In this document: positions 1 through 64,000 of the stretch, piece after piece
How positions within the stretch are numbered: position 1 is the stretch's first letter
How the letters are laid out: every line of letters starts with the position of its first letter
Assembly (NCBI GenBank): GCA_019058445.1
Contig: JAHPZA010000006.1
Location: forward strand, 128,001 to 192,000
Direction of reading: 5' to 3'
DNA length: 64,000 nucleotides
DNA from: Promethearchaeota archaeon
GTDB taxonomy: Archaea; Asgardarchaeota; Lokiarchaeia; Sigyniarchaeales; SOKP01
Program-made: the position numbers and the translations under genes
Notes under the pieces: model-generated
What the model saw: the letters and a program-made list of their open reading frames with translations, nothing else
Database searches by the model: none
Told to the model about the DNA's origin: nothing

Positions 1-1
1 A

Positions 2-331
2 TTAATTTCGTCTACTTTTGGTAAATTTGAAAGCTTAAAACCATTAGAATTTATGAAATTCGAGATGGGAACCTTAGACTCAAATTTATATGTGATATAT
101 CAGAAAATTATGGAATTATTAAATATGCAAAACCTATCTCCATTGGCACTATCCACTATAGTATTTGAATCCGATGTTTGCTTTGTTCTTGTTAAGGAGG
201 TTAGTGAGAGTGCTGTTATTATGGCAGTTACTAAAAATAAGAAAATGGATGTCTTCTCCAGTGTAATTAATGCGTTGACTGGAGATAGTTTTAACGATTT
301 AAAAGAATTTATGACTAAACCGCAATTCTAA
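2..331 (+). CDS. hypothetical protein, 5'-partial (possible roadblock/longin-like alpha/beta domain)
   Basis: Frame is open from the window edge to TAA at 329-331. Alternating beta-strand pattern (STIVFESDVCFVLVKEVSESAVIMAVTK) followed by a helix; fold call is weak. Confidence 0.5.
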   Translation, partial: LISSTFGKFESLKPLEFMKFEMGTLDSNLYVIYQKIMELLNMQNLSPLALSTIVFESDVCFVLVKEVSESAVIMAVTKNKKMDVFSSVINALTGDSFNDLKEFMTKPQF

Positions 332-423
332 ATAGCATTAAATGGAATATTGAACTTAGTTCTAAAAAATTTAAAAATAAAAAATAGAATTTAAGAAAAT
401 TTATTTTGCTTATACTTTTTCAA

Positions 424-1263
424 TTAGGCTTCTTTTTCATGTAATTTTCTTTTCGTTAGCAGGTGTTGTTTTGCGTGATGTGGTCTTCTTAAGACAGTAT
501 CATTAGATTTTTCGATCTCCCTTGCTTGATCACACATTTTGGCTGCAGTAGACATCATCTCGTGAGCAGCAGCTAGTAAAGGCATGTATTCTTCTCTTTC
601 TTTAAGTTGAAAACATGCTTTCCCTGTTACTTTAGACACTGAAGAAGCAAGCTCAAAAGCAGCTAACGCTTTCGCTTCCGCATATGGATTAGAAAATCCG
701 GCAGCTTTAACTGCTTTTGTAGCATCTACAATAATTTTTGGCAAGGAAGGAGCTTTCCCCTCCAACATATCCATTATAACTTTGTTTAATTCTTCAGCTA
801 TAACGCTAAGGGCTCCTGTTATGGCAAGTACTTTTAACAAATCAGAGTTAAACACACTCATTTCAATAGGATCTAAAAAAGGCCTTCTCGCACCAATCAT
901 AGAATCACAATTTACTAAAATGTATCCCATCCCTTTTTCAGTAATTTCCTCCACTGCTTTCTTGGCTGGTGCATCAGAGATAATAATAGTAGGAATACTT
1001 CCAGCCATATCTCTTGCAGCTTTTGGTCCTTTAAGAGCTGCATTAGGAGATGACATTAAAATCAATTCAGGTTCCCATTTTAATAAATCTTTCATCGTTT
1101 CCGTACACATCTCTGGAGGATGCATCTTTGCTCCAGAAGTCACCTCGTATACATTAATTCTCGTAGCTTCAGCTCTTTCATCCATTAAAAACGCAAGTAA
1201 TAGAGAAGACCCAATTGTTCCATTTTTCAAAATTCCGATTTTTAATACTTTTCCTTCGCTCAT
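424..1263 (-). CDS. mtd: F420-dependent methylene-tetrahydromethanopterin dehydrogenase
   Basis: 279 aa; KIGILKxGxIG, DERA, SGAKM, SPNAALKGP, DSMIGARRPFLDPxEM and LRRPH motifs of Mtd. Confidence 0.93.
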   Translation of the reverse strand: MSEGKVLKIGILKNGTIGSSLLLAFLMDERAEATRINVYEVTSGAKMHPPEMCTETMKDLLKWEPELILMSSPNAALKGPKAARDMAGSIPTIIISDAPAKKAVEEITEKGMGYILVNCDSMIGARRPFLDPIEMSVFNSDLLKVLAITGALSVIAEELNKVIMDMLEGKAPSLPKIIVDATKAVKAAGFSNPYAEAKALAAFELASSVSKVTGKACFQLKEREEYMPLLAAAHEMMSTAAKMCDQAREIEKSNDTVLRRPHHAKQHLLTKRKLHEKEA

Positions 1264-1420
1264 TTTTCATTACACTATTTTTAATTGATATTGAAGTTTT
1301 AAAATATAAATTTCTATTTCTTCTATTTAATTTTGCACTATTTTTATTTTTTTTTTAAAATTTTATATAAAATGAAATCTATTAAAAATAGTAATAATTG
1401 AAAATCTAAAAAAAAGTTGA

Positions 1421-2326
1421 ATGATGATGGAATTAAATGGAGTAGAAATTGAAGATACATATTGTGAAGCATTTGGAGGATTCTTTGCTCGAGTTTTAGT
1501 GACCGCTATCAATGAAAATTGGGCCAAAATTGCGGGTTTAATAGCCACGGGTTACGGAACTTCAACAATTCACTGTGATGCTGAAGCAGCAATCGATGTT
1601 ATGGTACCCGCTAACCAAACCCCTGATAATAGGCCAGGCGCTGCTTTAATGTTCTTCATTTCGGATAAAAAGAAAGTTGGCAACGTAGTAATGAACCGTT
1701 TAGGACAATGTGTTTTGACATGCCCCACGACCGCGTGTTTTGATGCTATGAAAGGATCACTGGATCCAGAAAAAATATTTGACATAAAGATCGGAGAAAA
1801 TTTAAGGTATTTCGGTGATGGTTTCGAAGAGAAGGATGGCAACATATGGAATATTCCAGTTATGGATGGGATTTTTAAATGCCAAGACATGATGAAAGTT
1901 GGTAAAGGTATTGCAGGAGGAAATTTCCTTATAATTGGAAAAGATCAAGCATCCACTTTAAAAGCTGCTGAAGCTTCAATAGATGCAATTAAGGATCTTG
2001 AAGATGCAATAGCCGCATTCCCAGGTGGTATTGCAAGATCTGGTTCAAAAGTAGGTTCTAAATATAGTTTCCTAGGTGCTTCAACAAACGACGCATACTG
2101 TCCAGCTTTGAGAGAAAAATCTGAGAATACAGCACTCAAAGAGGGGGATAACTGTGTATACGAAGTTATCTTAGATGGAGCCACTGAAGATGCATTAAAA
2201 ATGGCAATGAAATTAGGAGTTGAAGCTGCTGTTAAAGTTTCCGGCGTAAACCGGATTTCTGCAGGAAATTACGGAGGTAAGCTAGGAAAATTTCAATATC
2301 ACCTAAAAGATGTCTTAGGATTATAA
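1421..2326 (+). CDS. ftr: formylmethanofuran:tetrahydromethanopterin formyltransferase
   Basis: NGVEIEDTYCEAF, TPDxRPG, GQCVLTCPTTA, FPGGIARSGSKVGS and ISAGNYGGKLG motifs. Confidence 0.96.
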   Translation: MMMELNGVEIEDTYCEAFGGFFARVLVTAINENWAKIAGLIATGYGTSTIHCDAEAAIDVMVPANQTPDNRPGAALMFFISDKKKVGNVVMNRLGQCVLTCPTTACFDAMKGSLDPEKIFDIKIGENLRYFGDGFEEKDGNIWNIPVMDGIFKCQDMMKVGKGIAGGNFLIIGKDQASTLKAAEASIDAIKDLEDAIAAFPGGIARSGSKVGSKYSFLGASTNDAYCPALREKSENTALKEGDNCVYEVILDGATEDALKMAMKLGVEAAVKVSGVNRISAGNYGGKLGKFQYHLKDVLGL

Positions 2327-2367
2327 ATTCGAAATTCAAAAAAAAAATAAAACAATTTTTTTCTTTA

Positions 2368-4095
2368 TTATAATTTTCTTTTTATTTTTCGCTTAGGAGC
2401 AGGTTTTTTAGGTTCTTCTTTCTCAGATACCTTTTCAATTTCTTTTTCAACGCGTTTTGGCTTAGCTGGAGTTGGTTTTTCTTCAGTGGGTTTTTTTGCG
2501 GGTTTTTTCTCCTTCTTAATAGGTATTTTCTCTTCTAAGGGTTTATATTTTGCATATTTTGATTTACCTGTATGATAACCCACTCCAATACCGACAATTA
2601 TTCCTATGATCGAACCGACTACTAACGTAATCCATGGTAAGATGTCTGAAATTAAATCAGGAACAACTGTTATTTGTTGGGGACCAGTATCAAAATCATC
2701 ATCGAGATCGGTGGTTTCACCATCCGTATCAGTAACAGAGACGTAAACAGTCCAAGTTCCAGAGCTTAAATCTTCTGTTCTAATGGTTAATTCAGAACCA
2801 CCATCTTCATATGCTACAGAAGCTTCATATTCATCCTTTTCGTCAGCCATTGGATCTTCCAAAATAAGTTCCACAGTAATATAGGAAATTCCCTCAACAT
2901 CACTCACATCAAAATCGAATTCCAAATCATCACCATAAGGAACCGAAATTCTTTCATCAGTATCAATATCATTAATCTCGTATCCATCTATATCTGGAGC
3001 ATTATTTTTTATTAATACTCCAGTATTTTGAACAGTCACCCCTCCATTGCCATCATCAGCAGTAAACTCAACATTATAATTTCCTTTAGGTCGGCTTCCA
3101 TCTATCGTAAAGTTCCCTTCAAAGACATTACCTTGGCTATTAAATAATTCGGGATTATCAATCGTAACTGTTTGACCATTTGTATCAGTTATTTTCATAT
3201 TAACTCCCTGCATATCACTTTCCTTATCACTAGCATTTAATGTCACAACACAAAATTCTTCTCTAAAAACTGAGCTTGGGCTAAATTTAATATTACTAAT
3301 TACCGGATCCGAATTCTTGATAAAAAATCCAAAATAATCTGCATGCCAAGTAGTCCAAAAATCTTCTGTCAAATTTACTGCAACATAATAATAGCTATTA
3401 ACACGGTCAAAACTCTCATCTATAGTGAAGTTAATTTGAAAGGGATTTTTCGTAAATTCTTGAATTATATGTTGTTGAGATGCAGTAGTGGCATTTACAA
3501 CTAGGATCTCCCAATCATAGTTATCAGATTCGTCAATTGCAATATCAGCAACTACTTCCTCATCTCTATAATATTCACTACTATTAAATCCAACCATGCT
3601 AGTAGATCTTATTGTAAAATTTGTATAGGTTGTTTGAGTATTTAAAAGGTAATTTGTAGAATTACGGATTTCAAAGCTTACTCTTTGTAATCCTAATGGA
3701 GCATTTCCCCTTGGAGTGTATGTATATGTAAAATTTTTATTAGTTCCTGGGATATATGACATGTTAAAAAGCGAATCCGAGTTGTTAGTAAAGTATATCC
3801 TCATATAGGTCTTATTTGCAGCTAAAAATCCAGATACATTAACGGTTATATTAATTGATTGAAATCCCCGACGAATTATTGTAGTATTTCTAAATATTGA
3901 GGAATAATTTAGAGTATTTACTCCATTTGCGGATTTTAACTTATCTTTTCGATCTAAAAATTCACTATCTTGACCAACATATCTAAAATTGTCACTATCC
4001 TTATTATTCTCTGCTGAGAGCAGAGCAATACCCAGAAAAGTATTGAATACCAGTAAAAAAAAGAGCACAATGCAAAATGTTTTTTTTTTATTCAT
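2368..4095 (-). CDS. secreted, C-terminally membrane-anchored surface protein with Ig-like beta domains and Lys/Pro/Glu-rich tail
   Basis: N-terminal hydrophobic signal, many NxS/T sequons, repeated 'N..P.I' Ig-like modules, C-terminal TM helix followed by a basic low-complexity tail. Confidence 0.75.
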   Translation of the reverse strand: MNKKKTFCIVLFFLLVFNTFLGIALLSAENNKDSDNFRYVGQDSEFLDRKDKLKSANGVNTLNYSSIFRNTTIIRRGFQSINITVNVSGFLAANKTYMRIYFTNNSDSLFNMSYIPGTNKNFTYTYTPRGNAPLGLQRVSFEIRNSTNYLLNTQTTYTNFTIRSTSMVGFNSSEYYRDEEVVADIAIDESDNYDWEILVVNATTASQQHIIQEFTKNPFQINFTIDESFDRVNSYYYVAVNLTEDFWTTWHADYFGFFIKNSDPVISNIKFSPSSVFREEFCVVTLNASDKESDMQGVNMKITDTNGQTVTIDNPELFNSQGNVFEGNFTIDGSRPKGNYNVEFTADDGNGGVTVQNTGVLIKNNAPDIDGYEINDIDTDERISVPYGDDLEFDFDVSDVEGISYITVELILEDPMADEKDEYEASVAYEDGGSELTIRTEDLSSGTWTVYVSVTDTDGETTDLDDDFDTGPQQITVVPDLISDILPWITLVVGSIIGIIVGIGVGYHTGKSKYAKYKPLEEKIPIKKEKKPAKKPTEEKPTPAKPKRVEKEIEKVSEKEEPKKPAPKRKIKRKL

Positions 4096-4114
4096 TAATT
4101 AATCTCCAAAATGC

Positions 4115-6949
4115 TTATCTTCGTAATAATTTAAATTTTATCTCCTTATTTTTATAATACAAAATAACACTCACGGGAATAATAATAGGAAGTATATAAA
4201 ATAATAGCAAATTAATAGCTGATAATTGAATTTCTGACTCGAAGTACTCCTCAACAATAACGTCGTCGTCGTTATCTTCTAGTTCAATATGAAATCTTTT
4301 GTAACCAAATTCATAAGGATTAATTGTTGGTAACACATCAACTTCTATTCTATTCTCTCCTGGAGGGAGTTCCTCTATATCAGTATCAATTTTATCATCA
4401 TTAATTAATAACGTAAACTCTTGAGAACTTTCTTGGTTGTTTTTAATTATTAAAATTAACTTTGCCGACTCTCCTTGTACTACTTTTTCAGGATATTTTA
4501 TACTAACAATTTCAAATTTTGATAAGATATTAACCGTTAAAATTTCACTTTTAATTACAGTGCTTCCTTTTAAAATTTTCATAGTAATTCCAAATGAATC
4601 AACATCAGTCCCACTAGATATAGAAATCCTTAGTAACACAGTTCTAATTTCACTCTCATCTAGCGTATATGAAAATAACCTGGTGCCTACAACGAATTCT
4701 CCCGTAAAAGTTACGTTTAACGATTGGTTATCAGCTATTAAATAATTAATTAGTTCAAAGGAAACTTGGATACTATTACCTGGTACAACATATTTATTAT
4801 AAAGCAGATTTGAATAAGTAAGAGCATCAGATATGAAAAAAGAATCCATATATTCTAAATAAAGAATCGTTCCATCCATGAATATAATACTCAATGCTCT
4901 TGATCCATTTACAGCGGAGGTTATTGCTGAGATATTTAATTGAATTAAAGTTTCAGAGTTATTTGCGAACACTAAATCAGTTAGGGTATAATTAATGGCA
5001 CCAAAGGCTTCCACAGATACGTTTAGCGTTAGATTGTAGTTATATAGGCTTTTGATCGTAATATTAAAATCTCGAGTTTGACCTTGATAAAACTCATCAA
5101 CTTCATCAATCTCATCTAAACCTATTACCTCTTTAACCTCTAAACCAGATATGACATTGAATGTTTTATTCGCGAAAGCTACACCAAAATATGTCGAATT
5201 AGCTTTAATATTAATTGTATAACCATTACCAACGGGTAGCGAATCTGTTATCGGATAAATCAATGTTGTTGTATTATCTTGGATATCATTTCTAATCACT
5301 TCTATGATTGTTCCATTAGGATAACGAAAAATATAAGTGATAACTCCCCCAGTAATATCATTATATCTAGTGAGATTTGTTCCCGGAGTTGTTGGGTGGT
5401 ATGAATAGCGGATTTCCTTTTCAAATGCATAATCGCAAGTTATATTAATAGCATCTTGATTAAAAATGTAATCTTGCGGGTCAGTGATATTAAATGTAGC
5501 GTCTAAGACAGTACTATTGTAGATGCCAAGGGCATTCAAATAAGCCTCTGTTAATCTTAAGTTAGAGGTAAGGTTTATATTTGTATTGTCACTTGATACT
5601 GGATGAAAGGATGTGATATATGCATTATGCGAGGCGTCATACATTCGATTTTCAAAGGTTCTATATATTTCAATTGCTCTATCATAATAGGTTATATTCC
5701 CGGTAACTTCAAATAGTTTTAAGCAAGCTTGCATCCATAGAGCATTTGCTTCTAAATCATATCGATTATATGGATCAGTATTGGGTAATAAGTCAGACCA
5801 ATCAAAATTTGAAGCATATCGAGAAACATTATCAGCCCCTTCCCATAAGTTGTCATATATAAGATTATAAATTCGGGTTGCATTTTTAAAATATAATGAA
5901 TGTACATTCATCTCTTCATTTTCAATCCAATAATTCAGTAAAGCAAGTATTCCTAGTGCATTTACATCTAGATATTTAAAATCATTCCCAGGTAAGACAT
6001 TCCAATTATTACGGGCAGCTTTATAAAAACCTCCTTTTTGGTTGTCCCACATTTTCTCTATAAGAGTTTCCATCACAGAATTCGCAATGTCAAATGCATC
6101 ATCACCACTAAAAATGCTACTTTGAAAACCGTTTCGATAAAGATGATAATATGCCAGTATTGTATAAAAGTTGCTTTTCATTTGGTAAATACTTCCAGTC
6201 GATGTGGAATTATAATCCAAGAAACCATTATCTGTTGTATTATAGAATAAGGATGAGTTAACTAGAAGTAATGTTTCTTCTAATGAATCTTTGGCATTTG
6301 CTCCGTTATAAGTGATATCCTCTAAATTTTCTTTACCATCTCCTACTAATAAATAAATCGGCATTACATTATCAATTAAATACCTATTACTATCTGTAAT
6401 ATCACCTGTGATCCCATCTACTGTACCTACAAAGCCATATTCAAATTGGCCTGTATCGTTTTTATACCAAAGTGGAGTAGTTTTTAATTTAGAATATGCT
6501 TCAAAGGTCTCATTTTGACCATAATTAAAATCTAATAATGAATTGTATATTAGAAGGTTATCCAAGGAATACACTCCATTATCAATAGGGTTATCTCCAG
6601 CATCTTTTGCTCTTATATAAGTTGAGATGTCATAGTCTGTTAAATCAGAACGAAAGCTAGTATTGAAATAATGCCATATAGAGCTAAAATTAATTGTAAA
6701 AGGATCTTGAAGTTCATTAGGATCATCTGCCGTTTTTGGAAATAATGGATTAAATTCTGTAATAAAATCAGTATTATCATTTATTCTAGATTTATTAGAT
6801 AAATCAAGTTGATTGTTTTGATTCTGTATAAATATAAAATTTGAAATAATCATGAATCCTAAAAAAAAGATGATTATAATTTTTTTTGCGATTCTCTTTT
6901 CAATATATCTCTTTCTATTTCCTAAAGAAGGATTTTTAAAAAAATTCAT
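4115..6949 (-). CDS. membrane-anchored surface protein with (alpha/alpha)6 barrel (GH76/AGE-like) and Ig-like domains
   Basis: 944 aa; WDxxxGGFY, KYLDVNALGI and LFEVTGNxTYYDRAxEIY repeats typical of six-hairpin glycosidase folds; N- and C-terminal TM segments. Confidence 0.65.
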   Translation of the reverse strand: MNFFKNPSLGNRKRYIEKRIAKKIIIIFFLGFMIISNFIFIQNQNNQLDLSNKSRINDNTDFITEFNPLFPKTADDPNELQDPFTINFSSIWHYFNTSFRSDLTDYDISTYIRAKDAGDNPIDNGVYSLDNLLIYNSLLDFNYGQNETFEAYSKLKTTPLWYKNDTGQFEYGFVGTVDGITGDITDSNRYLIDNVMPIYLLVGDGKENLEDITYNGANAKDSLEETLLLVNSSLFYNTTDNGFLDYNSTSTGSIYQMKSNFYTILAYYHLYRNGFQSSIFSGDDAFDIANSVMETLIEKMWDNQKGGFYKAARNNWNVLPGNDFKYLDVNALGILALLNYWIENEEMNVHSLYFKNATRIYNLIYDNLWEGADNVSRYASNFDWSDLLPNTDPYNRYDLEANALWMQACLKLFEVTGNITYYDRAIEIYRTFENRMYDASHNAYITSFHPVSSDNTNINLTSNLRLTEAYLNALGIYNSTVLDATFNITDPQDYIFNQDAINITCDYAFEKEIRYSYHPTTPGTNLTRYNDITGGVITYIFRYPNGTIIEVIRNDIQDNTTTLIYPITDSLPVGNGYTINIKANSTYFGVAFANKTFNVISGLEVKEVIGLDEIDEVDEFYQGQTRDFNITIKSLYNYNLTLNVSVEAFGAINYTLTDLVFANNSETLIQLNISAITSAVNGSRALSIIFMDGTILYLEYMDSFFISDALTYSNLLYNKYVVPGNSIQVSFELINYLIADNQSLNVTFTGEFVVGTRLFSYTLDESEIRTVLLRISISSGTDVDSFGITMKILKGSTVIKSEILTVNILSKFEIVSIKYPEKVVQGESAKLILIIKNNQESSQEFTLLINDDKIDTDIEELPPGENRIEVDVLPTINPYEFGYKRFHIELEDNDDDVIVEEYFESEIQLSAINLLLFYILPIIIPVSVILYYKNKEIKFKLLRR

Positions 6950-7174
6950 TTAACCTTTTTCAATCTAATATCGTAACTTTTCACAGAAGTTATATTTTTT
7001 AAATTTTTAAGATTTTAAAAATTTATTAAAACTTTTATCTCTTTTTTAAAAAAACTGTCTATTTGAGAAAAGTTATATACACAAACTAATGTTAGATTAC
7101 ATAAAATTTGCTATATAATCTTATCTCTAGACTCTTTAGTAAATTTGTTTCTGAAGCGTATAGAAATAGAGAGT

Positions 7175-8677
7175 TTAAGGTGTAATATTTAAAAGCTTAT
7201 CATTTATTACTTCTGGAACTTTTGAAATTTCTATTCTTCGTTGTTTCATAGTATCTCTCTCTCTAATTGTGACTGTGTTATCCTTAAGTGATTCATAGTC
7301 AATAGTAATGCAGAAAGGAGTCCCTAACTCGTCTTGTCTACGATATCTTTTTCCTATTGAGCCTGCAGCATCAAAAAAAGAGCTAATTCGATGTTTTAAC
7401 AAATTTTTATGTACATCTATTGCGATTTTTCTAATACTTTCTTTATTCTTTACAAGGGGAAACACCGCAACTGTGTTTGGGGCTAAAGTTGGATTCAATT
7501 TTAAGTTAATCCTCCCGTCTTCTACATTAAATGCGGTTTCAAGTAAAGTATATATAATTCTATCTGGTCCAAAAGCAATCTCAAGAATTTGAGGGATCTC
7601 CTTATTTTTAGGATCTTGTCCCATAGGAACCTCAAAATTTTGGTTAGAAAATTCTCCATGACGTCTGAGGTCATATTCAGTCCGATCATGTATTCCACAA
7701 ATTTCTACCCAACCAAATTGATTGGTTTTAATTTCCAAATCCCATGCATCATCTGCATAATGAGCTCTCTCATTTGGAGAATGTTGCCTAAGCCTAATTA
7801 CTTCCTCAGGATATCCTAATATTTTAGTTAAATAGTATCCAAGATAAATACAGTACGCATAGGCAGGTTTCTTAAGAATATTATCGTTAAGTGCTTTCTC
7901 TAAAGAAATAGTATTAGGAATATCAATGTTTTCTTCTTGTAATCTCCAATTAAGTAAAGGTAATTCATATGTTTTTACCTCGTTAAAGTCCTCATAGTCC
8001 ATTTCCTGCTCTTTTCCAATGAATAATTGAAGTTCAAATTGATCAAAAGCTCTCATTCGAAGAACTTGTTGTCTTGGAGATATTTCATTCCTGTATGCCT
8101 TCCCATATTGAAAGATTTTAACAGGGTATTGCCTTCTGGCATCTTGATCAAGTCGATTAAAAAGTAAATACGTAGTTGTTGCTGTCTCTGGACGGAGATA
8201 AGCAATATTTCCAGCCCCTACTTCAGTTTTTAGCATAAGATTATATTCTTCGATCTTTTCAAATGGTGTATCACATTTCGGACATGAAATATTATTTTTA
8301 TCTATTAATTCCTCCATTTTGTCATATGACATCCCATCAATCATTAGATCTGGGAAGAGATCTTGAAGAAATTTGTCAGCACGCTGCATTGTATCACATT
8401 TCTTGCATTTTAACACAGGATCTATAAATCTTTCCAGGTGGCCTGATGCTTTCCATACAATTTCTGGCATAATAGTTGGACATTCGACTTCTCCAAAACC
8501 AAATGCGCGAAGTTCCTGCCTAAAAAGTGATAAAACTTTGTTTTTAAGAGCCATACCTGCAGGACCATATGAATAAAATCCTGCAAGCCCCCCATAAATT
8601 TCTGGTGAGGGCCCCCATATAAATCCCCTCCTTTTTAACAAAGAATTAAACGTCTCTATAGTGTTGTCAATTTTCAT
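7175..8677 (-). CDS. glyS: glycine--tRNA ligase (archaeal/eukaryotic homodimeric type)
   Basis: KRRGF..SPEIYGG, YLRPETA, GKAYRNEISPR, ERAHYA and SIGKRYRRQDELGTPFCITID motifs. Confidence 0.97.
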   Translation of the reverse strand: MKIDNTIETFNSLLKRRGFIWGPSPEIYGGLAGFYSYGPAGMALKNKVLSLFRQELRAFGFGEVECPTIMPEIVWKASGHLERFIDPVLKCKKCDTMQRADKFLQDLFPDLMIDGMSYDKMEELIDKNNISCPKCDTPFEKIEEYNLMLKTEVGAGNIAYLRPETATTTYLLFNRLDQDARRQYPVKIFQYGKAYRNEISPRQQVLRMRAFDQFELQLFIGKEQEMDYEDFNEVKTYELPLLNWRLQEENIDIPNTISLEKALNDNILKKPAYAYCIYLGYYLTKILGYPEEVIRLRQHSPNERAHYADDAWDLEIKTNQFGWVEICGIHDRTEYDLRRHGEFSNQNFEVPMGQDPKNKEIPQILEIAFGPDRIIYTLLETAFNVEDGRINLKLNPTLAPNTVAVFPLVKNKESIRKIAIDVHKNLLKHRISSFFDAAGSIGKRYRRQDELGTPFCITIDYESLKDNTVTIRERDTMKQRRIEISKVPEVINDKLLNITP

Positions 8678-8865
8678 TTTGTATTATAACTCAATTCTAT
8701 TAGTAAGAAAGAATAAACCATAATTTTTTTAGTTTCATATTTTAAGTATTCTCGAAAAAATTAATATTTAAAAAAGATAAATAGATTATTATAATCAAAA
8801 CTCTAAATTTAATTTATTAAATTAGAAACATTAAAAATATTGTAAATTTTAACGAGTGATTTATT

Positions 8866-9708
8866 TTGATTTTTGAAAACAATTTCAGATATTTCGGCTT
8901 CTTTGATGCCATTGAGATGGGCTTATATTTTGTAATAGTAGGCTACTACTTCCTAATTTTCGCATTCTTCTTACTTATGAGATTTAGAACTTCTAAACGA
9001 TTATATTGGTTATTTTTTAGCTTTTTATTTCTATTTTTAGCTGCGGGAAGAGTGTTTTTTATCGCGTATTATTTTTTCATTCCTGAACTTCAGGGTTCGA
9101 TGGGAAATGTCGAGCTCGCTTCAACACTCATGCTTTTTTATCGATTAGCTCAGTTCTCTTCATGGTTGGCTGTGGCATGTCTAATGGGTGTGTTAGGTGT
9201 GCTTCTCTTCCCTCCAGAGGCAGAATCAGATCCTACACCTAAAACTGATAATACTAGCACAATTATCACTTTAACACCTAATTTGAAAATTGTATTTAGA
9301 ATTATTCTCATTGCAATTCCAGTGTTCATTGGTATTCTTACATTGGTATTACCAGATAAACTTTTTATGGATCCTGAAATTGTTGAAAAGTACGATTTAG
9401 ATATAGAGTTAGATACTATTTGGGGATTTCCAATTGGGATTTTCATAATAAACTTAGTACTTTTACCGATATTTATTATAGCAATTCCATTTTTGTTTAT
9501 TTACTTAGCTATAAAGACATATGGTGTGTTAAGAAAATCTTATGCTTTAAACGCAGTAGGATTTCTTCTCTATTACACAGGAAGACTTTTGCAAGGTTTA
9601 TTTGAAATAGCAAGATGGCCCCATCTTGAATCGACAATTCCGCCTTTAATTATTCTCCTTTCCTTGTTGATCATAGTAATTGCTAACAACTATGAACAAC
9701 TCAGGTAA
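8866..9708 (+). CDS. multi-pass (about 7 TM) membrane protein
   Basis: TTG start after GAGTGA; about seven hydrophobic helices. Confidence 0.75.
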   Translation: MIFENNFRYFGFFDAIEMGLYFVIVGYYFLIFAFFLLMRFRTSKRLYWLFFSFLFLFLAAGRVFFIAYYFFIPELQGSMGNVELASTLMLFYRLAQFSSWLAVACLMGVLGVLLFPPEAESDPTPKTDNTSTIITLTPNLKIVFRIILIAIPVFIGILTLVLPDKLFMDPEIVEKYDLDIELDTIWGFPIGIFIINLVLLPIFIIAIPFLFIYLAIKTYGVLRKSYALNAVGFLLYYTGRLLQGLFEIARWPHLESTIPPLIILLSLLIIVIANNYEQLR

Positions 9709-9874
9709 AAGAAGTATAATTTATAAATCCGTATTTTATTATTAAATGTAGAGTTTTGAAGAAAATTTCATCCTTTTATCATGTAATTAAAAATAAAATT
9801 TTCTATGAAAAAATAAAAATATATTTCAATAATCCATTATAGAATTAATAAAAAAAACTTGAGGGAAAGAAGTT

Positions 9875-11500
9875 ATGTCTATTCATGGAAACCAGTATCT
9901 ATTACCATTATTATTACGTAAAGATCCAAGCTTACCTTACATTTATGAGAATGACGAATTAGCTATTGTATTCTATTTATTGACAAAGGATTTAAAACAA
10001 GAGAAGATCCTCTCTTTTTCAAAATTATTATGGCCTTTATTAAGTATTCAGGGTGTTATCTCAACACATATCATACTGGATGGGCTAAATGTTTTTTCTA
10101 AAACTGGAAAGTTTAGTAATCCTCCTAGACAACCTTTAATAGGCCATATCTTAAGAAATATAGAAGGAAAGTCCGAAATCGAGATTTTAAATAAAATAAT
10201 TGAAATCCTAACATATAAAGATGTTGAAGCTGAAGAAATTGGATCAGGAGAGGAATCGGAATATCAAGCACTAAATATTAAGGGTCTGATTAATCCAGAA
10301 TACCTTCAATCTATTTTAAAAATTATTCCTTATTTAGATTATTTACCAATTGCAAATTACTCTCCATTAGATACTAGTATAACTACTGAAGATGCTTTGG
10401 ATATCTCTGAAAAATATAGAAATACAATTGATACTATGAAAGGAAATGCGTTTCGATGGGAAACTCAAATCTCATTAATAGATAAAGAAATAAATAAGTG
10501 GGTAACTGATCTGACAGTTAAATTGAAGGATGTGGAATTATTGTATTCTTCCCAAATTAATAAAACAAGTTCGACGATAAATAATACTCAAGCGAAAGAG
10601 CAATTAGAGTTAGAACAAGATAAAGTTGATCAATGGAAAGCAAATGAGAAAAGGACCTTAATAGAAAATATAACAGTTCTTTTTAAAACTGCTGAAAGAA
10701 ATCTTCAAGAAATTATTAAAAAAAATAGATTTTTTAGTCAAGAAGATTCATTAAAGTCTAAAGTTTTCGAAGATCTTATTCATCCATTCGAAAACCATTT
10801 TAAATATTTGAAAGAAGAGGGTAAAACATTTGTAAATAATGTGGAAAATTTGCAAAACAAGTTTAATGAAATAAAAGAACAAGCTTCTCGGATTGATAGG
10901 GAAGCTGAAAATAAACTTATAAAATTTAAAGAAGAATTAGACGAAAAACTCAAAGACCGTGATGCTCAACTTGGAGTTTTTAAGGAGGAAAAAGAAGAAA
11001 AGATTACTCAATTAAGAAATTTACAAAAAGAAATTGAAACACTAAACAATAAAATTAAACAAATCATTCAATCTAAAATAAATGAATGTTTTCAAGATGC
11101 AAATGATTTAATAGATTGGTCGATTGTGGATACCCAAGATGAGTTATTTTCTAAGCCAATTCAATGGATATATATGCCCTTGTATGCTATGTTTGTAGAG
11201 AATGAGGAATCAATGGAGGAACAAATGTACGTGATTTTGCCGGGGTATATAGGTGATATTAATACATTATATGAAGATTTATCAGAGTCTTTTTTAGAAT
11301 TTAAAATCCTTCTAAATAAGAAGATTGAAGAAGATATGAGAATTAGATCAAATTTTGAATTTTCAGTTGAAAAAAATAATTTGATTAAAGACCCAAATTT
11401 TAAGAAGAGAATTGAAATGGGAATCTCCATCTTAAAAAATAAAGGATTAATGAACGATCACATTGAAGCAACAATTAAAGAAAAACTGAATTTAATATAA
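9875..11500 (+). CDS. hypothetical protein with long central coiled coil
   Basis: 541-aa ORF with heptad-rich E/K/Q/N region at about residues 180-410. Confidence 0.75.
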   Translation: MSIHGNQYLLPLLLRKDPSLPYIYENDELAIVFYLLTKDLKQEKILSFSKLLWPLLSIQGVISTHIILDGLNVFSKTGKFSNPPRQPLIGHILRNIEGKSEIEILNKIIEILTYKDVEAEEIGSGEESEYQALNIKGLINPEYLQSILKIIPYLDYLPIANYSPLDTSITTEDALDISEKYRNTIDTMKGNAFRWETQISLIDKEINKWVTDLTVKLKDVELLYSSQINKTSSTINNTQAKEQLELEQDKVDQWKANEKRTLIENITVLFKTAERNLQEIIKKNRFFSQEDSLKSKVFEDLIHPFENHFKYLKEEGKTFVNNVENLQNKFNEIKEQASRIDREAENKLIKFKEELDEKLKDRDAQLGVFKEEKEEKITQLRNLQKEIETLNNKIKQIIQSKINECFQDANDLIDWSIVDTQDELFSKPIQWIYMPLYAMFVENEESMEEQMYVILPGYIGDINTLYEDLSESFLEFKILLNKKIEEDMRIRSNFEFSVEKNNLIKDPNFKKRIEMGISILKNKGLMNDHIEATIKEKLNLI

Positions 11501-11523
11501 TAATTTTATTTTTATTTATTATA

Positions 11524-12198
11524 ATGTCAGAGTCTAAATTAGACCTAAAAAAAAGAAGGATTAGGGAATTTTTTTCAACATTTAAACCGAAACTTAAACA
11601 CAAAGATCAAGATATTAGCGAAATTCAAAAAGAAGCTTTACAAAAGGGTATGATTTATATCCAAGTACGACTCCCTGTTGAAAAAATCACTAAAGAATTT
11701 GAAGATTCATTAAAAGAGAAAATTGAACAGAGTGTTTTTCAAGCGAATATTCGAATTGCTGATAAAAGTGACCTCAAAAGTGTTATGGAGCTCTATAATA
11801 AAGCATGGCTTACCGCCAATACACCATTCCGCCCGATTGAAATAGATTCTCTAAAGGCAATTTTCAATGATCCCGATACTAGGTTTTTAATTGCTAAAAT
11901 ATATGGGAAAGATTCTGGATTTGTGATCCTTGATTTTGAAGGGGAAAATAAAGAATTTGCGATAATAGCTGCATTAGGAGTTATACCACGATTCCAGCGA
12001 AGAGGACTTGGAACGGTATTAGGAATGGCTGCTTGGAATTATATAAAAGAGAATCATCCAAATGTTAAGGAAATTAGAGCTGAAGTGTATAAAGATAATT
12101 TTAGTTCATCAAATTTTATTAAGTGGATTGGATTTGAAGAATTTGGAAAAAAAGCCTATCGAAAAGAAGATTTCTTAATTGAGGAAGATATTGAATAA
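11524..12198 (+). CDS. GNAT family N-acetyltransferase
   Basis: LGVIPRFQRRGLG acetyl-CoA motif A; N..S..F...GF motif B. Confidence 0.88.
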   Translation: MSESKLDLKKRRIREFFSTFKPKLKHKDQDISEIQKEALQKGMIYIQVRLPVEKITKEFEDSLKEKIEQSVFQANIRIADKSDLKSVMELYNKAWLTANTPFRPIEIDSLKAIFNDPDTRFLIAKIYGKDSGFVILDFEGENKEFAIIAALGVIPRFQRRGLGTVLGMAAWNYIKENHPNVKEIRAEVYKDNFSSSNFIKWIGFEEFGKKAYRKEDFLIEEDIE

Positions 12199-12257
12199 AT
12201 CTTTATCAGTTTTCAAATTATAATTCTATAACAAAATAAACTATTTTTGATACGAAA

Positions 12258-12902
12258 ATGTCAGAAGAAAATAGGCTTAATTTTAAGAGAAAAATGGTAA
12301 GAAGTCTTTTTTTAGCACTTGAAAGAAAACCTAAAGAAGAAACAGAATTCCAAGAGGAAACTAAAGTTATAGGGATGAAATACATCCAGATGAGGTTACC
12401 CGTAGAAAAAATCACCCCTGAATTTGAAGAACAAATAAGAAAAAGAGTAGAGAAAAGTATTCTTCGTGCTAAAATTAGAGTAGCAAAAAAAGAAGATTTA
12501 GAAAGTATATCTCATGTATATAATAGGAGTTGGATGACTTCAAGTACTCCATATAGCCCTATAACAGCAGATTCTTTAAAACAGATCTATGAGTATCCCG
12601 AAACTGAAATATTAATAGCTAATGTATATGGAACTGACGCGGGATTTGTCATACTCGATTTTGAAGGAGCTGATAATGAAATCGGCGTAATCGCGGGTCT
12701 CGGTGTAATTCCACGTTTTCAAGGAAAAGGTCTTGGAACAGTATTGGGAATGGCAAGTTGGGATTATTTTAAAAAGAAAGGAGTAAAAGAACTTATATGT
12801 GAAGTATACATTGAGAATAAAGTATCTTATAACTTCATTAAGTCTTTAGGATTTGAAGATTATGATACTAAAGTTTATGAAAGTGAAGATTTCGTATATT
12901 GA
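12258..12902 (+). CDS. GNAT family N-acetyltransferase (tandem paralog)
   Basis: LGVIPRFQGKGLG; shares GMxYIQxRLPVEKIT and GFVILDFEG with the upstream paralog. Confidence 0.88.
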   Translation: MSEENRLNFKRKMVRSLFLALERKPKEETEFQEETKVIGMKYIQMRLPVEKITPEFEEQIRKRVEKSILRAKIRVAKKEDLESISHVYNRSWMTSSTPYSPITADSLKQIYEYPETEILIANVYGTDAGFVILDFEGADNEIGVIAGLGVIPRFQGKGLGTVLGMASWDYFKKKGVKELICEVYIENKVSYNFIKSLGFEDYDTKVYESEDFVY

Positions 12903-12928
12903 AAAAATAAAAAATAAATTTCAATTCA

Positions 12929-14368
12929 TTAAAAGCTATTGTTACTAGAATCTGTTAAGGAATTAATTTTCTCTGTTAATAATTTTGTTTTATACTCATC
13001 ATTTAAATCCCTATAAAAATCCTTAGCTTTTTGGAAGTATGATAACGCGAGTTCTTTTATCTCTTTATTAGCATAAACATCTCCTAATTCATGAGTTATT
13101 TCTGCGATTTTTTTTACATAATTTAAATCCGTGAAAATATCTAAAGCCTCTTCAAAATATTTAATGGATTCAGAATCATCAATTTTTAGATATAGCTGAG
13201 CTAATTTATATTTTAATTCTGCATAGTTTAAATCATCTCCAAATTTATAATGGATTTCTCCTGCCAAATTATAGTAGTCAATGGATCTTTTATAATCCTC
13301 TTTAGCTTCAAATAACTTTCCGAGATTTTCCAACACGATACTTTCATTAATTTGACTAGTTTCAACCAATCTTATAGATCCAAGACTTTGGAAAAAATAG
13401 TTTTCTGCTTCATTATATTTATTTTCTGAAAGAGATAATTTACCAAGATAAAGAAGGATTTCCCATTCTAATTTTGCCTTATGTTCTGATGTAAAATATG
13501 TTCCGATTTCAATTTTATTAATTATTTCCAAGGCTTCTGATAAAACTTGAAATGAAGGGATATAATTATCTGGTCCTAAAAGGTAATGTAATTTTCCGAT
13601 TTTAGTAAGAGTAATTATGGACCCATAAGGATCTCCTATTTGTTTGAAATAATCTAAATTTCTTCTTAAAATTTTATCAGTTTTATCATAATCTTTTAAT
13701 AAGAATAGGATATCAACTAAATTGCTTGATGTCTTAATTTCTTCCTTAATACTATTTGTTTTTTCTGTTAAAGTTAGTGCTTTATTGTAATATTCAAAAG
13801 AATGCTCTATATCTTTTATCAAATAATATACATTTGCTAAATTATTATATACTTTAATGAGTTTATTAGAATCATTAATTGTATCAAGATATTCTATAGA
13901 TTTCTCAAAATTATAGATACTATTCTCATAAAATCCAAGCTCTTCCTGAATCAATCCGATTTCATTATGAGCAATTGAACAATTTAATAGATCATTATCT
14001 TCAGTGAAAATATTTAAAGCATTTTCCAACGTTTTTAAAGCCAAAGTATAGTCTTTTTTTGAAAATAACAAACCAGATTTTTCAAATAACAAATGGCCTA
14101 CTTGTTCTCCTAGCTTTATTTTATTATCTATTAAGTTATCAATTTTTTGGATATTAAAGTCAATTTCTTTCTCTTGGACCAAATTGAAATCATACAATCT
14201 CTCGTTTGCTTTTAAATCCAAATTTGAATAAGGCTCAACATGAAAATCAGGTATATCAGAATCCAAAAATCTTTGATCTTGTAAGTTAACAATGAGAGGT
14301 TTATTACAATGCTGACAATAAGACCAGTGTTCTTGCAGAGGTTTCTTACAATATGGGCAGTTTTTCAT
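12929..14368 (-). CDS. TPR repeat protein with N-terminal zinc ribbon
   Basis: CPYC..CQHC at the N-terminus followed by many TPR helix pairs. Confidence 0.85.
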   Translation of the reverse strand: MKNCPYCKKPLQEHWSYCQHCNKPLIVNLQDQRFLDSDIPDFHVEPYSNLDLKANERLYDFNLVQEKEIDFNIQKIDNLIDNKIKLGEQVGHLLFEKSGLLFSKKDYTLALKTLENALNIFTEDNDLLNCSIAHNEIGLIQEELGFYENSIYNFEKSIEYLDTINDSNKLIKVYNNLANVYYLIKDIEHSFEYYNKALTLTEKTNSIKEEIKTSSNLVDILFLLKDYDKTDKILRRNLDYFKQIGDPYGSIITLTKIGKLHYLLGPDNYIPSFQVLSEALEIINKIEIGTYFTSEHKAKLEWEILLYLGKLSLSENKYNEAENYFFQSLGSIRLVETSQINESIVLENLGKLFEAKEDYKRSIDYYNLAGEIHYKFGDDLNYAELKYKLAQLYLKIDDSESIKYFEEALDIFTDLNYVKKIAEITHELGDVYANKEIKELALSYFQKAKDFYRDLNDEYKTKLLTEKINSLTDSSNNSF

Positions 14369-14500
14369 AAATACTTTAGATAAAAAACGACTTCATTTAA
14401 TACTTAATATAATAAAACAAGATAATTGCGTTATATAAAATTATTCAAGAGAAAAAATCAAAAGAATACTTTTTAAATTTTGTATGGAGTATATTAAATC

Positions 14501-15433
14501 TTAATGAGATTTGTTATTTCTACTCTTCTCGTAGATTTTTAATTCACTCTCAATGTCTTTTTCAGATAAACCAAGCGAATTTAATAAAACTCGTAATTGT
14601 ATAATTGAATTTTTAGATTTTATCTTTTCAGCTAAACTTAACGCTTTTATATACTCATTTTTAGCTTCTTTAAGTTTTCCTAGGTAAAAAAGGGTCTCAC
14701 CTATATAACTTAAACCTTTTAAAATTAATTCAGTATAATTTGAGTCTATTGCCATATTTGTTCCATTTTTAAAATAATTTATAGCCTCTTCATAGCGAGA
14801 CGACTTTTTCCTCAAAATACCCATATTAAAATAGGAAACGATAATCCCTTTTGCATCCTTGAGTTTTTCAAATGACTCTAAAGATTTCACATATAACTCG
14901 AAAACAACATCCCATTTTTCTTGAATCTCATGTATGTGAATCAAATTACCAATACAGTCTAATAAATTGTATATATCATTATTATCAGAACAAATAGCAC
15001 TACACTCTAAGAATTTATCGCAAGCATCATCAAGGCGATTTAACTTGATTAAATTATTTCCAATCCCTAATAAGCAGGTAATTTGCTCTTGAATTTGGTT
15101 TAATTCCTTATATATCTCATAAGCTTGAGAATAATATAAAATTGACTCTTCATATTTCCCTATTTTAAAGTATAATACACCTAAAACGCCAAGAACAGAT
15201 GCCTGACCTAATCTATCAAGTTGTTTTTTAAAATGTTTTAAACATAGTTGGAAATTTTTTTCAGATTCCTCATATCGCTCAATTTCTAATTGTAAAAAAG
15301 CAATGTCACTTAATTCTTTGATGTATTCAGAACCTTTTGCGATTTTCCCTAAATCTTTTAAATTCTGTAATTTTTCTGTAATTAAATTCTCAATTTCCTC
15401 ACTTGATAATTCATCATTTTCATTAGCGCGAAT
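14501..15433 (-). CDS. TPR repeat protein (310 aa; probable ATT start, longer than the 147-aa ORF-track call)
   Basis: Frame is open from 15442 to 14501 with TPR-like sequence throughout. No in-frame ATG/GTG/TTG occurs before 14944. ATT at 15433-15431 lies 9 nt after AAAGGTGA. Confidence 0.75.
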   Translation of the reverse strand: MRANENDELSSEEIENLITEKLQNLKDLGKIAKGSEYIKELSDIAFLQLEIERYEESEKNFQLCLKHFKKQLDRLGQASVLGVLGVLYFKIGKYEESILYYSQAYEIYKELNQIQEQITCLLGIGNNLIKLNRLDDACDKFLECSAICSDNNDIYNLLDCIGNLIHIHEIQEKWDVVFELYVKSLESFEKLKDAKGIIVSYFNMGILRKKSSRYEEAINYFKNGTNMAIDSNYTELILKGLSYIGETLFYLGKLKEAKNEYIKALSLAEKIKSKNSIIQLRVLLNSLGLSEKDIESELKIYEKSRNNKSH

Positions 15434-15467
15434 AGAAGCATGTCACCTTTTTCAATTTTAAAAATAT

Positions 15468-15968
15468 TTAATGGGTTTTTGGTCTAAGAGGGCATCCATT
15501 TACGGTGCATTTCCTACATCCCAATGTATGAATCAAGAAAGTTGTAATACCTACAATGAAATAAATAATTGCCAATATCACATCTAGCAATACAATTCCT
15601 TCTGAAATGAAATAATATATATACACAGTAAGAGGAAAAAGAAGAGCAAATGCAATAAAAATAACATCAAGCCAAAATCTCCAGATTTTTATTTCGGTAA
15701 AATCTTTTTTATCCGACCGTTTATATAGTTTACTTCCAATAAGTCCCATACACCATGTTGGACATGGTTTTCCCAAAAAGTCACAATGTCTACAAACCAA
15801 TGCCCTACCAACAAAAATTACAATAGCCCACAAAACCCAATATCCAATAACTAAGAACCATGATTTCAATAATAATATAAATGTTGCAAATCCCATCGAG
15901 ATGATGATTGCGATTAAATTTCCACATATTTCTCCTGTCGTCCAAGGAGTTTTCTTTGTTTCTGTCAT
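15468..15968 (-). CDS. 4-TM membrane protein with Cys clusters (CxxC..CP, CxxC..CP)
   Basis: Hydrophobic helices; CRHC..PCP and CRKC..GCP; ATG after GAGGAG. Confidence 0.7.
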   Translation of the reverse strand: MTETKKTPWTTGEICGNLIAIIISMGFATFILLLKSWFLVIGYWVLWAIVIFVGRALVCRHCDFLGKPCPTWCMGLIGSKLYKRSDKKDFTEIKIWRFWLDVIFIAFALLFPLTVYIYYFISEGIVLLDVILAIIYFIVGITTFLIHTLGCRKCTVNGCPLRPKTH

Positions 15969-15992
15969 ATTTAATAATTCTCCTCTCATTAT

Positions 15993-16439
15993 TTATACAT
16001 TATTTTGTAATAGTTCTTCAAGAATCTCGGCTGAATCTTGAACTAAATTCGGACAGATCTCAATGAAGAGCTTTTCCTCAACAGCTTTATTTCTTCCTTC
16101 GGAGGTGCTTATATCGCAATTTAACAATTTCTTACATTTAATCGTACCATTTCGGGATTTAAATCTGCTGGTAAACTCTTTAACAACTTGGTAAGCTTTT
16201 TCTTTCTTTTTACTTTCACTCGCTTTTGAATTCCCATATTTTAATCCTAAGACCATAAAAGCACCTGTTACTGCTCCACATGTATTGCCTAAACTACCCA
16301 TACCAGCCCCAAAAGGAGAAGCCAACTTTAAAGCGAGTTCACGCTCTAAACCAAATTGTTGACCATACGTCGATAAGATTGCTTGCGAACATCTAAATCC
16401 CTTCAAAAATAAAGAAACAGCTTTTTCAACTTCACTCAT
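15993..16439 (-). CDS. C-GCAxxG-C-C family putative redox protein
   Basis: FxCSQA, FGAGMG..TCGAVTG, C..LL and C..LV motifs. Confidence 0.9.
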   Translation of the reverse strand: MSEVEKAVSLFLKGFRCSQAILSTYGQQFGLERELALKLASPFGAGMGSLGNTCGAVTGAFMVLGLKYGNSKASESKKKEKAYQVVKEFTSRFKSRNGTIKCKKLLNCDISTSEGRNKAVEEKLFIEICPNLVQDSAEILEELLQNNV

Positions 16440-16539
16440 TTAAAAATTCCACTTTTATACTCTCTTTTATTATAGCCAATTATAAAAATTATAAAAATGC
16501 CTTTCTATTATATATTTAGGAATAAAAATAAAGATATGA

Positions 16540-17667
16540 GTGTGCGAAGAAACTTTGAAATTTAAAGCAAAACTATGGAATAAGCTTGATGGCAACAAAG
16601 TGAAATGTCATGTATGTGCAAATGAGTGTACAATTTTACCTGAAAAGATTGGGATTTGTAGAACACGTAAAAACTTCGATGGTGAACTGTTTACCTTAAT
16701 CTATGGATCAATGATTTCATCGGGAAGTTTAGATCCAATAGAAAAAAAACCGCTTTATAATTTTTGGCCGGGGGCAATTGCATATTCTATTGCGTCAATA
16801 GGTTGCTCTTTCCGATGCCAAAATTGCCAAAACTGGTCGATCAGTCAAGCAAATCCAAGTGATAATGGGAAAAATGGGTCATATGATCTTGAGGGTTATA
16901 AGGGGCGAGGTATGTCTTTAGTAGAAATGAGTCCGGAACAATTGGTGAAAAAAGTTGTAAAAAGCGGCGCTAAGACTTTAGCATATACATATAATGAACC
17001 ATTAATTTGGCACGAATGGATATTAGATACGACTGAGCTTCTCAAAAAGGAAGATATCAAAACAATCTTAGTTACTAATGGTTATTCTACTCCTGAAGCT
17101 TCAAAAGAACTAATAGAAGCGGGAATAGATGCTGCGAATATAGATATTAAAGCTATGAGTGATGATTTTTATAAAAAAATTTGCGGTGTAAAATCAGTCC
17201 AACCTGTTTTAGACTCAGCTAAGCGGTTTAAGACTAATGGAATTCATGTGGAGATAACAAATTTAGTTATTCCTGATTGGAACGACAGCCGAGAAGATAT
17301 TGAGAAGCTGTGTCAATGGATTGTTAAAAATTTAGGAGAAAATACTCCAACCCACTTTTCAGCATATCATCCAGACTTTAAAGCCCCTTCTAATAAGAGG
17401 ACACCTTATCAAACTTTAGATATGGCCTATGATATCGCAAAAAAAGCAGGTTTGTATTTTCCTTATGTGGGTAATATTAGACATGATGAGGGTAGCAATA
17501 CTTATTGTCCAAATTGTAAGCATTTAATTTTTGGGAGGCATGGATATAGTTTTACAAAAATTGATATAACGGATGAGAATAAGTGTCCGAATTGTGGGTA
17601 TGACTTAAGTACCGACATCATTGGAGTAGTAAATAAAAATCCTTCGCATAGATTTGCATATTTCTAA
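16540..17667 (+). CDS. amrS: AmmeMemoRadiSam system radical SAM enzyme (PflA-like)
   Basis: CxxCxxxC..GICxxR, DPIEKKPLY, GCSFRCQNCQNW, AYTYNEP and TYCPNC motifs. Confidence 0.9.
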   Translation: MCEETLKFKAKLWNKLDGNKVKCHVCANECTILPEKIGICRTRKNFDGELFTLIYGSMISSGSLDPIEKKPLYNFWPGAIAYSIASIGCSFRCQNCQNWSISQANPSDNGKNGSYDLEGYKGRGMSLVEMSPEQLVKKVVKSGAKTLAYTYNEPLIWHEWILDTTELLKKEDIKTILVTNGYSTPEASKELIEAGIDAANIDIKAMSDDFYKKICGVKSVQPVLDSAKRFKTNGIHVEITNLVIPDWNDSREDIEKLCQWIVKNLGENTPTHFSAYHPDFKAPSNKRTPYQTLDMAYDIAKKAGLYFPYVGNIRHDEGSNTYCPNCKHLIFGRHGYSFTKIDITDENKCPNCGYDLSTDIIGVVNKNPSHRFAYF

Positions 17668-17690
17668 AAAAAAGAAAAAAAAAAATATGT

Positions 17691-18338
17691 TTAAGCTAGG
17701 GAAGTACCTAAAACTAATAACATAAAAGCTTGGATAAAGCTAATTATTGCTACTATAAATGCTATAGGTGCCCAGGATATAAATTTTGATACTGCCATTA
17801 ATCCTGCCGTATAAAATTTAACAGTTCCAGCAACGACAATAAAGATAATAATGAAAACCGCTATTAGTACATACTTAGGATTCACCACTTGTTCTATTAA
17901 TTCAACAGCAGAATCCGGAATCAAAAATGCAATCGCTAGTGTAACAGCAGTCGCAACTAAAAGGCCTGCTATACTTGAAATAGGTAAATCATTTAAAGGT
18001 TTCATAAAAGCAAAAAATCCAAATATGATAAGAAATACTGAAGTAAACACATTTCTCTCATCACCCGTAGTTGCGCCGTAAGCAATACTGGGAGCTACAT
18101 TAAGAATTAATCCAACTGCTCCAGCTGCAATGCACAAAATACCAACGATAAATCCATAATACGTCATTAAGCGTAAAATTTTAGTTATGTCGAAATTCCA
18201 GTCTTCTACACCGGTGAGTTGGCGCCACGATTGTCTTCTATTAGCTTCATACGAAGCATTAATGAACCACATAATTCCTAATAATAACATAAAAAAACCG
18301 GCATAACCTGCAAATGAGGTTAATTCTTCTACAACCAA
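17691..18338 (-). CDS. multi-pass membrane protein
   Basis: About six hydrophobic helices; TTG start after GAGTGA. Confidence 0.7.
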   Translation of the reverse strand: MVVEELTSFAGYAGFFMLLLGIMWFINASYEANRRQSWRQLTGVEDWNFDITKILRLMTYYGFIVGILCIAAGAVGLILNVAPSIAYGATTGDERNVFTSVFLIIFGFFAFMKPLNDLPISSIAGLLVATAVTLAIAFLIPDSAVELIEQVVNPKYVLIAVFIIIFIVVAGTVKFYTAGLMAVSKFISWAPIAFIVAIISFIQAFMLLVLGTSLA

Positions 18339-18455
18339 TTGAATTCACTCTATATTTTAGAATTAAAGTATTTAATTTTATAATACGAATTTTATATTAA
18401 AAAATATAATTCTTTAGTAGTCCAATTAATATAAAAAATTAAGTAAAAAAAGTTA

Positions 18456-20135
18456 TTAAATAAAAGCTACTGTTTTTTTCACATAGTCCATATAATTTTC
18501 AATTTCACTTATCTTTTTCTCTTCTGACCATGAATACTCTTTTGCCATGATTTCAGCAACCTTCTCGGCAGCCTCGCGTGCTTTACCGTGTCTTATCCAT
18601 AGCGCCATTTCCGTGCGACGGCAAAATACATCAATTAAACAGGGAGTCATCTCATATCTTAAAATATAAAGAATTTCTGCCTTGGTGAAGTCATTTTCAT
18701 TCAGAATTCTTTCTTTAAGGTTTTCATCTTCTTTAATCATTTCAAGAATTTTAATTGCTCCCTTGCCGTATTGTTGGTAAATATGATCAACAATATCATC
18801 ATCGAGCTTAACTCTAGATTTATTATATTCCTTAAGCCAATCTTCTTTCTCCAAACCAATGATAAATTTTTGTTTCGAGAAATTCTTTTCTCTTTCTATA
18901 TCCGGAAAAATATTTTTTTCTTCAACATGTCTGAATAAGTCTTCTGCCATGGCCCGCCATGCTGTTAATTTTCCACCAGATATGGTAAGTAGACCATCAT
19001 CAGAGAAGAAAATTATATGTTTCCGGGAAACTTCGCTTTCTGATTTTCCTTTTTGCATGACTAGAGGTCTAATACCGGCATATGTTGAAAGAATCTTATC
19101 ATATTCTAATTCAGCAGCGGGTAAATGATACTTAACTGATTCTATTAAATAATCTGCATCCTCTTTAGTACAGAAAGGATTTTCTAAATCTCCTTTATAG
19201 TCTGTATCTGTGGTCCCTAGAATAGTATATTCACCACGGGGTATCACAAAAAAGAATCTATTATCGCTAATGGAACGTAAAGCTAAAGCATTATTGTGCT
19301 TCACATGTTCGCGTTTAAATTGAAGATGAACACCTTTAGTAGGTCGAATTAATGGATCTGGGATATCATCAGGATAGGTTTTAACCAGCTTGTCTGTCCA
19401 AATACCTGTTGCATTTACAATTAAAGTACCCTTTATTTCAAAATCAGTATCGTTTATCAAATCCTTACATTTTACCCCATTAATTTTTCCATTATCCATA
19501 CGATAGTCTTTAACTTCACAATAATTTACAGCATCAGCATTTCTAATTATTGCCTCTTTTAATGTCTCAATAGTTAATCTTGCATCATCAAGATTGGTGT
19601 CATAATAAAGTATGCCTCCTTCATTCCCCTCTCTTACAAATTCAGGTTCTAAATCGAAAACTTCCTCCGGCTTATACCATTTATGTTTCTTATATATTTT
19701 AAATTCAGTATCTTTATTTCCTAAAAAATCGTAAATTTTACCGGCGCTTACTATATCTCGTTTTTTGTACTTTCCTCCTTTAAAAACTACAAGCAAGAAA
19801 GGTAATGGTCTAATTAAATGTGGAATGTGTACAACCATCCAATTTCTTTCCGTAGTAGATTCGTGCACTAAATCCATATCTCCATGTCCCAGATATCGAA
19901 TTCCTCCATGACCTAATTTTGAACTCCTTGATGAAGTTCCAGCCGCAAAATCTTGCATATCAATAACAGCAACTTTTAAACCCCTCATCGCTGCTTCTCT
20001 GGCTACTCCGACACCTGTAATCCCCGCTCCGATTACTATAAGATCATAGCTATTTTCTTTTAATCTCTTAATTATTAGATCTCTATTTTTATAATTCCAA
20101 GATTGATCAAATAATTTGACTTCTAGTTCATTCAT
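18456..20135 (-). CDS. glpD: FAD-dependent glycerol-3-phosphate dehydrogenase/oxidase
   Basis: IGAGITG, DFAAGTSSRSSKLxHGGIRYL, DDARL, GTTDTDY, YAGIRPL and GGKLT motifs. Confidence 0.92.
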   Translation of the reverse strand: MNELEVKLFDQSWNYKNRDLIIKRLKENSYDLIVIGAGITGVGVAREAAMRGLKVAVIDMQDFAAGTSSRSSKLGHGGIRYLGHGDMDLVHESTTERNWMVVHIPHLIRPLPFLLVVFKGGKYKKRDIVSAGKIYDFLGNKDTEFKIYKKHKWYKPEEVFDLEPEFVREGNEGGILYYDTNLDDARLTIETLKEAIIRNADAVNYCEVKDYRMDNGKINGVKCKDLINDTDFEIKGTLIVNATGIWTDKLVKTYPDDIPDPLIRPTKGVHLQFKREHVKHNNALALRSISDNRFFFVIPRGEYTILGTTDTDYKGDLENPFCTKEDADYLIESVKYHLPAAELEYDKILSTYAGIRPLVMQKGKSESEVSRKHIIFFSDDGLLTISGGKLTAWRAMAEDLFRHVEEKNIFPDIEREKNFSKQKFIIGLEKEDWLKEYNKSRVKLDDDIVDHIYQQYGKGAIKILEMIKEDENLKERILNENDFTKAEILYILRYEMTPCLIDVFCRRTEMALWIRHGKAREAAEKVAEIMAKEYSWSEEKKISEIENYMDYVKKTVAFI

Positions 20136-20246
20136 TTTTATCACACTTTTTAAAATAATTTAACATAATTAAGATTTCTAATTTTATACTATTAGAAAAT
20201 ATTTATTTTTCAATACTTTGACTAAAATTAATCAAAGTTATTTACC

Positions 20247-22043
20247 CTATTTTAAAAGTTTCTTGACTCCCTTTAGTGTTTCTTCTGCTTCAAATAAACT
20301 TATCTTATCGCCTGTATCTTTCAGGATTTCAATAGCTTCTCTTAGGCTTGTGATTGCTTTACCTACATCATTCATATCTGCATATGTTTTACCTAATTCA
20401 ATTAAGATTTTTCCCATCTTGATTCGATCACTGAGTTTTTGAACTATTTGATAAGCATTTCTATAATTTTCAAGTGCTTCGGGGAATTTTTTTTGACCTT
20501 TATAAGTATCTCCGATATTAGTTAATCTAATAACATGTCCAGCCAAATTTCCCGATTTTTTGTCGTATTTTAGTGCCTCCTTTAATTTTTCAACTGCTTT
20601 TTCATAATCTTCCTGTTTGAGATAAACCAATCCCATATTATTAAGGCGAGCGGCCATTCCGTAATAATCTCCTCTTCCTTGAGCAATCTTAAAAGCTTCT
20701 TCAAAAGATTTCATTGCTTCATCATAATTTCCCTTTTCAAGCTGGATTAATCCGATATTATTAATCCTGCTTCCTTGAAGCTGTTGATTGCCCATCTCTT
20801 TATTGATTTCTAGTGCTTTTTCAAAAAAAGTTAATGCATCATCAAATGCCTTTTCGTTAAAATGATAAACGCCTAAAAGATTTTGAAATTCTGCTTCCAT
20901 TTTCTTTGATTTTATCTCTTGGGCAATATTTAATCCTTTTTGAGAACATCGGTAAAAATCATCTTTAAATCCTAACTCCAAATAAATATCAGCGGTACAT
21001 TTCCATTTAAGAACTTCGGGAACATTAGGAAATTTTTCATTTATCCAATCCTGGAAGTGAGGGACTTTGGAGGTTTTAGATTTATCTATCTTCGGTATTT
21101 TTTCTTTATCAAAAAGTAATGTCCATAATTTTTCTTCAATATAGTTATCTGTATTGGCTTTTATCATAATAACTTGGGCTTCTGTATTAGAAGAAATTTC
21201 AGCAAGTAACCTTTCCGTTCGAGATAATCCCTTTGGAATAACAAAAGCAGCTTTAGGATCAAACTCATACATTTCAATGCTACCTTTTTTATGATGATCA
21301 ATCCATATTAAGCTCTTTATATCAAATAAGGTTCTTAGTACAGGAGCAATATCGAAGTCATCGCTCCCCGAATATCCCATTATGATTACTGTTTTATTTT
21401 TGGTTATTTCCTTAAACGATTTTTTCTTGTAGGATTCTAAGGATAGGACTACATCTCCTTTACCAAATGCGCTCATTGTTGTTACTAAGGAATCAGTGGT
21501 TTTAATCTTTGTAATAATGTTCTTCTTCGCACCATGAAGTTTATAGATTGGAAATTTGCCTGCAGAAAAAACTTCATCTGGATTTTGATTATTTGTAAAA
21601 TCAAATTTGGTTATGACAGGTAAAATCTGTGATTTTTTATCCTCAGGAAGTACTTTTTGTAATGCATATTCTATCAGATAATCGAAATTAGTTGTATAAA
21701 CAGCATGACCTTTTGCAATTGATTGCGCTAAAAAAAAATGAATGAGATTTGGTTCTGTTCCAAATTCAAAATAATCCATAAATTCTAAACCATAATCGAT
21801 ATAGCGTTGGATTAATTCAACAATCATTTCATATCGAAGAGTCTTTAATGTTAATAAATTTGGGATTTCTTCTTTAGGGGCGCAAAGTTCTAATAGATAT
21901 TGAATGAATTGCGGTGCGGGGAGTAGATTTGCGGGAGGGTCAATCGATATACCTGCTCCAACCATAAAAATATACCGATTCTTGGAAGAAATTAAGTTTT
22001 CAACCGATCCTTCATATGGTTTAATAAGTTTTTTTTCACTCAT
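20247..22043 (-). CDS. SIR2-like domain protein with C-terminal TPR repeats
   Basis: GAGIS, TTNFD, KLHG and MGYSGSDDFD SIR2_2 motifs followed by about 6 TPRs. Confidence 0.88.
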   Translation of the reverse strand: MSEKKLIKPYEGSVENLISSKNRYIFMVGAGISIDPPANLLPAPQFIQYLLELCAPKEEIPNLLTLKTLRYEMIVELIQRYIDYGLEFMDYFEFGTEPNLIHFFLAQSIAKGHAVYTTNFDYLIEYALQKVLPEDKKSQILPVITKFDFTNNQNPDEVFSAGKFPIYKLHGAKKNIITKIKTTDSLVTTMSAFGKGDVVLSLESYKKKSFKEITKNKTVIIMGYSGSDDFDIAPVLRTLFDIKSLIWIDHHKKGSIEMYEFDPKAAFVIPKGLSRTERLLAEISSNTEAQVIMIKANTDNYIEEKLWTLLFDKEKIPKIDKSKTSKVPHFQDWINEKFPNVPEVLKWKCTADIYLELGFKDDFYRCSQKGLNIAQEIKSKKMEAEFQNLLGVYHFNEKAFDDALTFFEKALEINKEMGNQQLQGSRINNIGLIQLEKGNYDEAMKSFEEAFKIAQGRGDYYGMAARLNNMGLVYLKQEDYEKAVEKLKEALKYDKKSGNLAGHVIRLTNIGDTYKGQKKFPEALENYRNAYQIVQKLSDRIKMGKILIELGKTYADMNDVGKAITSLREAIEILKDTGDKISLFEAEETLKGVKKLLK

Positions 22044-22169
22044 AACTAAATGGACTTTTATAATTTAATTAAATTAAAGATATTTCGCACTCTCTTATAA
22101 AGTTTTATTCTCAGAAGATAAAAATGAAATCCTATTTTAAATTCACTACTGATTTTCAATGATTTTTTG

Positions 22170-22298
22170 TTATCCTTTTCTGAATACACTTAATGTTCTG
22201 TTAGGTGTGCCTTTACGGAAGACAAAACAATACTTGTATTCTAAATTACAACTATTAGTAATATTAACTAATGCCGTTGGACGAAATTTTTTTTTCAT
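22170..22298 (-). pseudogene. truncated radical SAM gene remnant (42 aa) with degenerate CxxxCxxC
   Basis: Translates as MKKKFRPTALVNITNSCNLEYKYCFVFRKGTPNRTLSVFRKG*; the middle Cys position of the motif is Tyr (TAC). Confidence 0.6.
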
Positions 22299-22374
22299 TT
22301 ATTTCAACTCAAAATATTTCTTCTGTAAAATTGAGTTTTTATTGATATTATATAATCCTTGGAAACTTAGTGAA

Positions 22375-23016
22375 TTATCCTTTTTTGAATACGTATACTG
22401 TTGTATGCTCAAGTCCAAAAATTTTAGAACATTGAATTTCTCTACTAAACTTGAGAAGTATCATACCCATTGGAATAAATGTGTCGAGAACTTCTTCTTT
22501 TGTATAAGCTCTTGAATACATTTTTTCACCCATTATATCTACAATTGCTTCTCTATCAACATCGGCATTTTCTTCCCATGGCTCATTTAATGATAGGTAA
22601 AATAGACCTCTCTTTTTTAAGGATTGCACAATTCTCATACCTACATCTTTGAACAAGAGAGTATCAAGTAAGAGCATTGTAAAAGAGGAGAATACTCCAT
22701 TAAATTTATCTTTAAAGTCTAAATCCGTCATGGATTTTTCGATAAATTCTGCCTTTGGGACATTATTTTGAGCAATTTTTATCATCTGAGAAGAAATATC
22801 GATTCCTAATACTTTAAATCCCCTTTCTATAAACGCCTTCGCATATGGTAACCCAGTGCCAGAACCTAAATCTAAAATAAAACTCCCATTGGAGAGTTGA
22901 TTACAAAAATATTCAAAAAGAGGATTAATTTGTGCAATATTTTCCTGTTCATATATTTTAGCTACTTTATTCCAAGCATGTTTATTCAATGAAATAACAT
23001 CTGGATCTTTATTCAT
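22375..23016 (-). CDS. class I SAM-dependent methyltransferase
   Basis: ILDLGSGTG motif I, GIDIS and LKKRG. Confidence 0.9.
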   Translation of the reverse strand: MNKDPDVISLNKHAWNKVAKIYEQENIAQINPLFEYFCNQLSNGSFILDLGSGTGLPYAKAFIERGFKVLGIDISSQMIKIAQNNVPKAEFIEKSMTDLDFKDKFNGVFSSFTMLLLDTLLFKDVGMRIVQSLKKRGLFYLSLNEPWEENADVDREAIVDIMGEKMYSRAYTKEEVLDTFIPMGMILLKFSREIQCSKIFGLEHTTVYVFKKG

Positions 23017-23053
23017 AGAAATCTTTATAATAAAATTAAAAATTTAAATTCCT

Positions 23054-24034
23054 TTATTTATTATCTAATAATTTTTGAAGGATTAATGGCATTGAATATA
23101 GATCATAGTAATTATGCTCAATGATTTCTTTTATTAAGCCCACATATCTTTCAGGGTCTTTTTTATACTTTTTATAGCACACCCCTACTAAATTACTCGG
23201 TAATTCATTACTTCTTTTCCAAGATAATAGCTCTTCTTCCATTGACGTTAGCTTATAGCTATCAAACTGCCCCCTAAATTTCCGCCGACAATTCCAATAC
23301 AAGTCTACATGGTGAAAAATGGTATTACTCTGCTGAAAAGGCTCATCATTCTCTGAAATCATAGGATTTTCATCAAAAAAATATAAGAATCGATTTGCAA
23401 TATAGGGAATGTCAAAACTTCTTCCGTTATAAGTGATAAACGTTTTAAAATGGGGAAGGATCTCACTTTGCATATATTCGCAAATAGCGATTTCCTCTTC
23501 TAAATCCCTTGCAAAATATTGATGGATTTCAAATGCATCATCCTGAAAAAATCCTAATCCCATGATAATTATGGGGCTATCATACAATCCTAAGGTTTCA
23601 ATATCAATAAATAAAAGTTCCTCAAGATCAAAACAAAATAAAACGTCTAAATCATAAACATATTTATTACAGCGGAGTTTTTTATAATCCTTACACTTAA
23701 TTAACCTTAGAACTTCTCGTGCTGCTTTGTTATATTTGAGGTGAAATAAAAGATCATTAAGTGTTTTTATTCCTCTTCTGATTAATTGTTGTTCAATGTA
23801 TTCACCAATATAATATACTGTCTTGAGGTTCCGCATCAGGTTTTTTTTTGTTCTTACTAACTTCAGATTACAGGGAAAATCATTTTCTTTCCATATAATT
23901 TTCATGAAATCTCCGGATTCAACATGAATAATTTCGTGATTAGGGAAAAGTTCTTCAACTTTTTTACCTCTATACTGTTCTACTAACCGGGTAATATCCA
24001 AGCTTTCAAAGTTATAATAGTAGTCCATTGCCAC
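23054..24034 (-). CDS. ribonuclease H-like domain protein (YprB-type DEDD exonuclease)
   Basis: FIDIETLGL, TYNGRSFDIPY, HVDL and HNxxD motifs. Confidence 0.88.
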   Translation of the reverse strand: MAMDYYYNFESLDITRLVEQYRGKKVEELFPNHEIIHVESGDFMKIIWKENDFPCNLKLVRTKKNLMRNLKTVYYIGEYIEQQLIRRGIKTLNDLLFHLKYNKAAREVLRLIKCKDYKKLRCNKYVYDLDVLFCFDLEELLFIDIETLGLYDSPIIIMGLGFFQDDAFEIHQYFARDLEEEIAICEYMQSEILPHFKTFITYNGRSFDIPYIANRFLYFFDENPMISENDEPFQQSNTIFHHVDLYWNCRRKFRGQFDSYKLTSMEEELLSWKRSNELPSNLVGVCYKKYKKDPERYVGLIKEIIEHNYYDLYSMPLILQKLLDNK

Positions 24035-24139
24035 TAATAATTAAGAAGATCTATTTAATAATTTATTCTCTGACAATTTATAATAAAACTAAAAATAAGA
24101 AATAAAAAAAAAGTTTCAGGTTAAAAAAAATTAATAATT

Positions 24140-25474
24140 CTATAGGTCGATTTTAGGAATAACGTCCTCTAATTCCCTGCGTGTGGGTTTATATTTGAAG
24201 AGTCTACGAGATTCGCTATCTTCAAGCACATAATTAGATCCTCCACCATGCAGCATACAGTACGCATCAAGCAACCCTATTGGATTGGAATATTGTCTAA
24301 TAAATCCACGTCCACCCATGGTCCTGAAACAATGTGTAGCAGCTTCAAATGCTAATTCAGTGGTTTGAATTTTTAATCCCATCGCTTGAGCTGCCATTAA
24401 TTTTGAGCCTCCAAGTTCAGGGCGCTTATCTAATTCTCTCGTATAATTTATCAAAGCTGTTAATAAAAGATTCAACTGACGTATATTAGCTGAAATTGGA
24501 AATCTAATAACTTGATATTCATGTAATCTTTGTTCAAACTGTCTTCTATGTAACGCGTATGTATGGGAATATAATAGTTTCTTCATCGCATCTCCAAGAG
24601 CTTCCGCGCCTATTACCAATCTTTCTTCAGTTAACTGATGAAATGCGATATCCAATCCATTTCCCTGAAGAAGATTTTCTCTTGGGAGCTCTACTCTGTC
24701 AAAAATTAGACGACTTACAAAAGCGTCTCTCATTCCATAAGTTCTTATTCGAGCTGATCTAAAGTTTTTTAATTGTTGGTGTTCTGTATCTACAATTACA
24801 GCACCTAATGGACCGTTATTTATTCTACCATATAAAATTATATAATCGGCGATCATTCCATTAGTAATAAAGACTTTTTTTCCTTTTGCAATTACCTTAT
24901 CATCAGTAACTTGTAAATTTAGCTCCATTCGAAAGATGTCACTCCCTGCATTGAATTCAGTCATTGCCGATGCTGCTATTGCTCCATCTTTTGCAATAGG
25001 GTTTAAAAATTTTTCTCTTTGATAGTCGTTTGCCTTATAATTTACAGGATTGCAATAAAGGGTACCTCCCGCAAGGCGTCCCATCTCAATACTCCAATTT
25101 CCAGCTATATAGCGTTCACTGTAATCAGACCATCTCCCCCCACAAAGAGCATAAGCAATAAGAGCATTTCTCGTTATTTTCCCAACTTCATATTCATTTT
25201 CATTTAATGTTGTGGAATAATAACCATTTTCGGCTAGTTTTTTCATGATTTTTATAACAATATCTCGCTTTTTGTCTTGAGTAGGCTCCTCTACGTAGTA
25301 ATTTAGTTCTTCTAATGCTCTGAGATCTTTATCAAGATTTTTCTCTATGAATTCATAAAAATCAGCCAAAAACTCTTTCTCTTTCGCATTCAAAATCGGA
25401 TTTGCTAGTAAATCTAACTCTTGAACATATTTTTGAATACTAATAGGTTCAAATTCACTCAATCTGGTATCCAT
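24140..25474 (-). CDS. acyl-CoA dehydrogenase family protein
   Basis: AMTEFNAGSD, GKKVFITNG, RRQFEQ and MGGRGF motifs; the C-terminal 'I.EG' position reads LHGG. Confidence 0.88.
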   Translation of the reverse strand: MDTRLSEFEPISIQKYVQELDLLANPILNAKEKEFLADFYEFIEKNLDKDLRALEELNYYVEEPTQDKKRDIVIKIMKKLAENGYYSTTLNENEYEVGKITRNALIAYALCGGRWSDYSERYIAGNWSIEMGRLAGGTLYCNPVNYKANDYQREKFLNPIAKDGAIAASAMTEFNAGSDIFRMELNLQVTDDKVIAKGKKVFITNGMIADYIILYGRINNGPLGAVIVDTEHQQLKNFRSARIRTYGMRDAFVSRLIFDRVELPRENLLQGNGLDIAFHQLTEERLVIGAEALGDAMKKLLYSHTYALHRRQFEQRLHEYQVIRFPISANIRQLNLLLTALINYTRELDKRPELGGSKLMAAQAMGLKIQTTELAFEAATHCFRTMGGRGFIRQYSNPIGLLDAYCMLHGGGSNYVLEDSESRRLFKYKPTRRELEDVIPKIDL

Positions 25475-25631
25475 ACTAACCTTTTCTCACTTAAATTAAT
25501 AAAATTTTGTTATTATACTCTATGGTAAATATAAGTTTAAAGGTAAAAAAATTTTATAATTTTATATCAATAATAATTAAACATATAGAATTTCAGCTTT
25601 AATTAGAAATGATAAATTAAAAATAGATAAT

Positions 25632-27062
25632 GTGAAAGATATGATTAGATTTAGTGATAAGCAATTAAAAATCCCTAAATTAATGAGGCCGGTATATCTT
25701 GTTACAGCAGGTATGTCAAAATTTGATCGAGCATTTCCAGAAACTCGAACTGAAGAGCTTTGCATAGACGCTTTAACCGCAGCTTCTGATTTTGTAGGTA
25801 TGACACCAGCTGAATTAAAAAAGTACATTCATACATGCTATTATGGTCATTTCGCAGATCATTTTGGTGATCAATTGCTCGGTGAAGCTGTAATCCATGA
25901 TCGACTGGGTTTAGATCCTTTAGGGAATATAGGTGTAAAAACTGGAGGTGCTACAGGAGGTTCAGCTATGTGGGAGGCTGTAAAAGCCGTAGCTTCTGGA
26001 TATAGTGACTGTGCGCTCGCTCTTGGTTGGGAAAGGATGGATGAAGTACCCACTGATGAAGGCAACCATCTTATTTCTTGTGCCGCAGATAAAGATTGGG
26101 AAACTCCCTTAGGACACATTTATACAGGATATTACGCAGTTATGGCACAACGATACTGGAAAGTTTTTGGTAAAGAACAAGATTCTTTTAGGAAAACAAT
26201 GGCGGAAATTGCCGTAAAAAATCGTGGCTACGCTCGAATGAACCCTCATGCCCATGGGCCAATGAAAATTACTGTAGAGGATGTCACTAACTCCCCTATA
26301 GTGGCTTATCCTCTTCGGGTTTTAGACTGTTGTTTAATGAGTGTGGGATCCGCATGTGGTGTGGTGTGTGATGAAAAAACGGCATATGAAATTACGGATA
26401 AACCTCTAAGAATATATATTGCTGCGGGAAGTCATACGTTAAGAGTAGCAGATCGACGGGATATGACAATACCCCTTTTACCAAACGAAACTCCGGGGCA
26501 GTATGACGACATAGGAAAGAAATTTCCAGGTGGTGATCGATATCCTGGTTTTTCTAGCTTTTTGGCCGCACGTGTAGCCGCATATTACGCATATCACATG
26601 TCAGGTGTAGTCGATCCTTCTGAAGATCTCGATGTTGTGGAGTTACATGATGCGTTTACGATTAGTGATATCCAAACCTACGAGGATATCGGAATTCGCC
26701 CTTATGGAGAGGGAAGAGACTATATTGAGTCAGGAGATGCATATGTAATAAATCCACTTACGAAGAAACCTGGAAAACTACCAAGTAATCCATGTGGAGG
26801 ATTAATTGGTTGCATGCACGCCGTAGGGGCAACAGGACTTATGCAGATTGCTGAAATAGGGTATCATATTTGGAATCGATGGGATGAGATTCATGAGCCA
26901 GAAGAAAAATGGAAAGCCTTCGGACGAGAAAAACCAAAAGATTGGACGAGCCTTCAAGTAAAGGGAGCTAAACGCGGTTTGGCAATAAGTCATGCGGGGG
27001 TAGGTTCCCATGTAACTTGTACAATTTTAATGGATCCAAATAAATTAATAAAGGAGGATTAA
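25632..27062 (+). CDS. thiolase-fold protein lacking canonical nucleophilic Cys
   Basis: GGATGG at the C-x-S/G nucleophile position; VKNR, DCCLMS, VELHDAF and NPxGGLIGxxHAVGATG motifs. Confidence 0.88.
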   Translation: MKDMIRFSDKQLKIPKLMRPVYLVTAGMSKFDRAFPETRTEELCIDALTAASDFVGMTPAELKKYIHTCYYGHFADHFGDQLLGEAVIHDRLGLDPLGNIGVKTGGATGGSAMWEAVKAVASGYSDCALALGWERMDEVPTDEGNHLISCAADKDWETPLGHIYTGYYAVMAQRYWKVFGKEQDSFRKTMAEIAVKNRGYARMNPHAHGPMKITVEDVTNSPIVAYPLRVLDCCLMSVGSACGVVCDEKTAYEITDKPLRIYIAAGSHTLRVADRRDMTIPLLPNETPGQYDDIGKKFPGGDRYPGFSSFLAARVAAYYAYHMSGVVDPSEDLDVVELHDAFTISDIQTYEDIGIRPYGEGRDYIESGDAYVINPLTKKPGKLPSNPCGGLIGCMHAVGATGLMQIAEIGYHIWNRWDEIHEPEEKWKAFGREKPKDWTSLQVKGAKRGLAISHAGVGSHVTCTILMDPNKLIKED

Positions 27063-27065
27063 AAA

Positions 27066-27668
27066 ATGCCTAAAACAAATGAGGAAAAAGGTTTTGTTGA
27101 TATAATTAACGGGAGATATAAACCCAATGGAAAATTTCACATAATTGAAGCGAATCAACCAATATTTAATAAAGATACTGGAAAATTGGCTGGAGTGACG
27201 AACCCTAGAGACATGACCTACATCCATTCGTATGGAGGAGAGGCAATTTTCTTTGAATCGCTTGGAAAAGGAAAACTTATGGCAACTCGATGTGACAACG
27301 ATAAGTGTGAAGCAAAGGGTTCTATATTTGAACCTTTTAGAATTTTTTGTCCAGATTGCTTAAGAAAAGCTACTGTAGTCGATATCACAGAAAAGGCTCA
27401 ACAAATGGCAAAAATTCATTCCTTCATAATAACTCATCGTTCAGGCGCCTTTAATACTCTTCCAAAACCGATTAAATTTATCAACGTAGAATTCGATGAG
27501 GAAGTAGTTACTATTTTGATGAGCGTATTGTCAGTTGGTGAGCCAGAAATTGGGAAAAGAGTTGTCCCGATCTTTCGAACTAAAGATCCGACATATACTA
27601 TTATGGATCTTATGTTTGTGGTAGAAGGAACACCTGAATCGGATTTACCAGAAGGATTTACTTATTAA
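27066..27668 (+). CDS. DUF35 Zn-ribbon/OB-fold protein (thiolase partner)
   Basis: FFxxLxxGKLMATRC....C...PxRxxCPDC followed by an OB fold; directly downstream of the thiolase. Confidence 0.85.
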   Translation: MPKTNEEKGFVDIINGRYKPNGKFHIIEANQPIFNKDTGKLAGVTNPRDMTYIHSYGGEAIFFESLGKGKLMATRCDNDKCEAKGSIFEPFRIFCPDCLRKATVVDITEKAQQMAKIHSFIITHRSGAFNTLPKPIKFINVEFDEEVVTILMSVLSVGEPEIGKRVVPIFRTKDPTYTIMDLMFVVEGTPESDLPEGFTY

Positions 27669-27867
27669 TTTCCAATATTTTTACTATCCATATTTTATTT
27701 TTTTTTAATTTTTTTAAATTAGTTTGTTCAATATAACCATTTTAATTAAATTTTTCAATAAAAATGAATATCATTTAATAGGTTTCGGTGATCCACATCG
27801 ATCTATTAATCTTGTTAATTTCAAGATCTTTAATTCAATTTAAAAAAAAAAAGAAATAAAATAAATT

Positions 27868-28764
27868 TTATAATATAACAGAGCCTTCTTTTAAGTGAAA
27901 AATTTTACGTGCCTCATCAGGAGTAGCTGGCTCACGTCCAGCAATTCTAGCTACCTTTGCTGCCCATTCTACTTGTTCATAAGATCCCTTTGCTAACCCT
28001 CCATCAATGATTCGTGTATTATCCTCTAAACCTACCCTAATGTGTCCTCCCATAGGTGCGGCACACATAGCTGCGCGAAATTGATCTTTAGCTACCCCAC
28101 ACACACTCCATGTAGAGTTTGGAGGCATTAAATTAAGAAGGCTTGCGAGATTTTGGTAAGAAAATGGTACCCCTCCAAGAACCCCCCATACTAATTGAAA
28201 ATGAAGTGGCTGGGCAAAAAGGCCTTCTTGCCTGTTTAAAAATACCATATTATACATGCCGCCATAATCATACACTTCCATCTCAGGCTTCGTTCCAGCC
28301 TTTTTCATTTCTTTTGCAAACTTTTCAACCATTCGAAAATTATTAACGAAGACATTGGTATTACCCATGGTTACTTTTCCTTTTCTATGGTCGCCAACAC
28401 TGAAATTCATTGAATTGGTATTTAAGGATGCCAATGGGGGCTGAAATCTTTTAACAGGCGCGATTCTCTCTTTTTCTGTTGCTACCGCACTTATTGCGGA
28501 ACTTAGATTTATTATTATATCAGGAGCCTTTTCCTTAATAGCTACTAATACAGCTCTAATTTGTTCCAAATCGGCAGTAGGATTACCTTTTTCGGGATCT
28601 CTGGCATGGATATGCACAATTGCCGCACCTGCCTCATAGCATTTTTTCGCCTCTTCTCCAAATTCTTCAGGAGTATAAGGTACATTAGGATTTTGGGCTT
28701 TAACAGTAACAGCTCCTGCGAGTGCAGCGCTAATTACTAATTTATTCGATAAATCTTCAGACAT
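27868..28764 (-). CDS. beta-keto acid cleavage enzyme (BKACE/DUF849, Kce-like)
   Basis: PYTPEE, AGAAIVHIHARD, SMNF, KPEMEVYD and HIRVGLEDN motifs. Confidence 0.92.
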   Translation of the reverse strand: MSEDLSNKLVISAALAGAVTVKAQNPNVPYTPEEFGEEAKKCYEAGAAIVHIHARDPEKGNPTADLEQIRAVLVAIKEKAPDIIINLSSAISAVATEKERIAPVKRFQPPLASLNTNSMNFSVGDHRKGKVTMGNTNVFVNNFRMVEKFAKEMKKAGTKPEMEVYDYGGMYNMVFLNRQEGLFAQPLHFQLVWGVLGGVPFSYQNLASLLNLMPPNSTWSVCGVAKDQFRAAMCAAPMGGHIRVGLEDNTRIIDGGLAKGSYEQVEWAAKVARIAGREPATPDEARKIFHLKEGSVIL

Positions 28765-28929
28765 TTTTAATCTCTAACCTCAATAATAGTATTTTAATTT
28801 TATATTTAATGAGTAAAATAAAGTTTGGATAAATTAAAACACTACATATTTTAGGTTTTAAACCTATATTCAAAATAAAATGAATATAAAGAATAAAAAT
28901 AAGAAATTTAAGAAATAAATAAAAAAAAA

Positions 28930-29817
28930 TTAGATATTAATAGTACCTTCTTTTAGGCCTAACATTTTACGAGTTTCGTCTGGCGTCGCGGGTTCCCTGC
29001 CTGCTAATTCTGCCACTTTTACGGCCCATTCGACTTGCTCCCAAGAACCTTTTGCCAATTCACCTTTTATATTTCGAATATTATCCTCTAATCCAACTCG
29101 AATGTGTCCTCCTAAAGCTGCTGCACATAATCCCGCCTCAAATTGTTGATGAGCAACTCCACAGACTGACCACGTAGCATCTGGAGGTTTATGATTTAAA
29201 AAATATTGTAGAGTATTAATCGTAAATGGCAGACCACCCAAAACGCCAAAGACGAACTGGAAATGAAGAGGTTCCACTAGAATTTTCTTCATCTGTAGAA
29301 AGGCAATATTTTGCAGCCCTCCTGCGTCGTAAATTTCTATTTCTGGTTTGGTACCAGCTTTCTTCATCGCTTTGGCAAGACGGCCGATAAGTCGAAATGT
29401 ATTACTAAAAATCGTCTCGACTACAACATCACCCGTTTTCCAATTTCCAACTCCAAAATTCATTGAGGCTGAATTTAATGAAGCCAGCTCAGGTCCAAAC
29501 TCCTTAATAGGAGCGATTCGTTCCTTATCCGTAGCATTAATACTAATCGCAGAACTTAGGTTTATTAAAATTTCGGGACACTCTTCTTTTATAGCCTTTA
29601 AAATCGATCTATAAAATTTGAGCTCAGGAGTTGCCACCTGAGTTTCAGGATCTCTCATATGAAGGTGTACGATAGCTGCTCCTGCTTCATAGCATTTTTT
29701 GCATTCTGCAGCATACTCTTCAGGTGTGATGGGGATCGCGGGATTCTGTTCCTTCCTGGTCACCGCTCCGCACAATGCTGCTGATATTATACATTTATTG
29801 GATAAATCTTCAGACAT
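28930..29817 (-). CDS. beta-keto acid cleavage enzyme (BKACE/DUF849), tandem paralog
   Basis: AGAAIVHLHMRD, SMNF, KPEIEIYD and HIRVGLEDN; same MSEDLSNK start as its neighbour. Confidence 0.92.
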   Translation of the reverse strand: MSEDLSNKCIISAALCGAVTRKEQNPAIPITPEEYAAECKKCYEAGAAIVHLHMRDPETQVATPELKFYRSILKAIKEECPEILINLSSAISINATDKERIAPIKEFGPELASLNSASMNFGVGNWKTGDVVVETIFSNTFRLIGRLAKAMKKAGTKPEIEIYDAGGLQNIAFLQMKKILVEPLHFQFVFGVLGGLPFTINTLQYFLNHKPPDATWSVCGVAHQQFEAGLCAAALGGHIRVGLEDNIRNIKGELAKGSWEQVEWAVKVAELAGREPATPDETRKMLGLKEGTINI

Positions 29818-30113
29818 TTAATTTTCTCACTTTTTTAAAATTTTATAATTTTAAGGATTAATTAATTGATTAAAATATTGGTTTTTTCATATTTAAACTT
29901 TAAAAATAGACTGAGTTTTATTGGAAATTTATGTTAATTAGAATTTAACTGAGAACTTTATAACAAACAAATCAAATTCTTAAATTATAAGCGCAAATTG
30001 AATTTTCTAAGAAGTCTTTTGAATAAAAACTTTAATATGAAAAAAAATCATATCTAACATATCAATATTCTTTATAAAATAAATTTAAAATTAAAATATA
30101 AGAGATTAAAATT

Positions 30114-31253
30114 ATGAAAGTAGCAATTGTGGGAGTAGCCCAGACCAAATATGAGAGCAACAAAATCGATCAAACCTATATGGAGCTCACGTTTGAAGTT
30201 GTGAAGAAGCTTCACAATCAATTAGGAATAACAAACGATGACGTGGGTTCGGTAATCACTGGCTCTAACGATTTCACAGATGGTAGAACAATCGCTAATA
30301 TGGCAGTACAAGATGGTGTAGGATCCGTTCGCAAGTCGGAATCGAGAGTTTCGGGAGATGGAGCTTTTGCGTACGTTTACGCTGCTATGAGAGTTTTATC
30401 TCAGGAGTACGATACAGTTTTGGTAGTTTCGCATTCCAAGTGCTCCGAAGGGGATCAGTGCCTTATTAATAACTCAATTTTCGATCCCTTCTATCAGCGA
30501 CATTTGGGTTTGGACCAAATCTCTTCTGCTGGGTTGATGGCAAATATGTATATGAGTAAATATGGTATAACGGAAGAACAAGCGGCAAAGGTGGTAGTTA
30601 AAAACAGAAAAAATGCTTTTAACAATCCTTACGCTCATATACAGAAAGAGATAACTGTTGATGATGTTCTTAAATCGCCCATGTTAGCTTATCCATTAAA
30701 AGAATTAGATCTGCCTCCATATAGCGATGGTGCAGTAGCAATGCTCCTTGCTAATGAGGAAACCGCAAAAAAATTAACAGACACACCAGTATGGTTGAGG
30801 GGATACGCTAATTGTACTGACGCGTATTATCTAGGGAATAGAAACATGACGGATTTAATTGCATTAGAATTAGCAGCAAAGGAGGCCTACAAAATGGCGG
30901 GTATTAGCGATCCTATAAAAGATATAGATGTAGCTGAAGTGTCAGAAAATTTTAGTGCACACGAGCTTATGATTTACGAAGCCTTAGGTTTTTGCGGAAA
31001 GGGAGAAGGTGGAAAGTTTATTGATAGTGGAGAAACCCAAATGGGAGGAAAAATTCCCGTAAATCCTTCTGGAGGAGTATTATCAAGCAATGTGGCTATG
31101 GCAAATGGGTTAATTCGTGTAGCGGAGGTTGCTGAACAGTTAACGGGCAAAGCAGGAAAACGTCAAATACCTGATGCAAAAACAGGATTGGCATATGGGA
31201 TGAATGGAATATGTTCTCAAGGAAATTGCGTGTTAATTTTTGGAGGTGATTAA
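30114..31253 (+). CDS. thiolase-fold protein, Ltp4-like (no catalytic Cys)
   Basis: GSNDFTDGR and ESRVSGDGAFA resemble the Ltp4 'ESHVEMDAAW' region; VNPSGG. Confidence 0.85.
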   Translation: MKVAIVGVAQTKYESNKIDQTYMELTFEVVKKLHNQLGITNDDVGSVITGSNDFTDGRTIANMAVQDGVGSVRKSESRVSGDGAFAYVYAAMRVLSQEYDTVLVVSHSKCSEGDQCLINNSIFDPFYQRHLGLDQISSAGLMANMYMSKYGITEEQAAKVVVKNRKNAFNNPYAHIQKEITVDDVLKSPMLAYPLKELDLPPYSDGAVAMLLANEETAKKLTDTPVWLRGYANCTDAYYLGNRNMTDLIALELAAKEAYKMAGISDPIKDIDVAEVSENFSAHELMIYEALGFCGKGEGGKFIDSGETQMGGKIPVNPSGGVLSSNVAMANGLIRVAEVAEQLTGKAGKRQIPDAKTGLAYGMNGICSQGNCVLIFGGD

Positions 31254-31257
31254 AAAA

Positions 31258-32436
31258 ATGCCTAAACATGATGTAGCAATAGTAGGAATTGGTCAAACTA
31301 AATTTAGAAGTAAGAGAAGGGATGTCAATATCCCCGAAATGATTTATGAAGCTGTAAAAGCAGCTCTTGATGATGCAAATCTAGAAATCAAAGATATAGA
31401 CGCTCTATTAATTGGGAATATGGATCATTTTGAGGGAATAAACTTTAGCGAGCTGTGGACAGGTATCGATGCGTGCGGATTTTATCTCAAACCTGTGGTT
31501 AAAATAGCTACGGGAGGCACTACGGGTTCCTCATTAGGTATAAGTGGATATTATAACATTGCTTCAGGGATATATGATAAAGTATTGGTTGTAGGATGGG
31601 AAAAGCTTAATGAGGGTGGAGCAACAACAGGAATAATTACTGCTTTCGACCCAGTTTGGGAGCGACCATCTTTAGCAGGAGCTTTAGGTCCACTTGCGCT
31701 TATGGCGAACATATATGCATCAAAATACGGGATAGAGCGTTCAATGGAAGCTTCAGCTGATGTGGTTGTGAAAAATCGATCAAACGCTGCAAATAACGAA
31801 TTTGCTCATTTACAGATGCCTAATATTACGACTGATTTTGTAATGAGTTCACAGATGATTAGCTATCCATTACGCTTACACGATTGTTGCCCTCAAAGTG
31901 AAGGAGCTTGCGCAGTAATTTACGCAAACGAGAACGAAGCTAAGAAAATCACAGATAATCCTGCTTGGTTTAAAGGCGTTTCAACGGCACACTATTATAC
32001 CTTTGGATGCGATGATATTATGTATAATTTGCCTACGGCAACTATTGCTTCCAAGAAGATTTATAAAAAAGTAGGTATCAAGGATCCCATAAAAGATCTT
32101 GATGTTGCTGAAATTTACGAGCCTACTTCGTGGGCTGAGCTCGCTTGGACAGAGGCGTTGGGTTTTTGCGATTTTGGTAAGGGACATACCTTATTGGATG
32201 AAGGTATTAGTAAAATGGGTGGTGAAATGCCAGTAAATCCCTCAGGTGGCGTTTTAAGTACCAATCCAATTGGTGCGACTGCATTAGTTCGATTCGCAGA
32301 GGCAGCTATTCAAATTATGGGAAGAGGTGGAAAAAGGCAAGTCCCAGATGCTGAAGTTGCTATGGGTATGGGATTTGGTGGTAGTTTATGGACAGAATTA
32401 TGCATATTGGGCAAAGACCCAAAACCAGTGAGGTGA
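31258..32436 (+). CDS. thiolase-fold protein, Ltp3-like (no catalytic Cys)
   Basis: DHFEG, ATGGTTG, AEIYEPTSWAE and NPSGGVLSTNPIGATA; ATG 8 nt after GGAGGTGA. Confidence 0.85.
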   Translation: MPKHDVAIVGIGQTKFRSKRRDVNIPEMIYEAVKAALDDANLEIKDIDALLIGNMDHFEGINFSELWTGIDACGFYLKPVVKIATGGTTGSSLGISGYYNIASGIYDKVLVVGWEKLNEGGATTGIITAFDPVWERPSLAGALGPLALMANIYASKYGIERSMEASADVVVKNRSNAANNEFAHLQMPNITTDFVMSSQMISYPLRLHDCCPQSEGACAVIYANENEAKKITDNPAWFKGVSTAHYYTFGCDDIMYNLPTATIASKKIYKKVGIKDPIKDLDVAEIYEPTSWAELAWTEALGFCDFGKGHTLLDEGISKMGGEMPVNPSGGVLSTNPIGATALVRFAEAAIQIMGRGGKRQVPDAEVAMGMGFGGSLWTELCILGKDPKPVR

Positions 32437-32443
32437 TTATAAA

Positions 32444-32956
32444 ATGGTAAGACAAAAAGGAGAATTTCAAATCAGATGGAAAACCGATCTTCCCTATAGA
32501 TGGGCAATCGGAAAACTTGCGGTTAAATATTTTGAAGAACTTAAAAAAAGGAAAATTATGGGGTCAAAATGTCCGAAATGTGGGAAGATGTATATGCCGC
32601 CAAGAGGGGTTTGTGCTGATTGTTTTGTGGAAATGACAGTAGATGATATGGTAGAACTTTCTCGAAAAGGTACGTTAATGGGGTTCACAGTAGTGAATTA
32701 TCCTTTTGTAGATCCCAATACTGGTGCGATGAGACCGTTCCCTTATGGATACGTAATTTGTCAGCTAGATGGAGCCGATACATATCTTATGCACTTTTGC
32801 GATGAAATTGACCATACCAAATTCAAAATCGGACAGCGTGTTGAAGCCGTTTTTTGCGACGAGCTACCTAAGGATCATGAAAGTTATCGCCCTGAGTTAA
32901 AAGGTGATATCTACGACATTCCATTTATTAGACTATTAAAAGATGAGGAGGTATAA
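32444..32956 (+). CDS. DUF35 Zn-ribbon/OB-fold protein
   Basis: GSKCPKC..PPRxxCADC and QLDGAD. Confidence 0.9.
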   Translation: MVRQKGEFQIRWKTDLPYRWAIGKLAVKYFEELKKRKIMGSKCPKCGKMYMPPRGVCADCFVEMTVDDMVELSRKGTLMGFTVVNYPFVDPNTGAMRPFPYGYVICQLDGADTYLMHFCDEIDHTKFKIGQRVEAVFCDELPKDHESYRPELKGDIYDIPFIRLLKDEEV

Positions 32957-32969
32957 CGGAGGGATAAAA

Positions 32970-33413
32970 ATGAGTGATGATAAGAGAGTATTTGAGGGAA
33001 GAATCAAAGTACCATATAAGCATACTGCCGGAGCTTATGTAGAAAAGTTTTTAACCGAAATCGGCCAAAATCGCAAAATAATGGGTGTTAAGTGTCCAAA
33101 GTGCAAAAAAGTATTTGTTCCACCGAAAATGGTGTGCTTTGAGTGTTTTGAGAAGATGGAAGAGTGGGTAGAAGTCGGAAACCAAGGTACTCTTAAAGGT
33201 TTTACAGTTGTTACACATAAAACTGATGTTATGCCCTTAAAACCTCCTTTTGCCTATGGGATAATCAGACTCGATGGTGCTGATACTGATATCGTACATT
33301 TAATAAAGGAAAGTGATCCAAACAAGCTTAAAGCAGGTATGCGAGTTGAGGCTAGTTTTTATGCGAAACCAAGAAAAAGAATCCTAGATATAGAATATTT
33401 TAAACCAATCTAA
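32970..33413 (+). CDS. DUF35 Zn-ribbon/OB-fold protein
   Basis: GVKCPKC..PPKxxCFEC, RLDGAD and GMRVEA. Confidence 0.9.
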   Translation: MSDDKRVFEGRIKVPYKHTAGAYVEKFLTEIGQNRKIMGVKCPKCKKVFVPPKMVCFECFEKMEEWVEVGNQGTLKGFTVVTHKTDVMPLKPPFAYGIIRLDGADTDIVHLIKESDPNKLKAGMRVEASFYAKPRKRILDIEYFKPI

Positions 33414-33524
33414 TTTTTTTTTATTTTCTAATTCTATTATATATTCGAATGAAAGGTCATATCATTAAAATTGAGATCAGTTCGGAAAGATTATGTGTAA
33501 AAGGTATATTTAAATATTCTTAGT

Positions 33525-34004
33525 ATGAAAGGATATCGAATAGTAGAAAAAAAAACTCCAATAGTAGGCCCATTAAAAGATGATTATGAATTATTTGATC
33601 TTCTTGACGCTTTAAAAGAGGAGATAGTTAAATATATATGGTCAGTTTCTGATTATGAGGTTTTTACGACAGGAGTTATTATTCCTAAATTTAGAGATTT
33701 ATCTCCAAATAATTTATTTTAGATTTCAGGAAAAGGACTTTATAAAATTTCAAAGTCAATTACTAGTACTATTTGAGACGCATTTTTAGCATATTTCCCT
33801 CATGAAGCTCCATTTGAATATGTTGAAATTCCGTATTCGAAAGGGAGACCACCCTCTATCCAACATCCAAAAGCAATTATTGAGATTCAAGCTGTTGATG
33901 GGGGATATTATGAAATTTTTTCAAAAGACTCAAATGTATATAAACTCTTAAAAACACATTTTTAGGTGGAAGAAGTGTACTCACTAGAAGGGGAATATAT
34001 ATAA
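33525..34004 (+). pseudogene. hypothetical-protein pseudogene with in-frame nonsense codons
   Basis: Protein-like frame continues through TAG 33720, TGA 33774 and TAG 33963 to TAA 34002 (...IEIQAVDGGYYEIFSKD...). Confidence 0.65.
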
Positions 34005-34023
34005 AAAAAAAGCGATTGATAGA

Positions 34024-34803
34024 TTACTCTTTTTTAATCGTCTTTCTTAATGAGTTTTTAATTAGACCTCCCAATAAATTAGCTATATTGTATTTAATTG
34101 GATTTACTTTTACATCAAAATAAAACTTTTTGTCGTTCAAGGGTTTATAAAAATTGTAATCAGCAGTTAAGACGTCAACCATACATTCTACATCTGCAAT
34201 TGCTCTGAAAGCTGTAAATTGAATCAAATTTGAGAGACTTGGAGACCAATTACTTTTTGAAAGTTTCTTATAAAATTCTTTAGCGGCTTTAGCTACCTCT
34301 TTATGCTTCTTCTTAATAATTTTATCTTTGAGTTTAAATGGCGGAGTAATAACACCTAAAACTGTATTAGATCTAAATCCCCACGTACTAGCTACACTTT
34401 TTAAATACTCATTGACTTGTTTTAATCCCATCCCTCCTGTTGTCGATATTATCATAGCATCTTGTTTAAAAAATTGAGGACGATGACCATTATAAGCAAG
34501 TCTATCAATAAAATTTTTCATTAAAGCGGTAACATTAAACATATATACAGGAGAAGTAAATACTACTCCATTTGAGTCTAACATTTGTTTTAGTATATTA
34601 TCTCTATCATCTTTGAGAGGGCAATGCTCTTCTCCAATTCCTATACAGTTAAAACATCCAATACACCGCTTTAAATTAGATTCCCTAAGAAAAAGATAAT
34701 TAAAGTCTACATTATCGTATTTTTTTAAGTTTTCCTCAAATTGTTGAGTAATTTTGTAGGTATTACCCTTGTGAGGACTTCCCATAATTGCTAACACTTT
34801 CAT
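34024..34803 (-). CDS. flavodoxin-like NAD(P)H-dependent FMN reductase / iron-sulfur flavoprotein family
   Basis: GSPHKGNT, CIGCFNC....CPLKDD and SPVY....MKNFIDR motifs. Confidence 0.88.
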   Translation of the reverse strand: MKVLAIMGSPHKGNTYKITQQFEENLKKYDNVDFNYLFLRESNLKRCIGCFNCIGIGEEHCPLKDDRDNILKQMLDSNGVVFTSPVYMFNVTALMKNFIDRLAYNGHRPQFFKQDAMIISTTGGMGLKQVNEYLKSVASTWGFRSNTVLGVITPPFKLKDKIIKKKHKEVAKAAKEFYKKLSKSNWSPSLSNLIQFTAFRAIADVECMVDVLTADYNFYKPLNDKKFYFDVKVNPIKYNIANLLGGLIKNSLRKTIKKE

Positions 34804-34871
34804 ATTATCAACTAAAATTTTTTTTTTTATTAATTTTTTTTAATAGAAACAGATTTAAGAAATATTTAGTT

Positions 34872-35987
34872 TTAATCAGCTGTTAATTTTATAGGGGGCA
34901 CAAAAACATATCTCTGACCTGTTCTTTCCAAATGAATTGCTTCTTCTGGACAATGATGAGCACACACTCCGCACCCTATACATTTATCTTCGTTTACTTC
35001 TGCAACTGTATCTACTAATTCGATGGTTTCCATAGGACACATCTCAACACATGTTCCACAACCGATACAATCTTCCCTATTCACTTTCGCTAAATAGGAG
35101 GTTGATGTAAAAAATGGCGAAGCACCTCGATAATATAGTTCGAAACCCCCACAACAACACTTACAGCAGTTGCATATCGCTTCTATTTCTCTCTTAGGAT
35201 CTAAATGCACGTGAAACACGCGATGGACGAGTGCTTCATTTTCTGCCTGACGCAATATTTTTATTGTCTCCTCTTTTGAGATTGGTTGCGCAAAACCTTG
35301 TTCTACTGCGTGTTTAGCACCCTTACCTAAAAGTAAACAATTAAGCTTTTCATCAGTAACTTTACAAGGATTATCAACAAGATCTTTCTCGTGTCGGCAA
35401 TAGCAATTCGTTAACGCAATCAACTCATAATCATCAAGCAGATTAATAATATTTTCGCCAGGAATTACTTCTTCCTGTCCAACTTTAACCTCTTTCTCAA
35501 CGGGAACAACGCGGGCAGTTGGCATCTCTCTAATTTTTTTGAATTGCGAAGTTATAGCATCATAATTTTTTTGAGTTCTATCGGTCATCTCATCAAATAA
35601 TTTTTCAAATAAATGGGCTATTATTTTCTGTTTTTCTCCAGTTTCACCTTTCATCATAGTATATTCGAAAATTCCAGGGAAAGGGCCCAGGAGTCTATAA
35701 ACATCCATTCCCGTAGTTCTACTTTGAGATTTAACAAGTACCCCACCTGCTAATAACTCCTTGAGTAATCTTTTTACATCTTTTTCCTCAAATTCACCCT
35801 CTGTTCTTTCTAAAATTTGAGCCATATTCAATGAGGGTTTTCTAAAATGTAAAAGGAGTCTCGCTTGTTCTTCATTGATTAAATTTTGTAATATTTCTAT
35901 GATAATTCTATCATAATCCTTAGGAAATGGAACTGCTCCAGCTGTAGCAACTACACGGACAACTTTTTGCCATAGTTTTTCTGACAT
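34872..35987 (-). CDS. 4Fe-4S dicluster protein with CxCR and CNCCxCCC motifs
   Basis: CYCRH, CNCCKCCC and two CxxCxxCxxxCP motifs. Confidence 0.88.
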   Translation of the reverse strand: MSEKLWQKVVRVVATAGAVPFPKDYDRIIIEILQNLINEEQARLLLHFRKPSLNMAQILERTEGEFEEKDVKRLLKELLAGGVLVKSQSRTTGMDVYRLLGPFPGIFEYTMMKGETGEKQKIIAHLFEKLFDEMTDRTQKNYDAITSQFKKIREMPTARVVPVEKEVKVGQEEVIPGENIINLLDDYELIALTNCYCRHEKDLVDNPCKVTDEKLNCLLLGKGAKHAVEQGFAQPISKEETIKILRQAENEALVHRVFHVHLDPKREIEAICNCCKCCCGGFELYYRGASPFFTSTSYLAKVNREDCIGCGTCVEMCPMETIELVDTVAEVNEDKCIGCGVCAHHCPEEAIHLERTGQRYVFVPPIKLTAD

Positions 35988-36187
35988 TTTTAATCATTTT
36001 TTTGAGTATGGAAATTAAGAATTAAAAAAATTTGATAACATAATAGAGTTGTGACTAAATTTGAATATCTCAATAAATTATTCTACAAACACAATGTAAC
36101 AATTACCGAATTTTCTTAGTTTTTTAAAAATAAGTGTAAATACAGAGTGTTGATATTATAAAAAGAAATTAAAAAAAAATAAAGTTA

Positions 36188-38230
36188 TTATATACTATTA
36201 CCCATTTTATAACCTCGAGCAACAGCTTCCATTACCGTTTCTGGTTTACGAGCATCTCCGATTTTCTCTACTTTAATAGTACCTAGTTGCTTGATTTCTT
36301 TATAAAGAGCATCGTTCGGTTCGACCCCGGTAGCATAATAGATATAATCTATATCACTAATTGCGTTTTCTTTACCCGAAGAGTCTGAATAATTTACATA
36401 ATTTTCGCCGATTTCAGTGACTTTTACACTTGTAAGGAATTTCACACCTAAAGCATCGCATTTATCAAGAAGTACCCATTTCGTAGTCCTTCCTAACGCA
36501 GATCCTAATTTTGGTAACATTTCAAGAACGGTAACCTTATTCCTTCCCTTATGCATCATATCTAACGCAATTTGAGGCTCTAAGGCCTTATAGAATGTAA
36601 GAAAATCAAATGCTTCACGGCTTAATGTTCCATATTTTGCAATGTATATTGCTAATTCTATACCAGTGGCTCCGCCTCCTATAATAACATTGTTCTTACC
36701 AACTGGAGCATCACCGCTTAAAGCATCATTTGCCCAATATACATTTGCTCTGTCAATACCGGGAATAGGAGGTTTTATGGGATTTGAACCAGTGGCGACA
36801 AATGCAACGTCAGGATTGAATTCTTTTACTATATCAATAGTGACATTTTGTTGGAAATGTACATTGATGCCGTATTTCTGAATCCAATAGTTATAATTAT
36901 CTATCATACGTTTAAATTCGTTTCTTCCTGGTGGAATCCAGATTATGTTTAATAACCCGCCAATTTTATCATCCTTCTCAAAAATATGAACATCATGTCC
37001 TCTAATTGCCGCTATTCTCGCAGCCTCTAATCCTCCTGCTCCTGCTCCAATAATCATAACTTTTTTCTTTTCTTTCAATGGTTTCAGTTCAGTTCGGGCT
37101 TCATTTCCCGCTCGAGCATTCCTTAAACACGTGACAGGCATCATCCTGAATACCTGGTCAAAGCATCCTTGATTGCAGCCAATACAGTTCATTATATCTC
37201 TTAATTCACCCTTTTGAGCTTTCATTGGCAGATAAGGATCAGCAATTAACCCTCTTCCAATACAAATAGCATCAGCTTTTCCGGCCATTAAAACTTGTTC
37301 GGCGAGCTCAGGGTTGTTAATTCTATTGGAAGAAAATATAGGAATAGATACACGTTTATGAATATTTTCAGCTAGGTATGTATAACATCCTTCTGGAACA
37401 TCCATTGTTAATTGTGGTGTTTTTGTTTCATGCCAACCACCTGTTACGTTGAAATAATCTAAATATTTACCTAATTCTTCTGCAATAACTACTTTTTCCT
37501 TATATGTATTGCTGCCTGGAACAAAATCATCTCCAGAAATTCGATAGCCAAGAGGGATATCGTCTACTTTAGAACGCATTAATTCAATGGTTTCAATCGG
37601 GAATCTTAAACGATTTTCAAGATCGCCCCCATATTTATCAGTTCTCTTGTTAGTTTTTGGGGAACAAAACTGATCGGTTAAATAACCAGCATTTCCGCAA
37701 ATCTCTACTGCATCGAAGCCTGCTTTCTTAGCTCTAATTGTAGCGTCGGCAAAAGCCTCTTGTTCACGCTTTATATCTTCAAGACTCATTTCCTTAGGAG
37801 TGGTCTTACTAAAATTACTATAAACTGCAGAGGGGGCAATAGGTGTTCTGCCAATTATCTGTGGGAATGCGTTTAGGCCTCAATGGTAAATCCATTTCGA
37901 GGAAGCCCCGCCATGGTATAATTGGCAACAGATCTTTACATCATCTCGAGCATTGTGTACGGCTTCAGTTAATTTCTGTAAATCAGGAATAAATTTATCG
38001 TCATCAACTGCAATCATCGATGGTAAACCCTTTGCATAAACGTCTACATAACACCCTCCTACAATTAGCATTCCAGCACCTCCCTTAGCCCTTTCAACGT
38101 AAAAATCTATCAATTTGTCAGTGATAAACCCATTTTTTGCCAAGTTGAGATGCATCGCAGGCATTATAATACGATTAGACACATCCATATCCTTTATTTT
38201 AAAAGGAGTAAATAGTTTAAAGAACTTCAT
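36188..38230 (-). CDS. NADH:flavin oxidoreductase / 2,4-dienoyl-CoA reductase (FadH-like), 670 aa after removal of a 30-nt intron; join(complement(37903..38230),complement(36188..37872))
   Basis: OYE barrel (NRIIMPAMH, ERAKGG, AGFDAVE, NKRTDKYGG), CIGCNQGC and two Rossmann motifs. Both ORF-track fragments are in one frame, separated only by a TGA inside the BHB-flanked insert. Confidence 0.9.
37873..37902 (-). other. bulge-helix-bulge (tRNA-type) intron, 30 nt, in FadH-like gene
   Basis: mRNA: GCG GGGC UU^C CUC GA AAUGG AUUUA CCAUU GAG GCCU AA^A CGC. Complete outer helix, 4-bp central helix and two 3-nt bulges; the spliced sequence reads HGGAYAFP. Confidence 0.88.
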
Positions 38231-38460
38231 ATCTCATACTCATTAAAAAGTTTTTTTTAACTAGAAATAAAACGGGAATTTATTAAAATTAATTGAATTT
38301 AATTTAAAATGCTTCTCTATTTAGAAATTTAAGTTTAAAAAGTAATTTATGTGCTTTGAGAAAATAAATATAAAAAGTATAAAAAATGGAGAATAAGGAA
38401 TAATTTTTTATCATTGAGCAATTATAATAATAAAATATTATACTTATGGTTAGACTAAAA

Positions 38461-39285
38461 ATGAGTAATGATGCTATATTAATTGAGGAAAATGAAGATA
38501 AAACTGTCACCACAATTAAAATGAATCGGCTCGCGAAAAAAAACGCGATCGGCTATGATATGATGGTGGGACTACTGGATGCGATTGATAAAGTTGAACG
38601 AACTAATGCGAGAGTAGTAATTATCACGGGAACTGATGATCTTTTCAGCTCTGGGATAGATCTAAACTTTTTAACGGGTCAAGACGCTGGACCTGAGGGA
38701 GTTCTTCCAGATCTAAAAGTCCCACGTAATTTTAGATACTTTGCAAATACATGGATCCATCCAATATTTACCAAAATCGAAAAAATGGAAAAGCCAGTGA
38801 TAGCTCGAATTAATGGAGTGTGCTTTGGACTGGCTTTTGAATTAGCACTCGCTTGTGATTTCCGATTCTGTTCAGAAAATGCAATATTTAGCATGCTTGA
38901 AACAAAAATAGGTATGAATCCTGATGTAGGAGGGACAATTAGGCTGGTAAGATTGGTTGGAATCCCAAATGCTAAGGATATCATCTTAACAGGAAGAAGA
39001 TTTGATGGGAACGAGGCTTATCGGTTAGGTGTGGTAAATAGGGTTGGAAAAACCCCTCAAGAGATGGATGAGATAATTAAAAATTATGTTGATGAATTAA
39101 TTGACAGTGCCCCATTAGCCGTAGGTTTGGCCAAGAAGCTTATAGATGATTGTTATGGGCAATCAACTGCTCTTGGTTTGGAATTGGAAACATTAGTGAG
39201 CTCACAATTATTACAAACCAAAGATGCGATGAGTGGTGCACTTGCCCGTTTACAAAAAACTAAAGCCAAATGGAGATGGAAATAA
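38461..39285 (+). CDS. enoyl-CoA hydratase/isomerase family protein
   Basis: FSSGIDL, KPVIARINGVCFGLAFELALACDFR and ETKIGMNPDVGG motifs. Confidence 0.92.
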   Translation: MSNDAILIEENEDKTVTTIKMNRLAKKNAIGYDMMVGLLDAIDKVERTNARVVIITGTDDLFSSGIDLNFLTGQDAGPEGVLPDLKVPRNFRYFANTWIHPIFTKIEKMEKPVIARINGVCFGLAFELALACDFRFCSENAIFSMLETKIGMNPDVGGTIRLVRLVGIPNAKDIILTGRRFDGNEAYRLGVVNRVGKTPQEMDEIIKNYVDELIDSAPLAVGLAKKLIDDCYGQSTALGLELETLVSSQLLQTKDAMSGALARLQKTKAKWRWK

Positions 39286-39388
39286 TTTTTTTTAATAATT
39301 TCATTCTTTTTTCTTTTTAATATTTAAGTCATTAGATTATAAAACTCATATTCAATGGTTTTTAAGATAATAATAATTCTGTATAACT

Positions 39389-40489
39389 ATGTCAGATAAG
39401 ATGTGGTATAACCTTGCCAGAAAGATTTTAAGATCTGGGGGACCTCCAGTCCCTGTTAATGAGACACTAATTGATTTACTAAAAACAGTTTTAGACGAAA
39501 ATGAAGAACAAGTGCAATTTCTTTTACAATTTAGTAAGCCCCTTAGATTAGATCAAATCAAGGAAAAGGTAGCTTTAGATAATGACACCCTAAACAAAAT
39601 GCTGGATGATTTAATGCATGTTGGACTGCTAACTGGAATTCCAAGTAGAAGTACCGGAGTTATGATATATCGTTTAGTCGCTTTTTTACCTGGTTTACTT
39701 GAATTCACGCTTATGAGAGGAGAAACTGGGGAAAAACAAAAGAAATTGGCACAAATATGGGATAAGCTATTTAAAGAAGGAGCTGAAATGCTTCAAAAGA
39801 ATTTTGAGATTGCCATGGAAGCTTATAAGAATGCTCCTGCGATTGATAGAGTTGTTCCAGTTGAAGAACAAATAGATCCACAAGAAGAGAAGATTATTCC
39901 AGTTGAAGAAGTGCATAAAATCGTTGATAGATATGATGATATTGGGGTATCTTATTGTTATTGTAGACATAGAAAAGACTTGCTTAATGATCCATGTGAG
40001 GTTGATGCCCCACGACATAATTGTTTGAGTTTTGGCAGGACAGCGAAATTTGCTATAGATTACGACTTTGCCGAGCGAATAACTAAGGAGGAAGCATTAA
40101 AGTTATTGAGAGAGGCCGAAGATTTGGGTTTGGTTCATAAGACATTTCATGTAAGAGGAAATCCAGAAATGGAAGAATTAGCGATATGTAATTGTTGTAA
40201 ATGCTGTTGCGGGAGTCTGTCTGCATATCATAAAGGTACGGGCCCCATGCACACTCTATCTTCCTATATGGCAAAAATCAATAAAGATAAGTGTGTTGGT
40301 TGCGGTACGTGTGTTGAAAAATGTCCGATGGAAGCAATTGAACTAATTAATAATGTAGCGAAGCTTAATGCTGCTAAATGTATTGGATGTGGAGTGTGCG
40401 CACATCTTTGCCCAGAAAAAGCGATAAAATTAACCAGAACTGGATTGCGGGATATATTTATCATTCCTCAGCAATCTACGGCTAATTAA
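39389..40489 (+). CDS. 4Fe-4S dicluster protein (paralog of 34872-35987)
   Basis: CYCRH, CNCCKCCC and two CxxCxxCxxxCP motifs. Confidence 0.88.
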   Translation: MSDKMWYNLARKILRSGGPPVPVNETLIDLLKTVLDENEEQVQFLLQFSKPLRLDQIKEKVALDNDTLNKMLDDLMHVGLLTGIPSRSTGVMIYRLVAFLPGLLEFTLMRGETGEKQKKLAQIWDKLFKEGAEMLQKNFEIAMEAYKNAPAIDRVVPVEEQIDPQEEKIIPVEEVHKIVDRYDDIGVSYCYCRHRKDLLNDPCEVDAPRHNCLSFGRTAKFAIDYDFAERITKEEALKLLREAEDLGLVHKTFHVRGNPEMEELAICNCCKCCCGSLSAYHKGTGPMHTLSSYMAKINKDKCVGCGTCVEKCPMEAIELINNVAKLNAAKCIGCGVCAHLCPEKAIKLTRTGLRDIFIIPQQSTAN

Positions 40490-40597
40490 TTAAATTACTA
40501 AATTTAATTCATTCTCTTTTTTACAGCTTATTAATAAAAGCAGTTTTAGAAATATCATGAATAATTTTTAAATGAAGTATTAATTTTGGGAAATATC

Positions 40598-41695
40598 ATG
40601 TCTGAAAAAGAATGGGTAAAGTTAGCAAAAAATATCATGAAGGCTGGAGAAATGCCCATGCCGATTAATGAACCTTTAATTGATTTAATTAAGGAAATGG
40701 TGAATGAGGAACAATTAAAATTTCTCCTAAATTTTAGAAAACCTTCTTATACCCTTGATCAGATTAAAGCATGGACAGAATTAGATGATGAGTCACTTAA
40801 CAAAATGCTTGCTGATTTAATGTACATAGGGATGGTGACCGGAATTCCAAGTAGGCGGACAGGAATAATGGTATATCGTTTAGTAGCATTTCTCCCTGGG
40901 ATGCTTGAGTTTACTTTAATGAGGGGTGAGACTGGCGAAAAACAAAAACGATTGGCTAAAATCTGGGAACGATTCTTTGATGAAATGAAAGCGGGGACTC
41001 AAAAATATTATGATACTATCGTGAATGTGTTTAAAAATGCGCCTCCTCTTGATAGAGTTGTTCCTATTGATGAGGAAATTGAAGTTCAAGAGGATAATGT
41101 ATATCCTTTTGAGGATGTAAAAAAAATTATAGAAAAAACTGATATTATTGGAGTTCAATATTGTTACTGCCGACATCTAAAAGATTTATTGGATGATCCA
41201 TGCAAAATAGATGCTCCACGGAGAAATTGTTTTAGTTTTGGTCGAACTGCTAAATTTTGTATAGAGCAGGGATTCTCAACAGAAATATCTAAAGAAGAGG
41301 CAATAAAATTATTAAAAGAAGCTCAAGACGCAGGTTTAGTTCATAAAGCTCTCCATAGCCGCGCAAATCCAGAATTAGAAGAAATTGGTATGTGTAATTG
41401 CTGCAAATGTTGCTGCGGAAGCCTTTCCATGTTTCACAACGGAACAGCTCCAACCTCAACTATAACATCCTACATGGCAAAAATTCATAAAGATACATGT
41501 GTTGGTTGTGGAACTTGTGTCGAAAAATGTCCTATGGAGGCAATACAATTAAATAATGGAATAGCAAAGCTTCAAGCCGCAAAATGCATAGGGTGCGGTG
41601 TGTGCGCATACCATTGTCCTGAAAAAGCTATTACATTGAATAGAACGGGACTTAGAAAAGTCTTTGTCCCTCCCCCTAGATTAGAGTCTAATTAA
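40598..41695 (+). CDS. 4Fe-4S dicluster protein (tandem paralog)
   Basis: Same motifs; highly similar to 39389-40489. Confidence 0.88.
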   Translation: MSEKEWVKLAKNIMKAGEMPMPINEPLIDLIKEMVNEEQLKFLLNFRKPSYTLDQIKAWTELDDESLNKMLADLMYIGMVTGIPSRRTGIMVYRLVAFLPGMLEFTLMRGETGEKQKRLAKIWERFFDEMKAGTQKYYDTIVNVFKNAPPLDRVVPIDEEIEVQEDNVYPFEDVKKIIEKTDIIGVQYCYCRHLKDLLDDPCKIDAPRRNCFSFGRTAKFCIEQGFSTEISKEEAIKLLKEAQDAGLVHKALHSRANPELEEIGMCNCCKCCCGSLSMFHNGTAPTSTITSYMAKIHKDTCVGCGTCVEKCPMEAIQLNNGIAKLQAAKCIGCGVCAYHCPEKAITLNRTGLRKVFVPPPRLESN

Positions 41696-41919
41696 TTTAT
41701 TACTTTTTTCAAATTCTTTAAGGATTTTTAATTTTTGACTCGTTATGTTTCTATAAATATAACGTAGTTTATTTTAGTAGTGTTTGGTTAAAAAACAGTT
41801 AAATATATTTAGTATAAAAATTCAAATTCTAATTAACAACATTTATTGAAAAGAAACCTAAAGTTAAGTACAATTTTGGAAAAAAATAAAATTTACAATA
41901 ATAAAATAGGAGAAAAAAA

Positions 41920-43206
41920 ATGGTTAGAGAAAAACCTACGTGGTATGAGACTCCGGCAATTCAGGATATGATGACTTCTTTAGGAGGAAAAGCGGTAAGA
42001 GGTGTAATGTCAAATTATTTCTCAGCGAATATATTAGCTGGAAAAGTGGGTTTAATCGGATTAACTGAATATTTAGAAGCAACTCTAGATCCAGAGGATA
42101 GAAGAGCTTTGATAATATGTGATGATTTCACACAAAGATATACTAAAAAGGTTACAGATCTTCTTGAAACAATAGATATGGATTATCAAATATATGCTAA
42201 GGTAATACCTGAAGTACCCTTTTATCAAATTGAAGAAACGGTTAAATTATGTGAGGAGTTTAAGCCAAAAGTTCTTATAGCAATTGGAGGAGGTAGCGTA
42301 ATGGATGCAACAAAAATCACAATGTTTGTCTATGAAAAACCTGAAGAAAATCTACTTTTAACCATCCCGATTGGCTCTATTGGTTTACGAAAAAAAATTA
42401 AATATTTAGTTGCGATACCCACTACCTCAGGTACTGGCTCTGAAGTAACCTCAGCCGCAGTCCTAACCGATACTGATAGAAATCCTCCGAAAAAAATAGA
42501 AATAATGACTAGTGAAGTAGTTCCCGATATTGCCGTATTAGATACGGATTTTGTAAAAGATATGCCTCCATTTCTCACGATGGCAACTGGTCTAGATGCT
42601 CTAGCTCATTCAGTTGGAAGTTATGTCACGAATTGGGGTACCCCCTATGTAGATGCAATGAATATTACGGCGATAAAGGAAATTATAAAATATCTTCCTC
42701 GTGCGTATAAACATGGCTCTGATTTGGAAGCCCGTGCTCACATGCAAATGGCTGCAACCATGGCAGGATTAGGATTTGGAAATTCAATTCCGGGTATTGA
42801 TCACTCTCTCGGACACAGCTTCGGAAAGGTTTTTGGAGTTCATCATGGTCTTTCTGTTGGGCTATTCACACCGTATTCTGTTGATTTTCAAAGGAAAGTT
42901 ACAGATAGGTGGATGGACTTATGTCCGATTTTTGGCGTAGAAATAAAAGGAAAACAAAAAGAGGATTTATTCAAAGAATTTATGCAATCGCTTAAAGATT
43001 TCATCCATTCTCTTGATGCTCCCACGTGTGTCAAAGATTTAAAAAATCCTGTAATAAATAAGGAAGAATATGTGGATAAGCTTGATCTTGTAGCTGACTA
43101 TGCTTTTAATGACGCAGTATCTCTCTTTTCTTATCGTACAATTACCCCCGAAATAATGAGAAAGATATTCGAATATGCTTGGGATGGTAAACCTATTGAT
43201 TTTTAA
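41920..43206 (+). CDS. iron-containing alcohol dehydrogenase
   Basis: GGGSVMD, PTTSGTGSEVT, DALAH and HSLGH...HHG motifs. Confidence 0.93.
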   Translation: MVREKPTWYETPAIQDMMTSLGGKAVRGVMSNYFSANILAGKVGLIGLTEYLEATLDPEDRRALIICDDFTQRYTKKVTDLLETIDMDYQIYAKVIPEVPFYQIEETVKLCEEFKPKVLIAIGGGSVMDATKITMFVYEKPEENLLLTIPIGSIGLRKKIKYLVAIPTTSGTGSEVTSAAVLTDTDRNPPKKIEIMTSEVVPDIAVLDTDFVKDMPPFLTMATGLDALAHSVGSYVTNWGTPYVDAMNITAIKEIIKYLPRAYKHGSDLEARAHMQMAATMAGLGFGNSIPGIDHSLGHSFGKVFGVHHGLSVGLFTPYSVDFQRKVTDRWMDLCPIFGVEIKGKQKEDLFKEFMQSLKDFIHSLDAPTCVKDLKNPVINKEEYVDKLDLVADYAFNDAVSLFSYRTITPEIMRKIFEYAWDGKPIDF

Positions 43207-43230
43207 AATTAAATAAAAGGAGGAATAAAA

Positions 43231-45105
43231 ATGAGTGAAAATTTAAAAGGATATAATGGAAAGATTGCTTATGTGAATTTAAGTGAAGAGAAATTCGAGA
43301 TTAAAAATCTTGATGTTCAAATAGCAAAAGATTACTTGGGTGGTACTGGTTTAAGCGCAAAAATCATGTATGATATGCTGTCGGATGCTGATTATAATAC
43401 GTTAAAATCCGATCCTTATGCAGAGATCAATCCCTTGATATTTGCTACAGGTCCTGTCACAGGAACCGTGAGGCCTTCGTCTGGGAGGTATTCTGTATCG
43501 GCTATATCTCCACTCACAAAAATTTGGGGGGAGGGTACGTCGGGAGGTACTTTTTGCATCTCTTTGCGGAATAGTAGATTTGATGCAATAGTTATTACTG
43601 GAAAAGCAAAAAGCCCTTCTTATTTATATGTTCATGATGGAACTATTGAATTTAAGAGTGCGAGTAGTGTATGGGGAAAAGACACATATGAATCCCAAAA
43701 AGTCATTAAAAGTGAATTAAATAATGAAAAGGCAAAAGTCGCAACTATTGGAATTGCTGGGGAAAATTTAGTGAAATATGCGGGAATCATAAATGATGAG
43801 GGGAGAGCTGTAGGTAGATGCGGTATGGGCGCAATTATGGGTTCCAAGAATTTAAAAGCTATAGCAGTTCATGGTACAAATCCAGTTAAAATAGCAGATG
43901 CGGCACTTTCTAAGAAAATCTTAAATGAGGCTCAAGAGAGAGAGAAAGGAGATTTCATGAAGGCAGCTGTTTTTAATGTATTTCATCTTTACGGAACGAA
44001 TTCCTATTTAGATATTGGAATGGCATTAGGAGACACACCAGGGTATTATTTTACCAAATCCGAGTTTTATGCAGAAAAATTAACAGGAAAGACTTTGAAA
44101 GAAACATTTCCTGTTCTAAATTATGGTTGTGCGGGTTGTACATTACAATGTGGTAAAACTACAATTATCGAACATAATGGTCAAGAAATTGAAGTGGATG
44201 GTCCTGAATATGAGTCTGTTGGAGCTTTAGGAACAATGGTGGGGGTATTTGATCCGAAAAATGTAGTATTATCGAACCACATGTGTAATGTATACGGTTT
44301 TGACACTATCTCTGGAGGAGTTAGTATCTCATTTTTAATTTATTTGGTGGAAAATAATCTGGGAATCGAAAAAATCAAACAATTTTTGAAAGATATTAAA
44401 ATTGATGAAATAAGCTGGGGAAATGGAGAATTAATATTAAAATTAATTGATAAAATTGCAAAGAGAGATGATATTGGAGATTTACTGGCAGAAGGAGTGA
44501 GAGTTATGGCAGAGAAACTTGGAGTCGATCCCGAGTTAGCTGCTCATGTAAAGGGGTTAGAAATGCCGATGCATGATCCAAGAGCTTTTGATGGTCAAGC
44601 TTTAAGTTATATGACATGTTGCGTTGGAGCGAATCATGAAAAAGCGGATTGGTTTAGTGCTGAGATGGGAAATTTAGCCTATCCACCTCTACGAATTAAG
44701 GGTGGAGATTATCATAAAATTGATAGACGGGAGAGAGGTGTTAAGAATTTACAAGATCTTAGGGCAATTGATGACTCTGCGGTAAATTGTAATTTTCGGA
44801 ATCCGGATCTTGAAGATATCATCGGATATATTAATGCGGCTACTGGATTTAGTTATGATAGAAAAACACTTATGAAAGTTGGAGAACGCATTAATAACAT
44901 TAAAAGAGTTATAAATTGTAAGATGGGTATCACAAGAGCAGATGATAGACTCACTGGGATAAATACTAAAGTTTTGCCGATGGGAAAAATAGCGGGTGTA
45001 AAGCTTGATATAGAAAAGAACTTAGAACGCTATTATAAAGAGCGAGATTGGGATTGGGATACAGGAGCTCCTTCTCAAGAAAAATTAGATGAATTAGGAA
45101 TATAA
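43231..45105 (+). CDS. tungsten-dependent aldehyde:ferredoxin oxidoreductase family protein
   Basis: SPLT, IGxAGENLV, GRxGMGAxMGSKNLKA, CxGCxxxC, GPEYE, DTIS and HVKGLE motifs. Confidence 0.93.
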   Translation: MSENLKGYNGKIAYVNLSEEKFEIKNLDVQIAKDYLGGTGLSAKIMYDMLSDADYNTLKSDPYAEINPLIFATGPVTGTVRPSSGRYSVSAISPLTKIWGEGTSGGTFCISLRNSRFDAIVITGKAKSPSYLYVHDGTIEFKSASSVWGKDTYESQKVIKSELNNEKAKVATIGIAGENLVKYAGIINDEGRAVGRCGMGAIMGSKNLKAIAVHGTNPVKIADAALSKKILNEAQEREKGDFMKAAVFNVFHLYGTNSYLDIGMALGDTPGYYFTKSEFYAEKLTGKTLKETFPVLNYGCAGCTLQCGKTTIIEHNGQEIEVDGPEYESVGALGTMVGVFDPKNVVLSNHMCNVYGFDTISGGVSISFLIYLVENNLGIEKIKQFLKDIKIDEISWGNGELILKLIDKIAKRDDIGDLLAEGVRVMAEKLGVDPELAAHVKGLEMPMHDPRAFDGQALSYMTCCVGANHEKADWFSAEMGNLAYPPLRIKGGDYHKIDRRERGVKNLQDLRAIDDSAVNCNFRNPDLEDIIGYINAATGFSYDRKTLMKVGERINNIKRVINCKMGITRADDRLTGINTKVLPMGKIAGVKLDIEKNLERYYKERDWDWDTGAPSQEKLDELGI

Positions 45106-45200
45106 ACTTCTCAATATTTTTTTTTATTATTTATTTTTTTTTAAGATCTCTTTACTATACCCTTAAAATACTACATTCTACATAAAAAAAAAGAAAAAAA

Positions 45201-46388
45201 TTAAGTTAAAGTTAGATCTAAATGTATATCTGTAAGCGGATAGGAGATACAAGGATGGATAAATCCATAATTTTGGTCTATTTCACGAATAGTAACTTCG
45301 GGAGGCACGAAAACTTTACCAGAAACCATTTTTGTTCTACATAAAGCACATTGCCCTGAACGACACCCGTTTTCAATCATCAATCTTAGATCTTTCTGCC
45401 TTTCAATACTATTTAGGAGAGGTTCTATGCTAGAGGCCTCAAATGAAATCTGTTCTTTCTGACCCTGTGAGAGAAAGTCAAGGGTTACTTTGACTTTTTT
45501 AGAACCATCGATATCATTTGGCCAACCCATTACTTTTGTTATATCGTCAGGAACTCCAAATGCCTCATATTTTATACGATGAATAGGAATGTTTAGCGCA
45601 TTAAGTTCTCCTTCAATAAATTGATACATATTCAAGCTTCCAACAACATAAAAATATTTACCTTCAATGTTGCCAATAAAATTTAAGATTTCATTTTTAG
45701 TGATGAATCCACAGGCGCCCTTCCAATCTGATTCTGGCTCCGAAAGGATAAATTTCAGTTTTATATTTGAACGACGTGTTGCTATATCTTCAAGTTCTTT
45801 CCGAAATAAAATATCTTTTTCAGTTAAACATCCAAAAATTAAATACACGTTTAATGGTAAAGTGCGCTCAGTGATATCTCTTAACATCGATATAAAAGGA
45901 GTAATACCACACCCCCCAGCGATGAACACCAGATTCTGTCCGTGAAATAGAGTGTTATAAAAAAATTCTCCTAAGGGTCCTGTAGCCTCCAAGTTATCTC
46001 CAACTTTTAAATTTTCCAAAAGATATGGGCTAACAAAACCACCCTCTTTCTTTTTAATTCCTAATTCGTAATAGGCGAGATTATTTGGAGAGGAGACGAG
46101 TGAGTATGGCCGAGAGGTTCTTACTCCATTAATTTCTGCTGTAAGTCCAATATATTGTCCAGCTCGAAACGGAGATAGCAACTTCTTAGGATTTGCTGAG
46201 GTTAAACGGTATACCTTTGTATCCCATGAAAGTTCTTCTATATCACTCACTTGTAATACTAATTTCTCAGGATGAAGTCGCTCGCATAGATTTTCCAGAC
46301 CATCGTAATACCATGGGGTCTGCAAAGTTTGTTCTCGCTGTTTTTTAGCTTTTTCCGCGTTTTGATATTTTTTGATATCTTTCATCAT
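45201..46388 (-). CDS. FAD/NAD(P)-binding oxidoreductase (FNR family) with C-terminal 2Fe-2S ferredoxin domain
   Basis: FRAGQY, RPYSL, GFVS, AGGCGITP and CRSGQCALC...C motifs. Confidence 0.9.
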   Translation of the reverse strand: MMKDIKKYQNAEKAKKQREQTLQTPWYYDGLENLCERLHPEKLVLQVSDIEELSWDTKVYRLTSANPKKLLSPFRAGQYIGLTAEINGVRTSRPYSLVSSPNNLAYYELGIKKKEGGFVSPYLLENLKVGDNLEATGPLGEFFYNTLFHGQNLVFIAGGCGITPFISMLRDITERTLPLNVYLIFGCLTEKDILFRKELEDIATRRSNIKLKFILSEPESDWKGACGFITKNEILNFIGNIEGKYFYVVGSLNMYQFIEGELNALNIPIHRIKYEAFGVPDDITKVMGWPNDIDGSKKVKVTLDFLSQGQKEQISFEASSIEPLLNSIERQKDLRLMIENGCRSGQCALCRTKMVSGKVFVPPEVTIREIDQNYGFIHPCISYPLTDIHLDLTLT

Positions 46389-46391
46389 CGT

Positions 46392-47945
46392 TTACCACTT
46401 CCCCTCCTTTTTATCTTTGAAATACATTCCAGCTGCAATTCTGCCACCTAGAATAGAAGTTGAAAAACCGCCTCCCATATTTGTCCATGCTCCCACTTGA
46501 TATAGCCCGGGAACTGCTCCCCTTGATTTTAAACGCAACATTGGCCCATTATCAACATCCTGAGTGGTTCCATAAATTGCACCCTCTATATTTTTAGAAT
46601 AACGGTAGTAAGTTAGAGGGGTTGCTGCTTCTGCAACCTCAATATAATCGCGAATATTGGGCGAAATAGTATCTTCAACTAATTTTATCATTCCATCAGC
46701 AATTTCGTCCTTTACACGAAAATATTGGTCAGCGGATATGCCTTGCCAAAGTTTCCCCATTTGAAGTGTAGTTAAAACTAATTGAGTTGTTCCCGGTGGA
46801 GATATATCCTCATAAATATGGTTATAACAGGCCGCCACCATATATTTAGGGGGCTCTAATTTCCTAAACGTATCAAATGCTTCATTTTGATCATAAGTGG
46901 TATTAATAAATGCCTCATGGGAAGTAAGCCCAAGTTCTTTATATGACGCATTCAATCCTATATATACTGAAAACCCAGATGGTCCGATTTCAGGTGCATA
47001 AATACTCTTCTTATAACTGTCAGGCACAACTTCAGGAGGAAGCATTTTCATTGCAGTGCAAATCGGATTTACATTTGATACAATTGCTTTACATTTGTAT
47101 ATATCGCCATTCAAAAGGTCTACTCCGCAAACATGGCCATTATCAACGAGAATTCGGTTAACAAGAGCATTATATCTTACTTCACCGCCTAATTCTTCAA
47201 ACGCCTCGACCATCGCTGTAGTGAGTGAATGAGATCTTCCAATGGGAAATGCTGCACCCCATCTCAAAAAGAATATGAGCATTGCAATATAAACATACGC
47301 ATTAGCTCTATCAGGAGGGACTCCCACGTACCCCCACATCTGTGATATTACAGCTATGAGCTTTTTATCTGTAAAAAACTTTTCATATAACTCTGAAAGT
47401 GTAAGACCTGATACTCGAGGGAGCCAAGGATGTTCCTTTAATACTTCTTGAGGTGAAAACCTGCCCCCTTTGGATGCGATATACTCAATTCCTGCTAAAA
47501 CAGCTTTACACATCTCCATAAATTCTTCTATTCCTTGTTTTTCATGAGGGAAAAGCTCTATTAATTTGTCAGTATATTCCTGTATGCCAAACGGTAGTAT
47601 CACATCATATCCATCATAATAGATACTCCGGTACATTTCAGGAACTTGTTTAAACTTAAGCTTATGAGGTACTACACCTAATCTTTCTAAATACCTGTAG
47701 AGCCCTCCTCTATCTTCTTCAGTGCCAATATCGCTTAGTTCGTGCAAAGCACCCTCGAATTCAAATCTCCCCCTTACAAATGAAGTCGCAAATCCTCCCG
47801 GTACATTATGTTTTTCTAGTAGTAATACTTTCTCTCCAGCTAAGGCAATTTGGCAAGCTGCTCCTAGCCCTCCCAATCCAGCACCAATAACAATTACCGG
47901 ATAACTCGAAATTACTTTATTTTCATTAAAATTACTTGATACCAT
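46392..47945 (-). CDS. phytoene desaturase / all-trans-retinol 13,14-reductase family FAD oxidoreductase
   Basis: IGAGLGGL, LEKHNVPGG..SFVRGRFEFE, ATPLT..RY...GAIYG and GLYQVG motifs. Confidence 0.88.
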   Translation of the reverse strand: MVSSNFNENKVISSYPVIVIGAGLGGLGAACQIALAGEKVLLLEKHNVPGGFATSFVRGRFEFEGALHELSDIGTEEDRGGLYRYLERLGVVPHKLKFKQVPEMYRSIYYDGYDVILPFGIQEYTDKLIELFPHEKQGIEEFMEMCKAVLAGIEYIASKGGRFSPQEVLKEHPWLPRVSGLTLSELYEKFFTDKKLIAVISQMWGYVGVPPDRANAYVYIAMLIFFLRWGAAFPIGRSHSLTTAMVEAFEELGGEVRYNALVNRILVDNGHVCGVDLLNGDIYKCKAIVSNVNPICTAMKMLPPEVVPDSYKKSIYAPEIGPSGFSVYIGLNASYKELGLTSHEAFINTTYDQNEAFDTFRKLEPPKYMVAACYNHIYEDISPPGTTQLVLTTLQMGKLWQGISADQYFRVKDEIADGMIKLVEDTISPNIRDYIEVAEAATPLTYYRYSKNIEGAIYGTTQDVDNGPMLRLKSRGAVPGLYQVGAWTNMGGGFSTSILGGRIAAGMYFKDKKEGKW

Positions 47946-48177
47946 AAGAATTAACCTTCTCAGATTACTTTTAAAATTTTTTTTTTCTCTTGTGTTTTTA
48001 TTGATTAGATCAAATTCTATCTATGCCGAAATTTAGTAGACTTAGTATATTCTTAACCTTTTTAAAGAAATAAAAGATTTATAAGTGTCTATACCGAAGA
48101 GAATATAACCAAAATTTAAAATAAGAAATATAATTTTACTTAAAAATTTCAACTAAAAACGACAAAAATTAAAAAAA

Positions 48178-48786
48178 ATGATTAAAATGGATAAAACTCA
48201 AAAAAAAATAATATTCTTCGTGCTTCTCATTGTTTTTGTTATTACCTTTCTTATTCATCTCGGAATGATATACCCTTTTATTAGATATGTACTTCGGCAG
48301 GAAGCTATGATTGAATTCATTTATATGATAATTTTTATTATAGCGTTTATCATCATAACTGGATGCTCTATCCCTATAGTTAATTTTCTTGAGGTTCGGA
48401 AAGCTTGGTTAATATATATGCCTTTTTTGTTAATCAATTTAGGATTAGCTTTGATAATGTCTTCATATCTATTATTTCTTATTTCAGCGGTAACTTTAGG
48501 TATAGGGTTTGCAGGAACATTATTCATAATTAATTTTGCATTGAACTTTAATGAAGAGGGAGATAAAACAAGAATTCAAAGCTGTGTTTATGCGCTTATA
48601 TTAAGTCTTTTGATCGGATTTATACTGATTGGATTAAGTTGGATGGGACTTGGAATTAATCTATTTGCATCTGAAACAGATGTTATATCACCGGGGGAGA
48701 TTTTAAGAATAAGACTTCTAATGATGATCTTTCCAGCATCCGCCATATTAATTGGAATAATAGTGGTTTTAATGGAGAAAGGTTAG
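48178..48786 (+). CDS. multi-pass membrane protein (MFS half-like)
   Basis: About six TM helices. Confidence 0.65.
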   Translation: MIKMDKTQKKIIFFVLLIVFVITFLIHLGMIYPFIRYVLRQEAMIEFIYMIIFIIAFIIITGCSIPIVNFLEVRKAWLIYMPFLLINLGLALIMSSYLLFLISAVTLGIGFAGTLFIINFALNFNEEGDKTRIQSCVYALILSLLIGFILIGLSWMGLGINLFASETDVISPGEILRIRLLMMIFPASAILIGIIVVLMEKG

Positions 48787-48890
48787 GAAAAGTAAATTCA
48801 ACATTTTAGAAGAAAAATTTTTTTTTCCCCTATTGGGGAGTGTTTAGTTAAAATCACTGTAAGTGAGGCATTAGAATTAATTGTAAGAGT

Positions 48891-49706
48891 TTAACGTCCT
48901 ACAAATACAGGATCTCTTTTTTCTTTAAGAGCATCCATCGATTCCCTAAAATCTTTTGATGCAAAGAGTTTTCTTAGTGCCTTATTTTCTAAATCGAGTG
49001 TTTTACTTAATATATCACTGAAATAGGCATGCATTGTTTTCTTCATTAATTTTATTGAAAGACTCGGCCCCTTAGGAGGGATAAGTCGAAGCGCTTGCTC
49101 TCTTGCATACGGGATTAATTCATCAGCAGGAAGTACTTTATTAATAAGTCCAAGTTCATAAGCTTCTTGAGCGTGTACTTGCTTGCCGAAATAACAGATT
49201 TCTTTCGCTTTTTGAAAGCCAATTAGAAAAGGAAGAACAAAATTAAGTGCAAATTCAGGCACTATAGCTCTCCTGCTAAAATAAAATCCCAGCCATGCCT
49301 CTTGTGCCATATAAATTAAATCGGAACATGCTAACGGCATAGTAACACCACCTCCTATTGCCATTCCATTAATCGCGCTAATCACGGGTTTATCAAAATT
49401 CCACATTTTCAAGCATAATTTCTTCTGTGCTATATCCATAAGGTCAATCTCGGGAAATTTCTGCATTTTATGAAACATTTCCTTTTTAAAATATCCTCCA
49501 GAGGTAAACGCGTCCCCTTTTGGATCCCCAGTCATAATTAAAACTTTCGCATTTTTATCTTTTTCCATGTCTTCGATGACAGTATAAATTTCTAAAAAGG
49601 TAATGTATGTGACTGCATTCCGTATTTCAGGTCTACTCAGAGTGACCGTACAAATCCCATTTTCTTCCTTTTCATATTTTATATCTTCAAAATCTTCAAT
49701 TTGCAT
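48891..49706 (-). CDS. enoyl-CoA hydratase/isomerase family protein
   Basis: LSRPE.RNA, KPVISAINGMAIGGG and EAYELGLINKV motifs. Confidence 0.9.
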   Translation of the reverse strand: MQIEDFEDIKYEKEENGICTVTLSRPEIRNAVTYITFLEIYTVIEDMEKDKNAKVLIMTGDPKGDAFTSGGYFKKEMFHKMQKFPEIDLMDIAQKKLCLKMWNFDKPVISAINGMAIGGGVTMPLACSDLIYMAQEAWLGFYFSRRAIVPEFALNFVLPFLIGFQKAKEICYFGKQVHAQEAYELGLINKVLPADELIPYAREQALRLIPPKGPSLSIKLMKKTMHAYFSDILSKTLDLENKALRKLFASKDFRESMDALKEKRDPVFVGR

Positions 49707-49855
49707 TGTTTTTTGCCATTTCTTAATTATTTCAAGTTAATAATTCAAGTCTAAGTAAATTTAATTTATAAACTCAAATTATTTTATTTTCCAAATTAAT
49801 ATAATTATAAAAAAATAATATGAAAAAAAAAATAACCGATTTATCGATTTTTCTA

Positions 49856-51544
49856 CTATTCTTGTCTAAGTTCCTTTTTCAAAACCTTTCCAACCAAACT
49901 TAACGGTAATTCTTCCTTAAACTCATAGATCTTGGGAACTTCGTATTTTGAAAGATGTTCTTGAGCATATTGTTTTATACTTTCCTTTACTGCTTCTGAT
50001 GCCTCAACTCCCTCTTTCAATTGAACTACTGCCTTTACAATTTCGGCACCAGGTCTGTCTGGATTAGGGACACCTATAATTGCTATTAATTGAATGTCAG
50101 GATGTTTTGTCATTATATCTTCAACGTGTACACTATATACTTTAAATCCACTGACAATTAACATATCCTTTGTACGATCGACAATAGTTAAATAACCTTC
50201 CTCATCAAAGACACCTACATCCCCTGTATGAAGCCATCCATCGATGTATGTTTTCGCCGTAGCTTCTGGTTTTTTATAATATCGTTTAGTAATCTGCGGA
50301 CCTTTTAAGCATACTTCGCCGGGCTGTCCAACTGGTACTTCTTCCCCCGTTTCTACATCTACAAGTTTGAAGTCAGTATCGGGGAGAGGTAGACCTACAG
50401 TTCCAATTTTTTTCTTCCCTAAAGCGGGATTTACTGATACTAAAACTGCAGATTCCGTCATTCCATAAACTTCAACGAATTTATTCTCTGAGTGGAAATC
50501 TTTTTCAAAGTCTCTAACTGCTTCAGCTGGAAAAGGGGCTGCCCCAGAAATATATAAATTTATATTATCTAGAGTTTCAGGTGGTATTTTTTTAGCCTTA
50601 GGATTATCCTGAATCATTAAAAATAAAGTAGGGACGTTTCCAAATACTGTTGGCTTTTTATCAATTATTTCTTTTATCATGTGGTTAGTGTCTCTCGGAT
50701 TAGCGATGATGATATGTGATGCTCCGATATAGGTTAAGAATAAACCAACGAATAATCCTGCTAAATGAAAGTATGGAAATGCCGAAATAACTATATCTGT
50801 TCCGTGTTTTCTGTTAAGCCATGTATTGAACTGAATACTATTCGCACATAAATTAGCATGTGTAATTTCAGTTCCTTTAGGGCGTCCAGTAGTTCCTCCA
50901 GTGTATTGTATTAACATTAAATCTTTATGAGGATCCATCGAAACTGGTTTTACATCGATTTCCGTATCGATAGCTTCTTGGAAAGGCACAACTTTTTTGC
51001 CTGGATATGGAACCATTTTTCCTTTTGGAATTTTTCCTAGTAGTTTCGCTATCCCTACTATAAACCCCGGGAGATTCATCATCTCAGCTATATTTGTAGG
51101 AATTATAACTTCGAGCTTTGGAATTTTATCTAAAATGTTTCCAATTATCTTTTCATGGACGATATCCATTGTAACAAGAAATTTTGCATCTGAATCATTT
51201 ATCTGATATGCAATTTCATCAGCACTCATAAGAGGTGAACATCCTGATGACACTCCTCCCGCTATATATGTCCCATAAAGTGCGATTAAATACTGCGGGC
51301 AGTTTGGGATATTCATTGCTACAACATCTCCCTTTTTCAATCCATTTTTTTGCAAAAAGGTGGCAAATTTCCGAGAAAGCTCTAATACTTCCCTATATGT
51401 CAGCACATTCTTCATAAAATAAAATGCTACTCTGTCCGGAAAGGCTTCCATAGCCCGTGTTAAAATTGTCCCAAAATCTTCATATTTATAGGTAAGGCTC
51501 TCAGGAACATGTTTATCATATGATTTTAACCAAATTTTTTCCAT
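49856..51544 (-). CDS. long-chain-fatty-acid--CoA ligase
   Basis: QYTGGTTGRPKG, YGMTE, WLHTGD, DRTKDM and VGKVLK motifs. Confidence 0.93.
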   Translation of the reverse strand: MEKIWLKSYDKHVPESLTYKYEDFGTILTRAMEAFPDRVAFYFMKNVLTYREVLELSRKFATFLQKNGLKKGDVVAMNIPNCPQYLIALYGTYIAGGVSSGCSPLMSADEIAYQINDSDAKFLVTMDIVHEKIIGNILDKIPKLEVIIPTNIAEMMNLPGFIVGIAKLLGKIPKGKMVPYPGKKVVPFQEAIDTEIDVKPVSMDPHKDLMLIQYTGGTTGRPKGTEITHANLCANSIQFNTWLNRKHGTDIVISAFPYFHLAGLFVGLFLTYIGASHIIIANPRDTNHMIKEIIDKKPTVFGNVPTLFLMIQDNPKAKKIPPETLDNINLYISGAAPFPAEAVRDFEKDFHSENKFVEVYGMTESAVLVSVNPALGKKKIGTVGLPLPDTDFKLVDVETGEEVPVGQPGEVCLKGPQITKRYYKKPEATAKTYIDGWLHTGDVGVFDEEGYLTIVDRTKDMLIVSGFKVYSVHVEDIMTKHPDIQLIAIIGVPNPDRPGAEIVKAVVQLKEGVEASEAVKESIKQYAQEHLSKYEVPKIYEFKEELPLSLVGKVLKKELRQE

Positions 51545-51694
51545 TTAACTCACTATTTTCAAAATTAATTTGTTAATTATTTATTTTGCTTTAGTGGAAT
51601 TTAATACTTTTCAAAATCTTGAATTAAATTATTCATTCTAATTAGAGAAAATAATAAAAAAAAGAGATTTAAAATTTAGAAATCTTTACATTAG

Positions 51695-52210
51695 CTATTT
51701 TTCTTGTTCCTTTTTGTTAAGTTCAACTGCCGGATCTTCAAGAGCATCATAATAATCGATATCAAACCACGAACCCGTCCTTTCTTTTGCCCATACAGCT
51801 TTTACTGGCATTCCAATATAGACAGAATGAAAATCAATATCTTTCGGCATATTATGAAGCCAAATTGTGTCGGCTCCATCTTGACGAACTGCAATAACGG
51901 GTAATGGTCTTTCACGATTTTTATCATCAGCCTCATAAGTGGCGGAGCCAGTAGCTATAGTTCCAGTCTCTGGCAAACGAACCCATTGATCTGGCATTAC
52001 TAAGCATCGTCCACATATTAATCTCGGGGGAAATGAGACTGTATTGCACGACCGGCATTTTAATCCTAAACAAACTCCATCTTTTAGCCCTTTAAGAAAG
52101 ACTTTTGTTCTCGACAAATTAAATTTATATTTATAATTCATTAAATACCAGTTTCCATGCAAGGTTCTTGTCTTTTTATATTGCTTTTTAATATAGTCTG
52201 GTAGTGGCAT
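51695..52210 (-). CDS. DUF35 Zn-ribbon/OB-fold protein
   Basis: CRSC..PPRLICGRC, DGAD and GMPVKAVW. Confidence 0.88.
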   Translation of the reverse strand: MPLPDYIKKQYKKTRTLHGNWYLMNYKYKFNLSRTKVFLKGLKDGVCLGLKCRSCNTVSFPPRLICGRCLVMPDQWVRLPETGTIATGSATYEADDKNRERPLPVIAVRQDGADTIWLHNMPKDIDFHSVYIGMPVKAVWAKERTGSWFDIDYYDALEDPAVELNKKEQEK

Positions 52211-52218
52211 TCTTTATT

Positions 52219-53463
52219 TCACCTCCATTTTCTCTGTGGTTCATCGGACATCACCACATGAGTTATTAAATTGATAGAACCGCCCCAACCATGTCCTAAA
52301 GCAGTGTGAACTGTTTTTGGTACTTGGTTGCCAGCTTTTCCCATAATTTGTAGAGCAGCTTCAGCTGGCCGTTCCATAGCAGAAGCTCCAATCGCATTTG
52401 TCGAATTGACGCCGCCAGAACAGTTCACAGGTAATTCTCCATTAAGCGCAGTAACTCCATTCCGATATGCTTCTGGAGCCTGATTTTCTTCAAAAAGCCC
52501 AATTCTTTCAACCCACATCAATTCTTGATTTGGGAATGGAGAATAAACTTCCGCATAATCAATTTCCTTATTGGGAAATGAAATACCTGCTTGTCCATAT
52601 GCCACCTCAGCTGATTTCATCGCTCCCAGTTGTTCGCACGGATCAGTTTGGCCTGCACCTGCACAATCTATCCCTATAATGGCCGATTCATTGCTGTAAC
52701 TCGCAACACCATTGATATAGACGGGAATGTCCGCTATTTGCTTCGCTTTTTCTTCAGTTGTAATTAACATCGCGCAAGCACCATCAGAGGCAGGACATAC
52801 CATTCCAAATCTCAGAGGAAAAGAGATATATGGTGTGTCGAGTACATCCTCTATGGTAATCGTAGGCATTTTTAAATGCGTCCACCAATTTTTTGCAGCA
52901 TTTCTTCTATTTTGGACAACAACGCGGGCTAGATCCTCTTCAGTTGCCCGACTACGCCTCATATAATTCATAGCTTGATAAGAAGCTACTCCAATTGCAG
53001 CTCCGGAACCCATATTTGATCTCATCCTCTCAATGGTATAGCCTAAATCAGAAAAAATAGAAAATTCTCCTAATGCTACAGATGCTAAACCTACTGTGGT
53101 ATCCCCACATGATTGCTGCTCGAAACCGATGCATAAAACCATGTCGTATAATCCTGAGGCTACACTGTAATAACCAGCTATTGTAACAGAACCTCCTGTA
53201 GTTCCGCCTGTGGTAACCCGGAGCAACGGTTTATTTTTAGAGGCCATGTGATCTCCCATCCATAATTCTGGCATATTCGCCCCTTCAAATGCGGGCATAT
53301 TACCATTGACAACCGCATCTATGTCCTTCCAATCGATATTTGCTTTTGTAATACAATCCTCAACCGCTTCATTGACCAATTCTGCCATGTTCACATCAGA
53401 ACGTTTAGATGCGTGTTCACAAAACCCACAGCTTATTATTGCTGGTTGTACTTTATGTGCCAT
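52219..53463 (-). CDS. thiolase-fold protein, Ltp3-like (no catalytic Cys)
   Basis: PAFEG, RVTTGGTTGG, AEVYSPF and SGGVNSTNAIGAS motifs. Confidence 0.85.
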   Translation of the reverse strand: MAHKVQPAIISCGFCEHASKRSDVNMAELVNEAVEDCITKANIDWKDIDAVVNGNMPAFEGANMPELWMGDHMASKNKPLLRVTTGGTTGGSVTIAGYYSVASGLYDMVLCIGFEQQSCGDTTVGLASVALGEFSIFSDLGYTIERMRSNMGSGAAIGVASYQAMNYMRRSRATEEDLARVVVQNRRNAAKNWWTHLKMPTITIEDVLDTPYISFPLRFGMVCPASDGACAMLITTEEKAKQIADIPVYINGVASYSNESAIIGIDCAGAGQTDPCEQLGAMKSAEVAYGQAGISFPNKEIDYAEVYSPFPNQELMWVERIGLFEENQAPEAYRNGVTALNGELPVNCSGGVNSTNAIGASAMERPAEAALQIMGKAGNQVPKTVHTALGHGWGGSINLITHVVMSDEPQRKWR

Positions 53464-53466
53464 TTT

Positions 53467-54600
53467 TTAACCACCTCCCTCCAATACAAATAATATACTA
53501 TTTTGAGCACAAAAACCCACCTGTCCAGAAGCAATTGCTTTCTTGGCACCGGAAACTTGATACTCATCTGCTTCCCCTCGAAGTTGCTTCGCAGCTTCTA
53601 CTATTCTTGTCAGTCCACAAGCACAAGGAGTAAATGCACTCATCGCCCCTCCAGAAGGATTTAATGCTGATCCTGAATCAAGCAACGTCGCTCCTTTTCC
53701 ATTTTCAGCCAATTTTGCTGCCTCTGCTAATATTAATTCTTCACACGATGTATGTCCAAAGAGTTCTGCTACATCAATTTCAGATTTAGGATCACTTATT
53801 CCAGCCATTTTATACGCTTTTTCGGCCGCTTTTTCCATTGAAACGCTTTTGCTTAAATCTCTATCACCTAAATAATAGGTCTCCTGACATTGTCCCATCC
53901 CGGTGATCCACACGGGGGTATCCGTAATTTTTAAACTTTGTCTCTCAGGAGCTAAAATCATCGCAGTTGCCCCATCACATGGGATAGGATACATCAATTC
54001 CCTTAAGGGACTGCTTAAAACCTCAGAATTTAACACATCTTGCACAGAGATATCCGATTTTTTCACATCTGGTAAAGCTAAAGGATTTTTCGCAGAATTC
54101 TTATAACCTTGTACTGCAACCTTCGCAATTTCTTCTTCGCTCACGCCAAATGCTTTCATATAAGCCCTCATTTGCATTCCTCCAGCAGTATATGAGTTTA
54201 TCAAACTTATGGTTCTATCAAAAGTAGGATCTAATTCCAAGATTCTCACTGGCTCATATAAATAGCATGATGGCATGCTAAATCCATATATCATCGCTAA
54301 TTTATGGTTACCTGATAATATTCTATACTGCCCGTAAGCTGCGGCATGCGCTCCATCCATTTCGACTTTAGTCTCGTCCTTCATATAAGCCCCCCCTGCT
54401 TCTACTTTAAAGCAGTTCGAAATAGTTTTTCCATCATAGTAATCGTTCGTGCACGTTACTACAGTGGTAATATCTTTTCTTTTTAAACCAGCAGAATCCA
54501 AGGCTCCCCTCACTGCAGAGTAAATGGCTTCATAGGGACTCATCATCATATCCAGTTCAGGTTTTAGTTGACAATACCCAACAATTCCTACTCGTTCCAT
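53467..54600 (-). CDS. thiolase-fold protein, Ltp4-like (no catalytic Cys)
   Basis: NDYYDGK, ETKVEMDGAHA and NPSGG motifs. Confidence 0.85.
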   Translation of the reverse strand: MERVGIVGYCQLKPELDMMMSPYEAIYSAVRGALDSAGLKRKDITTVVTCTNDYYDGKTISNCFKVEAGGAYMKDETKVEMDGAHAAAYGQYRILSGNHKLAMIYGFSMPSCYLYEPVRILELDPTFDRTISLINSYTAGGMQMRAYMKAFGVSEEEIAKVAVQGYKNSAKNPLALPDVKKSDISVQDVLNSEVLSSPLRELMYPIPCDGATAMILAPERQSLKITDTPVWITGMGQCQETYYLGDRDLSKSVSMEKAAEKAYKMAGISDPKSEIDVAELFGHTSCEELILAEAAKLAENGKGATLLDSGSALNPSGGAMSAFTPCACGLTRIVEAAKQLRGEADEYQVSGAKKAIASGQVGFCAQNSILFVLEGGG

Positions 54601-54602
54601 CT

Positions 54603-55082
54603 TCATCCACCTCCCACCGGTTCAAAACCCGCAATATCGTTGGGATGACCTTTAACATTTTTCGCCCATACAACTTTCACCTTCATCCCTTCTTTTAGAG
54701 AATCTGGACTTATGTTTATGATCGGCGCTATTATGCCTGTATCAGCTCCATCAATTTGAATCAATCCCACCATAATGGGTTCCTTTGCCTTTCTTGCTCT
54801 ACGCTCTGTAACATTATAATTAGATACTGTGAAATTTTTTAGTACTCCATTTTCAGGTAATTCCACGAATTCCTCAGCCTTAGCAAAACAGTCACCACAT
54901 CGATTTCTTGGTGGCAAAAACACACGCTGGCACTTGGAACATTTGCTGCCTATAAATTGTTTGTTTTGCAAACCGTCATAGAATTTATCCATTACAATTC
55001 CTACCCAAAAATCAAACTCAGCACGCACCATGCCTCGTTTCACATAAACATCTTGTTCATCTTCAAGATTTAATTTTGAAAT
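54603..55082 (-). CDS. DUF35 Zn-ribbon/OB-fold protein (probable ATT start)
   Basis: CSKC..PPRNRCGDC and DGAD. The frame extends upstream of the GTG at 55043 to an ATT 6 nt after GGGTGA. Confidence 0.85.
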   Translation of the reverse strand: MSKLNLEDEQDVYVKRGMVRAEFDFWVGIVMDKFYDGLQNKQFIGSKCSKCQRVFLPPRNRCGDCFAKAEEFVELPENGVLKNFTVSNYNVTERRARKAKEPIMVGLIQIDGADTGIIAPIINISPDSLKEGMKVKVVWAKNVKGHPNDIAGFEPVGGG

Positions 55083-55267
55083 CGTTCTTCACCCAATATT
55101 TTTTTTTTAGTTTTAATTTAAATTTTAATTATTAATTAATTGGATATCATTATAAATATAAGTTTCAATAAGATATTCAAAAATTTTCAATTACTTAGTT
55201 TGCGAATTGTCAGTAAAAAAGAGAGAAAAAAATAAATTCGCTTTGCTCTTCTAGGAACGTAAATTCT

Positions 55268-55384
55268 TTAAGGAGAACCCTCGCCACAACCTGGAATACT
55301 GACTCCAGCGCTGGCAAGACTCAGTCCATAAGCTAAGGTAAGCATGACCGCTAAAGCGACAATAGTTTTTTTGTGAACATTCAT
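55268..55384 (-). CDS. small secreted peptide precursor, 38 aa: MNVHKKTIVALAVMLTLAYGLSLASA|GVSIPGCGEGSP
   Basis: Higher-GC patch in an AT-rich spacer; AGGT 7 nt before ATG; n/h/c signal peptide ending A-S-A; T-tracts downstream. Below the ORF-track size cutoff. Confidence 0.7.
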   Translation of the reverse strand: MNVHKKTIVALAVMLTLAYGLSLASAGVSIPGCGEGSP

Positions 55385-55493
55385 TTTAGTAACCTACTTA
55401 GAGTTTATAATCATTCGATATTACAAGTAGTATTTACTAATTTATATCCGCTTATTTAAATAACACGAATTTAGAAATTTAGCGAATTAAAAT

Positions 55494-56540
55494 TTATAAT
55501 AATTTTTTCAAAACCACACCTATTTTTTTGATAGCATATTGAATATCATCTTCATTGATTCCGTAATGGGTGACAAAACGAATTCTATGCTTATCGATAT
55601 TAAAGGCCATAACCCCCTCATTGCCGAGAGTTCGTACGACTTTCCCGATTCGAATACCTTCAGGCACAGATATTATCAAAATATTTGTATCAGGGTTTAA
55701 AATTTTTACAGATGAATTAAAACTTGCAATTCCCTCGGCAAGTAATTTCGCATTTTTATGATCCTCTTCGAGTCTTTGAATCCATTTTGGTTCGAGAGCA
55801 ACCAAACCAAATGAGGCAATGATTCCAGCTTGTCTCATGCCTCCTCCTACCATTTTTCTATATTTTCTTGCTTCCGAGATAAAACTTTTAGAACCTGCGA
55901 CTAAAGATCCAACGGGGCACGAAAGTCCCTTTGATAGGCAAAACATAAGGCTATCAACATGCTTAGTGATTTCGGTAACATTCACGCCTAGCCCGATAGC
56001 CGCATTAAATACTCTTGCGCCATCCAAATGGAATTTTAAACCATTTTTGTCTGCAAATTGCTTCATTTCTCTTAAAACTTCAGGTTTAATTATCGCTCCT
56101 CCATGATAGTTATGCGTGTTTTCAGAAGTTAGTAGAGTTATCTTTTGTTCTTTAGCTCTGTTTTTATCGATTATATTTTGAAGCTCATCAATAGAAGGAG
56201 CGCCCCTATTAGAAGAATAGAGATTAACCTTTAATTCTGCAATTTTCGTAGCGCTACTTAATTCATTTTGGTAAATATGACATTGCTCTTCAATTAGGAT
56301 TTCTTCACCACGATTGGTATGAGATAGCATTGCGACGAGGTTAGCTTGTGTACCAGATGTAACATACACCGCCGTTTCCTTTCCGACTATTTTTGCTGCT
56401 TTCTCTTCCAATTTATTAACACTCGGGTCTTCTCCAAAGACATCATCCCCAATGTGTGAATTATCTAAAGATTTGAGCATTTCCCACATTTCAGGAGATG
56501 GTTTTGTAAACGTATCAGACCGCAAATCGACTACTTTCAT
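55494..56540 (-). CDS. ltaE: low-specificity L-threonine aldolase
   Basis: DLRSDT, GDDVFGEDP, SGTQAN, ENTHN, HLDGARVFNA and CLSKGLSCPVGS motifs. Confidence 0.93.
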   Translation of the reverse strand: MKVVDLRSDTFTKPSPEMWEMLKSLDNSHIGDDVFGEDPSVNKLEEKAAKIVGKETAVYVTSGTQANLVAMLSHTNRGEEILIEEQCHIYQNELSSATKIAELKVNLYSSNRGAPSIDELQNIIDKNRAKEQKITLLTSENTHNYHGGAIIKPEVLREMKQFADKNGLKFHLDGARVFNAAIGLGVNVTEITKHVDSLMFCLSKGLSCPVGSLVAGSKSFISEARKYRKMVGGGMRQAGIIASFGLVALEPKWIQRLEEDHKNAKLLAEGIASFNSSVKILNPDTNILIISVPEGIRIGKVVRTLGNEGVMAFNIDKHRIRFVTHYGINEDDIQYAIKKIGVVLKKLL

Positions 56541-56590
56541 ATAGTATCCCAATAAATAATCCTTAAGTGAGCTATAAAGTGAATAAAGGA

Positions 56591-57175
56591 TTAAAAATTA
56601 TATGATGGCAAAAACTCATAGAGTACATCTTCTTCTAAATTTAAAAGAAATTCAGGGGAAATTGTTTTGAGAGGTATTTTTTCTGTCCTTGTAAGGGTAA
56701 TTTTTTCGGTGTCTAACGCTCCATCATACCAATGCTTTAAAAGCCCGATTCTTGAGATTTTTTTGGTATTTAGTAAGCTACGAAGAAAATCCAGCCATCT
56801 CTTTGTTTCATTTTCTTTTTCCTTAGGAGTAAGTTTTTTCCTTAATGTTGAAGAACCTTCCCTTTGCAGTTTTTCTTTTATCCATTGATCAATTTGCTCA
56901 TCCGTCCATTTTTTCTTTTTTAAGTTGCGCACTTTTTGAGAATTAAGTAAATTTTGATATTCCTGTAGATTATTTGAAGACCCTAAAACAGTATCACAGT
57001 CGCAATAGTCTTTTGTTGCTCGCAAATATAGCTCTCCAGAACGAAGCTGAGACAGAATGGATTCATTCTCTATAGGATTAAAGGCCATGTTATATTCATT
57101 AAATATATTGTCTAATTCTTCTAACACAACGCCTTTAGGAAGGGTTGCAGTTATATAAAAACACATATTAACCAT
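56591..57175 (-). CDS. hypothetical protein (MC...CDC motif)
   Basis: 194-aa ORF overlapping the upstream gene's stop. Confidence 0.7.
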   Translation of the reverse strand: MVNMCFYITATLPKGVVLEELDNIFNEYNMAFNPIENESILSQLRSGELYLRATKDYCDCDTVLGSSNNLQEYQNLLNSQKVRNLKKKKWTDEQIDQWIKEKLQREGSSTLRKKLTPKEKENETKRWLDFLRSLLNTKKISRIGLLKHWYDGALDTEKITLTRTEKIPLKTISPEFLLNLEEDVLYEFLPSYNF

Positions 57176-57584
57176 TAATTTTACTAGATATTTTACTTTT
57201 TCTTAATTTTTGATAGAGGCAGCGAAGGTTTTTCGCAGAATTTAAATCGGTAGGATCTAGCTCTAAGACCCGGTTATATGCCTCTTCAGCTCTTTTATAA
57301 TCCCCTTTATCATAATAAATAATCGCAAGGCGCCTCCATACGGTTGGGTTGAAATTAGACTTTAATGCTTGCTCATATTCATTTTGATCTAAAAGGATTC
57401 TCTTAACATCACGTCTTACTAATTTGGTATAGCAGCCACAGCAATAAAACTGTAGAGAAGGATGATTCCAGAGCTTTTTTAATTTAATTTCGTCAAAAAC
57501 TTGATTTACTTCTTTAAATTCATCAAAATTCAATAGTTTTTTACAGGCCCAACAATATTTTTTAGAGATAATCATCTTCAACAA
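57168..57584 (-). CDS. small Zn-finger (CWAC...CCGC) plus TPR protein
   Basis: CxxC and CCxC pairs followed by one TPR (WRRLAIIYYDKGDYKRAEEAYNRVLELDP). Confidence 0.75.
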   Translation of the reverse strand: MLKMIISKKYCWACKKLLNFDEFKEVNQVFDEIKLKKLWNHPSLQFYCCGCYTKLVRRDVKRILLDQNEYEQALKSNFNPTVWRRLAIIYYDKGDYKRAEEAYNRVLELDPTDLNSAKNLRCLYQKLRKSKISSKING

Positions 57585-57644
57585 TAATTAATCAGTGATT
57601 ATAAGATGATAATTCCTTTATATAACATCTTAGTAATGTGAACT

Positions 57645-58826
57645 TTATTTCTGAAATTTTTCCTTAATCGCTTTTTGTTCTTCCCGGGCTTTAAATGGTT
57701 TAGAGGGTTTAGACATATCGAGTGTGCTATCGCACGCCCAACATACGTTTTCCAAATTAGTTAAAGCATTATAACATCTTTCACAATATGAAGTTTTACA
57801 ATTTCTGCAAACAAAGTTAATTCCTATAACTTCCCCCTTACATACCAAGCATATCTTTTTTTCTTTTGAGACAATTACTTCTTCTTCGGTTAATTTTTGA
57901 GGTCTAGTAAAACCTTTAAAGATATCTTCTGGTTCCTTTTCCATTGTTTTCTCAAAGGATACTCTTGAAATAGTGCTTTTAGCCTTTTTCATTTGAACGA
58001 TCCCAAATATTATTAGTATAGAGTATAATGGGATAAATAATAGAATATAAAATTTGGTAGAAACCGGAATAGGGGTGGAGATTAAACTTAAAATAACAAA
58101 TATCATTGACCCATGAAAAAGAATAAGAATTATCCAATGAAAAACTGAATTTAATCTAATAAAGGTATCTAGTTTAATAAAGAGTGGTATAAGAAGTAAT
58201 GTTCCGCAAACGAGCATTACCGTTGGTATAATAGAAGGATGAATTCCGATGTAATATACAGTACTTATAAAAATAAAGGAAGAAAAACCAAAATTAGAGC
58301 CAGTTATAATAAACACTGAAATAATTCTAAGTTCTCTGCTTGATTTAATAGAAAGCTTTATACCAGCATAATTAATTATGTATACATTAAAAAGGAAGGC
58401 AATTGCTATGAAAGTTGAGTCTACAATCATAAAATATAAACCAATCATATTGATTACTGATAATAAATATTTTGTAGATTTAAAGACTCGCTCAAATAGA
58501 AATACGAAAATTGTTGCTCCTATTACCCAGCTCAGTGAGGCAAGATGAAAAAAAATATTCGAGAACATACTCTCATCTGCAATTGCATAAAAACTATGTC
58601 CGACATAATGGCCCTCTACGAAATAAATTGCTAAAAAATAAAAAATGAAATTTAATGTTATCGCAAATATAAACATCATCCCAAATCCATATAATATTAA
58701 TTTTTCATTACGATTCTCATTCTTATAAGCCCGATTCAAGTAAAGTAAGCCTATTAATAGCGTCATAAATATTACTATTATCCACAATGCTCGTTCTAAA
58801 GGATCAAATATTAAAGCTTCGTTCAT
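57645..58826 (-). CDS. multi-pass membrane protein with C-terminal 8-Cys RING-like zinc finger
   Basis: About nine TM helices, then FTRPQKLTEEEV..SKEKKICLVC..CRNC..YCERC..CWAC. Confidence 0.8.
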   Translation of the reverse strand: MNEALIFDPLERALWIIVIFMTLLIGLLYLNRAYKNENRNEKLILYGFGMMFIFAITLNFIFYFLAIYFVEGHYVGHSFYAIADESMFSNIFFHLASLSWVIGATIFVFLFERVFKSTKYLLSVINMIGLYFMIVDSTFIAIAFLFNVYIINYAGIKLSIKSSRELRIISVFIITGSNFGFSSFIFISTVYYIGIHPSIIPTVMLVCGTLLLIPLFIKLDTFIRLNSVFHWIILILFHGSMIFVILSLISTPIPVSTKFYILLFIPLYSILIIFGIVQMKKAKSTISRVSFEKTMEKEPEDIFKGFTRPQKLTEEEVIVSKEKKICLVCKGEVIGINFVCRNCKTSYCERCYNALTNLENVCWACDSTLDMSKPSKPFKAREEQKAIKEKFQK

Positions 58827-59076
58827 TTGGCATCAACATTAAATTTCTAATAAATATTAATCTACATAAATGTAATTAATAGTATTCTTAGGAATTTTTA
58901 ATTTATAAATTTTAATTTTGTTTAGTCGTGAAGGAATATTCTAAAAATCTAATTGAGATAATCTTTTTTTCAATTAATAGAATAACTTCTAGAACTAAAA
59001 TAGAAAACATATCAAATTATATGTCATTTTCTATGAAATTATCTCAATAAAGAGAATAAAATAAAAAAAATAGTAA

Positions 59077-59445
59077 TTAAGTTTTAATAATGATTGTAAT
59101 TGCTCTCGTAAGACGGATAACGTCCATAACTTTTCCTTGCTCTACGATGATTTGTTCTCGACTTATTGCGTGGGTAAAATCTCCTTTTCCTTCACATATT
59201 CGTACGATAGCATTCGGATCTCCAGACATAACAATCTCTGCATTTGGGAGTGTTCCATCCACAATTTTTCCTTTCTTCTCCTTAATTTCTAAATAAAAGG
59301 GATCTTCATTCTCCAGATTAAATTGAAAAGTCATATCCCAGTTTACATCCTTGCCAGCAACGTTAGTAACAAATACCGTTTGTGCCTTAGGATTTCCATT
59401 TAAACCTTCAATAACTTTTGTTAAATTTTCTTTTGCAGCTCCCAT
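59077..59445 (-). CDS. SCP2 sterol/lipid-binding domain protein
   Basis: 122 aa; FQFNL....FYLEIK.......G....AEIVM..D.....I..G pattern; operonic with DUF35 and thiolase. Confidence 0.75.
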   Translation of the reverse strand: MGAAKENLTKVIEGLNGNPKAQTVFVTNVAGKDVNWDMTFQFNLENEDPFYLEIKEKKGKIVDGTLPNAEIVMSGDPNAIVRICEGKGDFTHAISREQIIVEQGKVMDVIRLTRAITIIIKT

Positions 59446-59447
59446 TT

Positions 59448-59951
59448 TTAAGCACCTCCCTCGTATTCTGGTTTAGCAATCCATCTTTCATACTCATCTT
59501 CAGGTACAAAAAAGAAATCCGTCATTTTACCTTCTCTGTTTTTGGAAAATACCGCTTTAACTCTTCGTCCTTTTTTAACTTTTGAGGGAACTAGATTTTC
59601 TGAAAATATTCCTTGAAATAAAGCAGTGTCAGCTCCATCTAATTTTATAAAACCTATAGAATAGGGTACCGATTTTATAAACGCAGAAGTTGTATACCAA
59701 ACGATAGTGCTAACCTCAATCGTTCCTGTTTGTTTCATTTCAATCCATTCGGTAGGCGAATAACATTCTGAGCAATTAATTCTTGGAGGCATCCATATTT
59801 TCCCGCAATTTGAATTAGTGCATTTAGTTCCTAACAACTTTTTATTGTTCATGACCTCAATAAAGAACTTAGATTGTCCTCCCATCGTGTATTTATAGTT
59901 AATTTTAATTATATCCCTTATTTCATGTGATTGAAAATCTTGCTTGCTCAT
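59448..59951 (-). CDS. DUF35 Zn-ribbon/OB-fold protein
   Basis: GTKC....C..PPRINCSEC and KLDGAD; ATGA overlap with the thiolase stop. Confidence 0.9.
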   Translation of the reverse strand: MSKQDFQSHEIRDIIKINYKYTMGGQSKFFIEVMNNKKLLGTKCTNSNCGKIWMPPRINCSECYSPTEWIEMKQTGTIEVSTIVWYTTSAFIKSVPYSIGFIKLDGADTALFQGIFSENLVPSKVKKGRRVKAVFSKNREGKMTDFFFVPEDEYERWIAKPEYEGGA

Positions 59952-61275
59952 GGTTGTTTCAATCCCTCCTCATTCGTCATTACAATAATCGCAGCATATG
60001 CTGCTCCAGGACCTCCAATTGAGTGCGCTATAGCCCTGCCTTTTTCAATTGTTACTTGGTGCTTACCAGCATCTTCTCGAAGTTGTAGTGCTGCTTCTCC
60101 TGTGCTCATAATCCCTGTAGCACCTACAGCGTGACCGCATCCAATCAATCCTCCTGATGGGCAACATGGTACTTCACCATTAATCCATGGCCCTTCTCCT
60201 GGTTTTTCAAAGCTATTTTCAATCCAAGGACCTCCTTCTCCAAAAGGAACAAATCCCAATTCTTCATACGATATAACCTCTTGCCCGCTAAATGCATCAT
60301 GCAGTTCTGCTAAGTCAACTTGTTGCTTTATTTTATTATAATCAAGTCCTGCCATTTTATAAGCTACTTTAGCTGCATTAATATTTGAATATAATCTTCC
60401 CATATCTTCTCTATTACCTATAAAACAGTCAGTATTCGCCGCACCTACACCCGTAATCCAAATTGGTTTTTCAATACCTAATTCCTTAACTTTTTCTTCT
60501 GGTGCTAGAATTAAGGCCGCTGATGCTTCTGAGTAAAGACAACAATCTAACATTTTAAAAGGATAACAAATAATCCTCGAATTCAAGACATCTTCAATTG
60601 TTAAATCCATCGGAGACTGCGCTTTAGGATTAAGCATTGCGTTTCCATGGTTTTTAACGCTAACAATAGCCAAAATTAACTAAACGTTAAAATTTTAAGC
60701 CATATGCTCTTCAGTTGGATTTCCAAATTCCTCAAAATGAGCATTAACCATAGAAACGTAAGAACTAGCTGCCATCATCCCCATAGGATACTCATAAGTC
60801 AAATCTGCTGAATATGCGATGGCATTGAGCACTTCTGGTGTTGTTGTACCTGTTTAAACTTATTAGGGATATCCTAATTGATTTGTTCATCGTAACAATC
60901 GTTACATTTTTCCAGACCAAGACATAGGCATAGGTCTGACAACCCAGAAGCAACTTCAGCATAAGCCATCCTTACAGTATAGCCGCCTGTAGCACCTCCT
61001 GAGGCAATCCGGGTACCTGGCTTATCATTCATCCCGATGTAACTATTAGTAAAAATATCCGGCATGAATTGCCGTTCAAACAGCTCGTTATAAATCCCAT
61101 ACACTGTTGATTCCAAGTCTTTGTGCGTAATTTGTGCTCCGTTCTTATTGGCATCGTCAAGCGCCAATTTTGTCGCGTCATAAGCCAGCTCAAAATAGGT
61201 CTTATCCAAATATCTTGCTCTAAAAGGTGTTATTCCTACACCTATTATCGCTACTTTTCTCACTTTATTTTTCAC
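59948..61275 (-). CDS. thiolase-fold protein (no canonical Cys), 422 aa after removal of two introns; join(complement(60883..61275),complement(60696..60853),complement(59948..60665))
   Basis: Exon 1 has KVAIIGVG, ASGGATGG and EK. The hidden middle exon reads TGTTTPEVLNAIAYSADLTYEYPMGMMAASSYVSMVNAHFEEFGNPTEEHMA. Exon 3 has VSVKNH, ELHDAF and GHAVGATG. Confidence 0.88.
60666..60695 (-). other. BHB-type intron, 30 nt (thiolase intron 2)
   Basis: mRNA: AU GGCU UA^A AAUUUUAAC GUUUA GUUAAUUUU GGCU AU^U GU. The unspliced frame has UAA (spanning the 5' junction) and UAG; the spliced sequence reads EHMAYVSVKNH. Confidence 0.75.
60854..60882 (-). other. BHB/BHL-type intron, 29 nt (thiolase intron 1)
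   Basis: mRNA: GAAC AA^A UCA AUUAGG AUAUC CCUAAU AA GUUU AA^A CAGG. Removal fixes both a stop and a frameshift; the spliced sequence reads DCYDEQTGTTTPEV. Confidence 0.8.
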
Positions 61276-61354
61276 TCAATATTTTTTAGATTTTTTTGAA
61301 TATATTATAGATATAGATTTAATTTGTCTTTAATCATATTTTAAAATTGTTAAT
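61190..61354. repeat. repeat copy 1: native thiolase 5' end plus upstream promoter region
   Basis: TAGGTCTTATC..AAATATCTTGCTCTAAAAGGTGTTATTCCTACACCTATTATCGCTACTTTTCTCAC ... ATATAGATTTAAT ... ATATTTTAAAATTGTTAAT. Confidence 0.85.
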
Positions 61355-61475
61355 CTTAATTTTGAATTATTAGGTTTGATTCAATAAGAATAGTATAAAT
61401 AATTTTTATATATTAACATAAGTTTTAGATTACTATGGATAATCCAGTTATTATATTTTAAAAAGAGACTTTTCT

Positions 61476-62144
61476 ATGGAAAACTCGGGTGATCAATATT
61501 CCGTTAAATATTCTGTTAAATATATTCTTATTCATTTTGGCTTAATATTAACAATAATTGTTGTTTTATATATAATAAGTGATATTTATCGATGGGGGCT
61601 GGATCCATACCAATTCTTAGGTTATGCTTTTTTATCAACTTTGGCTTTAGTTATCTTATTCGTTGGTATTTATCATATTCACGCTGAAAGAAATAAAATA
61701 GATTTCTTCGAAATTACATCCCCTAAAACTTTTATCAATATAATTTTAAGAAAAAGTTGGCTATTTGCAATTATTTGCATTCCAGTTGGAATATTTTTTA
61801 TATCAATCAATTTATTATCAAGTTTTTTATTTGGTTTCGAGCTTATTCGGTTATCATATGATCTGTGGTTCTTCATCATTTTAATTACTGGAATAATGGA
61901 ATTAATAAACGGTTGTCTTATATTAAAATTCAAGTCGTTCAATGTTAATTTAAATATTATTGCTTATTTATTGAATATATTAACATTGCTTTGGTACCTT
62001 ATTATATGTGGTTTTGGGATGCTATTTTATTCATTATTAGTATTTTTTCATTTCTTTTTTGTAGTACTGATTTATCAATTTATATTTAGTGTTTTGAAAA
62101 TTCTCAAAAATAAGGATCTTCTTAATAATTTTTCATTATTATAA
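61476..62144 (+). CDS. multi-pass membrane protein; in-frame zinc ribbon lies just past the stop (to 62228)
   Basis: About six TM helices. After TAA at 62142 the frame continues ICKNCGYKSLGPFEICSNCRIKQNKEN*. Confidence 0.65.
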   Translation: MENSGDQYSVKYSVKYILIHFGLILTIIVVLYIISDIYRWGLDPYQFLGYAFLSTLALVILFVGIYHIHAERNKIDFFEITSPKTFINIILRKSWLFAIICIPVGIFFISINLLSSFLFGFELIRLSYDLWFFIILITGIMELINGCLILKFKSFNVNLNIIAYLLNILTLLWYLIICGFGMLFYSLLVFFHFFFVVLIYQFIFSVLKILKNKDLLNNFSLL

Positions 62145-62257
62145 ATTTGTAAAAACTGTGGATATAAATCATTGGGTCCTTTTGAAATCTGTTCCAATTG
62201 CAGGATTAAACAAAATAAAGAAAATTAAACAAAAGTAGTAAAGTAAGATAAATCATT

Positions 62258-62418
62258 TCAAATTAGGTCTTATCTAAATATCTTGCTCTAAAAGGTGTTA
62301 TTCCTACACCTATTATCGCTACTTTTCTCACGTTTTTTCACTTAATTTTATTCGTATTTTTTTATATATTATAAATATAGATTTAATGTTTATTTGCTAA
62401 TATTTTAAAATTGTTAAT
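62258..62418. repeat. repeat copy 2: near-identical orphan copy of thiolase 5' end plus promoter
   Basis: About 74 nt nearly identical to 61190-61263, followed by a diverged promoter block. Confidence 0.85.
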
Positions 62419-62688
62419 ATTTCCTCAAATGATGGTTTATTAATTATAAGTAGAAATTTAGAACGATTGGAATAAAATGTAAATTATGAATAATCCGCGT
62501 TTTAATTTGTCTTGAATTGTATTTCAAAATGTTAAAATGTCTTAAAGTATGAATTTCAAATAAGTAAAAATCTTATTTTATATAACTAAATGTTTAATAA
62601 TAGCAAAATAGATAAGAATAAATATAAATGCACAAAAAAATTGTTCTTTCTAAATTGCTACTAAGAGAAATTACGATCAGTAAAAGAT

Positions 62689-63540
62689 TTGGTGAAAACT
62701 TTGGAATTAGGGTTTGGTTCATTTGGTCATTTTATGGAATTTGCCTTTACACAAAAGTTTGATAACGGAATAGATTTATTGTTAAAATCTACTGAGGCAG
62801 GTCTACTATTTGCCGAAGAAAATAATATTAAGATTTGTGAAATATTTTTTGATCCAGCAGATATATTTATAGAAGAGAATAAAGAGAAGTTTATTGATTT
62901 ATGCAATTCATTCTCAGTTAAAAAACAGATTCATGCCCCTCTTATTGATGTGTGCTTGTGTTCAACAAATCCATTTATTTCTAATACCACGCTGGATTTA
63001 TTTATCGAAATAAGTAAGATATGTGATAAAGTTGATGCCCAAGTCTTTAATATTTGTCCAGGAAGCTCCTTCCTCGCGAATTTTGATTCAATTAAAGCTT
63101 TCAATAGAAAAAGATTGATTGAGAGCACAACCAAATTGTTAGACGCGACTTCCAATTTAAACGTGAAAATTTGCATGGAACACATGCCGAATGCGTTTGG
63201 AATGAAAATGTTATTGTACTTGGAAGAAATTGAACAGTTTTTTTCTGAATTAAACAGAGAGGACATATTTATGACATGGGATACAAGCCATTCTTGGACT
63301 TGTGACATTGACCTTGAAATGTTTTGGGAAAAATTTCATAATATTATTAAAAATATTCATCTTTCTGATAATAATAACAAAAGAAGGGATGAGCATCCCG
63401 CTTTAGGTTCTGGAAAAGTAGATTTCGAAGAAATTTTTAATTTAATTCAAAAATACAACTATGATTGTAGCTTAATAGTAGAAGTTAGCTTTGCACGGGA
63501 TTTACCTAAAAGTCTAGCCTTTATAACAAAATTCTTATAA
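62689..63540 (+). CDS. sugar phosphate isomerase/epimerase (xylose isomerase-like TIM barrel)
   Basis: IHAP, ICME, WDTSH, IHLSDN...DEHxxLGSGxVDF and IVE motifs. Confidence 0.88.
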   Translation: MVKTLELGFGSFGHFMEFAFTQKFDNGIDLLLKSTEAGLLFAEENNIKICEIFFDPADIFIEENKEKFIDLCNSFSVKKQIHAPLIDVCLCSTNPFISNTTLDLFIEISKICDKVDAQVFNICPGSSFLANFDSIKAFNRKRLIESTTKLLDATSNLNVKICMEHMPNAFGMKMLLYLEEIEQFFSELNREDIFMTWDTSHSWTCDIDLEMFWEKFHNIIKNIHLSDNNNKRRDEHPALGSGKVDFEEIFNLIQKYNYDCSLIVEVSFARDLPKSLAFITKFL

Positions 63541-63610
63541 ATTATTGGTAAAGATTCAATTTTACTCTAAAATAAAACAGAAACAAAAATAGATCTTAAT
63601 TCCCTCACTA

Positions 63611-63710
63611 ATTATCGCTACTTTTCTCACTTTATATTCACATAAGCTGTTTTGATTTATTTATATTATAAGATATAGATTTAATTTGTCTTAACTCATA
63701 TTTTAAAATT
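63611..63710. repeat. repeat copy 3: shorter, more diverged copy of thiolase 5' end plus promoter
   Basis: ATTATCGCTACTTTTCTCACTTTAT ... GATATAGATTTAATTTGTCTT ... CATATTTTAAAATT. Confidence 0.8.
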
Positions 63711-63851
63711 TTCGATAGAAATTTTGAAATTGCTTCTTGAATTTTCTATGAAAATCATTTCTGAAAATAGAACTTTTATATATTTCAAAGATTAATGATA
63801 TAACGTTAAGTTAAATTATCAAATTGTTATTTAAATTATTAGTGAATTAAA

Positions 63852-64000
63852 ATGGCAAGACAAAAGGTTATTTTACCTGAGGAGGGAATTCCCCGAGATA
63901 AGCTTCTTAAAATAATGAAAGAAGCAAGTAAAGAGGATGCGAATTGGAAGGATGGAAAAACGTGGGGGTTGGTAAATCGTGCTAGTGATGAGCATACTGA
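63852..64000 (+). CDS. PLP-dependent decarboxylase / sphingosine-1-phosphate lyase-like protein, 3'-partial
   Basis: MARQKVILPEEGIPRDKLLKIMKEASKEDANWKDGKTWGLV..: LPxxG...D.xWxxG.....V N-terminus of group II PLP lyases; runs off the window end. Confidence 0.6.
   Translation, partial: MARQKVILPEEGIPRDKLLKIMKEASKEDANWKDGKTWGLVNRASDEHT

What the first reader, a model, noticed from the sequence alone, without database searches (positions are those of the whole stretch)
36188..61275. Candidate system: tRNA-type (bulge-helix-bulge) introns in ordinary metabolic mRNAs of a probable Asgard archaeon, three in 64 kb
Seen in sequence: two otherwise intact enzyme genes are interrupted only by three 29-30 nt inserts (37873-37902, 60666-60695, 60854-60882). 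The inserts are unrelated in sequence but share one architecture: a 4-bp exon/intron helix, a 3-nt bulge, an internal hairpin with a 5-nt loop, the helix partner, and a second 3-nt bulge. The same rule (cut after the 2nd nt of each bulge) removes every stop and frameshift and gives full-length 670-aa and 422-aa proteins. Established: this is the cleavage rule of the archaeal splicing endonuclease EndA, with ligation by RtcB. The well-known protein-gene example is the cbf5 intron of some Crenarchaeota. Inference: this lineage splices diverse mRNAs with the tRNA machinery, possibly at many loci that pipelines call pseudogenes. That would be a non-spliceosomal intron system in relatives of eukaryotes and a possible post-transcriptional switch on lipid catabolism. 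I cannot confirm novelty without a literature or database check.
Basis: partly seen in the sequence, partly recalled or inferred. Interest (0 to 1): 0.96.

Follow-up and report, generated by a model that had tools for sequence, protein, structure and literature searches.

The report
tRNA-type mini-introns in Asgard protein genes
Two enzyme genes of a Lokiarchaeota-type (Asgard) archaeon are each broken only by 29-30-base inserts shaped like tRNA introns, and comparison with dozens of related genomes shows these are almost certainly real introns cut out of the mRNA, a kind of splicing so far confirmed in print for one archaeal gene (cbf5).

Summary
The three inserts (37873-37902, 60666-60695, 60854-60882, minus strand) sit where stated. 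Removing them by the cut rule (after the 2nd base of each 3-nt bulge) gives intact 670-aa and 422-aa proteins. All 18 orthologs of the FadH-like reductase lack the insert and read exactly as the predicted junction.

The thiolase ortholog in 61 Promethearchaeota MAG loci carries 29-35-nt inserts at about 9 positions. EF-2 carries them at 4 positions. In a structure-blind test, 31 of 36 inserts have a 4/4 central helix at the homology-defined register, against a 2.6% background (P about 3e-17 over 17 independent introns). Shared introns show compensatory changes. Exons are under strong purifying selection (dN/dS about 0.03).

A homology-based sample census found 5 introns per about 1000 genes, so tens per genome, not hundreds.

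Caveats:
- There is no RNA evidence.
- Single-sequence folding stability is unremarkable.
- A motif-only genome scan is no better than a decoy.
- The catalytic EndA subunit is missing from this 92.6%-complete assembly, although 22 of 24 relatives have it.
- The 'lipid switch' idea has no support.

This scan has flagged similar mRNA introns before in other archaeal genomes. I found no publication on them beyond cbf5.

The parts
37903..38230 (-). Exon 1 of the FadH-like OYE/FAD reductase (2,4-dienoyl-CoA-reductase-like). It ends ...GGGGCTT.
   Evidence: Pfam Oxidored_FMN profile positions 1-108. Spliced ORF.
37873..37902 (-). 30-nt BHB mini-intron 1. It is in frame, carries TGA, and splits a Tyr codon T|AC.
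   Evidence: Absent from all 18 orthologs, which read QLYHGGAY|AFPQ. 4/4 helix GGGC/GCCT at the single homology-defined register. Single copy in the genome and not found in 40 relatives.
36188..37872 (-). Exon 2 of the FadH-like reductase, including the stop codon.
   Evidence: Pfam Oxidored_FMN 142-338 plus Pyr_redox_2. 670-aa product.
60883..61275 (-). Thiolase exon 1.
   Evidence: Pfam Thiolase_N. Aligned to orthologs.
60854..60882 (-). 29-nt BHB mini-intron (site A). It causes a frameshift.
   Evidence: Shared with G002 (2 of 29 nt differ) and, in diverged form with compensatory changes, with L079. Unrelated introns sit at or within 3 nt of this site in three other MAG loci.
60696..60853 (-). 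Thiolase exon 2 (52 codons).
   Evidence: Aligns without gaps to insert-free orthologs.
60666..60695 (-). 30-nt BHB mini-intron (site E). It is in frame, carries TAA, and splits a Tyr codon TA|T.
   Evidence: Shared by 7 MAG loci. Covariation: 4 inner-helix pairs changed on both sides; 87% of cells paired against 19-47% when slid.
59948..60665 (-). Thiolase exon 3, including the stop codon.
   Evidence: Pfam Thiolase_C_1. 422-aa product.

Best explanation
The three inserts are archaeal bulge-helix-bulge (BHB) mini-introns inside protein-coding genes of a Promethearchaeota (Lokiarchaeota-type Asgard) archaeon.

Proposed mechanism. In the pre-mRNA, four exon bases just upstream of the 5' splice site pair with four bases near the 3' end of the intron. 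This 4-bp helix is flanked by two 3-nt bulges, and an intron-internal hairpin forms the second flanking helix. The tRNA splicing endonuclease (EndA, alpha-beta type in this lineage) cuts after the 2nd base of each bulge. RtcB joins the exons, restoring the reading frame to the nucleotide.

What is shown: the inserts, the motif, exact frame restoration, insert-free orthologs, covariation, purifying selection, and the RtcB and EndA-beta genes.

What is inferred: that cleavage and ligation actually happen, and that EndA and RtcB do it.

The introns are one instance of a lineage-wide population of such introns that is gained and lost quickly. It numbers roughly tens per genome and includes introns in translation factors.
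For: 1. Excision by the rule gives intact 670-aa and 422-aa ORFs.
2. 18 of 18 orthologs of gene 1 lack the insert and match the predicted junction, including the split, invariant Tyr.
3. Most thiolase orthologs are insert-free ORFs of 415-434 aa. Across 61 distinct MAG loci from independent studies, 29 inserts of 29-35 nt lie at about 9 positions.
4. Structure-blind test: the product that best matches insert-free orthologs is produced by a register with a 4/4 central helix in 31 of 36 inserts. The other 5 have 3/4. Background is 2.6% per register. 15 of 17 independent introns pass, Poisson-binomial P = 3e-17.
5. Covariation at site E: 4 pairs changed on both sides, 0 of 500 shuffles reach the score, 87% paired against 19-47% in slid controls. 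There are also exon/intron compensatory changes in the central helix, GAGC/GCTT against GAAC/GTTT.
6. Own thiolase against the G002 thiolase, which share intron A: pN 0.036, pS 0.64, dN/dS 0.026, no stops after splicing, and the intron differs at only 2 of 29 nt.
7. EF-2 of this genome has a 30-nt intron (ACAG AT|A ... CTGT AG|T, 9-bp inner stem). Its removal gives exactly the sequence of the insert-free same-genus ortholog. Four other relatives have EF-2 introns, two of them at other sites in the P-loop.
8. Census against 1.59 Mb of a same-genus genome: interruptions of own orthologs are either single stop codons or inserts of 29, 30, 30, 30, 32 and 48 nt. Five of these six inserts are 4/4 BHB introns.
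9. RtcB is present. An EndA subunit is present. The cut rule is the published one for cbf5 (PMC2738675). Asgard EndA is reported as the alpha-beta type with the broad-specificity loop (PMC5829648).
Against: - No transcript, cDNA or proteomic evidence could be obtained. Junction searches in metagenome contigs were empty.
- Folding energies of the three pre-mRNA segments are not exceptional (z -0.9 to -1.4). For intron 1 the MFE fold absorbs the 5' bulge into a 7-bp helix.
- The outer exon-exon helix is weak (3, 0 and 2 bp), so the motifs are partly of the relaxed type.
- A motif-only genome scan finds as many frame-fusing BHB-like sites as a mirror-image decoy. The motif alone is therefore not diagnostic.
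- The only EndA gene in this assembly has Phe and Ser in place of the catalytic Tyr and His of M. jannaschii EndA. The catalytic alpha paralog seen in 22 of 24 relatives was not found. The assembly is 92.6% complete.
Confidence: 0.85

Rival explanations
1. The inserts are removed from the mRNA, but by something other than EndA plus RtcB, for example another structure-specific nuclease and ligase.
For: The catalytic EndA alpha gene was not found in this assembly. No enzymology is available.
Against: The geometry (4-bp helix, two 3-nt bulges, cut after the 2nd bulge base) is exactly the EndA substrate rule (PMC2738675). It is met at 31 of 36 homology-defined junctions. 22 of 24 relatives have both an alpha and a beta EndA gene. 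RtcB is present.
Confidence: 0.07
2. The inserts stay in the mRNA and are skipped by the ribosome (translational bypassing or hopping, as in T4 gene 60 or mitochondrial 'byps'), or are read by recoding.
For: The inserts are short, carry stops and contain a hairpin, which are superficial similarities to bypass elements. This comparison rests on my own knowledge.
Against: Two of the three window introns split a codon: T|AC and TA|T. Both encode a Tyr present in every insert-free ortholog aligned at intron 1 and in some of them at intron E. A hop cannot assemble such a codon. There are no matching take-off and landing codons. The 4-bp helix and 3-nt bulge register has no role in bypassing.
Confidence: 0.03
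3. The genes are pseudogenes inactivated by small insertions (transposon footprints or MITE-like elements).
For: Annotation pipelines would call them frameshifted or interrupted. Genuine pseudogenes with in-frame stops also exist in the genome ('extra 0' class).
Against: - dN/dS is 0.03-0.06, with synonymous sites near saturation, between genomes that share an intron, and there is no other lesion.
- The same kind of insert sits in EF-2 and an aIF2-gamma-like GTPase.
- The inserts are single-copy, not repeats.
- The introns are more conserved than synonymous sites and show compensatory changes.
Confidence: 0.03
4. The inserts are assembly or sequencing artefacts.
For: The genome is a draft of 10 contigs.
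Against: The same inserts, with sequence divergence, occur in independently assembled MAGs from different projects. The census shows no 1-2-nt frameshifts among about 1000 orthologs.
Confidence: 0.01

Closest known systems
cbf5 pre-mRNA intron of Crenarchaeota (Watanabe 2002; Yoshinari 2006; Yokobori 2009, PMC2738675)
   Same: It is a short intron inside a protein-coding gene and forms a (relaxed) BHB. The predicted cut lies between the 2nd and 3rd bulge residues. It depends on the hetero-oligomeric EndA. It shows lineage-specific gain and loss.
   Different: The published case is one gene with one site, in thermophilic Crenarchaeota, and is confirmed by cDNA. Here there are many unrelated genes (reductase, thiolase, EF-2, aIF2-gamma-like, acs, Sir2 and others). 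A gene can carry up to 3 introns, with micro-exons of about 15 nt. Independent gains recur at neighbouring sites. The host is an Asgard lineage. There is no cDNA evidence yet.
[quoted passage not shown]
   Same: The motif, the presumed enzymes and the pattern of repeated, apparently independent gains at sites that can form a BHB are the same. No route of arrival is known in either case.
   Different: The hosts of these introns are mRNAs. The flanking exon helix is therefore made of coding sequence rather than a tRNA stem, and splicing must be exact to the nucleotide to keep the frame. That preprint does not treat protein-coding genes.
Unconventional HAC1/XBP1 mRNA splicing (Ire1 endonuclease plus tRNA ligase/RtcB) in eukaryotes
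   Same: It is non-spliceosomal. A protein endonuclease cuts at two stem-loop sites in an mRNA, and a tRNA-type ligase joins the exons. This comparison rests on my own knowledge.
   Different: The endonuclease and the recognition motif differ. It affects a single regulated target with a known stress-switch function. No regulation is shown here.

Membership tests
Archaeal BHB intron (EndA substrate) | Two 3-nt bulges on opposite strands, separated by a 4-bp helix | tested here: met
   All three window introns have a 4/4 helix (G-U pairs allowed) with exact 3-nt bulges. 31 of 36 inserts in three gene families meet this, against a 2.6% background.
Archaeal BHB intron (EndA substrate) | Flanking helices on both sides (strict hBHBh') or on at least one side (relaxed forms) | tested here: met
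   An inner, intron-internal helix is present in all three, although in intron A it starts after a small internal loop. The outer exon-exon helix is only 3, 0 and 2 bp. The strict form is met by intron 1 at best and the relaxed form by the others.
Archaeal BHB intron (EndA substrate) | Cleavage after the 2nd base of each bulge yields the mature junction | tested here: met
   The rule is as published (PMC2738675). The predicted junctions equal those of insert-free orthologs at the protein level, including the split Tyr codons.
Archaeal BHB intron (EndA substrate) | The host encodes the splicing endonuclease and an RtcB-type ligase | tested here: inconclusive
   RtcB scores 574 bits. One EndA gene is present, but it has F and S at the catalytic Tyr and His positions, so it is beta-like. 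The catalytic alpha was not found in this 92.6%-complete assembly. It is present in 22 of 24 relatives.
Archaeal BHB intron (EndA substrate) | Demonstrated excision and exon ligation (cDNA, circular intron, in vitro cleavage) | not testable with these tools
   No RNA data are available. Metagenome junction searches were empty.
Translational bypass element (gene 60 / byp type) | Matched take-off and landing codons, with the coding gap skipped without joining split codons | tested here: not met
   Introns 1 and E split Tyr codons (T|AC, TA|T). These must be joined at the RNA level to give the conserved residue.

The most novel reading that the evidence does not exclude
Promethearchaeial genomes hold a turning-over population of tRNA-type introns in mRNAs: tens per genome, with repeated independent gains at the same hot spots and micro-exons of about 15 nt.

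New copies may settle where exon bases can pair with the intron's own 3' segment, for example by reverse action of the EndA/RtcB machinery. This is suggested by related EF-2 introns sitting 6 nt apart after the repeated exon word CAGAT, each paired to its own upstream exon tetramer.

That would make this a living prokaryotic model of intron invasion of coding genes in the lineage nearest to eukaryotes.
Probability: 0.25. Interest if true: 0.95.

Novelty: new variant of a known kind. Interest (0 to 1): 0.86.

Why it matters
Splicing of archaeal protein-coding transcripts by the tRNA machinery has been confirmed in print for one gene (cbf5). Here the same mechanism appears to serve many unrelated genes, including translation factors, in the archaeal group closest to eukaryotes. 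Gain and loss are fast among close relatives.

This matters in three ways:
1. It shows that intron-bearing coding genes are tolerated and maintained in an Asgard lineage without a spliceosome. That bears on how the eukaryotic ancestor could cope with introns.
2. Gene callers will mis-annotate such genes as pseudogenes or fragments, which distorts metabolic reconstructions of Asgard MAGs.
3. It gives a concrete, testable set of junctions for RNA-seq of cultured relatives.

Tried and rejected
- **Motif-only genome scan.** I scanned the whole genome for frame-fusing deletions of 16-70 nt with a BHB. This gave 43,090 hits against 43,529 for a mirror-image decoy, and 470 against 471 at stricter settings. 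About 1.7 million fusing deletions at ordinary gene junctions swamp any signal. The scan is uninformative and also shows that the motif alone is not diagnostic.
- **Thermodynamic folding** of the three segments gave weak z-scores.
- **Exact-junction searches**, spliced or unspliced, for gene 1 and EF-2 in metagenome contigs gave no hits.
- **Search for a donor copy** of the introns in the genome and in 40 relatives found none.
- **Search for the catalytic EndA alpha** in this assembly by Pfam, by the beta protein and by a same-genus alpha protein did not find it. The weak hit on contig C3 is an unrelated methyltransferase region.
- **Other BHB-like frame-fusing candidates in the window** (near 4100, 11486, 23033, 27034, 43200) are ordinary neighbouring genes with their own starts and different Pfam families.
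- **A 48-nt interruption on contig C9 and a 19-nt one in G005** from the census have no BHB and look like gene boundaries.
- **Paralog-based split-gene search** gave 10 sites, of which 4 are natural gene boundaries.
- **Literature searches** found no report of mRNA BHB introns in Asgard archaea. The library lacks most subscription journals.


Full report
**1. The observation**

Both genes lie on the minus strand.

| Intron | Coordinates | Length | Layout |
|---|---|---|---|
| 1 | 37902->37873 | 30 nt | GGGC TT\|C, hairpin with loop ATTTA, GCCT AA\|A |
| A | 60882->60854 | 29 nt | GAAC AA\|A, stem ATTAGG/CCTAAT with loop ATATC, GTTT AA\|A |
| E | 60695->60666 | 30 nt | GGCT TA\|A, stem TTAAC/GTTAA with loop GTTTA, GGCT AT\|T |

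- Cutting after the 2nd base of each bulge and joining the ends gives stop-free ORFs of 670 and 422 codons.
- The fragments carry consecutive parts of Oxidored_FMN plus Pyr_redox_2, and of Thiolase_N plus Thiolase_C_1.
- The surrounding genes are intact. They encode enoyl-CoA hydratases, an acyl-CoA synthetase, two further thiolases, a DUF35-type protein, AOR and Fe-ADH. The 'acyl-CoA metabolism' context is therefore fair.

**2. Who it is**

- The window is C6:128001-192000 of a 4.61-Mb, 10-contig genome that is 92.6% complete and has 33% G+C.
- Close relatives of the thiolase are in MAGs named Promethearchaeota or Promethearchaeia. This is the Lokiarchaeota-type Asgard phylum.

**3. Insert-free orthologs**

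- All 18 orthologs of the reductase in related genomes have open frames of about 664-679 aa. They read QLYHGGAY/AFPQ (or RY/TF) without a gap across the predicted junction.
- The Tyr codon is split T|AC by the insert. Only the BHB register reproduces this invariant residue.
- For the thiolase, most orthologs are uninterrupted frames of 415-434 aa.

**4. A lineage-wide phenomenon**

DNA alignment of the thiolase from 61 distinct MAG loci shows 29 inserts of 29-35 nt at about nine positions.

- Intron A is shared with a same-genus genome, with 2 of 29 differences. A diverged form occurs in L079, where ATTAGG/CCTAAT has become ATTTGG/CCAAAT.
- Unrelated introns occupy the same or adjacent codon in three other MAG loci.
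- Intron E is shared by seven loci.
- One relative (G005) has three introns in this gene.
- Two relatives have two introns separated by a micro-exon of about 15 nt.
- The reductase ortholog of G021 has a different 29-nt intron elsewhere in the gene.

These genomes come from independent projects, which excludes an assembly artefact.

**5. Is the BHB more than chance?**

I first chose, without looking at structure, the deletion(s) whose product best matches insert-free orthologs. Only then did I ask whether one of those registers has the motif.

- 31 of 36 inserts (29 thiolase, 5 EF-2, 2 reductase) have a 4/4 central helix there. The other five have 3/4.
- Neighbouring registers reach 4/4 in 2.6% of cases.
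- Grouped into 17 independent introns, 15 pass. The Poisson-binomial P is 3e-17.
- At site E, the named structure is 87% paired against 19-47% when slid. It has four pairs changed on both sides, and no shuffle out of 500 reaches its covariation score.
- Central-helix pairs also co-vary between a synonymous exon position and the intron: GAGC/GCTT against GAAC/GTTT.

Two honest negatives:

- Single-sequence folding energies are unremarkable.
- A motif-only genome scan cannot be told from a mirror-image decoy.

The motif is convincing only together with homology.

**6. Are the genes alive?**

- After BHB splicing, none of the intron-bearing thiolases has a stop.
- Own against G002 (both carry intron A): pN 0.036, pS 0.64, dN/dS 0.026. 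Other intron-sharing pairs give 0.04-0.06.
- The intron itself (7% divergence) is far better conserved than synonymous sites.

**7. Essential genes**

- A 30-nt insert ending in an in-frame TAG has a perfect ACAG/CTGT helix, bulges AT|A and AG|T, and a 9-bp inner stem.
- Its removal gives AGQLQMTD|SDDEEQERGITI, identical to the insert-free same-genus ortholog.
- Four further relatives have EF-2 introns: one at the same site (G021), one 6 nt downstream with a related sequence (G006), and two inside the P-loop (G013, G012). All have 4/4 helices.

**8. How many?**

- *Paralog-supported split genes in this genome.* There are six BHB junctions: the three in the window, a Sir2 gene split at Pfam profile positions 105/108, and two acyl-CoA synthetase paralogs with unrelated introns two codons apart.
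- *Structure-blind census.* I compared the genome with 1.59 Mb of a same-genus genome, covering about 1000 orthologs. Interruptions of own genes are either single stop codons or inserts of 29, 30, 30, 30, 32 and 48 nt. There were no 1-2-nt frameshifts.
- Five of these six inserts are 4/4 BHB introns. They lie in EF-2, acs, Sir2, a flavin reductase and an aIF2-gamma-like GTPase. The 48-nt case looks like a gene boundary.
- Extrapolated, this is a few tens per genome. Three in one 64-kb window is a local excess that I cannot explain.

**9. Machinery**

- RtcB is present.
- The one EndA gene found (202 aa) aligns with M. jannaschii EndA but has Phe and Ser at the catalytic Tyr and His (the residue roles are from my knowledge of that enzyme). 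It is therefore a beta-type structural subunit.
- 22 of the 24 relatives searched have two EndA genes. The better-scoring one keeps Y, H and K.
- That alpha gene is not in this assembly, most simply because the assembly is incomplete.
- ARAGORN recognises only 23 tRNAs, 19 of them with introns. This suggests heavily interrupted tRNA genes, as reported for some other Asgard classes.

**10. Rivals**

- *Bypassing* cannot rebuild the split Tyr codons.
- *Pseudogenes* are excluded by the selection data and by the introns in EF-2.
- *Artefacts* are excluded by independent assemblies.
- *A nuclease other than EndA* cannot be excluded without enzymology.
- *The proposed regulatory switch* has no support. 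Presence is patchy among close relatives, and the introns also sit in housekeeping genes.

**11. Novelty**

- Full-text searches found only the cbf5 case as confirmed archaeal pre-mRNA splicing (PMC2738675), plus a 2026 preprint on Asgard tRNA introns that does not treat mRNAs.
- Earlier follow-ups of this same scan reached the same reading for single genes in other archaea: selD in Jordarchaeia, and carB, uppS and the proteasome alpha subunit in DPANN. Those are AI notes, not publications.
- I rate this a new variant of a known kind. The mechanism is known. The scale, the multi-intron genes, the turnover and the Asgard host are new.

Noticed in passing
G000:C9:770313-770918 (L001:1219-1824): The only EndA homolog in this assembly has Phe and Ser at the catalytic Tyr and His positions, so it is a beta-like subunit. 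The catalytic alpha paralog, present in 22 of 24 relatives, was not found in the assembly.
   Followed up: yes
L127 / L143 / L137 (EF-2 of own genome, G021, G006): Related EF-2 introns sit 6 nt apart, after ACAGAT in own genome and G021 and after TCAGAT in G006. Each pairs its 3' segment (CTGT or CTGA) with its own upstream exon tetramer. This could be intron sliding, or re-insertion guided by base pairing.
   Followed up: partly
L031:2287-2379 and L071:1835-1931 (thiolase of G023 and another MAG): Two mini-introns are separated by a micro-exon of only about 15 nt.
   Followed up: partly
G000:C6:877181-877209 and C6:862879-862908 (minus strand): Two paralogous AMP-binding acyl-CoA synthetase genes carry unrelated 29- and 30-nt BHB introns. 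These lie two codons apart in the same conserved GWTQ..P.PR stretch.
   Followed up: partly
G000:C10:652461-652778 (L123): A 229-codon open frame nearly identical to the C-terminus of EF-2 lies about 30 kb from the full EF-2 gene. It is a partial duplicate or gene fragment.
   Followed up: no
whole genome G000: ARAGORN finds only 23 tRNA genes in 4.6 Mb, 19 of them with an intron call and several dubious. Most tRNA genes are probably too interrupted to be recognised.
   Followed up: no
G000 strand-index coordinates: C10(-)497790-498132, C3(-)556777-557098, C6(+)1172108-1172573: Single in-frame stop codons occur where the same-genus ortholog has a sense codon. These may be selenocysteine or other recoding sites, or real pseudogenes. 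Multi-stop cases on contigs C5, C6 and C8 look like decayed repeated genes.
   Followed up: no
L057, L085, L092: Contigs filed under bacterial or Thermoplasmata MAG names (Deferrimicrobium, Mcinerneyibacteriota, Thermoplasmata) carry a thiolase 82-89% identical to the Promethearchaeota one. They are probably mis-binned Asgard contigs.
   Followed up: no
window 36188-61275: Three introns within 25 kb is about ten times the density estimated for the genome. Five of roughly a dozen intron-bearing genes seen here act on acyl-CoA. This may be chance, family size or a target preference.
   Followed up: no

What the first reader, a model, noticed from the sequence alone, without database searches (positions are those of the whole stretch)
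37873..37902. Canonical BHB intron in the FadH-like reductase, right after the conserved QLxHxG motif
mRNA: GCG-GGGC-UU^C-CUC-GA-AAUGG-AUUUA-CCAUU-GAG-GCCU-AA^A-CGC. The outer helix is GCG/CGC, the central helix GGGC/GCCU, the bulges UUC and AAA, and the inner helices CUC/GAG and AAUGG/CCAUU. The insert is in frame but carries UGA (SSKWIYH*GLN). Canonical cleavage creates a new Tyr codon (U|AC), giving QLYHGGAYAFPQIIG and a 670-aa protein of FadH-like size. This is the cleanest of the three cases.
Basis: partly seen in the sequence, partly recalled or inferred. Interest (0 to 1): 0.92.

Follow-up and report, generated by a model that had tools for sequence, protein, structure and literature searches.

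The report
tRNA-type intron in Asgard reductase gene
A 30-base insert shaped exactly like the introns that archaea cut out of tRNAs interrupts a metabolic enzyme gene of a Loki-type Asgard archaeon. Comparison with about 75 relatives shows it almost certainly has to be spliced out of the messenger RNA, which published work documents for only two other archaeal genes.

Summary

- **The insert.** Window 37873-37902 (minus strand) is a 30-nt insert carrying an in-frame TGA. It sits in an otherwise intact FadH/old-yellow-enzyme-type reductase gene (36188-38230).
- **The motif.** With its exon flanks it draws a strict hBHBh' motif: 3-bp outer helix, 4-bp central helix, two 3-nt bulges and a 3+5-bp inner hairpin.
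- **Orthologs.** All orthologs whose sequence covers the site (about 29 from related genomes and 46 more Promethearchaeota records) lack exactly these 30 nt. Only a cut after the second base of each bulge recreates their invariant Tyr (QLYHGGAYAFPQIIG).
- **A second lineage.** An independent ENA assembly about 5% diverged keeps the same insert, with one change in a bulge. All 5 substitutions between the TGA and the next start codon are synonymous, so that stretch is translated.
- **Machinery and positive control.** The genome encodes EndA and RtcB. The same cut rule turns three other 29-30-nt motifs into intact tRNA genes.
- **Rejected reading.** Selenocysteine is rejected, because no ortholog has the 10-residue segment.
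- **Wider pattern.** Similar inserts split a thiolase and an EF-2 paralog, and some are shared between species.
- **Not shown.** There is no RNA evidence.

This scan has reported the same phenomenon in other Asgard genomes. In the papers I could search, only cbf5 and HVO_1309 are described as spliced this way.

The parts
36188..38230 (-). Whole interrupted gene: FadH / enoate-reductase-type flavoenzyme (Oxidored_FMN + Pyr_redox_2). It is 670 aa after removal of the intron.
   Evidence: Translation. Pfam PF00724 at 227 bits and PF07992 at 114 bits. Orthologs up to 88% identical.
37903..38230 (-). Exon 1 (codons 1-109 plus the first base, U, of the Tyr codon).
37873..37902 (-). 30-nt BHB intron. 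It consists of 1 bulge base, a 23-nt hairpin, a 4-nt strand complementary to exon 1 and 2 bulge bases.
   Evidence: Absent from every ortholog that covers the site. Present with one bulge substitution in a second assembly.
37880..37882 (-). In-frame TGA inside the intron, lying in the 3' arm of the inner helix.
37869..37911 (-). Complete hBHBh' motif including its exonic parts: outer helix GCG/CGC and the central-helix strand GGGC.
36188..37872 (-). Exon 2 (the AC of the Tyr codon through the stop codon).
   Evidence: The stretch 37790-37872, which lies before the first in-frame start codon, shows 5 of 5 synonymous changes against the ENA lineage.

Best explanation
This is a genuine bulge-helix-bulge (tRNA-type) intron inside the coding sequence of a FadH-like reductase gene of a Promethearchaeota (Loki-type Asgard) archaeon.

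Proposed mechanism:
1. The pre-mRNA folds so that exon 1 (GCG-GGGC-UU) and exon 2 (A-CGC) pair with each other and with the 3' end of the insert.
2. The splicing endonuclease EndA cuts after the second base of each 3-nt bulge.
3. RtcB joins the exons, creating the Tyr codon U|AC.
4. The joined message encodes the full 670-aa enzyme.

Shown here: the insert and its shape, the exact match of the cut sites to the homology-defined ends of the insert, persistence of the insert in a second lineage with selection on the downstream exon, presence of EndA and RtcB, and tRNA genes of the same genome carrying introns of the same size and design.

Inferred: that cutting and joining actually happen on this mRNA.
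For: 1. About 29 orthologs from 40 related genomes and 46 of 46 further Promethearchaeota orthologs that cover the site lack exactly 30 nt. They read QLYHxGxY with an invariant Tyr. The DNA alignment places the gap at GCNT|AC.
2. Only one pair of ends restores the Tyr, and it is the canonical BHB cut pair. The chance of a strict motif at a given site and length is about 1e-4.
3. ENA assembly ERZ23486230 (L113) is about 5% diverged and carries the same insert. Its single substitution is at intron base 30, in the 3' bulge, so all pairs are untouched.
4. In the 33 codons between the TGA and the first in-frame start codon, 5 of 5 differences are synonymous third-position changes.
5. The rest of the gene has no lesion.
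6. EndA (68 bits) and RtcB (574 bits) are present.
7. Positive control: applying the same cut rule to three other strict 29-30-nt motifs makes ARAGORN recognise tRNA-Ile, tRNA-Val and tRNA-Trp, none of which it finds in the uncut DNA, where one locus is miscalled tRNA-Leu.
8. The same design interrupts other genes:
   - the thiolase, twice in this window, with one insert shared with G002 and the other with G008;
   - an EF-2 paralog, where removal gives the ortholog sequence;
   - orthologs of this same reductase in other species, at a different site.
Against: - No RNA-level evidence exists.
- The computed minimum-energy fold is not the BHB. A register shift is 2.4-2.6 kcal/mol more stable, and the BHB class is about 4% of the ensemble.
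- The intron is confined to this species-level lineage, so a very recent disabling insertion cannot be strictly excluded.
- A 50%-identical intact paralog (C3:374831-376825) could cover for loss of the gene.
- Motif-based genome-wide scans showed no excess over a mirrored control. A modest excess appeared only among low-energy motifs near 30 nt (10 against 4).
Confidence: 0.88

Rival explanations
1. A recent 30-nt insertion has simply killed the gene. The gene is a young pseudogene, and the BHB-like shape is incidental or is not used.
For: The insert is absent from all species-level relatives. An intact paralog exists. The BHB is not the minimum-energy fold.
Against: The insert ends coincide to the base with canonical cut sites (about 1e-4 by chance). 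A lineage diverged by 5% keeps the insert with its helices intact. That lineage shows only synonymous change in the stretch that would be untranslated. There is no second lesion in 2 kb. Other genes carry the same design, and some of those inserts are shared across species.
Confidence: 0.06
2. UGA is read as selenocysteine or otherwise read through, and the 10 extra residues (SSKWIYH-U-GLN) stay in the protein.
For: The genome has selenocysteine machinery: SelD with its own in-frame TGA and SepSecS at 380 bits. The insert is in frame.
Against: No ortholog has any residue here, let alone Cys or Sec. The insert would sit inside the conserved QLxHxGxY active-site loop. No tRNA-Sec was found over the Rfam threshold. 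The frameshifting 29-nt inserts of the same design in the thiolase cannot be read through.
Confidence: 0.02
3. Ribosomes hop over the insert by programmed translational bypassing, as in phage T4 gene 60.
For: There is a hairpin with a stop codon inside a coding gap, and the insert is short.
Against: The Tyr codon is split by the insert (U|AC), so hopping between whole codons cannot recreate it. Taking off at GCU and landing at GCA would delete the invariant Tyr (read). No bypass case is known to me in archaea (own knowledge).
Confidence: 0.02

Closest known systems
cbf5 pre-mRNA intron of Crenarchaeota (Aeropyrum, Sulfolobales, Desulfurococcales; PMC2738675; reviewed in PMC10485636)
   Same: A BHB-type intron lies inside an archaeal protein-coding sequence. 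It is cut by the tRNA splicing endonuclease and the exons are then ligated. Presence or absence is lineage-specific. The hosts have an (alpha-beta)2-type EndA, and PMC5829648 reports that Asgard archaea share this type.
   Different: The phylum (Asgard) and the gene (a metabolic flavoenzyme) are different. The review describes the cbf5 motif as relaxed, whereas this one is a strict hBHBh'. This intron is confined to one species-level lineage, and many other genes of the same genome carry inserts of the same 29-30-nt design. Splicing here is not shown experimentally.
HVO_1309 mRNA of Haloferax volcanii (PMC7714728; PMC10485636)
   Same: An mRNA substrate of the archaeal splicing endonuclease.
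   Different: The host is a euryarchaeon with an alpha2 enzyme. It is a single case found by a substrate screen, not a coding-sequence interruption recognised by comparing orthologs.
Non-canonical tRNA introns of Asgard archaea (PMC11291895; bioRxiv 10.64898/2026.10.13.758758)
   Same: The same motif, the same 29-30-nt size and the same hairpin design as tRNA introns of this very genome. Gains are recent and repeated, and the route of arrival is unknown.
   Different: The host is an mRNA, so the exon halves of the motif must also encode protein. Neither paper reports protein-gene cases.
HAC1/XBP1 unconventional mRNA splicing in eukaryotes (own knowledge; XBP1 intron mentioned in bioRxiv 10.1101/2025.06.17.660180)
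   Same: A small intron is cut out of an mRNA by a protein endonuclease at stem-loops and the ends are joined by a tRNA ligase (RtcB in animals).
   Different: The nuclease is IRE1, not EndA/TSEN. That splicing is regulated, and no regulation is known for the intron described here.

Membership tests
Archaeal BHB intron (EndA/RtcB-spliced) | [quoted passage not shown] | tested here: met
   GGGC/GCCU flanked by bulges UUC and AAA. This is not the minimum-energy fold; the BHB class is about 4% of the ensemble.
Archaeal BHB intron (EndA/RtcB-spliced) | Flanking helices h and h' (strict hBHBh' form) | tested here: met
   Outer helix GCG/CGC (3 bp). Inner helices CUC/GAG and AAUGG/CCAUU.
Archaeal BHB intron (EndA/RtcB-spliced) | Cutting after the 2nd base of each bulge yields a functional joined RNA | tested here: met
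   The junction U|AC restores the invariant Tyr and the ortholog sequence. The same rule restores three tRNA genes in this genome.
Archaeal BHB intron (EndA/RtcB-spliced) | Splicing endonuclease and RNA ligase encoded by the host | tested here: met
   PF01974 at 68 bits. RtcB PF01139 at 574 bits.
Archaeal BHB intron (EndA/RtcB-spliced) | Excision demonstrated at the RNA level | not testable with these tools
   No transcript data. A search for short same-species protein fragments lacking the insert found none above 81% identity.
Selenoprotein gene (UGA = Sec) | Cys or Sec aligned with the UGA in homologs | tested here: not met
   The whole 10-residue segment is absent from about 75 orthologs.
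Selenoprotein gene (UGA = Sec) | SECIS element serving the gene | not tested
   The Rfam gathering-threshold scan of the window gave no hit. I know of no archaeal SECIS model in Rfam (own knowledge, not checked).
FadH / 2-enoate reductase-type flavoenzymes | N-terminal Oxidored_FMN barrel plus C-terminal Pyr_redox_2 domain | tested here: met
   PF00724 over residues 5-341 and PF07992 over residues 389-654. Substrate not testable.
Programmed translational bypass (T4 gene 60 type) | Matched take-off and landing codons that give the conserved product | tested here: not met
   The Tyr codon is split by the insert, and no codon pair recreates HGGAYAF (read).

The most novel reading that the evidence does not exclude
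This intron is one recent product of an ongoing spread of 29-34-nt tRNA-type micro-introns into protein-coding genes across this Promethearchaeota genus.

- Gains occur at species or strain level.
- They recur in the same genes: two sites in this reductase family and at least three in the thiolase.
- They favour exon sites that can already form the outer helix.
- They can shift position: the EF-2 paralog intron lies 6 nt apart in two species.

On this reading, enzymatic mRNA splicing would be routine in the closest archaeal relatives of eukaryotes.
Probability: 0.6. Interest if true: 0.92.

Novelty: new member of a known kind. Interest (0 to 1): 0.8.

Why it matters
In the papers I could search, protein-enzyme splicing of archaeal mRNA is documented for two genes only. 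The 2023 review PMC10485636 says more probably remain to be found.

Here an ordinary metabolic gene of an Asgard archaeon needs such splicing, and other genes of the same genome carry inserts of the same design. This has three consequences:

- **Annotation.** Gene callers split or discard these genes. This one is on record as 116-aa and 533-aa fragments.
- **Intron gain.** The intron is young and datable. It is present in two lineages about 5% apart and absent from all sampled sister species, so it gives direct access to how BHB introns are gained.
- **Eukaryote origins.** The lineage closest to eukaryotes tolerates interrupted protein genes and repairs them at the RNA level.

Tried and rejected
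- **Strict motif scan.** A genome-wide scan for strict hBHBh' motifs, with a mirrored-topology control, gave 102,478 against 102,227 hits. There was no enrichment, so the shape alone is uninformative in this AT-rich genome.
- **ORF-rescue tests.** Deleting a motif and asking whether two long open frames merge gave equal counts for real and mirrored motifs, at both strict and relaxed settings. Junctions between neighbouring genes dominate the result.
- **Hairpin-filtered counts.** No peak appeared at 30 nt.
- **Paralog-based census.** blastp of spliced junction peptides, and tblastn for split hits or stop-containing gaps, gave a short candidate list. Distant paralogs place insert ends too loosely: even the target was mis-sized as 60 nt. 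I therefore give no genome-wide count.
- **Low-energy motifs.** Motifs of -7 kcal/mol or lower show only a modest excess at 30 nt, 10 against 4.
- **Copies of the intron.** It has no other copy in the genome. Two exact-pattern scans of metagenome contigs found nothing.
- **Spliced-transcript-derived fragments.** None were found among short proteins.
- **Other readings of the TGA.** An alternative genetic code is rejected because nearly all other genes in the window are open under table 11. Selenocysteine and ribosome hopping were considered and rejected (see rivals).
- **Literature.** One cited paper, PMC3064391, is not held in the library.

Full report
**What is there.** On the minus strand, 36188-38230 encodes a two-domain flavoenzyme of the FadH / 2-enoate reductase type. 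It has Oxidored_FMN at 227 bits and Pyr_redox_2 at 114 bits. The frame is open throughout except for one TGA at 37882-37880, ten codons after the family's QLYHGG motif.

- outer helix GCG (37911-37909) with CGC (37871-37869);
- central helix GGGC with GCCU;
- 3-nt bulges UUC and AAA;
- inner helices CUC/GAG and AAUGG/CCAUU, closed by loop AUUUA.

Cutting after the second base of each bulge removes 37873-37902 (30 nt) and joins U to AC.

**The organism.**
- The window lies in a 4.6-Mb assembly of 10 contigs with 31% G+C.
- ARAGORN finds only 5 uninterrupted tRNA genes, and 23 when introns are allowed.
- The genome encodes a tRNA-intron endonuclease, RtcB ligase and selenocysteine machinery.
- Public records holding the closest orthologs are titled Promethearchaeota or Promethearchaeia, the Loki-type Asgard archaea.

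**The decisive test: orthologs.** A six-frame search of 40 related genomes found full-length orthologs up to 88% identical. They have no internal stop and span 2007-2013 nt, against 2040 here. Extracting the site showed that every ortholog reads QLYH-x-G-x-Y followed directly by (A/T/S)(F/M/Y/L)PQIIG. Several are identical to the predicted spliced product, QLYHGGAYAFPQIIGRTPIAPS.

A second, independent set of 52 loci from the species-representative genome collection gave the same result. All 46 of 46 that cover the site have a 22-residue segment with no insert. The DNA alignment puts a clean 30-column gap between GCNT and AC.

Shifting the ends by one base in either direction gives Asn or Ser instead of the invariant Tyr. 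Homology therefore fixes the ends to the base, and they are the canonical BHB cut sites.

**How likely is this by chance?** A motif as strict as this (3+4+3 pairs, G-U allowed, 3-nt bulges) occurs 999 times at length 30 on both strands, about 1.1e-4 per position. A mirrored topology that EndA should not cut is as frequent, at 948. The shape is therefore not evidence on its own in this AT-rich genome. The coincidence of the shape with a homology-defined 30-nt insertion has roughly that 1e-4 probability. By constrained folding energy the target is the second best of the 999.

**A second lineage keeps the intron.** An exact look-up showed that the 116-aa N-terminal fragment has a cluster mate from an ENA metagenome assembly, ERZ23486230. 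The two proteins are 95% identical and both end in ...GGASSKWIYH. At the DNA level the two copies differ at about 5% of positions.

| Region | Differences between the two lineages |
|---|---|
| Intron (30 nt) | 1 substitution, at its last base, in the 3' bulge; all helices and the junction codon untouched |
| Exon 1 | 16 codon differences, 10 of them synonymous |
| 33 codons between the TGA and the first in-frame start codon (ATG at 37789) | 5 differences, all synonymous third-position changes |

If the TGA ended translation, the third region would be untranslated and would not show this pattern. Assuming about 1 in 4 random changes is synonymous, the chance is about 0.001. The stop is therefore bypassed in both lineages, and the insert has survived their divergence with its pairing intact.

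**A positive control inside the same genome.** Among the best-folding strict motifs of 29-30 nt, three lie in what look like tRNA arms. Removing them by the same rule makes ARAGORN call intact tRNA-Ile(GAU), tRNA-Val(UAC) and tRNA-Trp(CCA). The uncut DNA gives no call, or in one case a wrong one. The organism's endonuclease must therefore handle introns of this size and design: one bulge base, a 22-23-nt hairpin, four bases complementary to the upstream exon and two bulge bases.

**The same design in other genes.**
- **Thiolase.** The thiolase gene in this window (59948-61275, minus strand) has a 29-nt insert at 60854-60882 and a 30-nt insert at 60666-60695. In six same-genus orthologs (G003's copy is cut short and does not reach the second site):
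  - G002 shares the first insert, with two substitutions;
  - G008 shares the second, with four substitutions, one turning U-A into U-G and one creating a pair;
  - G005 has three inserts of unrelated sequence, at or near those two sites and at a new one;
  - G004 and G006 have none, and G003 has none at the first site;
  - the exons stay intact in all.
- **EF-2 paralog.** The paralog at C10:682100-684277 carries a 30-nt insert with a TAG. Removing it gives QMTDSDDEEQERGITI, as in seven orthologs. G006 has a partly similar 30-nt insert 6 nt further downstream.
- **Chelatase.** A chelatase gene (C9:269043-269072) regains MNPEEGELRPQ.
- **This reductase in other species.** Orthologs carry a 29-nt insert at another site, GGWHE|TKxPQ. 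In G021 it draws UGG-CAUG-AA|A ... CAUG-AA|A-CCA, and its removal restores the conserved sequence. Database proteins that stop in the insert right after that motif come from contigs of up to 63 kb.

**Rivals.**
- **Selenocysteine** was worth considering because the machinery is present. It fails because no homolog has the segment at all, and the frameshifting 29-nt inserts cannot be explained that way.
- **A young pseudogene** is hard to square with the second lineage and the synonymous-only pattern.
- **Ribosome hopping** cannot rebuild a codon that the insert splits.
- **An alternative genetic code** is excluded by the open frames of the neighbouring genes.

**Weak points.**
- There are no RNA data.
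- The thermodynamic model prefers a register shift (UUC pairing with GAG) by about 2.5 kcal/mol. The BHB class is about 4% of the free ensemble, so the enzyme would have to capture or induce the BHB fold.
- My attempts at a genome-wide count failed, for the reasons given under tried and rejected. I can vouch only for the individual cases named above.

**Comparison with what is known.** The held literature documents endonuclease-mediated mRNA splicing in archaea for cbf5 in Crenarchaeota (PMC2738675) and HVO_1309 in Haloferax. A 2023 review states that at least two genes are spliced this way and that more are likely (PMC10485636). Asgard genomes are known for very many tRNA introns (PMC11291895; bioRxiv 10.64898/2026.10.13.758758). 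Asgard archaea are also reported to have a heterotetrameric EndA with the loop linked to broad specificity (PMC5829648). Six full-text searches found no report of BHB introns in Asgard protein genes. Subscription journals are mostly not covered.

Earlier notes of this scan describe the same phenomenon in this genome and in other Asgard genomes. I treated these as leads and re-tested three of them here.

[quoted passage not shown] It is a new member of a rare known kind, in a lineage where it matters.

Noticed in passing
window 60854-60882 and 60666-60695 (minus strand; thiolase gene 59948-61275): Two more short inserts (29 and 30 nt) of the same design. The first is shared with relative G002 and the second with G008. 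G005 has three inserts of other sequence. G004 and G006 have none, and G003 (copy cut short) has none at the first site. The 29-nt insert lacks an outer helix, so it is a relaxed form.
   Followed up: yes
G000 C10:682100-684277 (L047/L114); G006 ortholog L118: The EF-2 paralog is split by a 30-nt insert with a TAG, and its removal gives the ortholog sequence. G006 has a partly similar 30-nt insert 6 nt downstream, next to a near-repeat in the exon (ACAGAT / TCAGAT). This may be intron sliding.
   Followed up: partly
L036 (G021:C208) about 1477-1505; proteins P0005, P0006: Orthologs of the target reductase in other Promethearchaeota carry a 29-nt BHB insert at a different site (GGWHE|TKxPQ), where the exon itself supplies UGG...CCA and a palindromic CAUG. 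This suggests independent gain in the same gene family.
   Followed up: partly
G000 C6:1249090-1249119, C1:26033-26062, C10:453243-453271: These are 29-30-nt strict BHB introns in tRNA-Ile, tRNA-Val (both in the T-loop) and tRNA-Trp. The genes are invisible to ARAGORN until the intron is removed.
   Followed up: yes
G000 C6:1272337-1272367 (+), C6:396802-396833 (-), C6:877163-877216 (-), C9:269043-269072 (-): Further candidate mRNA introns (29-32 nt). They lie in a P-loop GTPase (IGIVGKP|SSGKST), in a gene reading AAPEY|MEQKATIDA across the joint, in a gene with paralog support for a 29-nt frameshifting insert, and in a chelatase (MNPE|EGELRPQ).
   Followed up: partly
G000 C10:463853-464689 (L001); C1:27020-27126: SelD carries an in-frame TGA, so it is probably a selenoprotein, and SepSecS is present. 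The Rfam tRNA-Sec model finds nothing.
   Followed up: no
window 34872-35987 (-) and 39389-40489 (+): Two paralogous ORFs of about 370 aa with CNCCKCCCG and 2x CxxCxxCxxxCP motifs flank the reductase and an enoyl-CoA hydratase-like gene. This looks like a lipid or acyl-CoA catabolism neighbourhood with uncharacterised iron-sulfur partners.
   Followed up: no

What the first reader, a model, noticed from the sequence alone, without database searches (positions are those of the whole stretch)
60854..60882. Frameshifting 29-nt intron (relaxed BHB/BHL) in thiolase-like gene
The central helix is GAAC/GUUU, with bulges AAA and AAA and an inner hairpin AUUAGG/CCUAAU. The exon-exon helix is displaced (UAC/GUA beyond an internal loop), so this is a bulge-helix-loop-like motif. 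The insert contains UAG and shifts the frame, so readthrough cannot explain it. Canonical cutting gives GAA CAA|ACA GGT (DEQTGTTTPEVL) and opens a 158-nt middle exon missed by the ORF track. Relaxed motifs are known substrates of heteromeric archaeal endonucleases, which predicts the EndA type in this organism (inference).
Basis: partly seen in the sequence, partly recalled or inferred. Interest (0 to 1): 0.88.

Follow-up and report, generated by a model that had tools for sequence, protein, structure and literature searches.

The report
Spliced mini-intron in Asgard thiolase gene
A 29-base insert that breaks a thiolase gene of an Asgard (Loki-type) archaeon is very probably a tiny intron cut out of the messenger RNA by the enzyme that normally splices tRNAs, which matters because such introns were known in the coding region of only one archaeal gene.

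Summary
On the minus strand, bases 60882-60854 (29 nt) interrupt a thiolase gene, carry a TAG and shift the frame. Removing exactly these bases gives CNDCYDEQ|TGTTTPEVL, identical to intact orthologs. A second insert (60695-60666, 30 nt) bounds the 158-nt middle exon.

The interpretation, a relaxed tRNA-type (bulge-helix-bulge) intron, is supported by comparison rather than by folding energy.
- Thiolase orthologs carry 10 independent families of 29-35 nt inserts. An eleventh lies in another gene of the window.
- Ten of the 11 obey one rule: the exon ends in a 4-nt strand plus 2 nt, and the intron ends in the complementary 4 nt plus 2 nt.
- In the homologous intron of a metagenome relative, the helix GAAC/GUUU becomes GAGC/GCUU. 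A synonymous exon base covaries with the intron.
- Against a congener that shares the intron, dN/dS is 0.03. The intron differs at 2 of 29 bases while 64% of synonymous sites differ.
- The genome has RtcB ligase and a non-catalytic EndA subunit. Congeners add a catalytic subunit with the broad-specificity loop.

No RNA data exist. This scan had already reported such introns elsewhere in this genome; I re-verified gyrB and EF-2.

The parts
60883..61275 (-). Exon 1 of the thiolase-family gene (start GTG at 61275 or 61263), ending ...GAT GAA CAA
   Evidence: ORF and Pfam Thiolase_N. Colinear with orthologs up to CNDCYDEQ.
60854..60882 (-). Intron 1, 29 nt, the finding. It shifts the frame and carries TAG. 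It comprises the third base of bulge 1, an imperfect intron helix with hairpin 60878-60862, helix strand GUUU 60859-60856, and the first two bases of bulge 2.
   Evidence: Exactly absent in L001-L003 and in 13 intact orthologs. Homologous introns in G002 (2 differences) and L133/L134 (30 nt, perfect 9-bp helix).
60885..60888 (-). Exon strand GAAC of the 4-bp central helix. It pairs with GUUU at 60856-60859. The flanking 3-nt bulges are AAA 60882-60884 and AAA 60853-60855.
   Evidence: It is the only register with 4/4 pairs that keeps the product. It covaries as GAGC/GCUU in L133.
60696..60853 (-). Exon 2, 158 nt, reading TGTTTPEVL...NPTEEHMA plus the first two bases of a Tyr codon
   Evidence: Frame 3 translation. 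Alignment to orthologs.
60666..60695 (-). Intron 2, 30 nt, in frame, with TAA and TAG. Central helix GGCU (60701-60698) / GGCU (60671-60668), bulges UA|A and AU|U, intron hairpin.
   Evidence: This register gives MAYVSVKNH, as in G002, L006 and L009, which lack the intron. Homologs in L001-3, G008 and L133 have 92% of cells paired.
59948..60665 (-). Exon 3 (Thiolase_C_1 domain) to the stop codon
   Evidence: The spliced gene gives one open frame of 420 codons.

Best explanation
The 29 bases are a tRNA-type intron inside an mRNA. After transcription, the exon bases GAAC pair with the intron bases GUUU, leaving a 3-base AAA bulge on each strand. The archaeal splicing endonuclease EndA cuts after the second base of each bulge. 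Here EndA is inferred to be a heterotetramer of a catalytic subunit with the broad-specificity loop and a non-catalytic subunit. RtcB ligase joins the exons to give ...GAA CAA|ACA GGT..., and the thiolase is translated. The same happens at the 30-nt intron 158 nt downstream.

Shown: the exact extra 29 nt, the geometry, its recurrence in independent inserts, covariation, purifying selection on exons and intron, and the presence of the non-catalytic EndA subunit and of RtcB.

Inferred: that cleavage and ligation occur in the cell, and that EndA is the enzyme.
For: 1. Colinearity. Removing 60882-60854 restores DEQ|TGTTTPEVL, as in nine intact orthologs. Relatives lack precisely these bases. The spliced gene reads 420 codons without a stop.

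2. One rule for many inserts. The rule is: exon ends in H(4)+2 nt, intron ends in H'(4)+2 nt, in the register that keeps the protein. It is met by 10 of 11 independent insert families. These sit in thiolase orthologs at reference nt 29, 378, 381, 444, 457, 534, 540, 918 and 921, and in the window's flavin reductase-like gene. Chance is 2.6% per register, P about 1e-9. The first intron base is A in 10 of 11.

3. Covariation.
- GAAC/GUUU (window, G002) becomes GAGC/GCUU (L133). The exon change is a synonymous Glu codon change.
- A hairpin pair changes A-U to U-A.
- 97% of cells are paired, against 8-62% when the partner is slid.
- Synonymous exon changes stay paired at two other sites: GAU-G/CGUU, GAU-G/CAUU and GAC-G/CGUU; UAC-G and UAU-G with CGUA.

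4. Selection. Between the window and G002, both carrying the intron, dN/dS is 0.028 with pS 0.64. The intron differs at 2 of 29 bases (P = 1e-10 under the synonymous rate).

5. Independent assemblies carry it (G002, L133, L134), so it is not an assembly error.

6. Machinery.
- RtcB is present at 574 bits.
- The assembly's only EndA paralog lacks the catalytic Tyr and His.
- Congeners have this paralog plus a catalytic one with Tyr, His, Lys and the loop lysine.
- ARAGORN finds only 23 tRNA genes, 19 of them with called introns. This fits the heavily interrupted Asgard tRNA genes described in preprint 10.64898/2026.10.13.758758.

7. Single-copy gyrB and an EF-2 paralog of the same genome carry 30-nt stop-containing inserts that obey the same rule. 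Such inserts must therefore be removed for the cell to live.
Against: - No transcript, junction read or cleavage assay exists.
- The fold is not favoured thermodynamically. The minimum-energy structure pairs AAAU with GUUU instead of GAAC, and z is only -0.6 to -0.8.
- This copy is the most degenerate of its family. It has a C-A mismatch and a 1-nt deletion in the intron helix relative to L133, and no conserved exon-exon helix. Splicing could therefore be inefficient.
- The catalytic EndA subunit and its 3.4-kb neighbourhood were not found in this 92.6%-complete assembly.
- Covariation rests on three distinct sequences, and 63 of 500 shuffles do as well.
- One family (reference nt 441) has only 3 of 4 helix pairs.
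- A genome-wide motif-plus-ORF census showed no excess over controls.
Confidence: 0.85

Rival explanations
1. The intron class is real, but this particular copy has decayed. It has a mismatch and a deletion in the intron-side helix and no outer helix. It would be spliced poorly or not at all, so this thiolase paralog is silenced, or is throttled at the splicing step.
For: Its intron-side helix has only 1 abutting pair, against 3 in G002 and 9 in L133. The fold is not favoured. The genome holds at least four other thiolase paralogs.
Against: The exons are intact over 420 codons, with dN/dS 0.03. G002 keeps nearly the same intron. Enzymes with the broad-specificity loop cut HBh' motifs (PMC5829648).
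Confidence: 0.07
2. Translational bypassing (ribosome hopping, as in phage T4 gene 60 or yeast mitochondrial byps). The ribosome takes off before the insert and lands after it, with no RNA cutting.
For: Insert 2 has GCT followed by TAA at its start and GCT at its end, which looks like a take-off/landing pair. Insert sizes (29-35 nt) and hairpins resemble byps (own knowledge).
Against: Matching take-off and landing codons are absent at insert 1 (CAA vs TAA) and at most other inserts (G005, G023, L001). Hopping at insert 2 would give MAIVSV, whereas the closest intron-less alleles read MAYVSV, as the endonuclease register predicts. Hopping does not explain the 4-bp helix rule or the exon-intron covariation.
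Confidence: 0.03
3. A pseudogene, or a neutral insertion scar in a dying gene.
For: It has a frameshift plus stop codons, and other thiolase paralogs exist.
Against: dN/dS is 0.028 across a divergence with saturated synonymous sites, in two lineages that share the insert. The insert is far better conserved than synonymous sites. There are no other lesions. The same kind of insert sits in single-copy gyrB. The insert is not a repeated element in the genome.
Confidence: 0.02
4. The insert is removed at the RNA level by some machinery other than EndA/RtcB, or at the DNA level in a subpopulation of cells.
For: No enzyme assay exists. The catalytic EndA subunit is not in the assembly.
Against: The 4-bp helix with 3-nt bulges, cut after the second bulge base, is the specific signature of EndA substrates. 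It predicts the right junction at 10 of 11 insert families. Intron-less reads would have produced intron-less assemblies of the same strain, and none was seen.
Confidence: 0.03

Closest known systems
cbf5 pre-mRNA intron of Crenarchaeota (Desulfurococcales, Sulfolobales; Watanabe 2002; Yokobori 2009, PMC2738675)
   Same: A short intron inside the coding region of an archaeal protein gene. It often has a relaxed cleavage motif, occurs in organisms with a hetero-oligomeric EndA, and was gained and lost among relatives.
   Different: The gene is a thiolase, not cbf5, and the lineage is Asgard. There are two introns in this gene, and at least ten independent intron families at nine positions among close orthologs. 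Introns are polymorphic within a genus. Splicing of cbf5 was shown experimentally; here it is not.
Non-canonical (HBh'-type) tRNA introns of Crenarchaeota and Asgard archaea
   Same: The same geometry (4-bp helix, 3-nt bulges, intron-side helix, weak or absent exon-side helix), the same size range, and the same presumed enzymes: (alpha-beta)2 EndA with the L1 loop (PMC5829648) and RtcB.
   Different: The host RNA is an mRNA. The exon half of the motif is therefore built from codons, and its variable bases are synonymous sites that covary with the intron.
BHB intron in the 5' UTR of Haloferax volcanii HVO_1309 mRNA (PMC7714728)
   Same: An mRNA is a substrate of the splicing endonuclease.
   Different: That intron lies in the untranslated leader and does not interrupt the reading frame. 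Haloferax has a homodimeric EndA.
Translational bypass elements (T4 gene 60; Magnusiomyces mitochondrial byps)
   Same: Short, hairpin-bearing, stop-containing inserts in coding sequence that do not appear in the protein.
   Different: Those are skipped by the ribosome and need matching take-off and landing codons. These are absent here at most sites, and the helix-bulge rule is not a feature of byps.

Membership tests
Archaeal bulge-helix-bulge (EndA-spliced) intron | A 4-bp central helix formed by one exon strand and one intron strand | tested here: met
   GAAC (60888-60885) pairs with GUUU (60859-60856). It is the only product-preserving register with 4/4 pairs. A compensatory G-C pair occurs in L133.
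Archaeal bulge-helix-bulge (EndA-spliced) intron | Two 3-nt bulges on opposite strands at the two ends of the helix, with cuts after the second bulge base giving a functional product | tested here: met
   Both bulges are AAA. The predicted junction CAA|ACA equals the ortholog sequence. The same cut rule gives the right protein in 10 of 11 insert families.
Archaeal bulge-helix-bulge (EndA-spliced) intron | Intron-side helix h' stacked on the central helix | tested here: inconclusive
   In the window there is one abutting U-A pair, a C-A mismatch, a 1-nt bulge, then 6 bp. G002 has 3 abutting pairs and L133 has a perfect 9 bp.
Archaeal bulge-helix-bulge (EndA-spliced) intron | Exon-exon outer helix h (required for the strict hBHBh' form) | tested here: not met
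   No pairs abut bulge 2. The displaced UAC/GUA is not kept in G002 or L133. The motif is therefore the relaxed HBh' form, not the strict one.
Archaeal bulge-helix-bulge (EndA-spliced) intron | Cleavage by EndA and ligation by RtcB in the cell | not testable with these tools
   No RNA data. RtcB is present, and so is an EndA paralog.
Organisms with broad-specificity (alpha-beta)2 EndA | Two distinct EndA paralogs: one catalytic (Tyr, His, Lys) with the L1/CSL loop lysine, and one structural | tested here: inconclusive
   Own assembly: only the paralog lacking Tyr and His. No trace of the catalytic one or of its neighbours, at 92.6% completeness. Congeners: 8 of 9 carry two or more EndA matches. 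In the congener examined (G002) the catalytic one aligns to A. pernix alpha with the loop KPR kept.
Translational bypass element | Identical take-off and landing codons flanking the gap | tested here: not met
   CAA vs TAA at insert 1. No match at the G005, G023 or L001 inserts. Only insert 2 has GCT...GCT, and it then predicts a residue (I) not seen in the closest alleles.

The most novel reading that the evidence does not exclude
This family of Asgard (Loki-type) archaea maintains a dynamic population of endonuclease-spliced mini-introns in ordinary and essential protein genes. The introns are gained repeatedly at hot spots only 3-6 nt apart, differ between species of one genus, and are held by selection so that synonymous exon bases co-evolve with the intron. 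That would be protein-enzyme mRNA splicing as a routine step of gene expression in the closest prokaryotic relatives of eukaryotes, possibly with a function of its own, given that intron sequence is far more conserved than the motif needs.
Probability: 0.6. Interest if true: 0.9.

Novelty: new variant of a known kind. Interest (0 to 1): 0.8.

Why it matters
In the papers I could search, endonuclease-spliced introns in archaeal mRNAs amount to cbf5 in Crenarchaeota and one 5' UTR in Haloferax (PMC7714728 says so in 2020). No paper in the searched library reports them in Asgard protein genes.

Here one gene has two such introns, and its orthologs have at least ten independent intron families. 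Single-copy gyrB in the same genome has one too.

If transcripts confirm splicing, three things follow.
- Gene callers systematically truncate or split Asgard genes.
- mRNA splicing by a protein enzyme is common in the lineage nearest to eukaryotes.
- Intron gain, loss and hot-spot reuse can be studied in a prokaryote, with exon-intron covariation as a readout.

Tried and rejected
1. Genome-wide census. I searched for the helix-bulge geometry combined with joining two open frames of at least 40-60 codons, against off-register controls. There was no excess (55370 vs about 55700; with an intron helix of 6 bp or more, 282 vs 272). Adjacent genes give millions of frame-compatible combinations, and multi-intron genes with short exons, like this one, are excluded. 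The census is uninformative and is not evidence against the class.

2. Thermodynamic folding as a test of the motif. It is not discriminating.

3. My first register for insert 2 (GCT|TAA...GGCT|ATT, product MAIVSV, which also fits hopping). I rejected it. No 4-bp helix fits it, and the closest intron-less alleles read MAYVSV.

4. Repeated-element or MITE idea. The intron sequences have no other copies in the genome.

5. Rfam. No known RNA family lies in 59000-62600.

6. Search for the catalytic EndA subunit in the assembly with Pfam, TIGRFAM, phmmer and tblastn. It was not found.

7. Stop-codon recoding. It cannot rescue a 29-nt frameshifting insert.

Full report
**What is there.** The window lies in a 4.6-Mb, 31% G+C genome. 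Its thiolase orthologs are annotated as Promethearchaeota or Hermodarchaeota, that is Asgard archaea. On the minus strand a thiolase-family gene (61275..59948) is followed by genes for an OB-fold protein (Pfam OB_ChsH2_C) and an SCP2 protein. The thiolase is in three pieces. An alignment with nine intact orthologs of 413-419 aa, 87-94% identical, shows nothing missing and nothing added at the protein level. Piece 1 ends CNDCYDEQ and piece 2 begins TGTTTPEVL. It has TAG in frame and shifts the frame.

**Is it an artefact or a dead gene?** It is neither.
- Three JGI metagenome contigs (L001-L003) share the 30-nt insert. They lack the 29-nt insert to the base and carry a different 34-nt insert 60 nt further on.
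- Among 40 related genomes, 13 have an intact ortholog and G002, G005, G008, G017 and G023 have interrupted ones. G002, of the same genus, has the same 29-nt insert with two differences.
- After removing the inserts, the window's gene reads 420 codons without a stop.
- Against G002, dN/dS is 0.028 while 64% of synonymous sites differ. Both lineages have therefore kept the protein under strong selection since they inherited the insert.
- The insert itself differs at 2 of 29 bases. That is far fewer than the roughly 18 expected at the synonymous rate (P = 1e-10).
- The insert has no other copy in the genome.

**What removes it?** I listed every insert of 10 nt or more in orthologs from relatives and from 80 metagenome loci. 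Inside the coding region there are ten independent families of 29-35 nt. They lie at reference positions 29, 378, 381 (this finding), 441, 444, 457, 534, 540 (insert 2), 918 and 921. Another gene of the window carries an eleventh, at 37873-37902.

I then asked one question of each family. In the register that keeps the protein colinear, do the four exon bases at -6..-3 pair with the four intron bases at -6..-3? This is the geometry of an archaeal bulge-helix-bulge motif cut after the second base of each 3-nt bulge. Ten of the eleven families say yes, each in one product-preserving register. A random register in this gene does so 2.6% of the time, giving P of about 1e-9. The first intron base is A in 10 of 11, and bulge 1 is AAA in seven. 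The family at 441 has 3 of 4 pairs.

For insert 2 the rule picks 60695-60666 and predicts MAYVSVKNH. That is what the closest intron-less alleles (G002, L006, L009) read. A hopping-type reading would give MAIVSV.

**Covariation.** L133/L134 carry a 30-nt homolog of the window's intron at the same site.
- There the helix GAAC/GUUU is GAGC/GCUU. A synonymous GAA-to-GAG change in the exon is matched by U-to-C in the intron.
- One hairpin pair is U-A instead of A-U.
- The intron-side helix is a perfect 9 bp that abuts the bulge.
- 97% of cells pair, against 8-62% when the partner is slid by 1-3 columns.
- With three sequences this is not statistically strong, since 63 of 500 shuffles do as well.
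- The same behaviour recurs at two other sites. At site 378: GAU-G/CGUU, GAU-G/CAUU and GAC-G/CGUU. At site 444: UAC-G and UAU-G with CGUA.
- Insert 2 and its four homologs keep 92% of cells paired, with changes that mostly preserve pairing.

The window's copy is thus a slightly eroded member of a canonical family, with one C-A mismatch and a 1-nt deletion in the intron-side helix.

**What is not supported.**
- Folding energy does not single out the motif. The minimum-energy fold keeps only the 6-bp hairpin, with z of -0.6 to -0.8.

The motif is therefore the relaxed HBh' form. It has a central helix, both bulges and an intron-side helix, but no exon-side helix.

**Machinery.**
- RtcB ligase is present.
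- The only EndA homolog in the assembly aligns to M. jannaschii EndA but has Phe and Ser at the positions of the catalytic Tyr and His. It is therefore a structural subunit, and the same holds for its orthologs in relatives.
- Eight of nine congeners carry at least two EndA matches, this paralog and a better-scoring one. In G002 and G009 the latter has Tyr, His and Lys. The G002 copy is closest to the A. pernix alpha subunit and keeps the loop KPR that confers broad specificity (PMC5829648, which also reports (alpha-beta)2 EndA with this loop in Asgard archaea).
- The catalytic gene and its 3.4-kb neighbourhood have no counterpart in this 92.6%-complete assembly. I read that as an assembly hole.
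- ARAGORN finds only 23 tRNA genes, 19 with called introns. This fits the heavily interrupted Asgard tRNA genes described in preprint 10.64898/2026.10.13.758758.

**Context in the genome.** Earlier notes of this scan reported similar inserts elsewhere in this genome. I re-tested two.
- Single-copy gyrB has a 30-nt insert with two TAA and the helix GGCG/CGCU. Its removal restores LEGVRKRPAMYIG.
- An EF-2 paralog has a 30-nt insert with the helix ACAG/CUGU and a 9-bp intron helix.

An essential single-copy gene with such an insert means the cell must remove them.

**Rivals.**
- Translational bypassing fails the take-off/landing test at most sites and predicts the wrong residue at insert 2.
- A pseudogene is excluded by selection.
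- A repeated mobile element is excluded by uniqueness.
- Recoding cannot rescue a frameshift.
- The live caveat is efficiency. This eroded copy may be spliced poorly.

**Literature.** In the searched library, mRNA substrates of the archaeal endonuclease are cbf5 (coding region, Crenarchaeota; PMC2738675) and the 5' UTR of Haloferax HVO_1309 (PMC7714728). I found no report of such introns in Asgard protein genes.

**Verdict.** The intron is a new variant of a known kind. My confidence that it is an EndA-type spliced intron is 0.85, pending RNA evidence.

Noticed in passing
window 62248-62421 vs 61180-61357: The first ~30 codons of the thiolase gene plus its upstream region are duplicated about 1066 nt upstream (91 nt at 91% identity, then 77 nt at 81%). 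Between the copies lies a 222-aa multi-pass membrane ORF (61476-62144, + strand) with no Pfam match.
   Followed up: partly
window 37873-37902 (minus strand): A third mini-intron in the window. It is 30 nt and lies in a gene split into 38230..37880 and 37789..36188, which I take to be flavin-reductase-like (I ran no family search on it). Helix GGGC/GCCU, bulges UU|C and AA|A, 5-bp intron helix. The product reads QLYHGGAYAFPQ.
   Followed up: partly
orthologous loci L018-L022, L067-L134 (reference CDS from L005): Independent introns sit in pairs 3-6 nt apart (378/381, 441/444, 534/540, 918/921). Seven of ten families fall within nt 376-540 of a 1257-nt gene. These may be hot spots, intron sliding or repeated insertion; this is unresolved.
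   Followed up: partly
window 60854-60882 and 60666-60695 vs G002, L001, G008: Intron sequences are far more conserved than synonymous sites: 2/29, 2/30 and 4/30 differences at pS 0.58-0.64. That is more than the helix-bulge motif alone seems to require.
   Followed up: partly
G000:C9:770310-770918 (L004/L035): The only EndA gene in the assembly is a non-catalytic paralog (Tyr to Phe, His to Ser). The catalytic paralog present in congeners, and its neighbours, are absent from the assembly.
   Followed up: yes
G000:C9:606358-608376 and G000:C10:682100-684277: Single-copy gyrB and an EF-2 paralog each carry a 30-nt stop-containing insert that obeys the same helix-bulge rule.
   Followed up: yes
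whole genome G000: ARAGORN finds only 23 tRNA genes in 4.6 Mb, 19 with called introns, including odd calls (SeC, Pyl, 'Stop'). Most tRNA genes are probably too interrupted to be recognised.
   Followed up: no
G020:C101:17523-18695, G017:C65:26161-27297, G021:C74:3535-4701, G011:C105:25529-26698: Paralogous thiolase genes of relatives each contain two in-frame TAA codons, so they probably carry mini-introns of the same kind.
   Followed up: no

What the first reader, a model, noticed from the sequence alone, without database searches (positions are those of the whole stretch)
60666..60695. Second intron in the same thiolase gene: a two-intron, three-exon archaeal CDS
This 30-nt insert puts UAA and UAG in frame just before the conserved VKNH motif. 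It folds with central helix GGCU/GGCU (2 GC + 2 GU pairs), bulges UAA and AUU, and a 9-position inner stem AAUUUUAAC/GUUAAUUUU with two U-U mismatches; the outer helix is weak. The BHB rule predicts MAYVSVKNH. The insert is also flanked by a TGGCT direct repeat, so a DNA-level insertion model would give MAIVSVKNH. Tyr versus Ile distinguishes the two models, and the repeat may record how the intron was gained.
Basis: partly seen in the sequence, partly recalled or inferred. Interest (0 to 1): 0.85.

Follow-up and report, generated by a model that had tools for sequence, protein, structure and literature searches.

The report
tRNA-type mini-intron in Asgard thiolase gene
A 30-base insert that puts two stop codons into a thiolase gene of an Asgard archaeon has the shape of a tRNA-type (bulge-helix-bulge) intron; comparison with 133 related genes indicates it is cut out of the mRNA, a kind of intron so far reported inside the coding sequence of only one archaeal gene, cbf5.

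Summary
Window 60695..60666 (minus strand) is a 30-nt in-frame insert with UAA and UAG. It sits in an SCP2/archaeal-type thiolase gene of a Promethearchaeota (Asgard) genome.

Comparative evidence favours RNA splicing at the bulges:
- Of 134 distinct orthologs, most lack the insert.
- Seven others, from independent assemblies, carry it at the same place, with compensatory base changes in the stem. Three of those are 29 nt, which breaks the frame.
- The bulge-helix-bulge (BHB) junction gives Tyr or Leu. Intron-less orthologs read L (51) or Y (50) there and never Ile.
- All three exons have dN/dS of 0.02-0.05.
- Removing both inserts gives one 422-codon frame.

The thiolase family carries such 29-35-nt inserts at five site clusters, up to four per gene. 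I found five more in other genes of this genome, one of them in this window. RtcB is present. Relatives encode a two-subunit splicing endonuclease (EndA).

No RNA data could be obtained, so excision itself is inferred. The idea that the direct repeat records how the intron was gained is not supported. I rate it a new variant of a known kind.

The parts
60883..61275 (-). Thiolase exon 1 (N-terminal thiolase domain). The GTG at 61275 is the first possible start codon.
   Evidence: Pfam Thiolase_N. Exon 1 ends ...GAT GAA CAA, as in intron-less orthologs, which read DEQ|TG.
60854..60882 (-). Intron 1: a 29-nt BHB mini-intron that breaks the frame.
   Evidence: Central helix GAAC (60888-60885) with GTTT (60859-60856); both bulges are AAA; inner hairpin ATTAGG/CCTAAT. 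It is shared with L008, L125 and L184, and with L070 as a 30-nt form. In alignment A2, 96.7% of cells pair, and the exon's GAA/GAG covaries with the intron's GUUU/GCUU.
60696..60853 (-). Thiolase exon 2 (158 nt).
   Evidence: It reads TGTTTPEV...EEHMA plus the first two bases of the Tyr codon. dN/dS is 0.009-0.07 against relatives.
60666..60695 (-). Intron 2 (the finding): a 30-nt in-frame BHB mini-intron containing UAA and UAG.
   Evidence: Searches show the sequence. It is absent from most of the 134 orthologs and present at this site in 8 including the window.
60663..60703 (-). The whole BHB motif of intron 2: outer h (2 bp), H GGCU/GGCU, bulges UAA and AUU, inner h' (9 positions), loop GUUUA.
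   Evidence: In alignment A1, 93.2% of cells pair, against 20-44% when the partners are slid. Four pairs show changes on both sides, and 0 of 500 shuffles reach the observed value.
59948..60665 (-). Thiolase exon 3 (C-terminal domain with the GCGH region), stop codon included.
   Evidence: Pfam Thiolase_C_1, 3.7e-24. The best PDB matches are SCP2-type and archaeal thiolases 4yzo, 7yvy, 6esq and 7pxp.
59448..59951 (-). DUF35/OB-fold (ChsH2_C-like) gene overlapping the thiolase stop; probably the thiolase's partner subunit.
   Evidence: Pfam OB_ChsH2_C. The partner role is inferred from the thiolase-DUF35 pairing in 6esq/6et9 and 7pxp.
59077..59445 (-). SCP2-domain gene, next in the same direction.
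   Evidence: Pfam SCP2.

Best explanation
Window 60695..60666 is a bulge-helix-bulge (tRNA-type) intron inside the coding sequence of a thiolase pre-mRNA. The proposed steps are these.

1. The transcript folds locally into the motif: a 2-bp outer helix, the 4-bp helix GGCU/GGCU flanked by the 3-nt bulges UAA and AUU on opposite strands, and a 9-position inner hairpin.
2. The archaeal splicing endonuclease EndA cuts after the 2nd nucleotide of each bulge, that is after A60696 and after U60666. In this lineage EndA is a two-subunit enzyme, the form known to accept relaxed motifs.
3. RtcB joins the exons. The junction codon UA|U encodes Tyr, giving ...EEHMAYVSVKNH...
4. Together with removal of the 29-nt intron 1, the mRNA then encodes a 422-residue thiolase.

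Without splicing, translation stops after ...HMA, before the C-terminal domain.

What is shown: the motif geometry, its conservation and covariation, its absence from most orthologs, purifying selection on all exons, and agreement of the BHB junction with intron-less orthologs.

What is inferred: that excision really happens in RNA, and that EndA and RtcB are the enzymes responsible.
For: 1. Geometry at exactly the position fixed by orthologs. The chance of this geometry at a fixed place is about 6e-4.

2. Seven other orthologs, from independent assemblies with 76-84% exon identity, carry an insert at the same site. Across the 8 sequences, 93.2% of cells pair, against 20-44% for slid partners. 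Four stem pairs change on both sides (A-U to C-G, U-A to C-G, U-A to A-U), and 0 of 500 shuffles reach the observed value.

3. Three of those inserts are 29 nt, so they must be removed for the frame to hold.

4. The BHB rule predicts Y (five sequences) or L (two). Intron-less orthologs read L 51, Y 50, H 7, K 3, F 2, M 1, C 1, and never I.

5. dN/dS is 0.02-0.05 in every exon with dS above 1, including against L016, which shares the intron.

6. Splicing both introns gives one 1269-nt frame without an internal stop.

7. The rule generalises. Of 48 testable insert instances in this gene family, 39 have a perfect 4-bp central helix in the canonical register and 8 have 3 of 4 pairs.

8. Five more inserts of 29-30 nt in other genes of this genome obey the rule. 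One is a sirtuin-like gene that, once spliced, aligns without gaps over 258 residues to a 74% identical uninterrupted paralog. Another is an OYE-like gene in this window whose 11 orthologs are uninterrupted.

9. RtcB is present. All 20 relatives searched have an EndA catalytic-domain match, and 19 have two or more. One copy checked, from G009, keeps the catalytic Tyr/His/Lys.
Against: - There is no RNA evidence.
- The outer helix has only two pairs, so the 3' bulge is poorly bounded. This is a relaxed motif, not a strict one.
- Minimum-free-energy folding does not single out the BHB fold.
- In this assembly only a beta-like EndA was found, with Phe and Ser at two catalytic positions. The catalytic alpha subunit and its neighbouring gene are not in the assembly, which is 92.6% complete.
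- A genome-wide structure-plus-reading-frame scan showed no clear excess over shifted controls. Such introns are therefore not extremely numerous, or my filter was too crude.
Confidence: 0.85

Rival explanations
1. Programmed translational bypass of the T4 gene 60 type. The ribosome takes off at GCU (Ala) before the UAA stop, skips 30 nt over the hairpin, and lands on the second GCU. The product reads MAIVSVKNH.
For: In the window the take-off and landing codons match (GCU...GCU). A stop codon follows the take-off codon directly, and a hairpin lies in the gap.
Against: - The match is not conserved: L047 has GGUU at the landing site.
- L070 and L086 have UUA, not a stop, after the take-off codon.
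- Bypass would give I, I, N, N, N, I, K in the seven sequences that have a matching landing codon. Intron-less orthologs read L or Y and never I.
- Intron 1 and the inserts at other sites have no matching codon pair yet fit the BHB register.
Confidence: 0.03
2. A DNA-level insertion with a TGGCT target-site duplication has inactivated the gene, making it a pseudogene.
For: A 5-nt direct repeat flanks the insert, and there are two in-frame stops.
Against: - dN/dS is 0.02-0.05 in all exons at dS above 1, including against a relative that shares the insert.
- The insert persists at the same site in 8 divergent orthologs with compensatory changes.
- There is no other copy of either insert in the genome.
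- Inserts at other sites lack flanking repeats.
- The downstream DUF35 partner gene is intact.
Confidence: 0.03
3. The gene is truly split. The pieces are translated separately, with exon 3 starting at the TTG at 60673, and they assemble into a thiolase.
For: An ORF starting with TTG inside the insert reads MAIVSVKNH... for 241 residues.
Against: - That start codon is not conserved. In the 29-nt forms (L063, L071, L182) the exon-3 frame read back into the insert has no ATG, GTG or TTG before a stop. I read this by eye from the sequences.
- Split points differ between orthologs, with up to 4 per gene and exons as short as about 5 codons. Independent translation would be implausible there.
- 101 of 134 orthologs are single frames.
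Confidence: 0.03
4. The insert is removed from the RNA, but not by EndA and RtcB. Another nuclease/ligase pair or a self-catalysed reaction recognises the hairpin.
For: - The catalytic EndA subunit is not in this assembly.
- The outer helix is weak.
- One insert family at another site has only 3 of 4 central pairs.
Against: - The cut sites inferred from orthologs fall 2 nt into 3-nt bulges separated by 4 bp in 39 of 48 cases. That spacing is the signature of EndA (established knowledge; Marck and Grosjean 2003, as cited in PMC11291895).
- All 20 relatives searched have EndA, and 19 have two or more copies.
- Thirty nucleotides are far too few for a self-splicing intron.
Confidence: 0.05

Closest known systems
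BHB intron in the cbf5 pre-mRNA of Crenarchaeota (Watanabe et al. 2002; Yokobori et al. 2009, PMC2738675)
   Same: It is an intron inside an archaeal coding sequence, defined by a bulge-helix-bulge motif. It is removed by the tRNA splicing endonuclease and is patchily present among relatives (gain and loss).
   Different: - cbf5 has one intron in one RNA-modification gene of TACK archaea.
- This case is in an Asgard lineage and in a metabolic gene.
- There are two introns per gene in the window and up to four in orthologs, spread over five site clusters.
- The lengths fall in a narrow range of 29-35 nt.
- At least five further genes of the same genome are affected.
- PMC7714728 (2020) states that cbf5 was the only such example reported, apart from the 5' UTR case that paper itself describes.
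Non-canonical and multiple tRNA introns of Asgard archaea (PMC11291895; bioRxiv 10.64898/2026.10.13.758758)
   Same: The motif is the same and so, presumably, is the two-subunit EndA. It is the same group of organisms, where most tRNA genes are interrupted. Gains appear to be repeated and independent.
   Different: Here the host RNA is an mRNA, so the exon half of the motif is also constrained by coding. For example, synonymous GAA/GAG covaries with the intron strand. Neither paper reports introns in protein-coding genes.
BHB intron in the 5' UTR of HVO_1309 mRNA, Haloferax volcanii (PMC7714728)
   Same: EndA processes an mRNA.
   Different: That intron lies in the untranslated leader, not in the reading frame, and it is a single case.
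HAC1/XBP1 unconventional mRNA splicing in eukaryotes (IRE1 plus a tRNA ligase; RtcB for XBP1)
   Same: It works in the same way. A short intron (26 nt in XBP1) is bounded by stem-loops, cut by a protein endonuclease, and the exons are joined by a tRNA ligase. Removal restores or changes the reading frame. This comparison rests on my own knowledge; PMC13149111 and PMC8718801 mention the pathway.
   Different: The endonuclease is IRE1, not an EndA/Sen homologue. The recognition motif differs, and the event is regulated by stress. No regulation is known here.
Translational bypass in T4 gene 60 and the mitochondrial 'byp' elements
   Same: Superficially similar: a short non-coding gap in an ORF, a stop after the take-off codon, a hairpin, and matching flanking codons in the window.
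   Different: The codon match and the stop are not conserved among homologous inserts, and the predicted residues do not fit the orthologs.

Membership tests
Archaeal BHB (hBHBh') intron | [quoted passage not shown] | tested here: met
   The helix is GGCU/GGCU (2 G-C, 2 G-U) with bulges UAA and AUU. Central-helix cells pair in 100% of the 8 homologous introns.
Archaeal BHB (hBHBh') intron | Flanking helices: intron-side h' and exon-side h | tested here: inconclusive
   The inner helix h' is met: 7 of 9 pairs in the window, 88% across homologs, and 4 covarying pairs. The outer helix h has only two invariant pairs (A-U, U-G) that are also fixed by coding. This is therefore a relaxed form of the motif.
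Archaeal BHB (hBHBh') intron | Cutting at the symmetric positions in the bulges yields the functional RNA | tested here: met
   The junction gives TAT (Tyr), matching intron-less orthologs. The full 422-codon frame is restored. The same rule fits 39 of 48 inserts in the family and 5 further genes.
Archaeal BHB (hBHBh') intron | The organism has the splicing endonuclease EndA and the ligase RtcB | tested here: inconclusive
   RtcB is present at 574 bits. In this assembly only an EndA paralog with Phe and Ser at catalytic positions was found, and the catalytic paralog's locus is not assembled. All 20 relatives have EndA and 19 have two or more copies. The G009 copy keeps Tyr/His/Lys.
Archaeal BHB (hBHBh') intron | The intron is absent from the mature RNA (spliced junction, free or circular intron) | not testable with these tools
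   No RNA run was listed for this stretch.
Programmed translational bypass (gene 60 type) | Matching take-off and landing codons, with a stop right after take-off, conserved among homologs | tested here: not met
   Both features are met in the window. However, L047 has GGUU at the landing site, and L070 and L086 have no stop after the take-off codon. The predicted residues I/N/K do not fit the orthologs.
Mobile DNA insertion with target-site duplication | Several copies in the genome, flanking repeats at every insertion, and decay of the interrupted gene | tested here: not met
   There is no second copy of either insert. Repeats are absent at the other sites. Exon dN/dS is 0.02-0.05.

The most novel reading that the evidence does not exclude
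Promethearchaeota (Asgard archaea) carry a turning-over population of ~30-nt bulge-helix-bulge mini-introns in ordinary protein-coding genes.

- A single gene can hold several, up to four in this thiolase.
- They sit at recurrent sites where the exon supplies half of the motif.
- They are gained or lost between genes that are 96% identical.
- They are removed by the tRNA-splicing machinery.

This would be a protein-enzyme-based 'genes in pieces' system in the closest prokaryotic relatives of eukaryotes. Gene callers currently read such genes as fragments or pseudogenes.
Probability: 0.6. Interest if true: 0.9.

Novelty: new variant of a known kind. Interest (0 to 1): 0.78.

Why it matters
The searchable literature reports BHB introns inside an archaeal coding sequence for only one gene, cbf5 of Crenarchaeota (PMC7714728, PMC2738675).

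- Scope. Multi-intron metabolic genes in Asgard archaea would show that the tRNA-splicing enzymes routinely mature mRNAs in the lineage nearest to eukaryotes. Eukaryotes still use a tRNA ligase for HAC1/XBP1 mRNA splicing.
- Evolution. The case gives a tractable system for asking how enzyme-removed introns are gained and lost. The same sites are occupied in distant clades. Closely related genes differ in intron content. Exon synonymous sites covary with the intron.
- Annotation. Genes like this are split into 2-5 ORFs or called pseudogenes. That distorts metabolic reconstructions and completeness estimates for Asgard genomes.

Tried and rejected
- RNA evidence.
- Genome-wide scan. I scanned both strands for BHB geometry plus reading-frame restoration.
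  - The first script timed out.
  - The working version gave about 1000 hits, both for the true register and for 12 shifted controls.
  - With a stricter stem it gave 499 against 432-475.
  - Ordinary same-strand gene boundaries swamp the signal, so I could not obtain a census this way.
  - Checking those hits against paralogs was equally uninformative.
- Paralog-based search for split genes. It worked, but it only reaches genes that have paralogs. It yields a lower bound and missed the thiolase's own short exon.
- The OYE-like gene. The paralogs first suggested a 57-nt insert. Orthologs from relatives corrected this to a clean 30-nt BHB intron.
- Register-shift control. It is confounded where several cut positions give the same product, as with AAA bulges. 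I report only the canonical-register counts.
- Known RNA families. Rfam gave no match in 59000-62000.
- Repeat element. A short-word BLAST of both inserts against the genome found only the inserts themselves, so a multi-copy repeat element is rejected.
- Literature. Six full-text searches found no report of BHB introns in Asgard protein-coding genes. The library lacks most subscription journals, so this is not proof that none exists.

Full report
**What is there**

The finding lies in a gene on the minus strand of the window. Three open frames carry the pieces of one thiolase: 61275..60874, 60832..60695 and 60673..59948. Pfam finds Thiolase_N in the first and Thiolase_C_1 in the last. The closest solved structures are SCP2-type and archaeal thiolases that work with a DUF35 partner: 4yzo, 7yvy, 6esq/6et9 and 7pxp. 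A DUF35/OB-fold gene (59951..59448) and an SCP2 gene (59445..59077) follow directly.

The window is part of a 4.6-Mb, 31% G+C genome in 10 contigs. Its orthologs come from MAGs labelled Promethearchaeota or Promethearchaeia, that is Asgard archaea.

**The observation**

Read on the minus strand, the text is ...GAG CAT ATG GCT TA, then 30 nt, then T GTT AGC GTT AAA AAC CAT. The 30 nt are 60695..60666. They are in frame and contain TAA and TAG.

- H5 GGCT (60701-60698) and the bulge TAA.
- The inner stem AATTTTAAC/GTTAATTTT, with two U-U mismatches, and the loop GTTTA.
- H3 GGCT (60671-60668) and the bulge ATT.
- An outer helix with only A-U and U-G adjacent to the bulge.
- The TGGCT direct repeat.

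Free-energy folding is not distinctive: z is about -2, and the 63-nt context prefers another fold. The geometry is rare, though. At a fixed place with a 30-nt spacing, this genome gives a 4/4 central helix plus at least 7/9 inner pairs in 6e-4 of random placements.

**Orthologs fix the boundaries**

I collected 134 distinct orthologous genes. They share 73-82% nucleotide identity with the window's gene and come from relatives' genomes, GTDB species genomes and metagenome contigs.

Most are uninterrupted frames of about 419 codons. In the DNA alignment the window's 30 nt are an insertion relative to them. The nearest intron-less relative (L008, same genus) reads ATG GCA TAC GTG, that is MAYVS. 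Across 115 intron-less orthologs the residue after MA is L 51, Y 50, H 7, K 3, F 2, M 1 and C 1. It is never Ile.

The BHB rule cuts after the second nucleotide of each bulge. It creates TA|T, which is Tyr. Deleting between the direct repeats, or a ribosomal hop from GCU to GCU, would give Ile.

**The same intron in other genomes**

Seven other orthologs carry an insert at exactly this site: L016, L047, L063, L070, L071, L086 and L182. They come from different studies and assemblies. Their exons are only 76-84% identical to the window's.

Three of them are 29 nt long, so the frame is broken unless the insert is removed.

Under the BHB rule these seven give Y, Y, Y, L, Y, L, Y (in the order listed above), all within the ortholog range. 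Under the repeat or bypass model they would give I, N, I, N, K, N, with no matching codon at all in L047.

Four inner-stem pairs change on both sides (A-U/C-G, U-A/C-G, U-A/A-U). The central helix stays paired through GGCU/GGUU in L047. None of 500 shuffles reaches the observed values. With eight related sequences the shuffle figure is not a probability, but the slid controls and the compensatory pairs point the same way.

**The gene is alive**

dN/dS between the window's exons and L016, L117 and L008 is 0.02-0.05 overall. Each of the three exons is similarly low, at synonymous divergence above 1. L016 shares intron 2, so the insert has coexisted with strong purifying selection for a long time.

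The first insert is 29 nt (60882..60854). Its central helix is GAAC/GTTT and both bulges are AAA. The BHB cut gives GAA CAA|ACA GGT, which is DEQTG as in intron-less orthologs.

In five homologous copies (alignment A2), 96.7% of cells pair. The exon's synonymous GAA/GAG covaries with the intron's GUUU/GCUU.

Removing both inserts gives one 1269-nt frame of 422 codons.

**A family-wide and genome-wide pattern**

In the 134 orthologs, 33 carry one to four inserts of 29-35 nt. These fall in five site clusters: A 12/129, B 11/132, C/D 7/132, E 9/132 and F/G 14/133. L182 has four.

Of 48 instances that could be tested, 39 have a perfect 4-bp central helix in the register that restores the ortholog sequence, 8 have 3 of 4 pairs, and one has 2. 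The chance of a 4/4 helix at one fixed register is 0.025.

On a gene tree the inserts are patchy, and the same site is occupied in distant clades. The closest pair of genes that differ in intron content is 96.5% identical.

A paralog-guided search of this genome found four more inserts that obey the rule:
- A sirtuin-like gene (C9:775863-775892). Once spliced, it aligns without gaps over 258 residues to a 74% identical tandem paralog.
- An EF-2-like gene (C10:684116-684145).
- Two acyl-CoA-synthetase-like paralogs (C6:862879-862908, and C6:877181-877209, which is 29 nt).

A fifth lies in this very window, in an OYE/dienoyl-CoA-reductase-like gene at 37902..37873. Its central helix is GGGC/GCCT. 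Eleven orthologs are uninterrupted frames of 664-678 codons, and the seven I aligned read GG-[AGR]-Y at the junction, with the nearest (L207) reading HGGAY|AFPQ like the spliced window gene.

Neither thiolase insert has another copy in the genome.

**Machinery**

RtcB is present. The only EndA homologue in this assembly resembles the M. jannaschii enzyme most closely. It has Phe and Ser where that enzyme has the catalytic Tyr and His, which is the pattern of a structural beta subunit.

All 20 relatives searched have an EndA match, and 19 have two or more. One copy checked, from G009, keeps the catalytic Tyr/His/Lys. That copy and its neighbouring gene are simply not in this 92.6%-complete assembly.

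The two-subunit enzyme is the type known to accept relaxed BHB motifs (PMC5829648). A 2026 preprint infers the same two-subunit architecture for 44 of 60 Asgard genomes.

aragorn finds only 23 tRNA genes here, 19 of them with introns. This agrees with the heavily interrupted Asgard tRNA genes reported elsewhere (PMC11291895).

**Rivals**

- *Translational bypass.* It fits the window's text, but its defining features are not conserved among the homologous inserts, and its predicted residues do not fit the orthologs.
- *Inactivating insertion with target duplication.* The selection data contradict it, as do the covariation, the single-copy status and the lack of repeats at other sites.
- *Separate translation of the pieces.* This would need start codons that are not conserved, and exons only a few codons long in some orthologs.
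- *Removal by another enzyme.* I cannot exclude this without biochemistry, but the cut-site spacing is the EndA signature.

**The direct repeat**

GGCU pairs with itself through G-U. It is one of 8 four-mers that could pair with the exon-fixed GGCU, so an exact repeat is weak evidence for any insertion mechanism. The other sites show no repeats.

**What is known**

Full-text searches found BHB introns in archaeal mRNAs reported only for cbf5 of Crenarchaeota and for one 5' UTR in Haloferax (PMC2738675, PMC7714728). The papers on Asgard tRNA introns say nothing on protein-coding genes. The library does not hold most subscription journals.

**Verdict**

The BHB-intron reading with a Tyr junction is strongly supported by comparison but not yet by RNA. 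It is part of a wider, apparently undescribed, set of ~30-nt mRNA mini-introns in this Asgard lineage.

Noticed in passing
window 37873-37902 (minus strand); gene pieces 38230..37880 and 37789..36188: This is a third BHB mini-intron in the window. A 30-nt insert with an in-frame TGA splits an OYE/2,4-dienoyl-CoA-reductase-like gene. Its central helix is GGGC/GCCT and its bulges are TTC and AAA. Eleven orthologs in relatives are uninterrupted (664-678 codons). The nearest ortholog aligned (L207) reads HGGAY|AFPQ, as does the BHB-spliced window gene, which has 670 codons.
   Followed up: yes
G000 C9:775863-775892; C10:684116-684145; C6:862879-862908; C6:877181-877209: Four further inserts of 29-30 nt with canonical BHB geometry lie in other genes: a sirtuin-like gene, an EF-2-like gene and two acyl-CoA-synthetase-like paralogs. 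After BHB splicing, each aligns across the junction to uninterrupted paralogs. The sirtuin-like gene aligns without gaps at 74% identity.
   Followed up: partly
L182:1-1859 (metagenome contig SDBT01373410.1); L005 (G005): One thiolase ortholog (L182) carries four mini-inserts (sites A, C/D, E, F/G). L005 carries three, including a 34-nt insert placed 7 nt upstream of the window's intron-2 site, with a different helix (GAGC/GCTT).
   Followed up: partly
L048 (contig DATKTP010000175.1), two gene copies at about 491-1738 and 2808-4085: One contig holds two thiolase copies about 90% identical. One has the F/G-site insert and the other does not. The record is labelled as a bacterium (Deferrimicrobium), so the contig is probably mis-binned.
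   Followed up: no
G000 C9:770313-770921 (L030:1219-1827): This is the only EndA homologue in the assembly. It has Phe and Ser at two of the three catalytic positions, which looks like a beta subunit. The catalytic paralog found in all 20 relatives, and its neighbouring gene, are missing from the assembly.
   Followed up: yes
whole genome G000: aragorn finds only 23 tRNA genes in 4.6 Mb, and 19 of them are called with introns. Some calls are dubious. This suggests many tRNA genes are too interrupted to be detected.
   Followed up: no
window about 26199-32388 and 52243-54123, and elsewhere in G000: The genome holds about 16 thiolase-like paralogs, several of them in this window. All the others appear as single open frames of 380-520 codons. 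Only this one is interrupted.
   Followed up: no
orthologs L010, L014, L062, L145, L148, L183 (site B): This insert family (29-35 nt, ending ...GCGAAA or ...GCGGAA) has only 3 of 4 central-helix pairs in the register required by the orthologs (ACGT with GCGA or GCGG). It is a more relaxed motif than the others.
   Followed up: no
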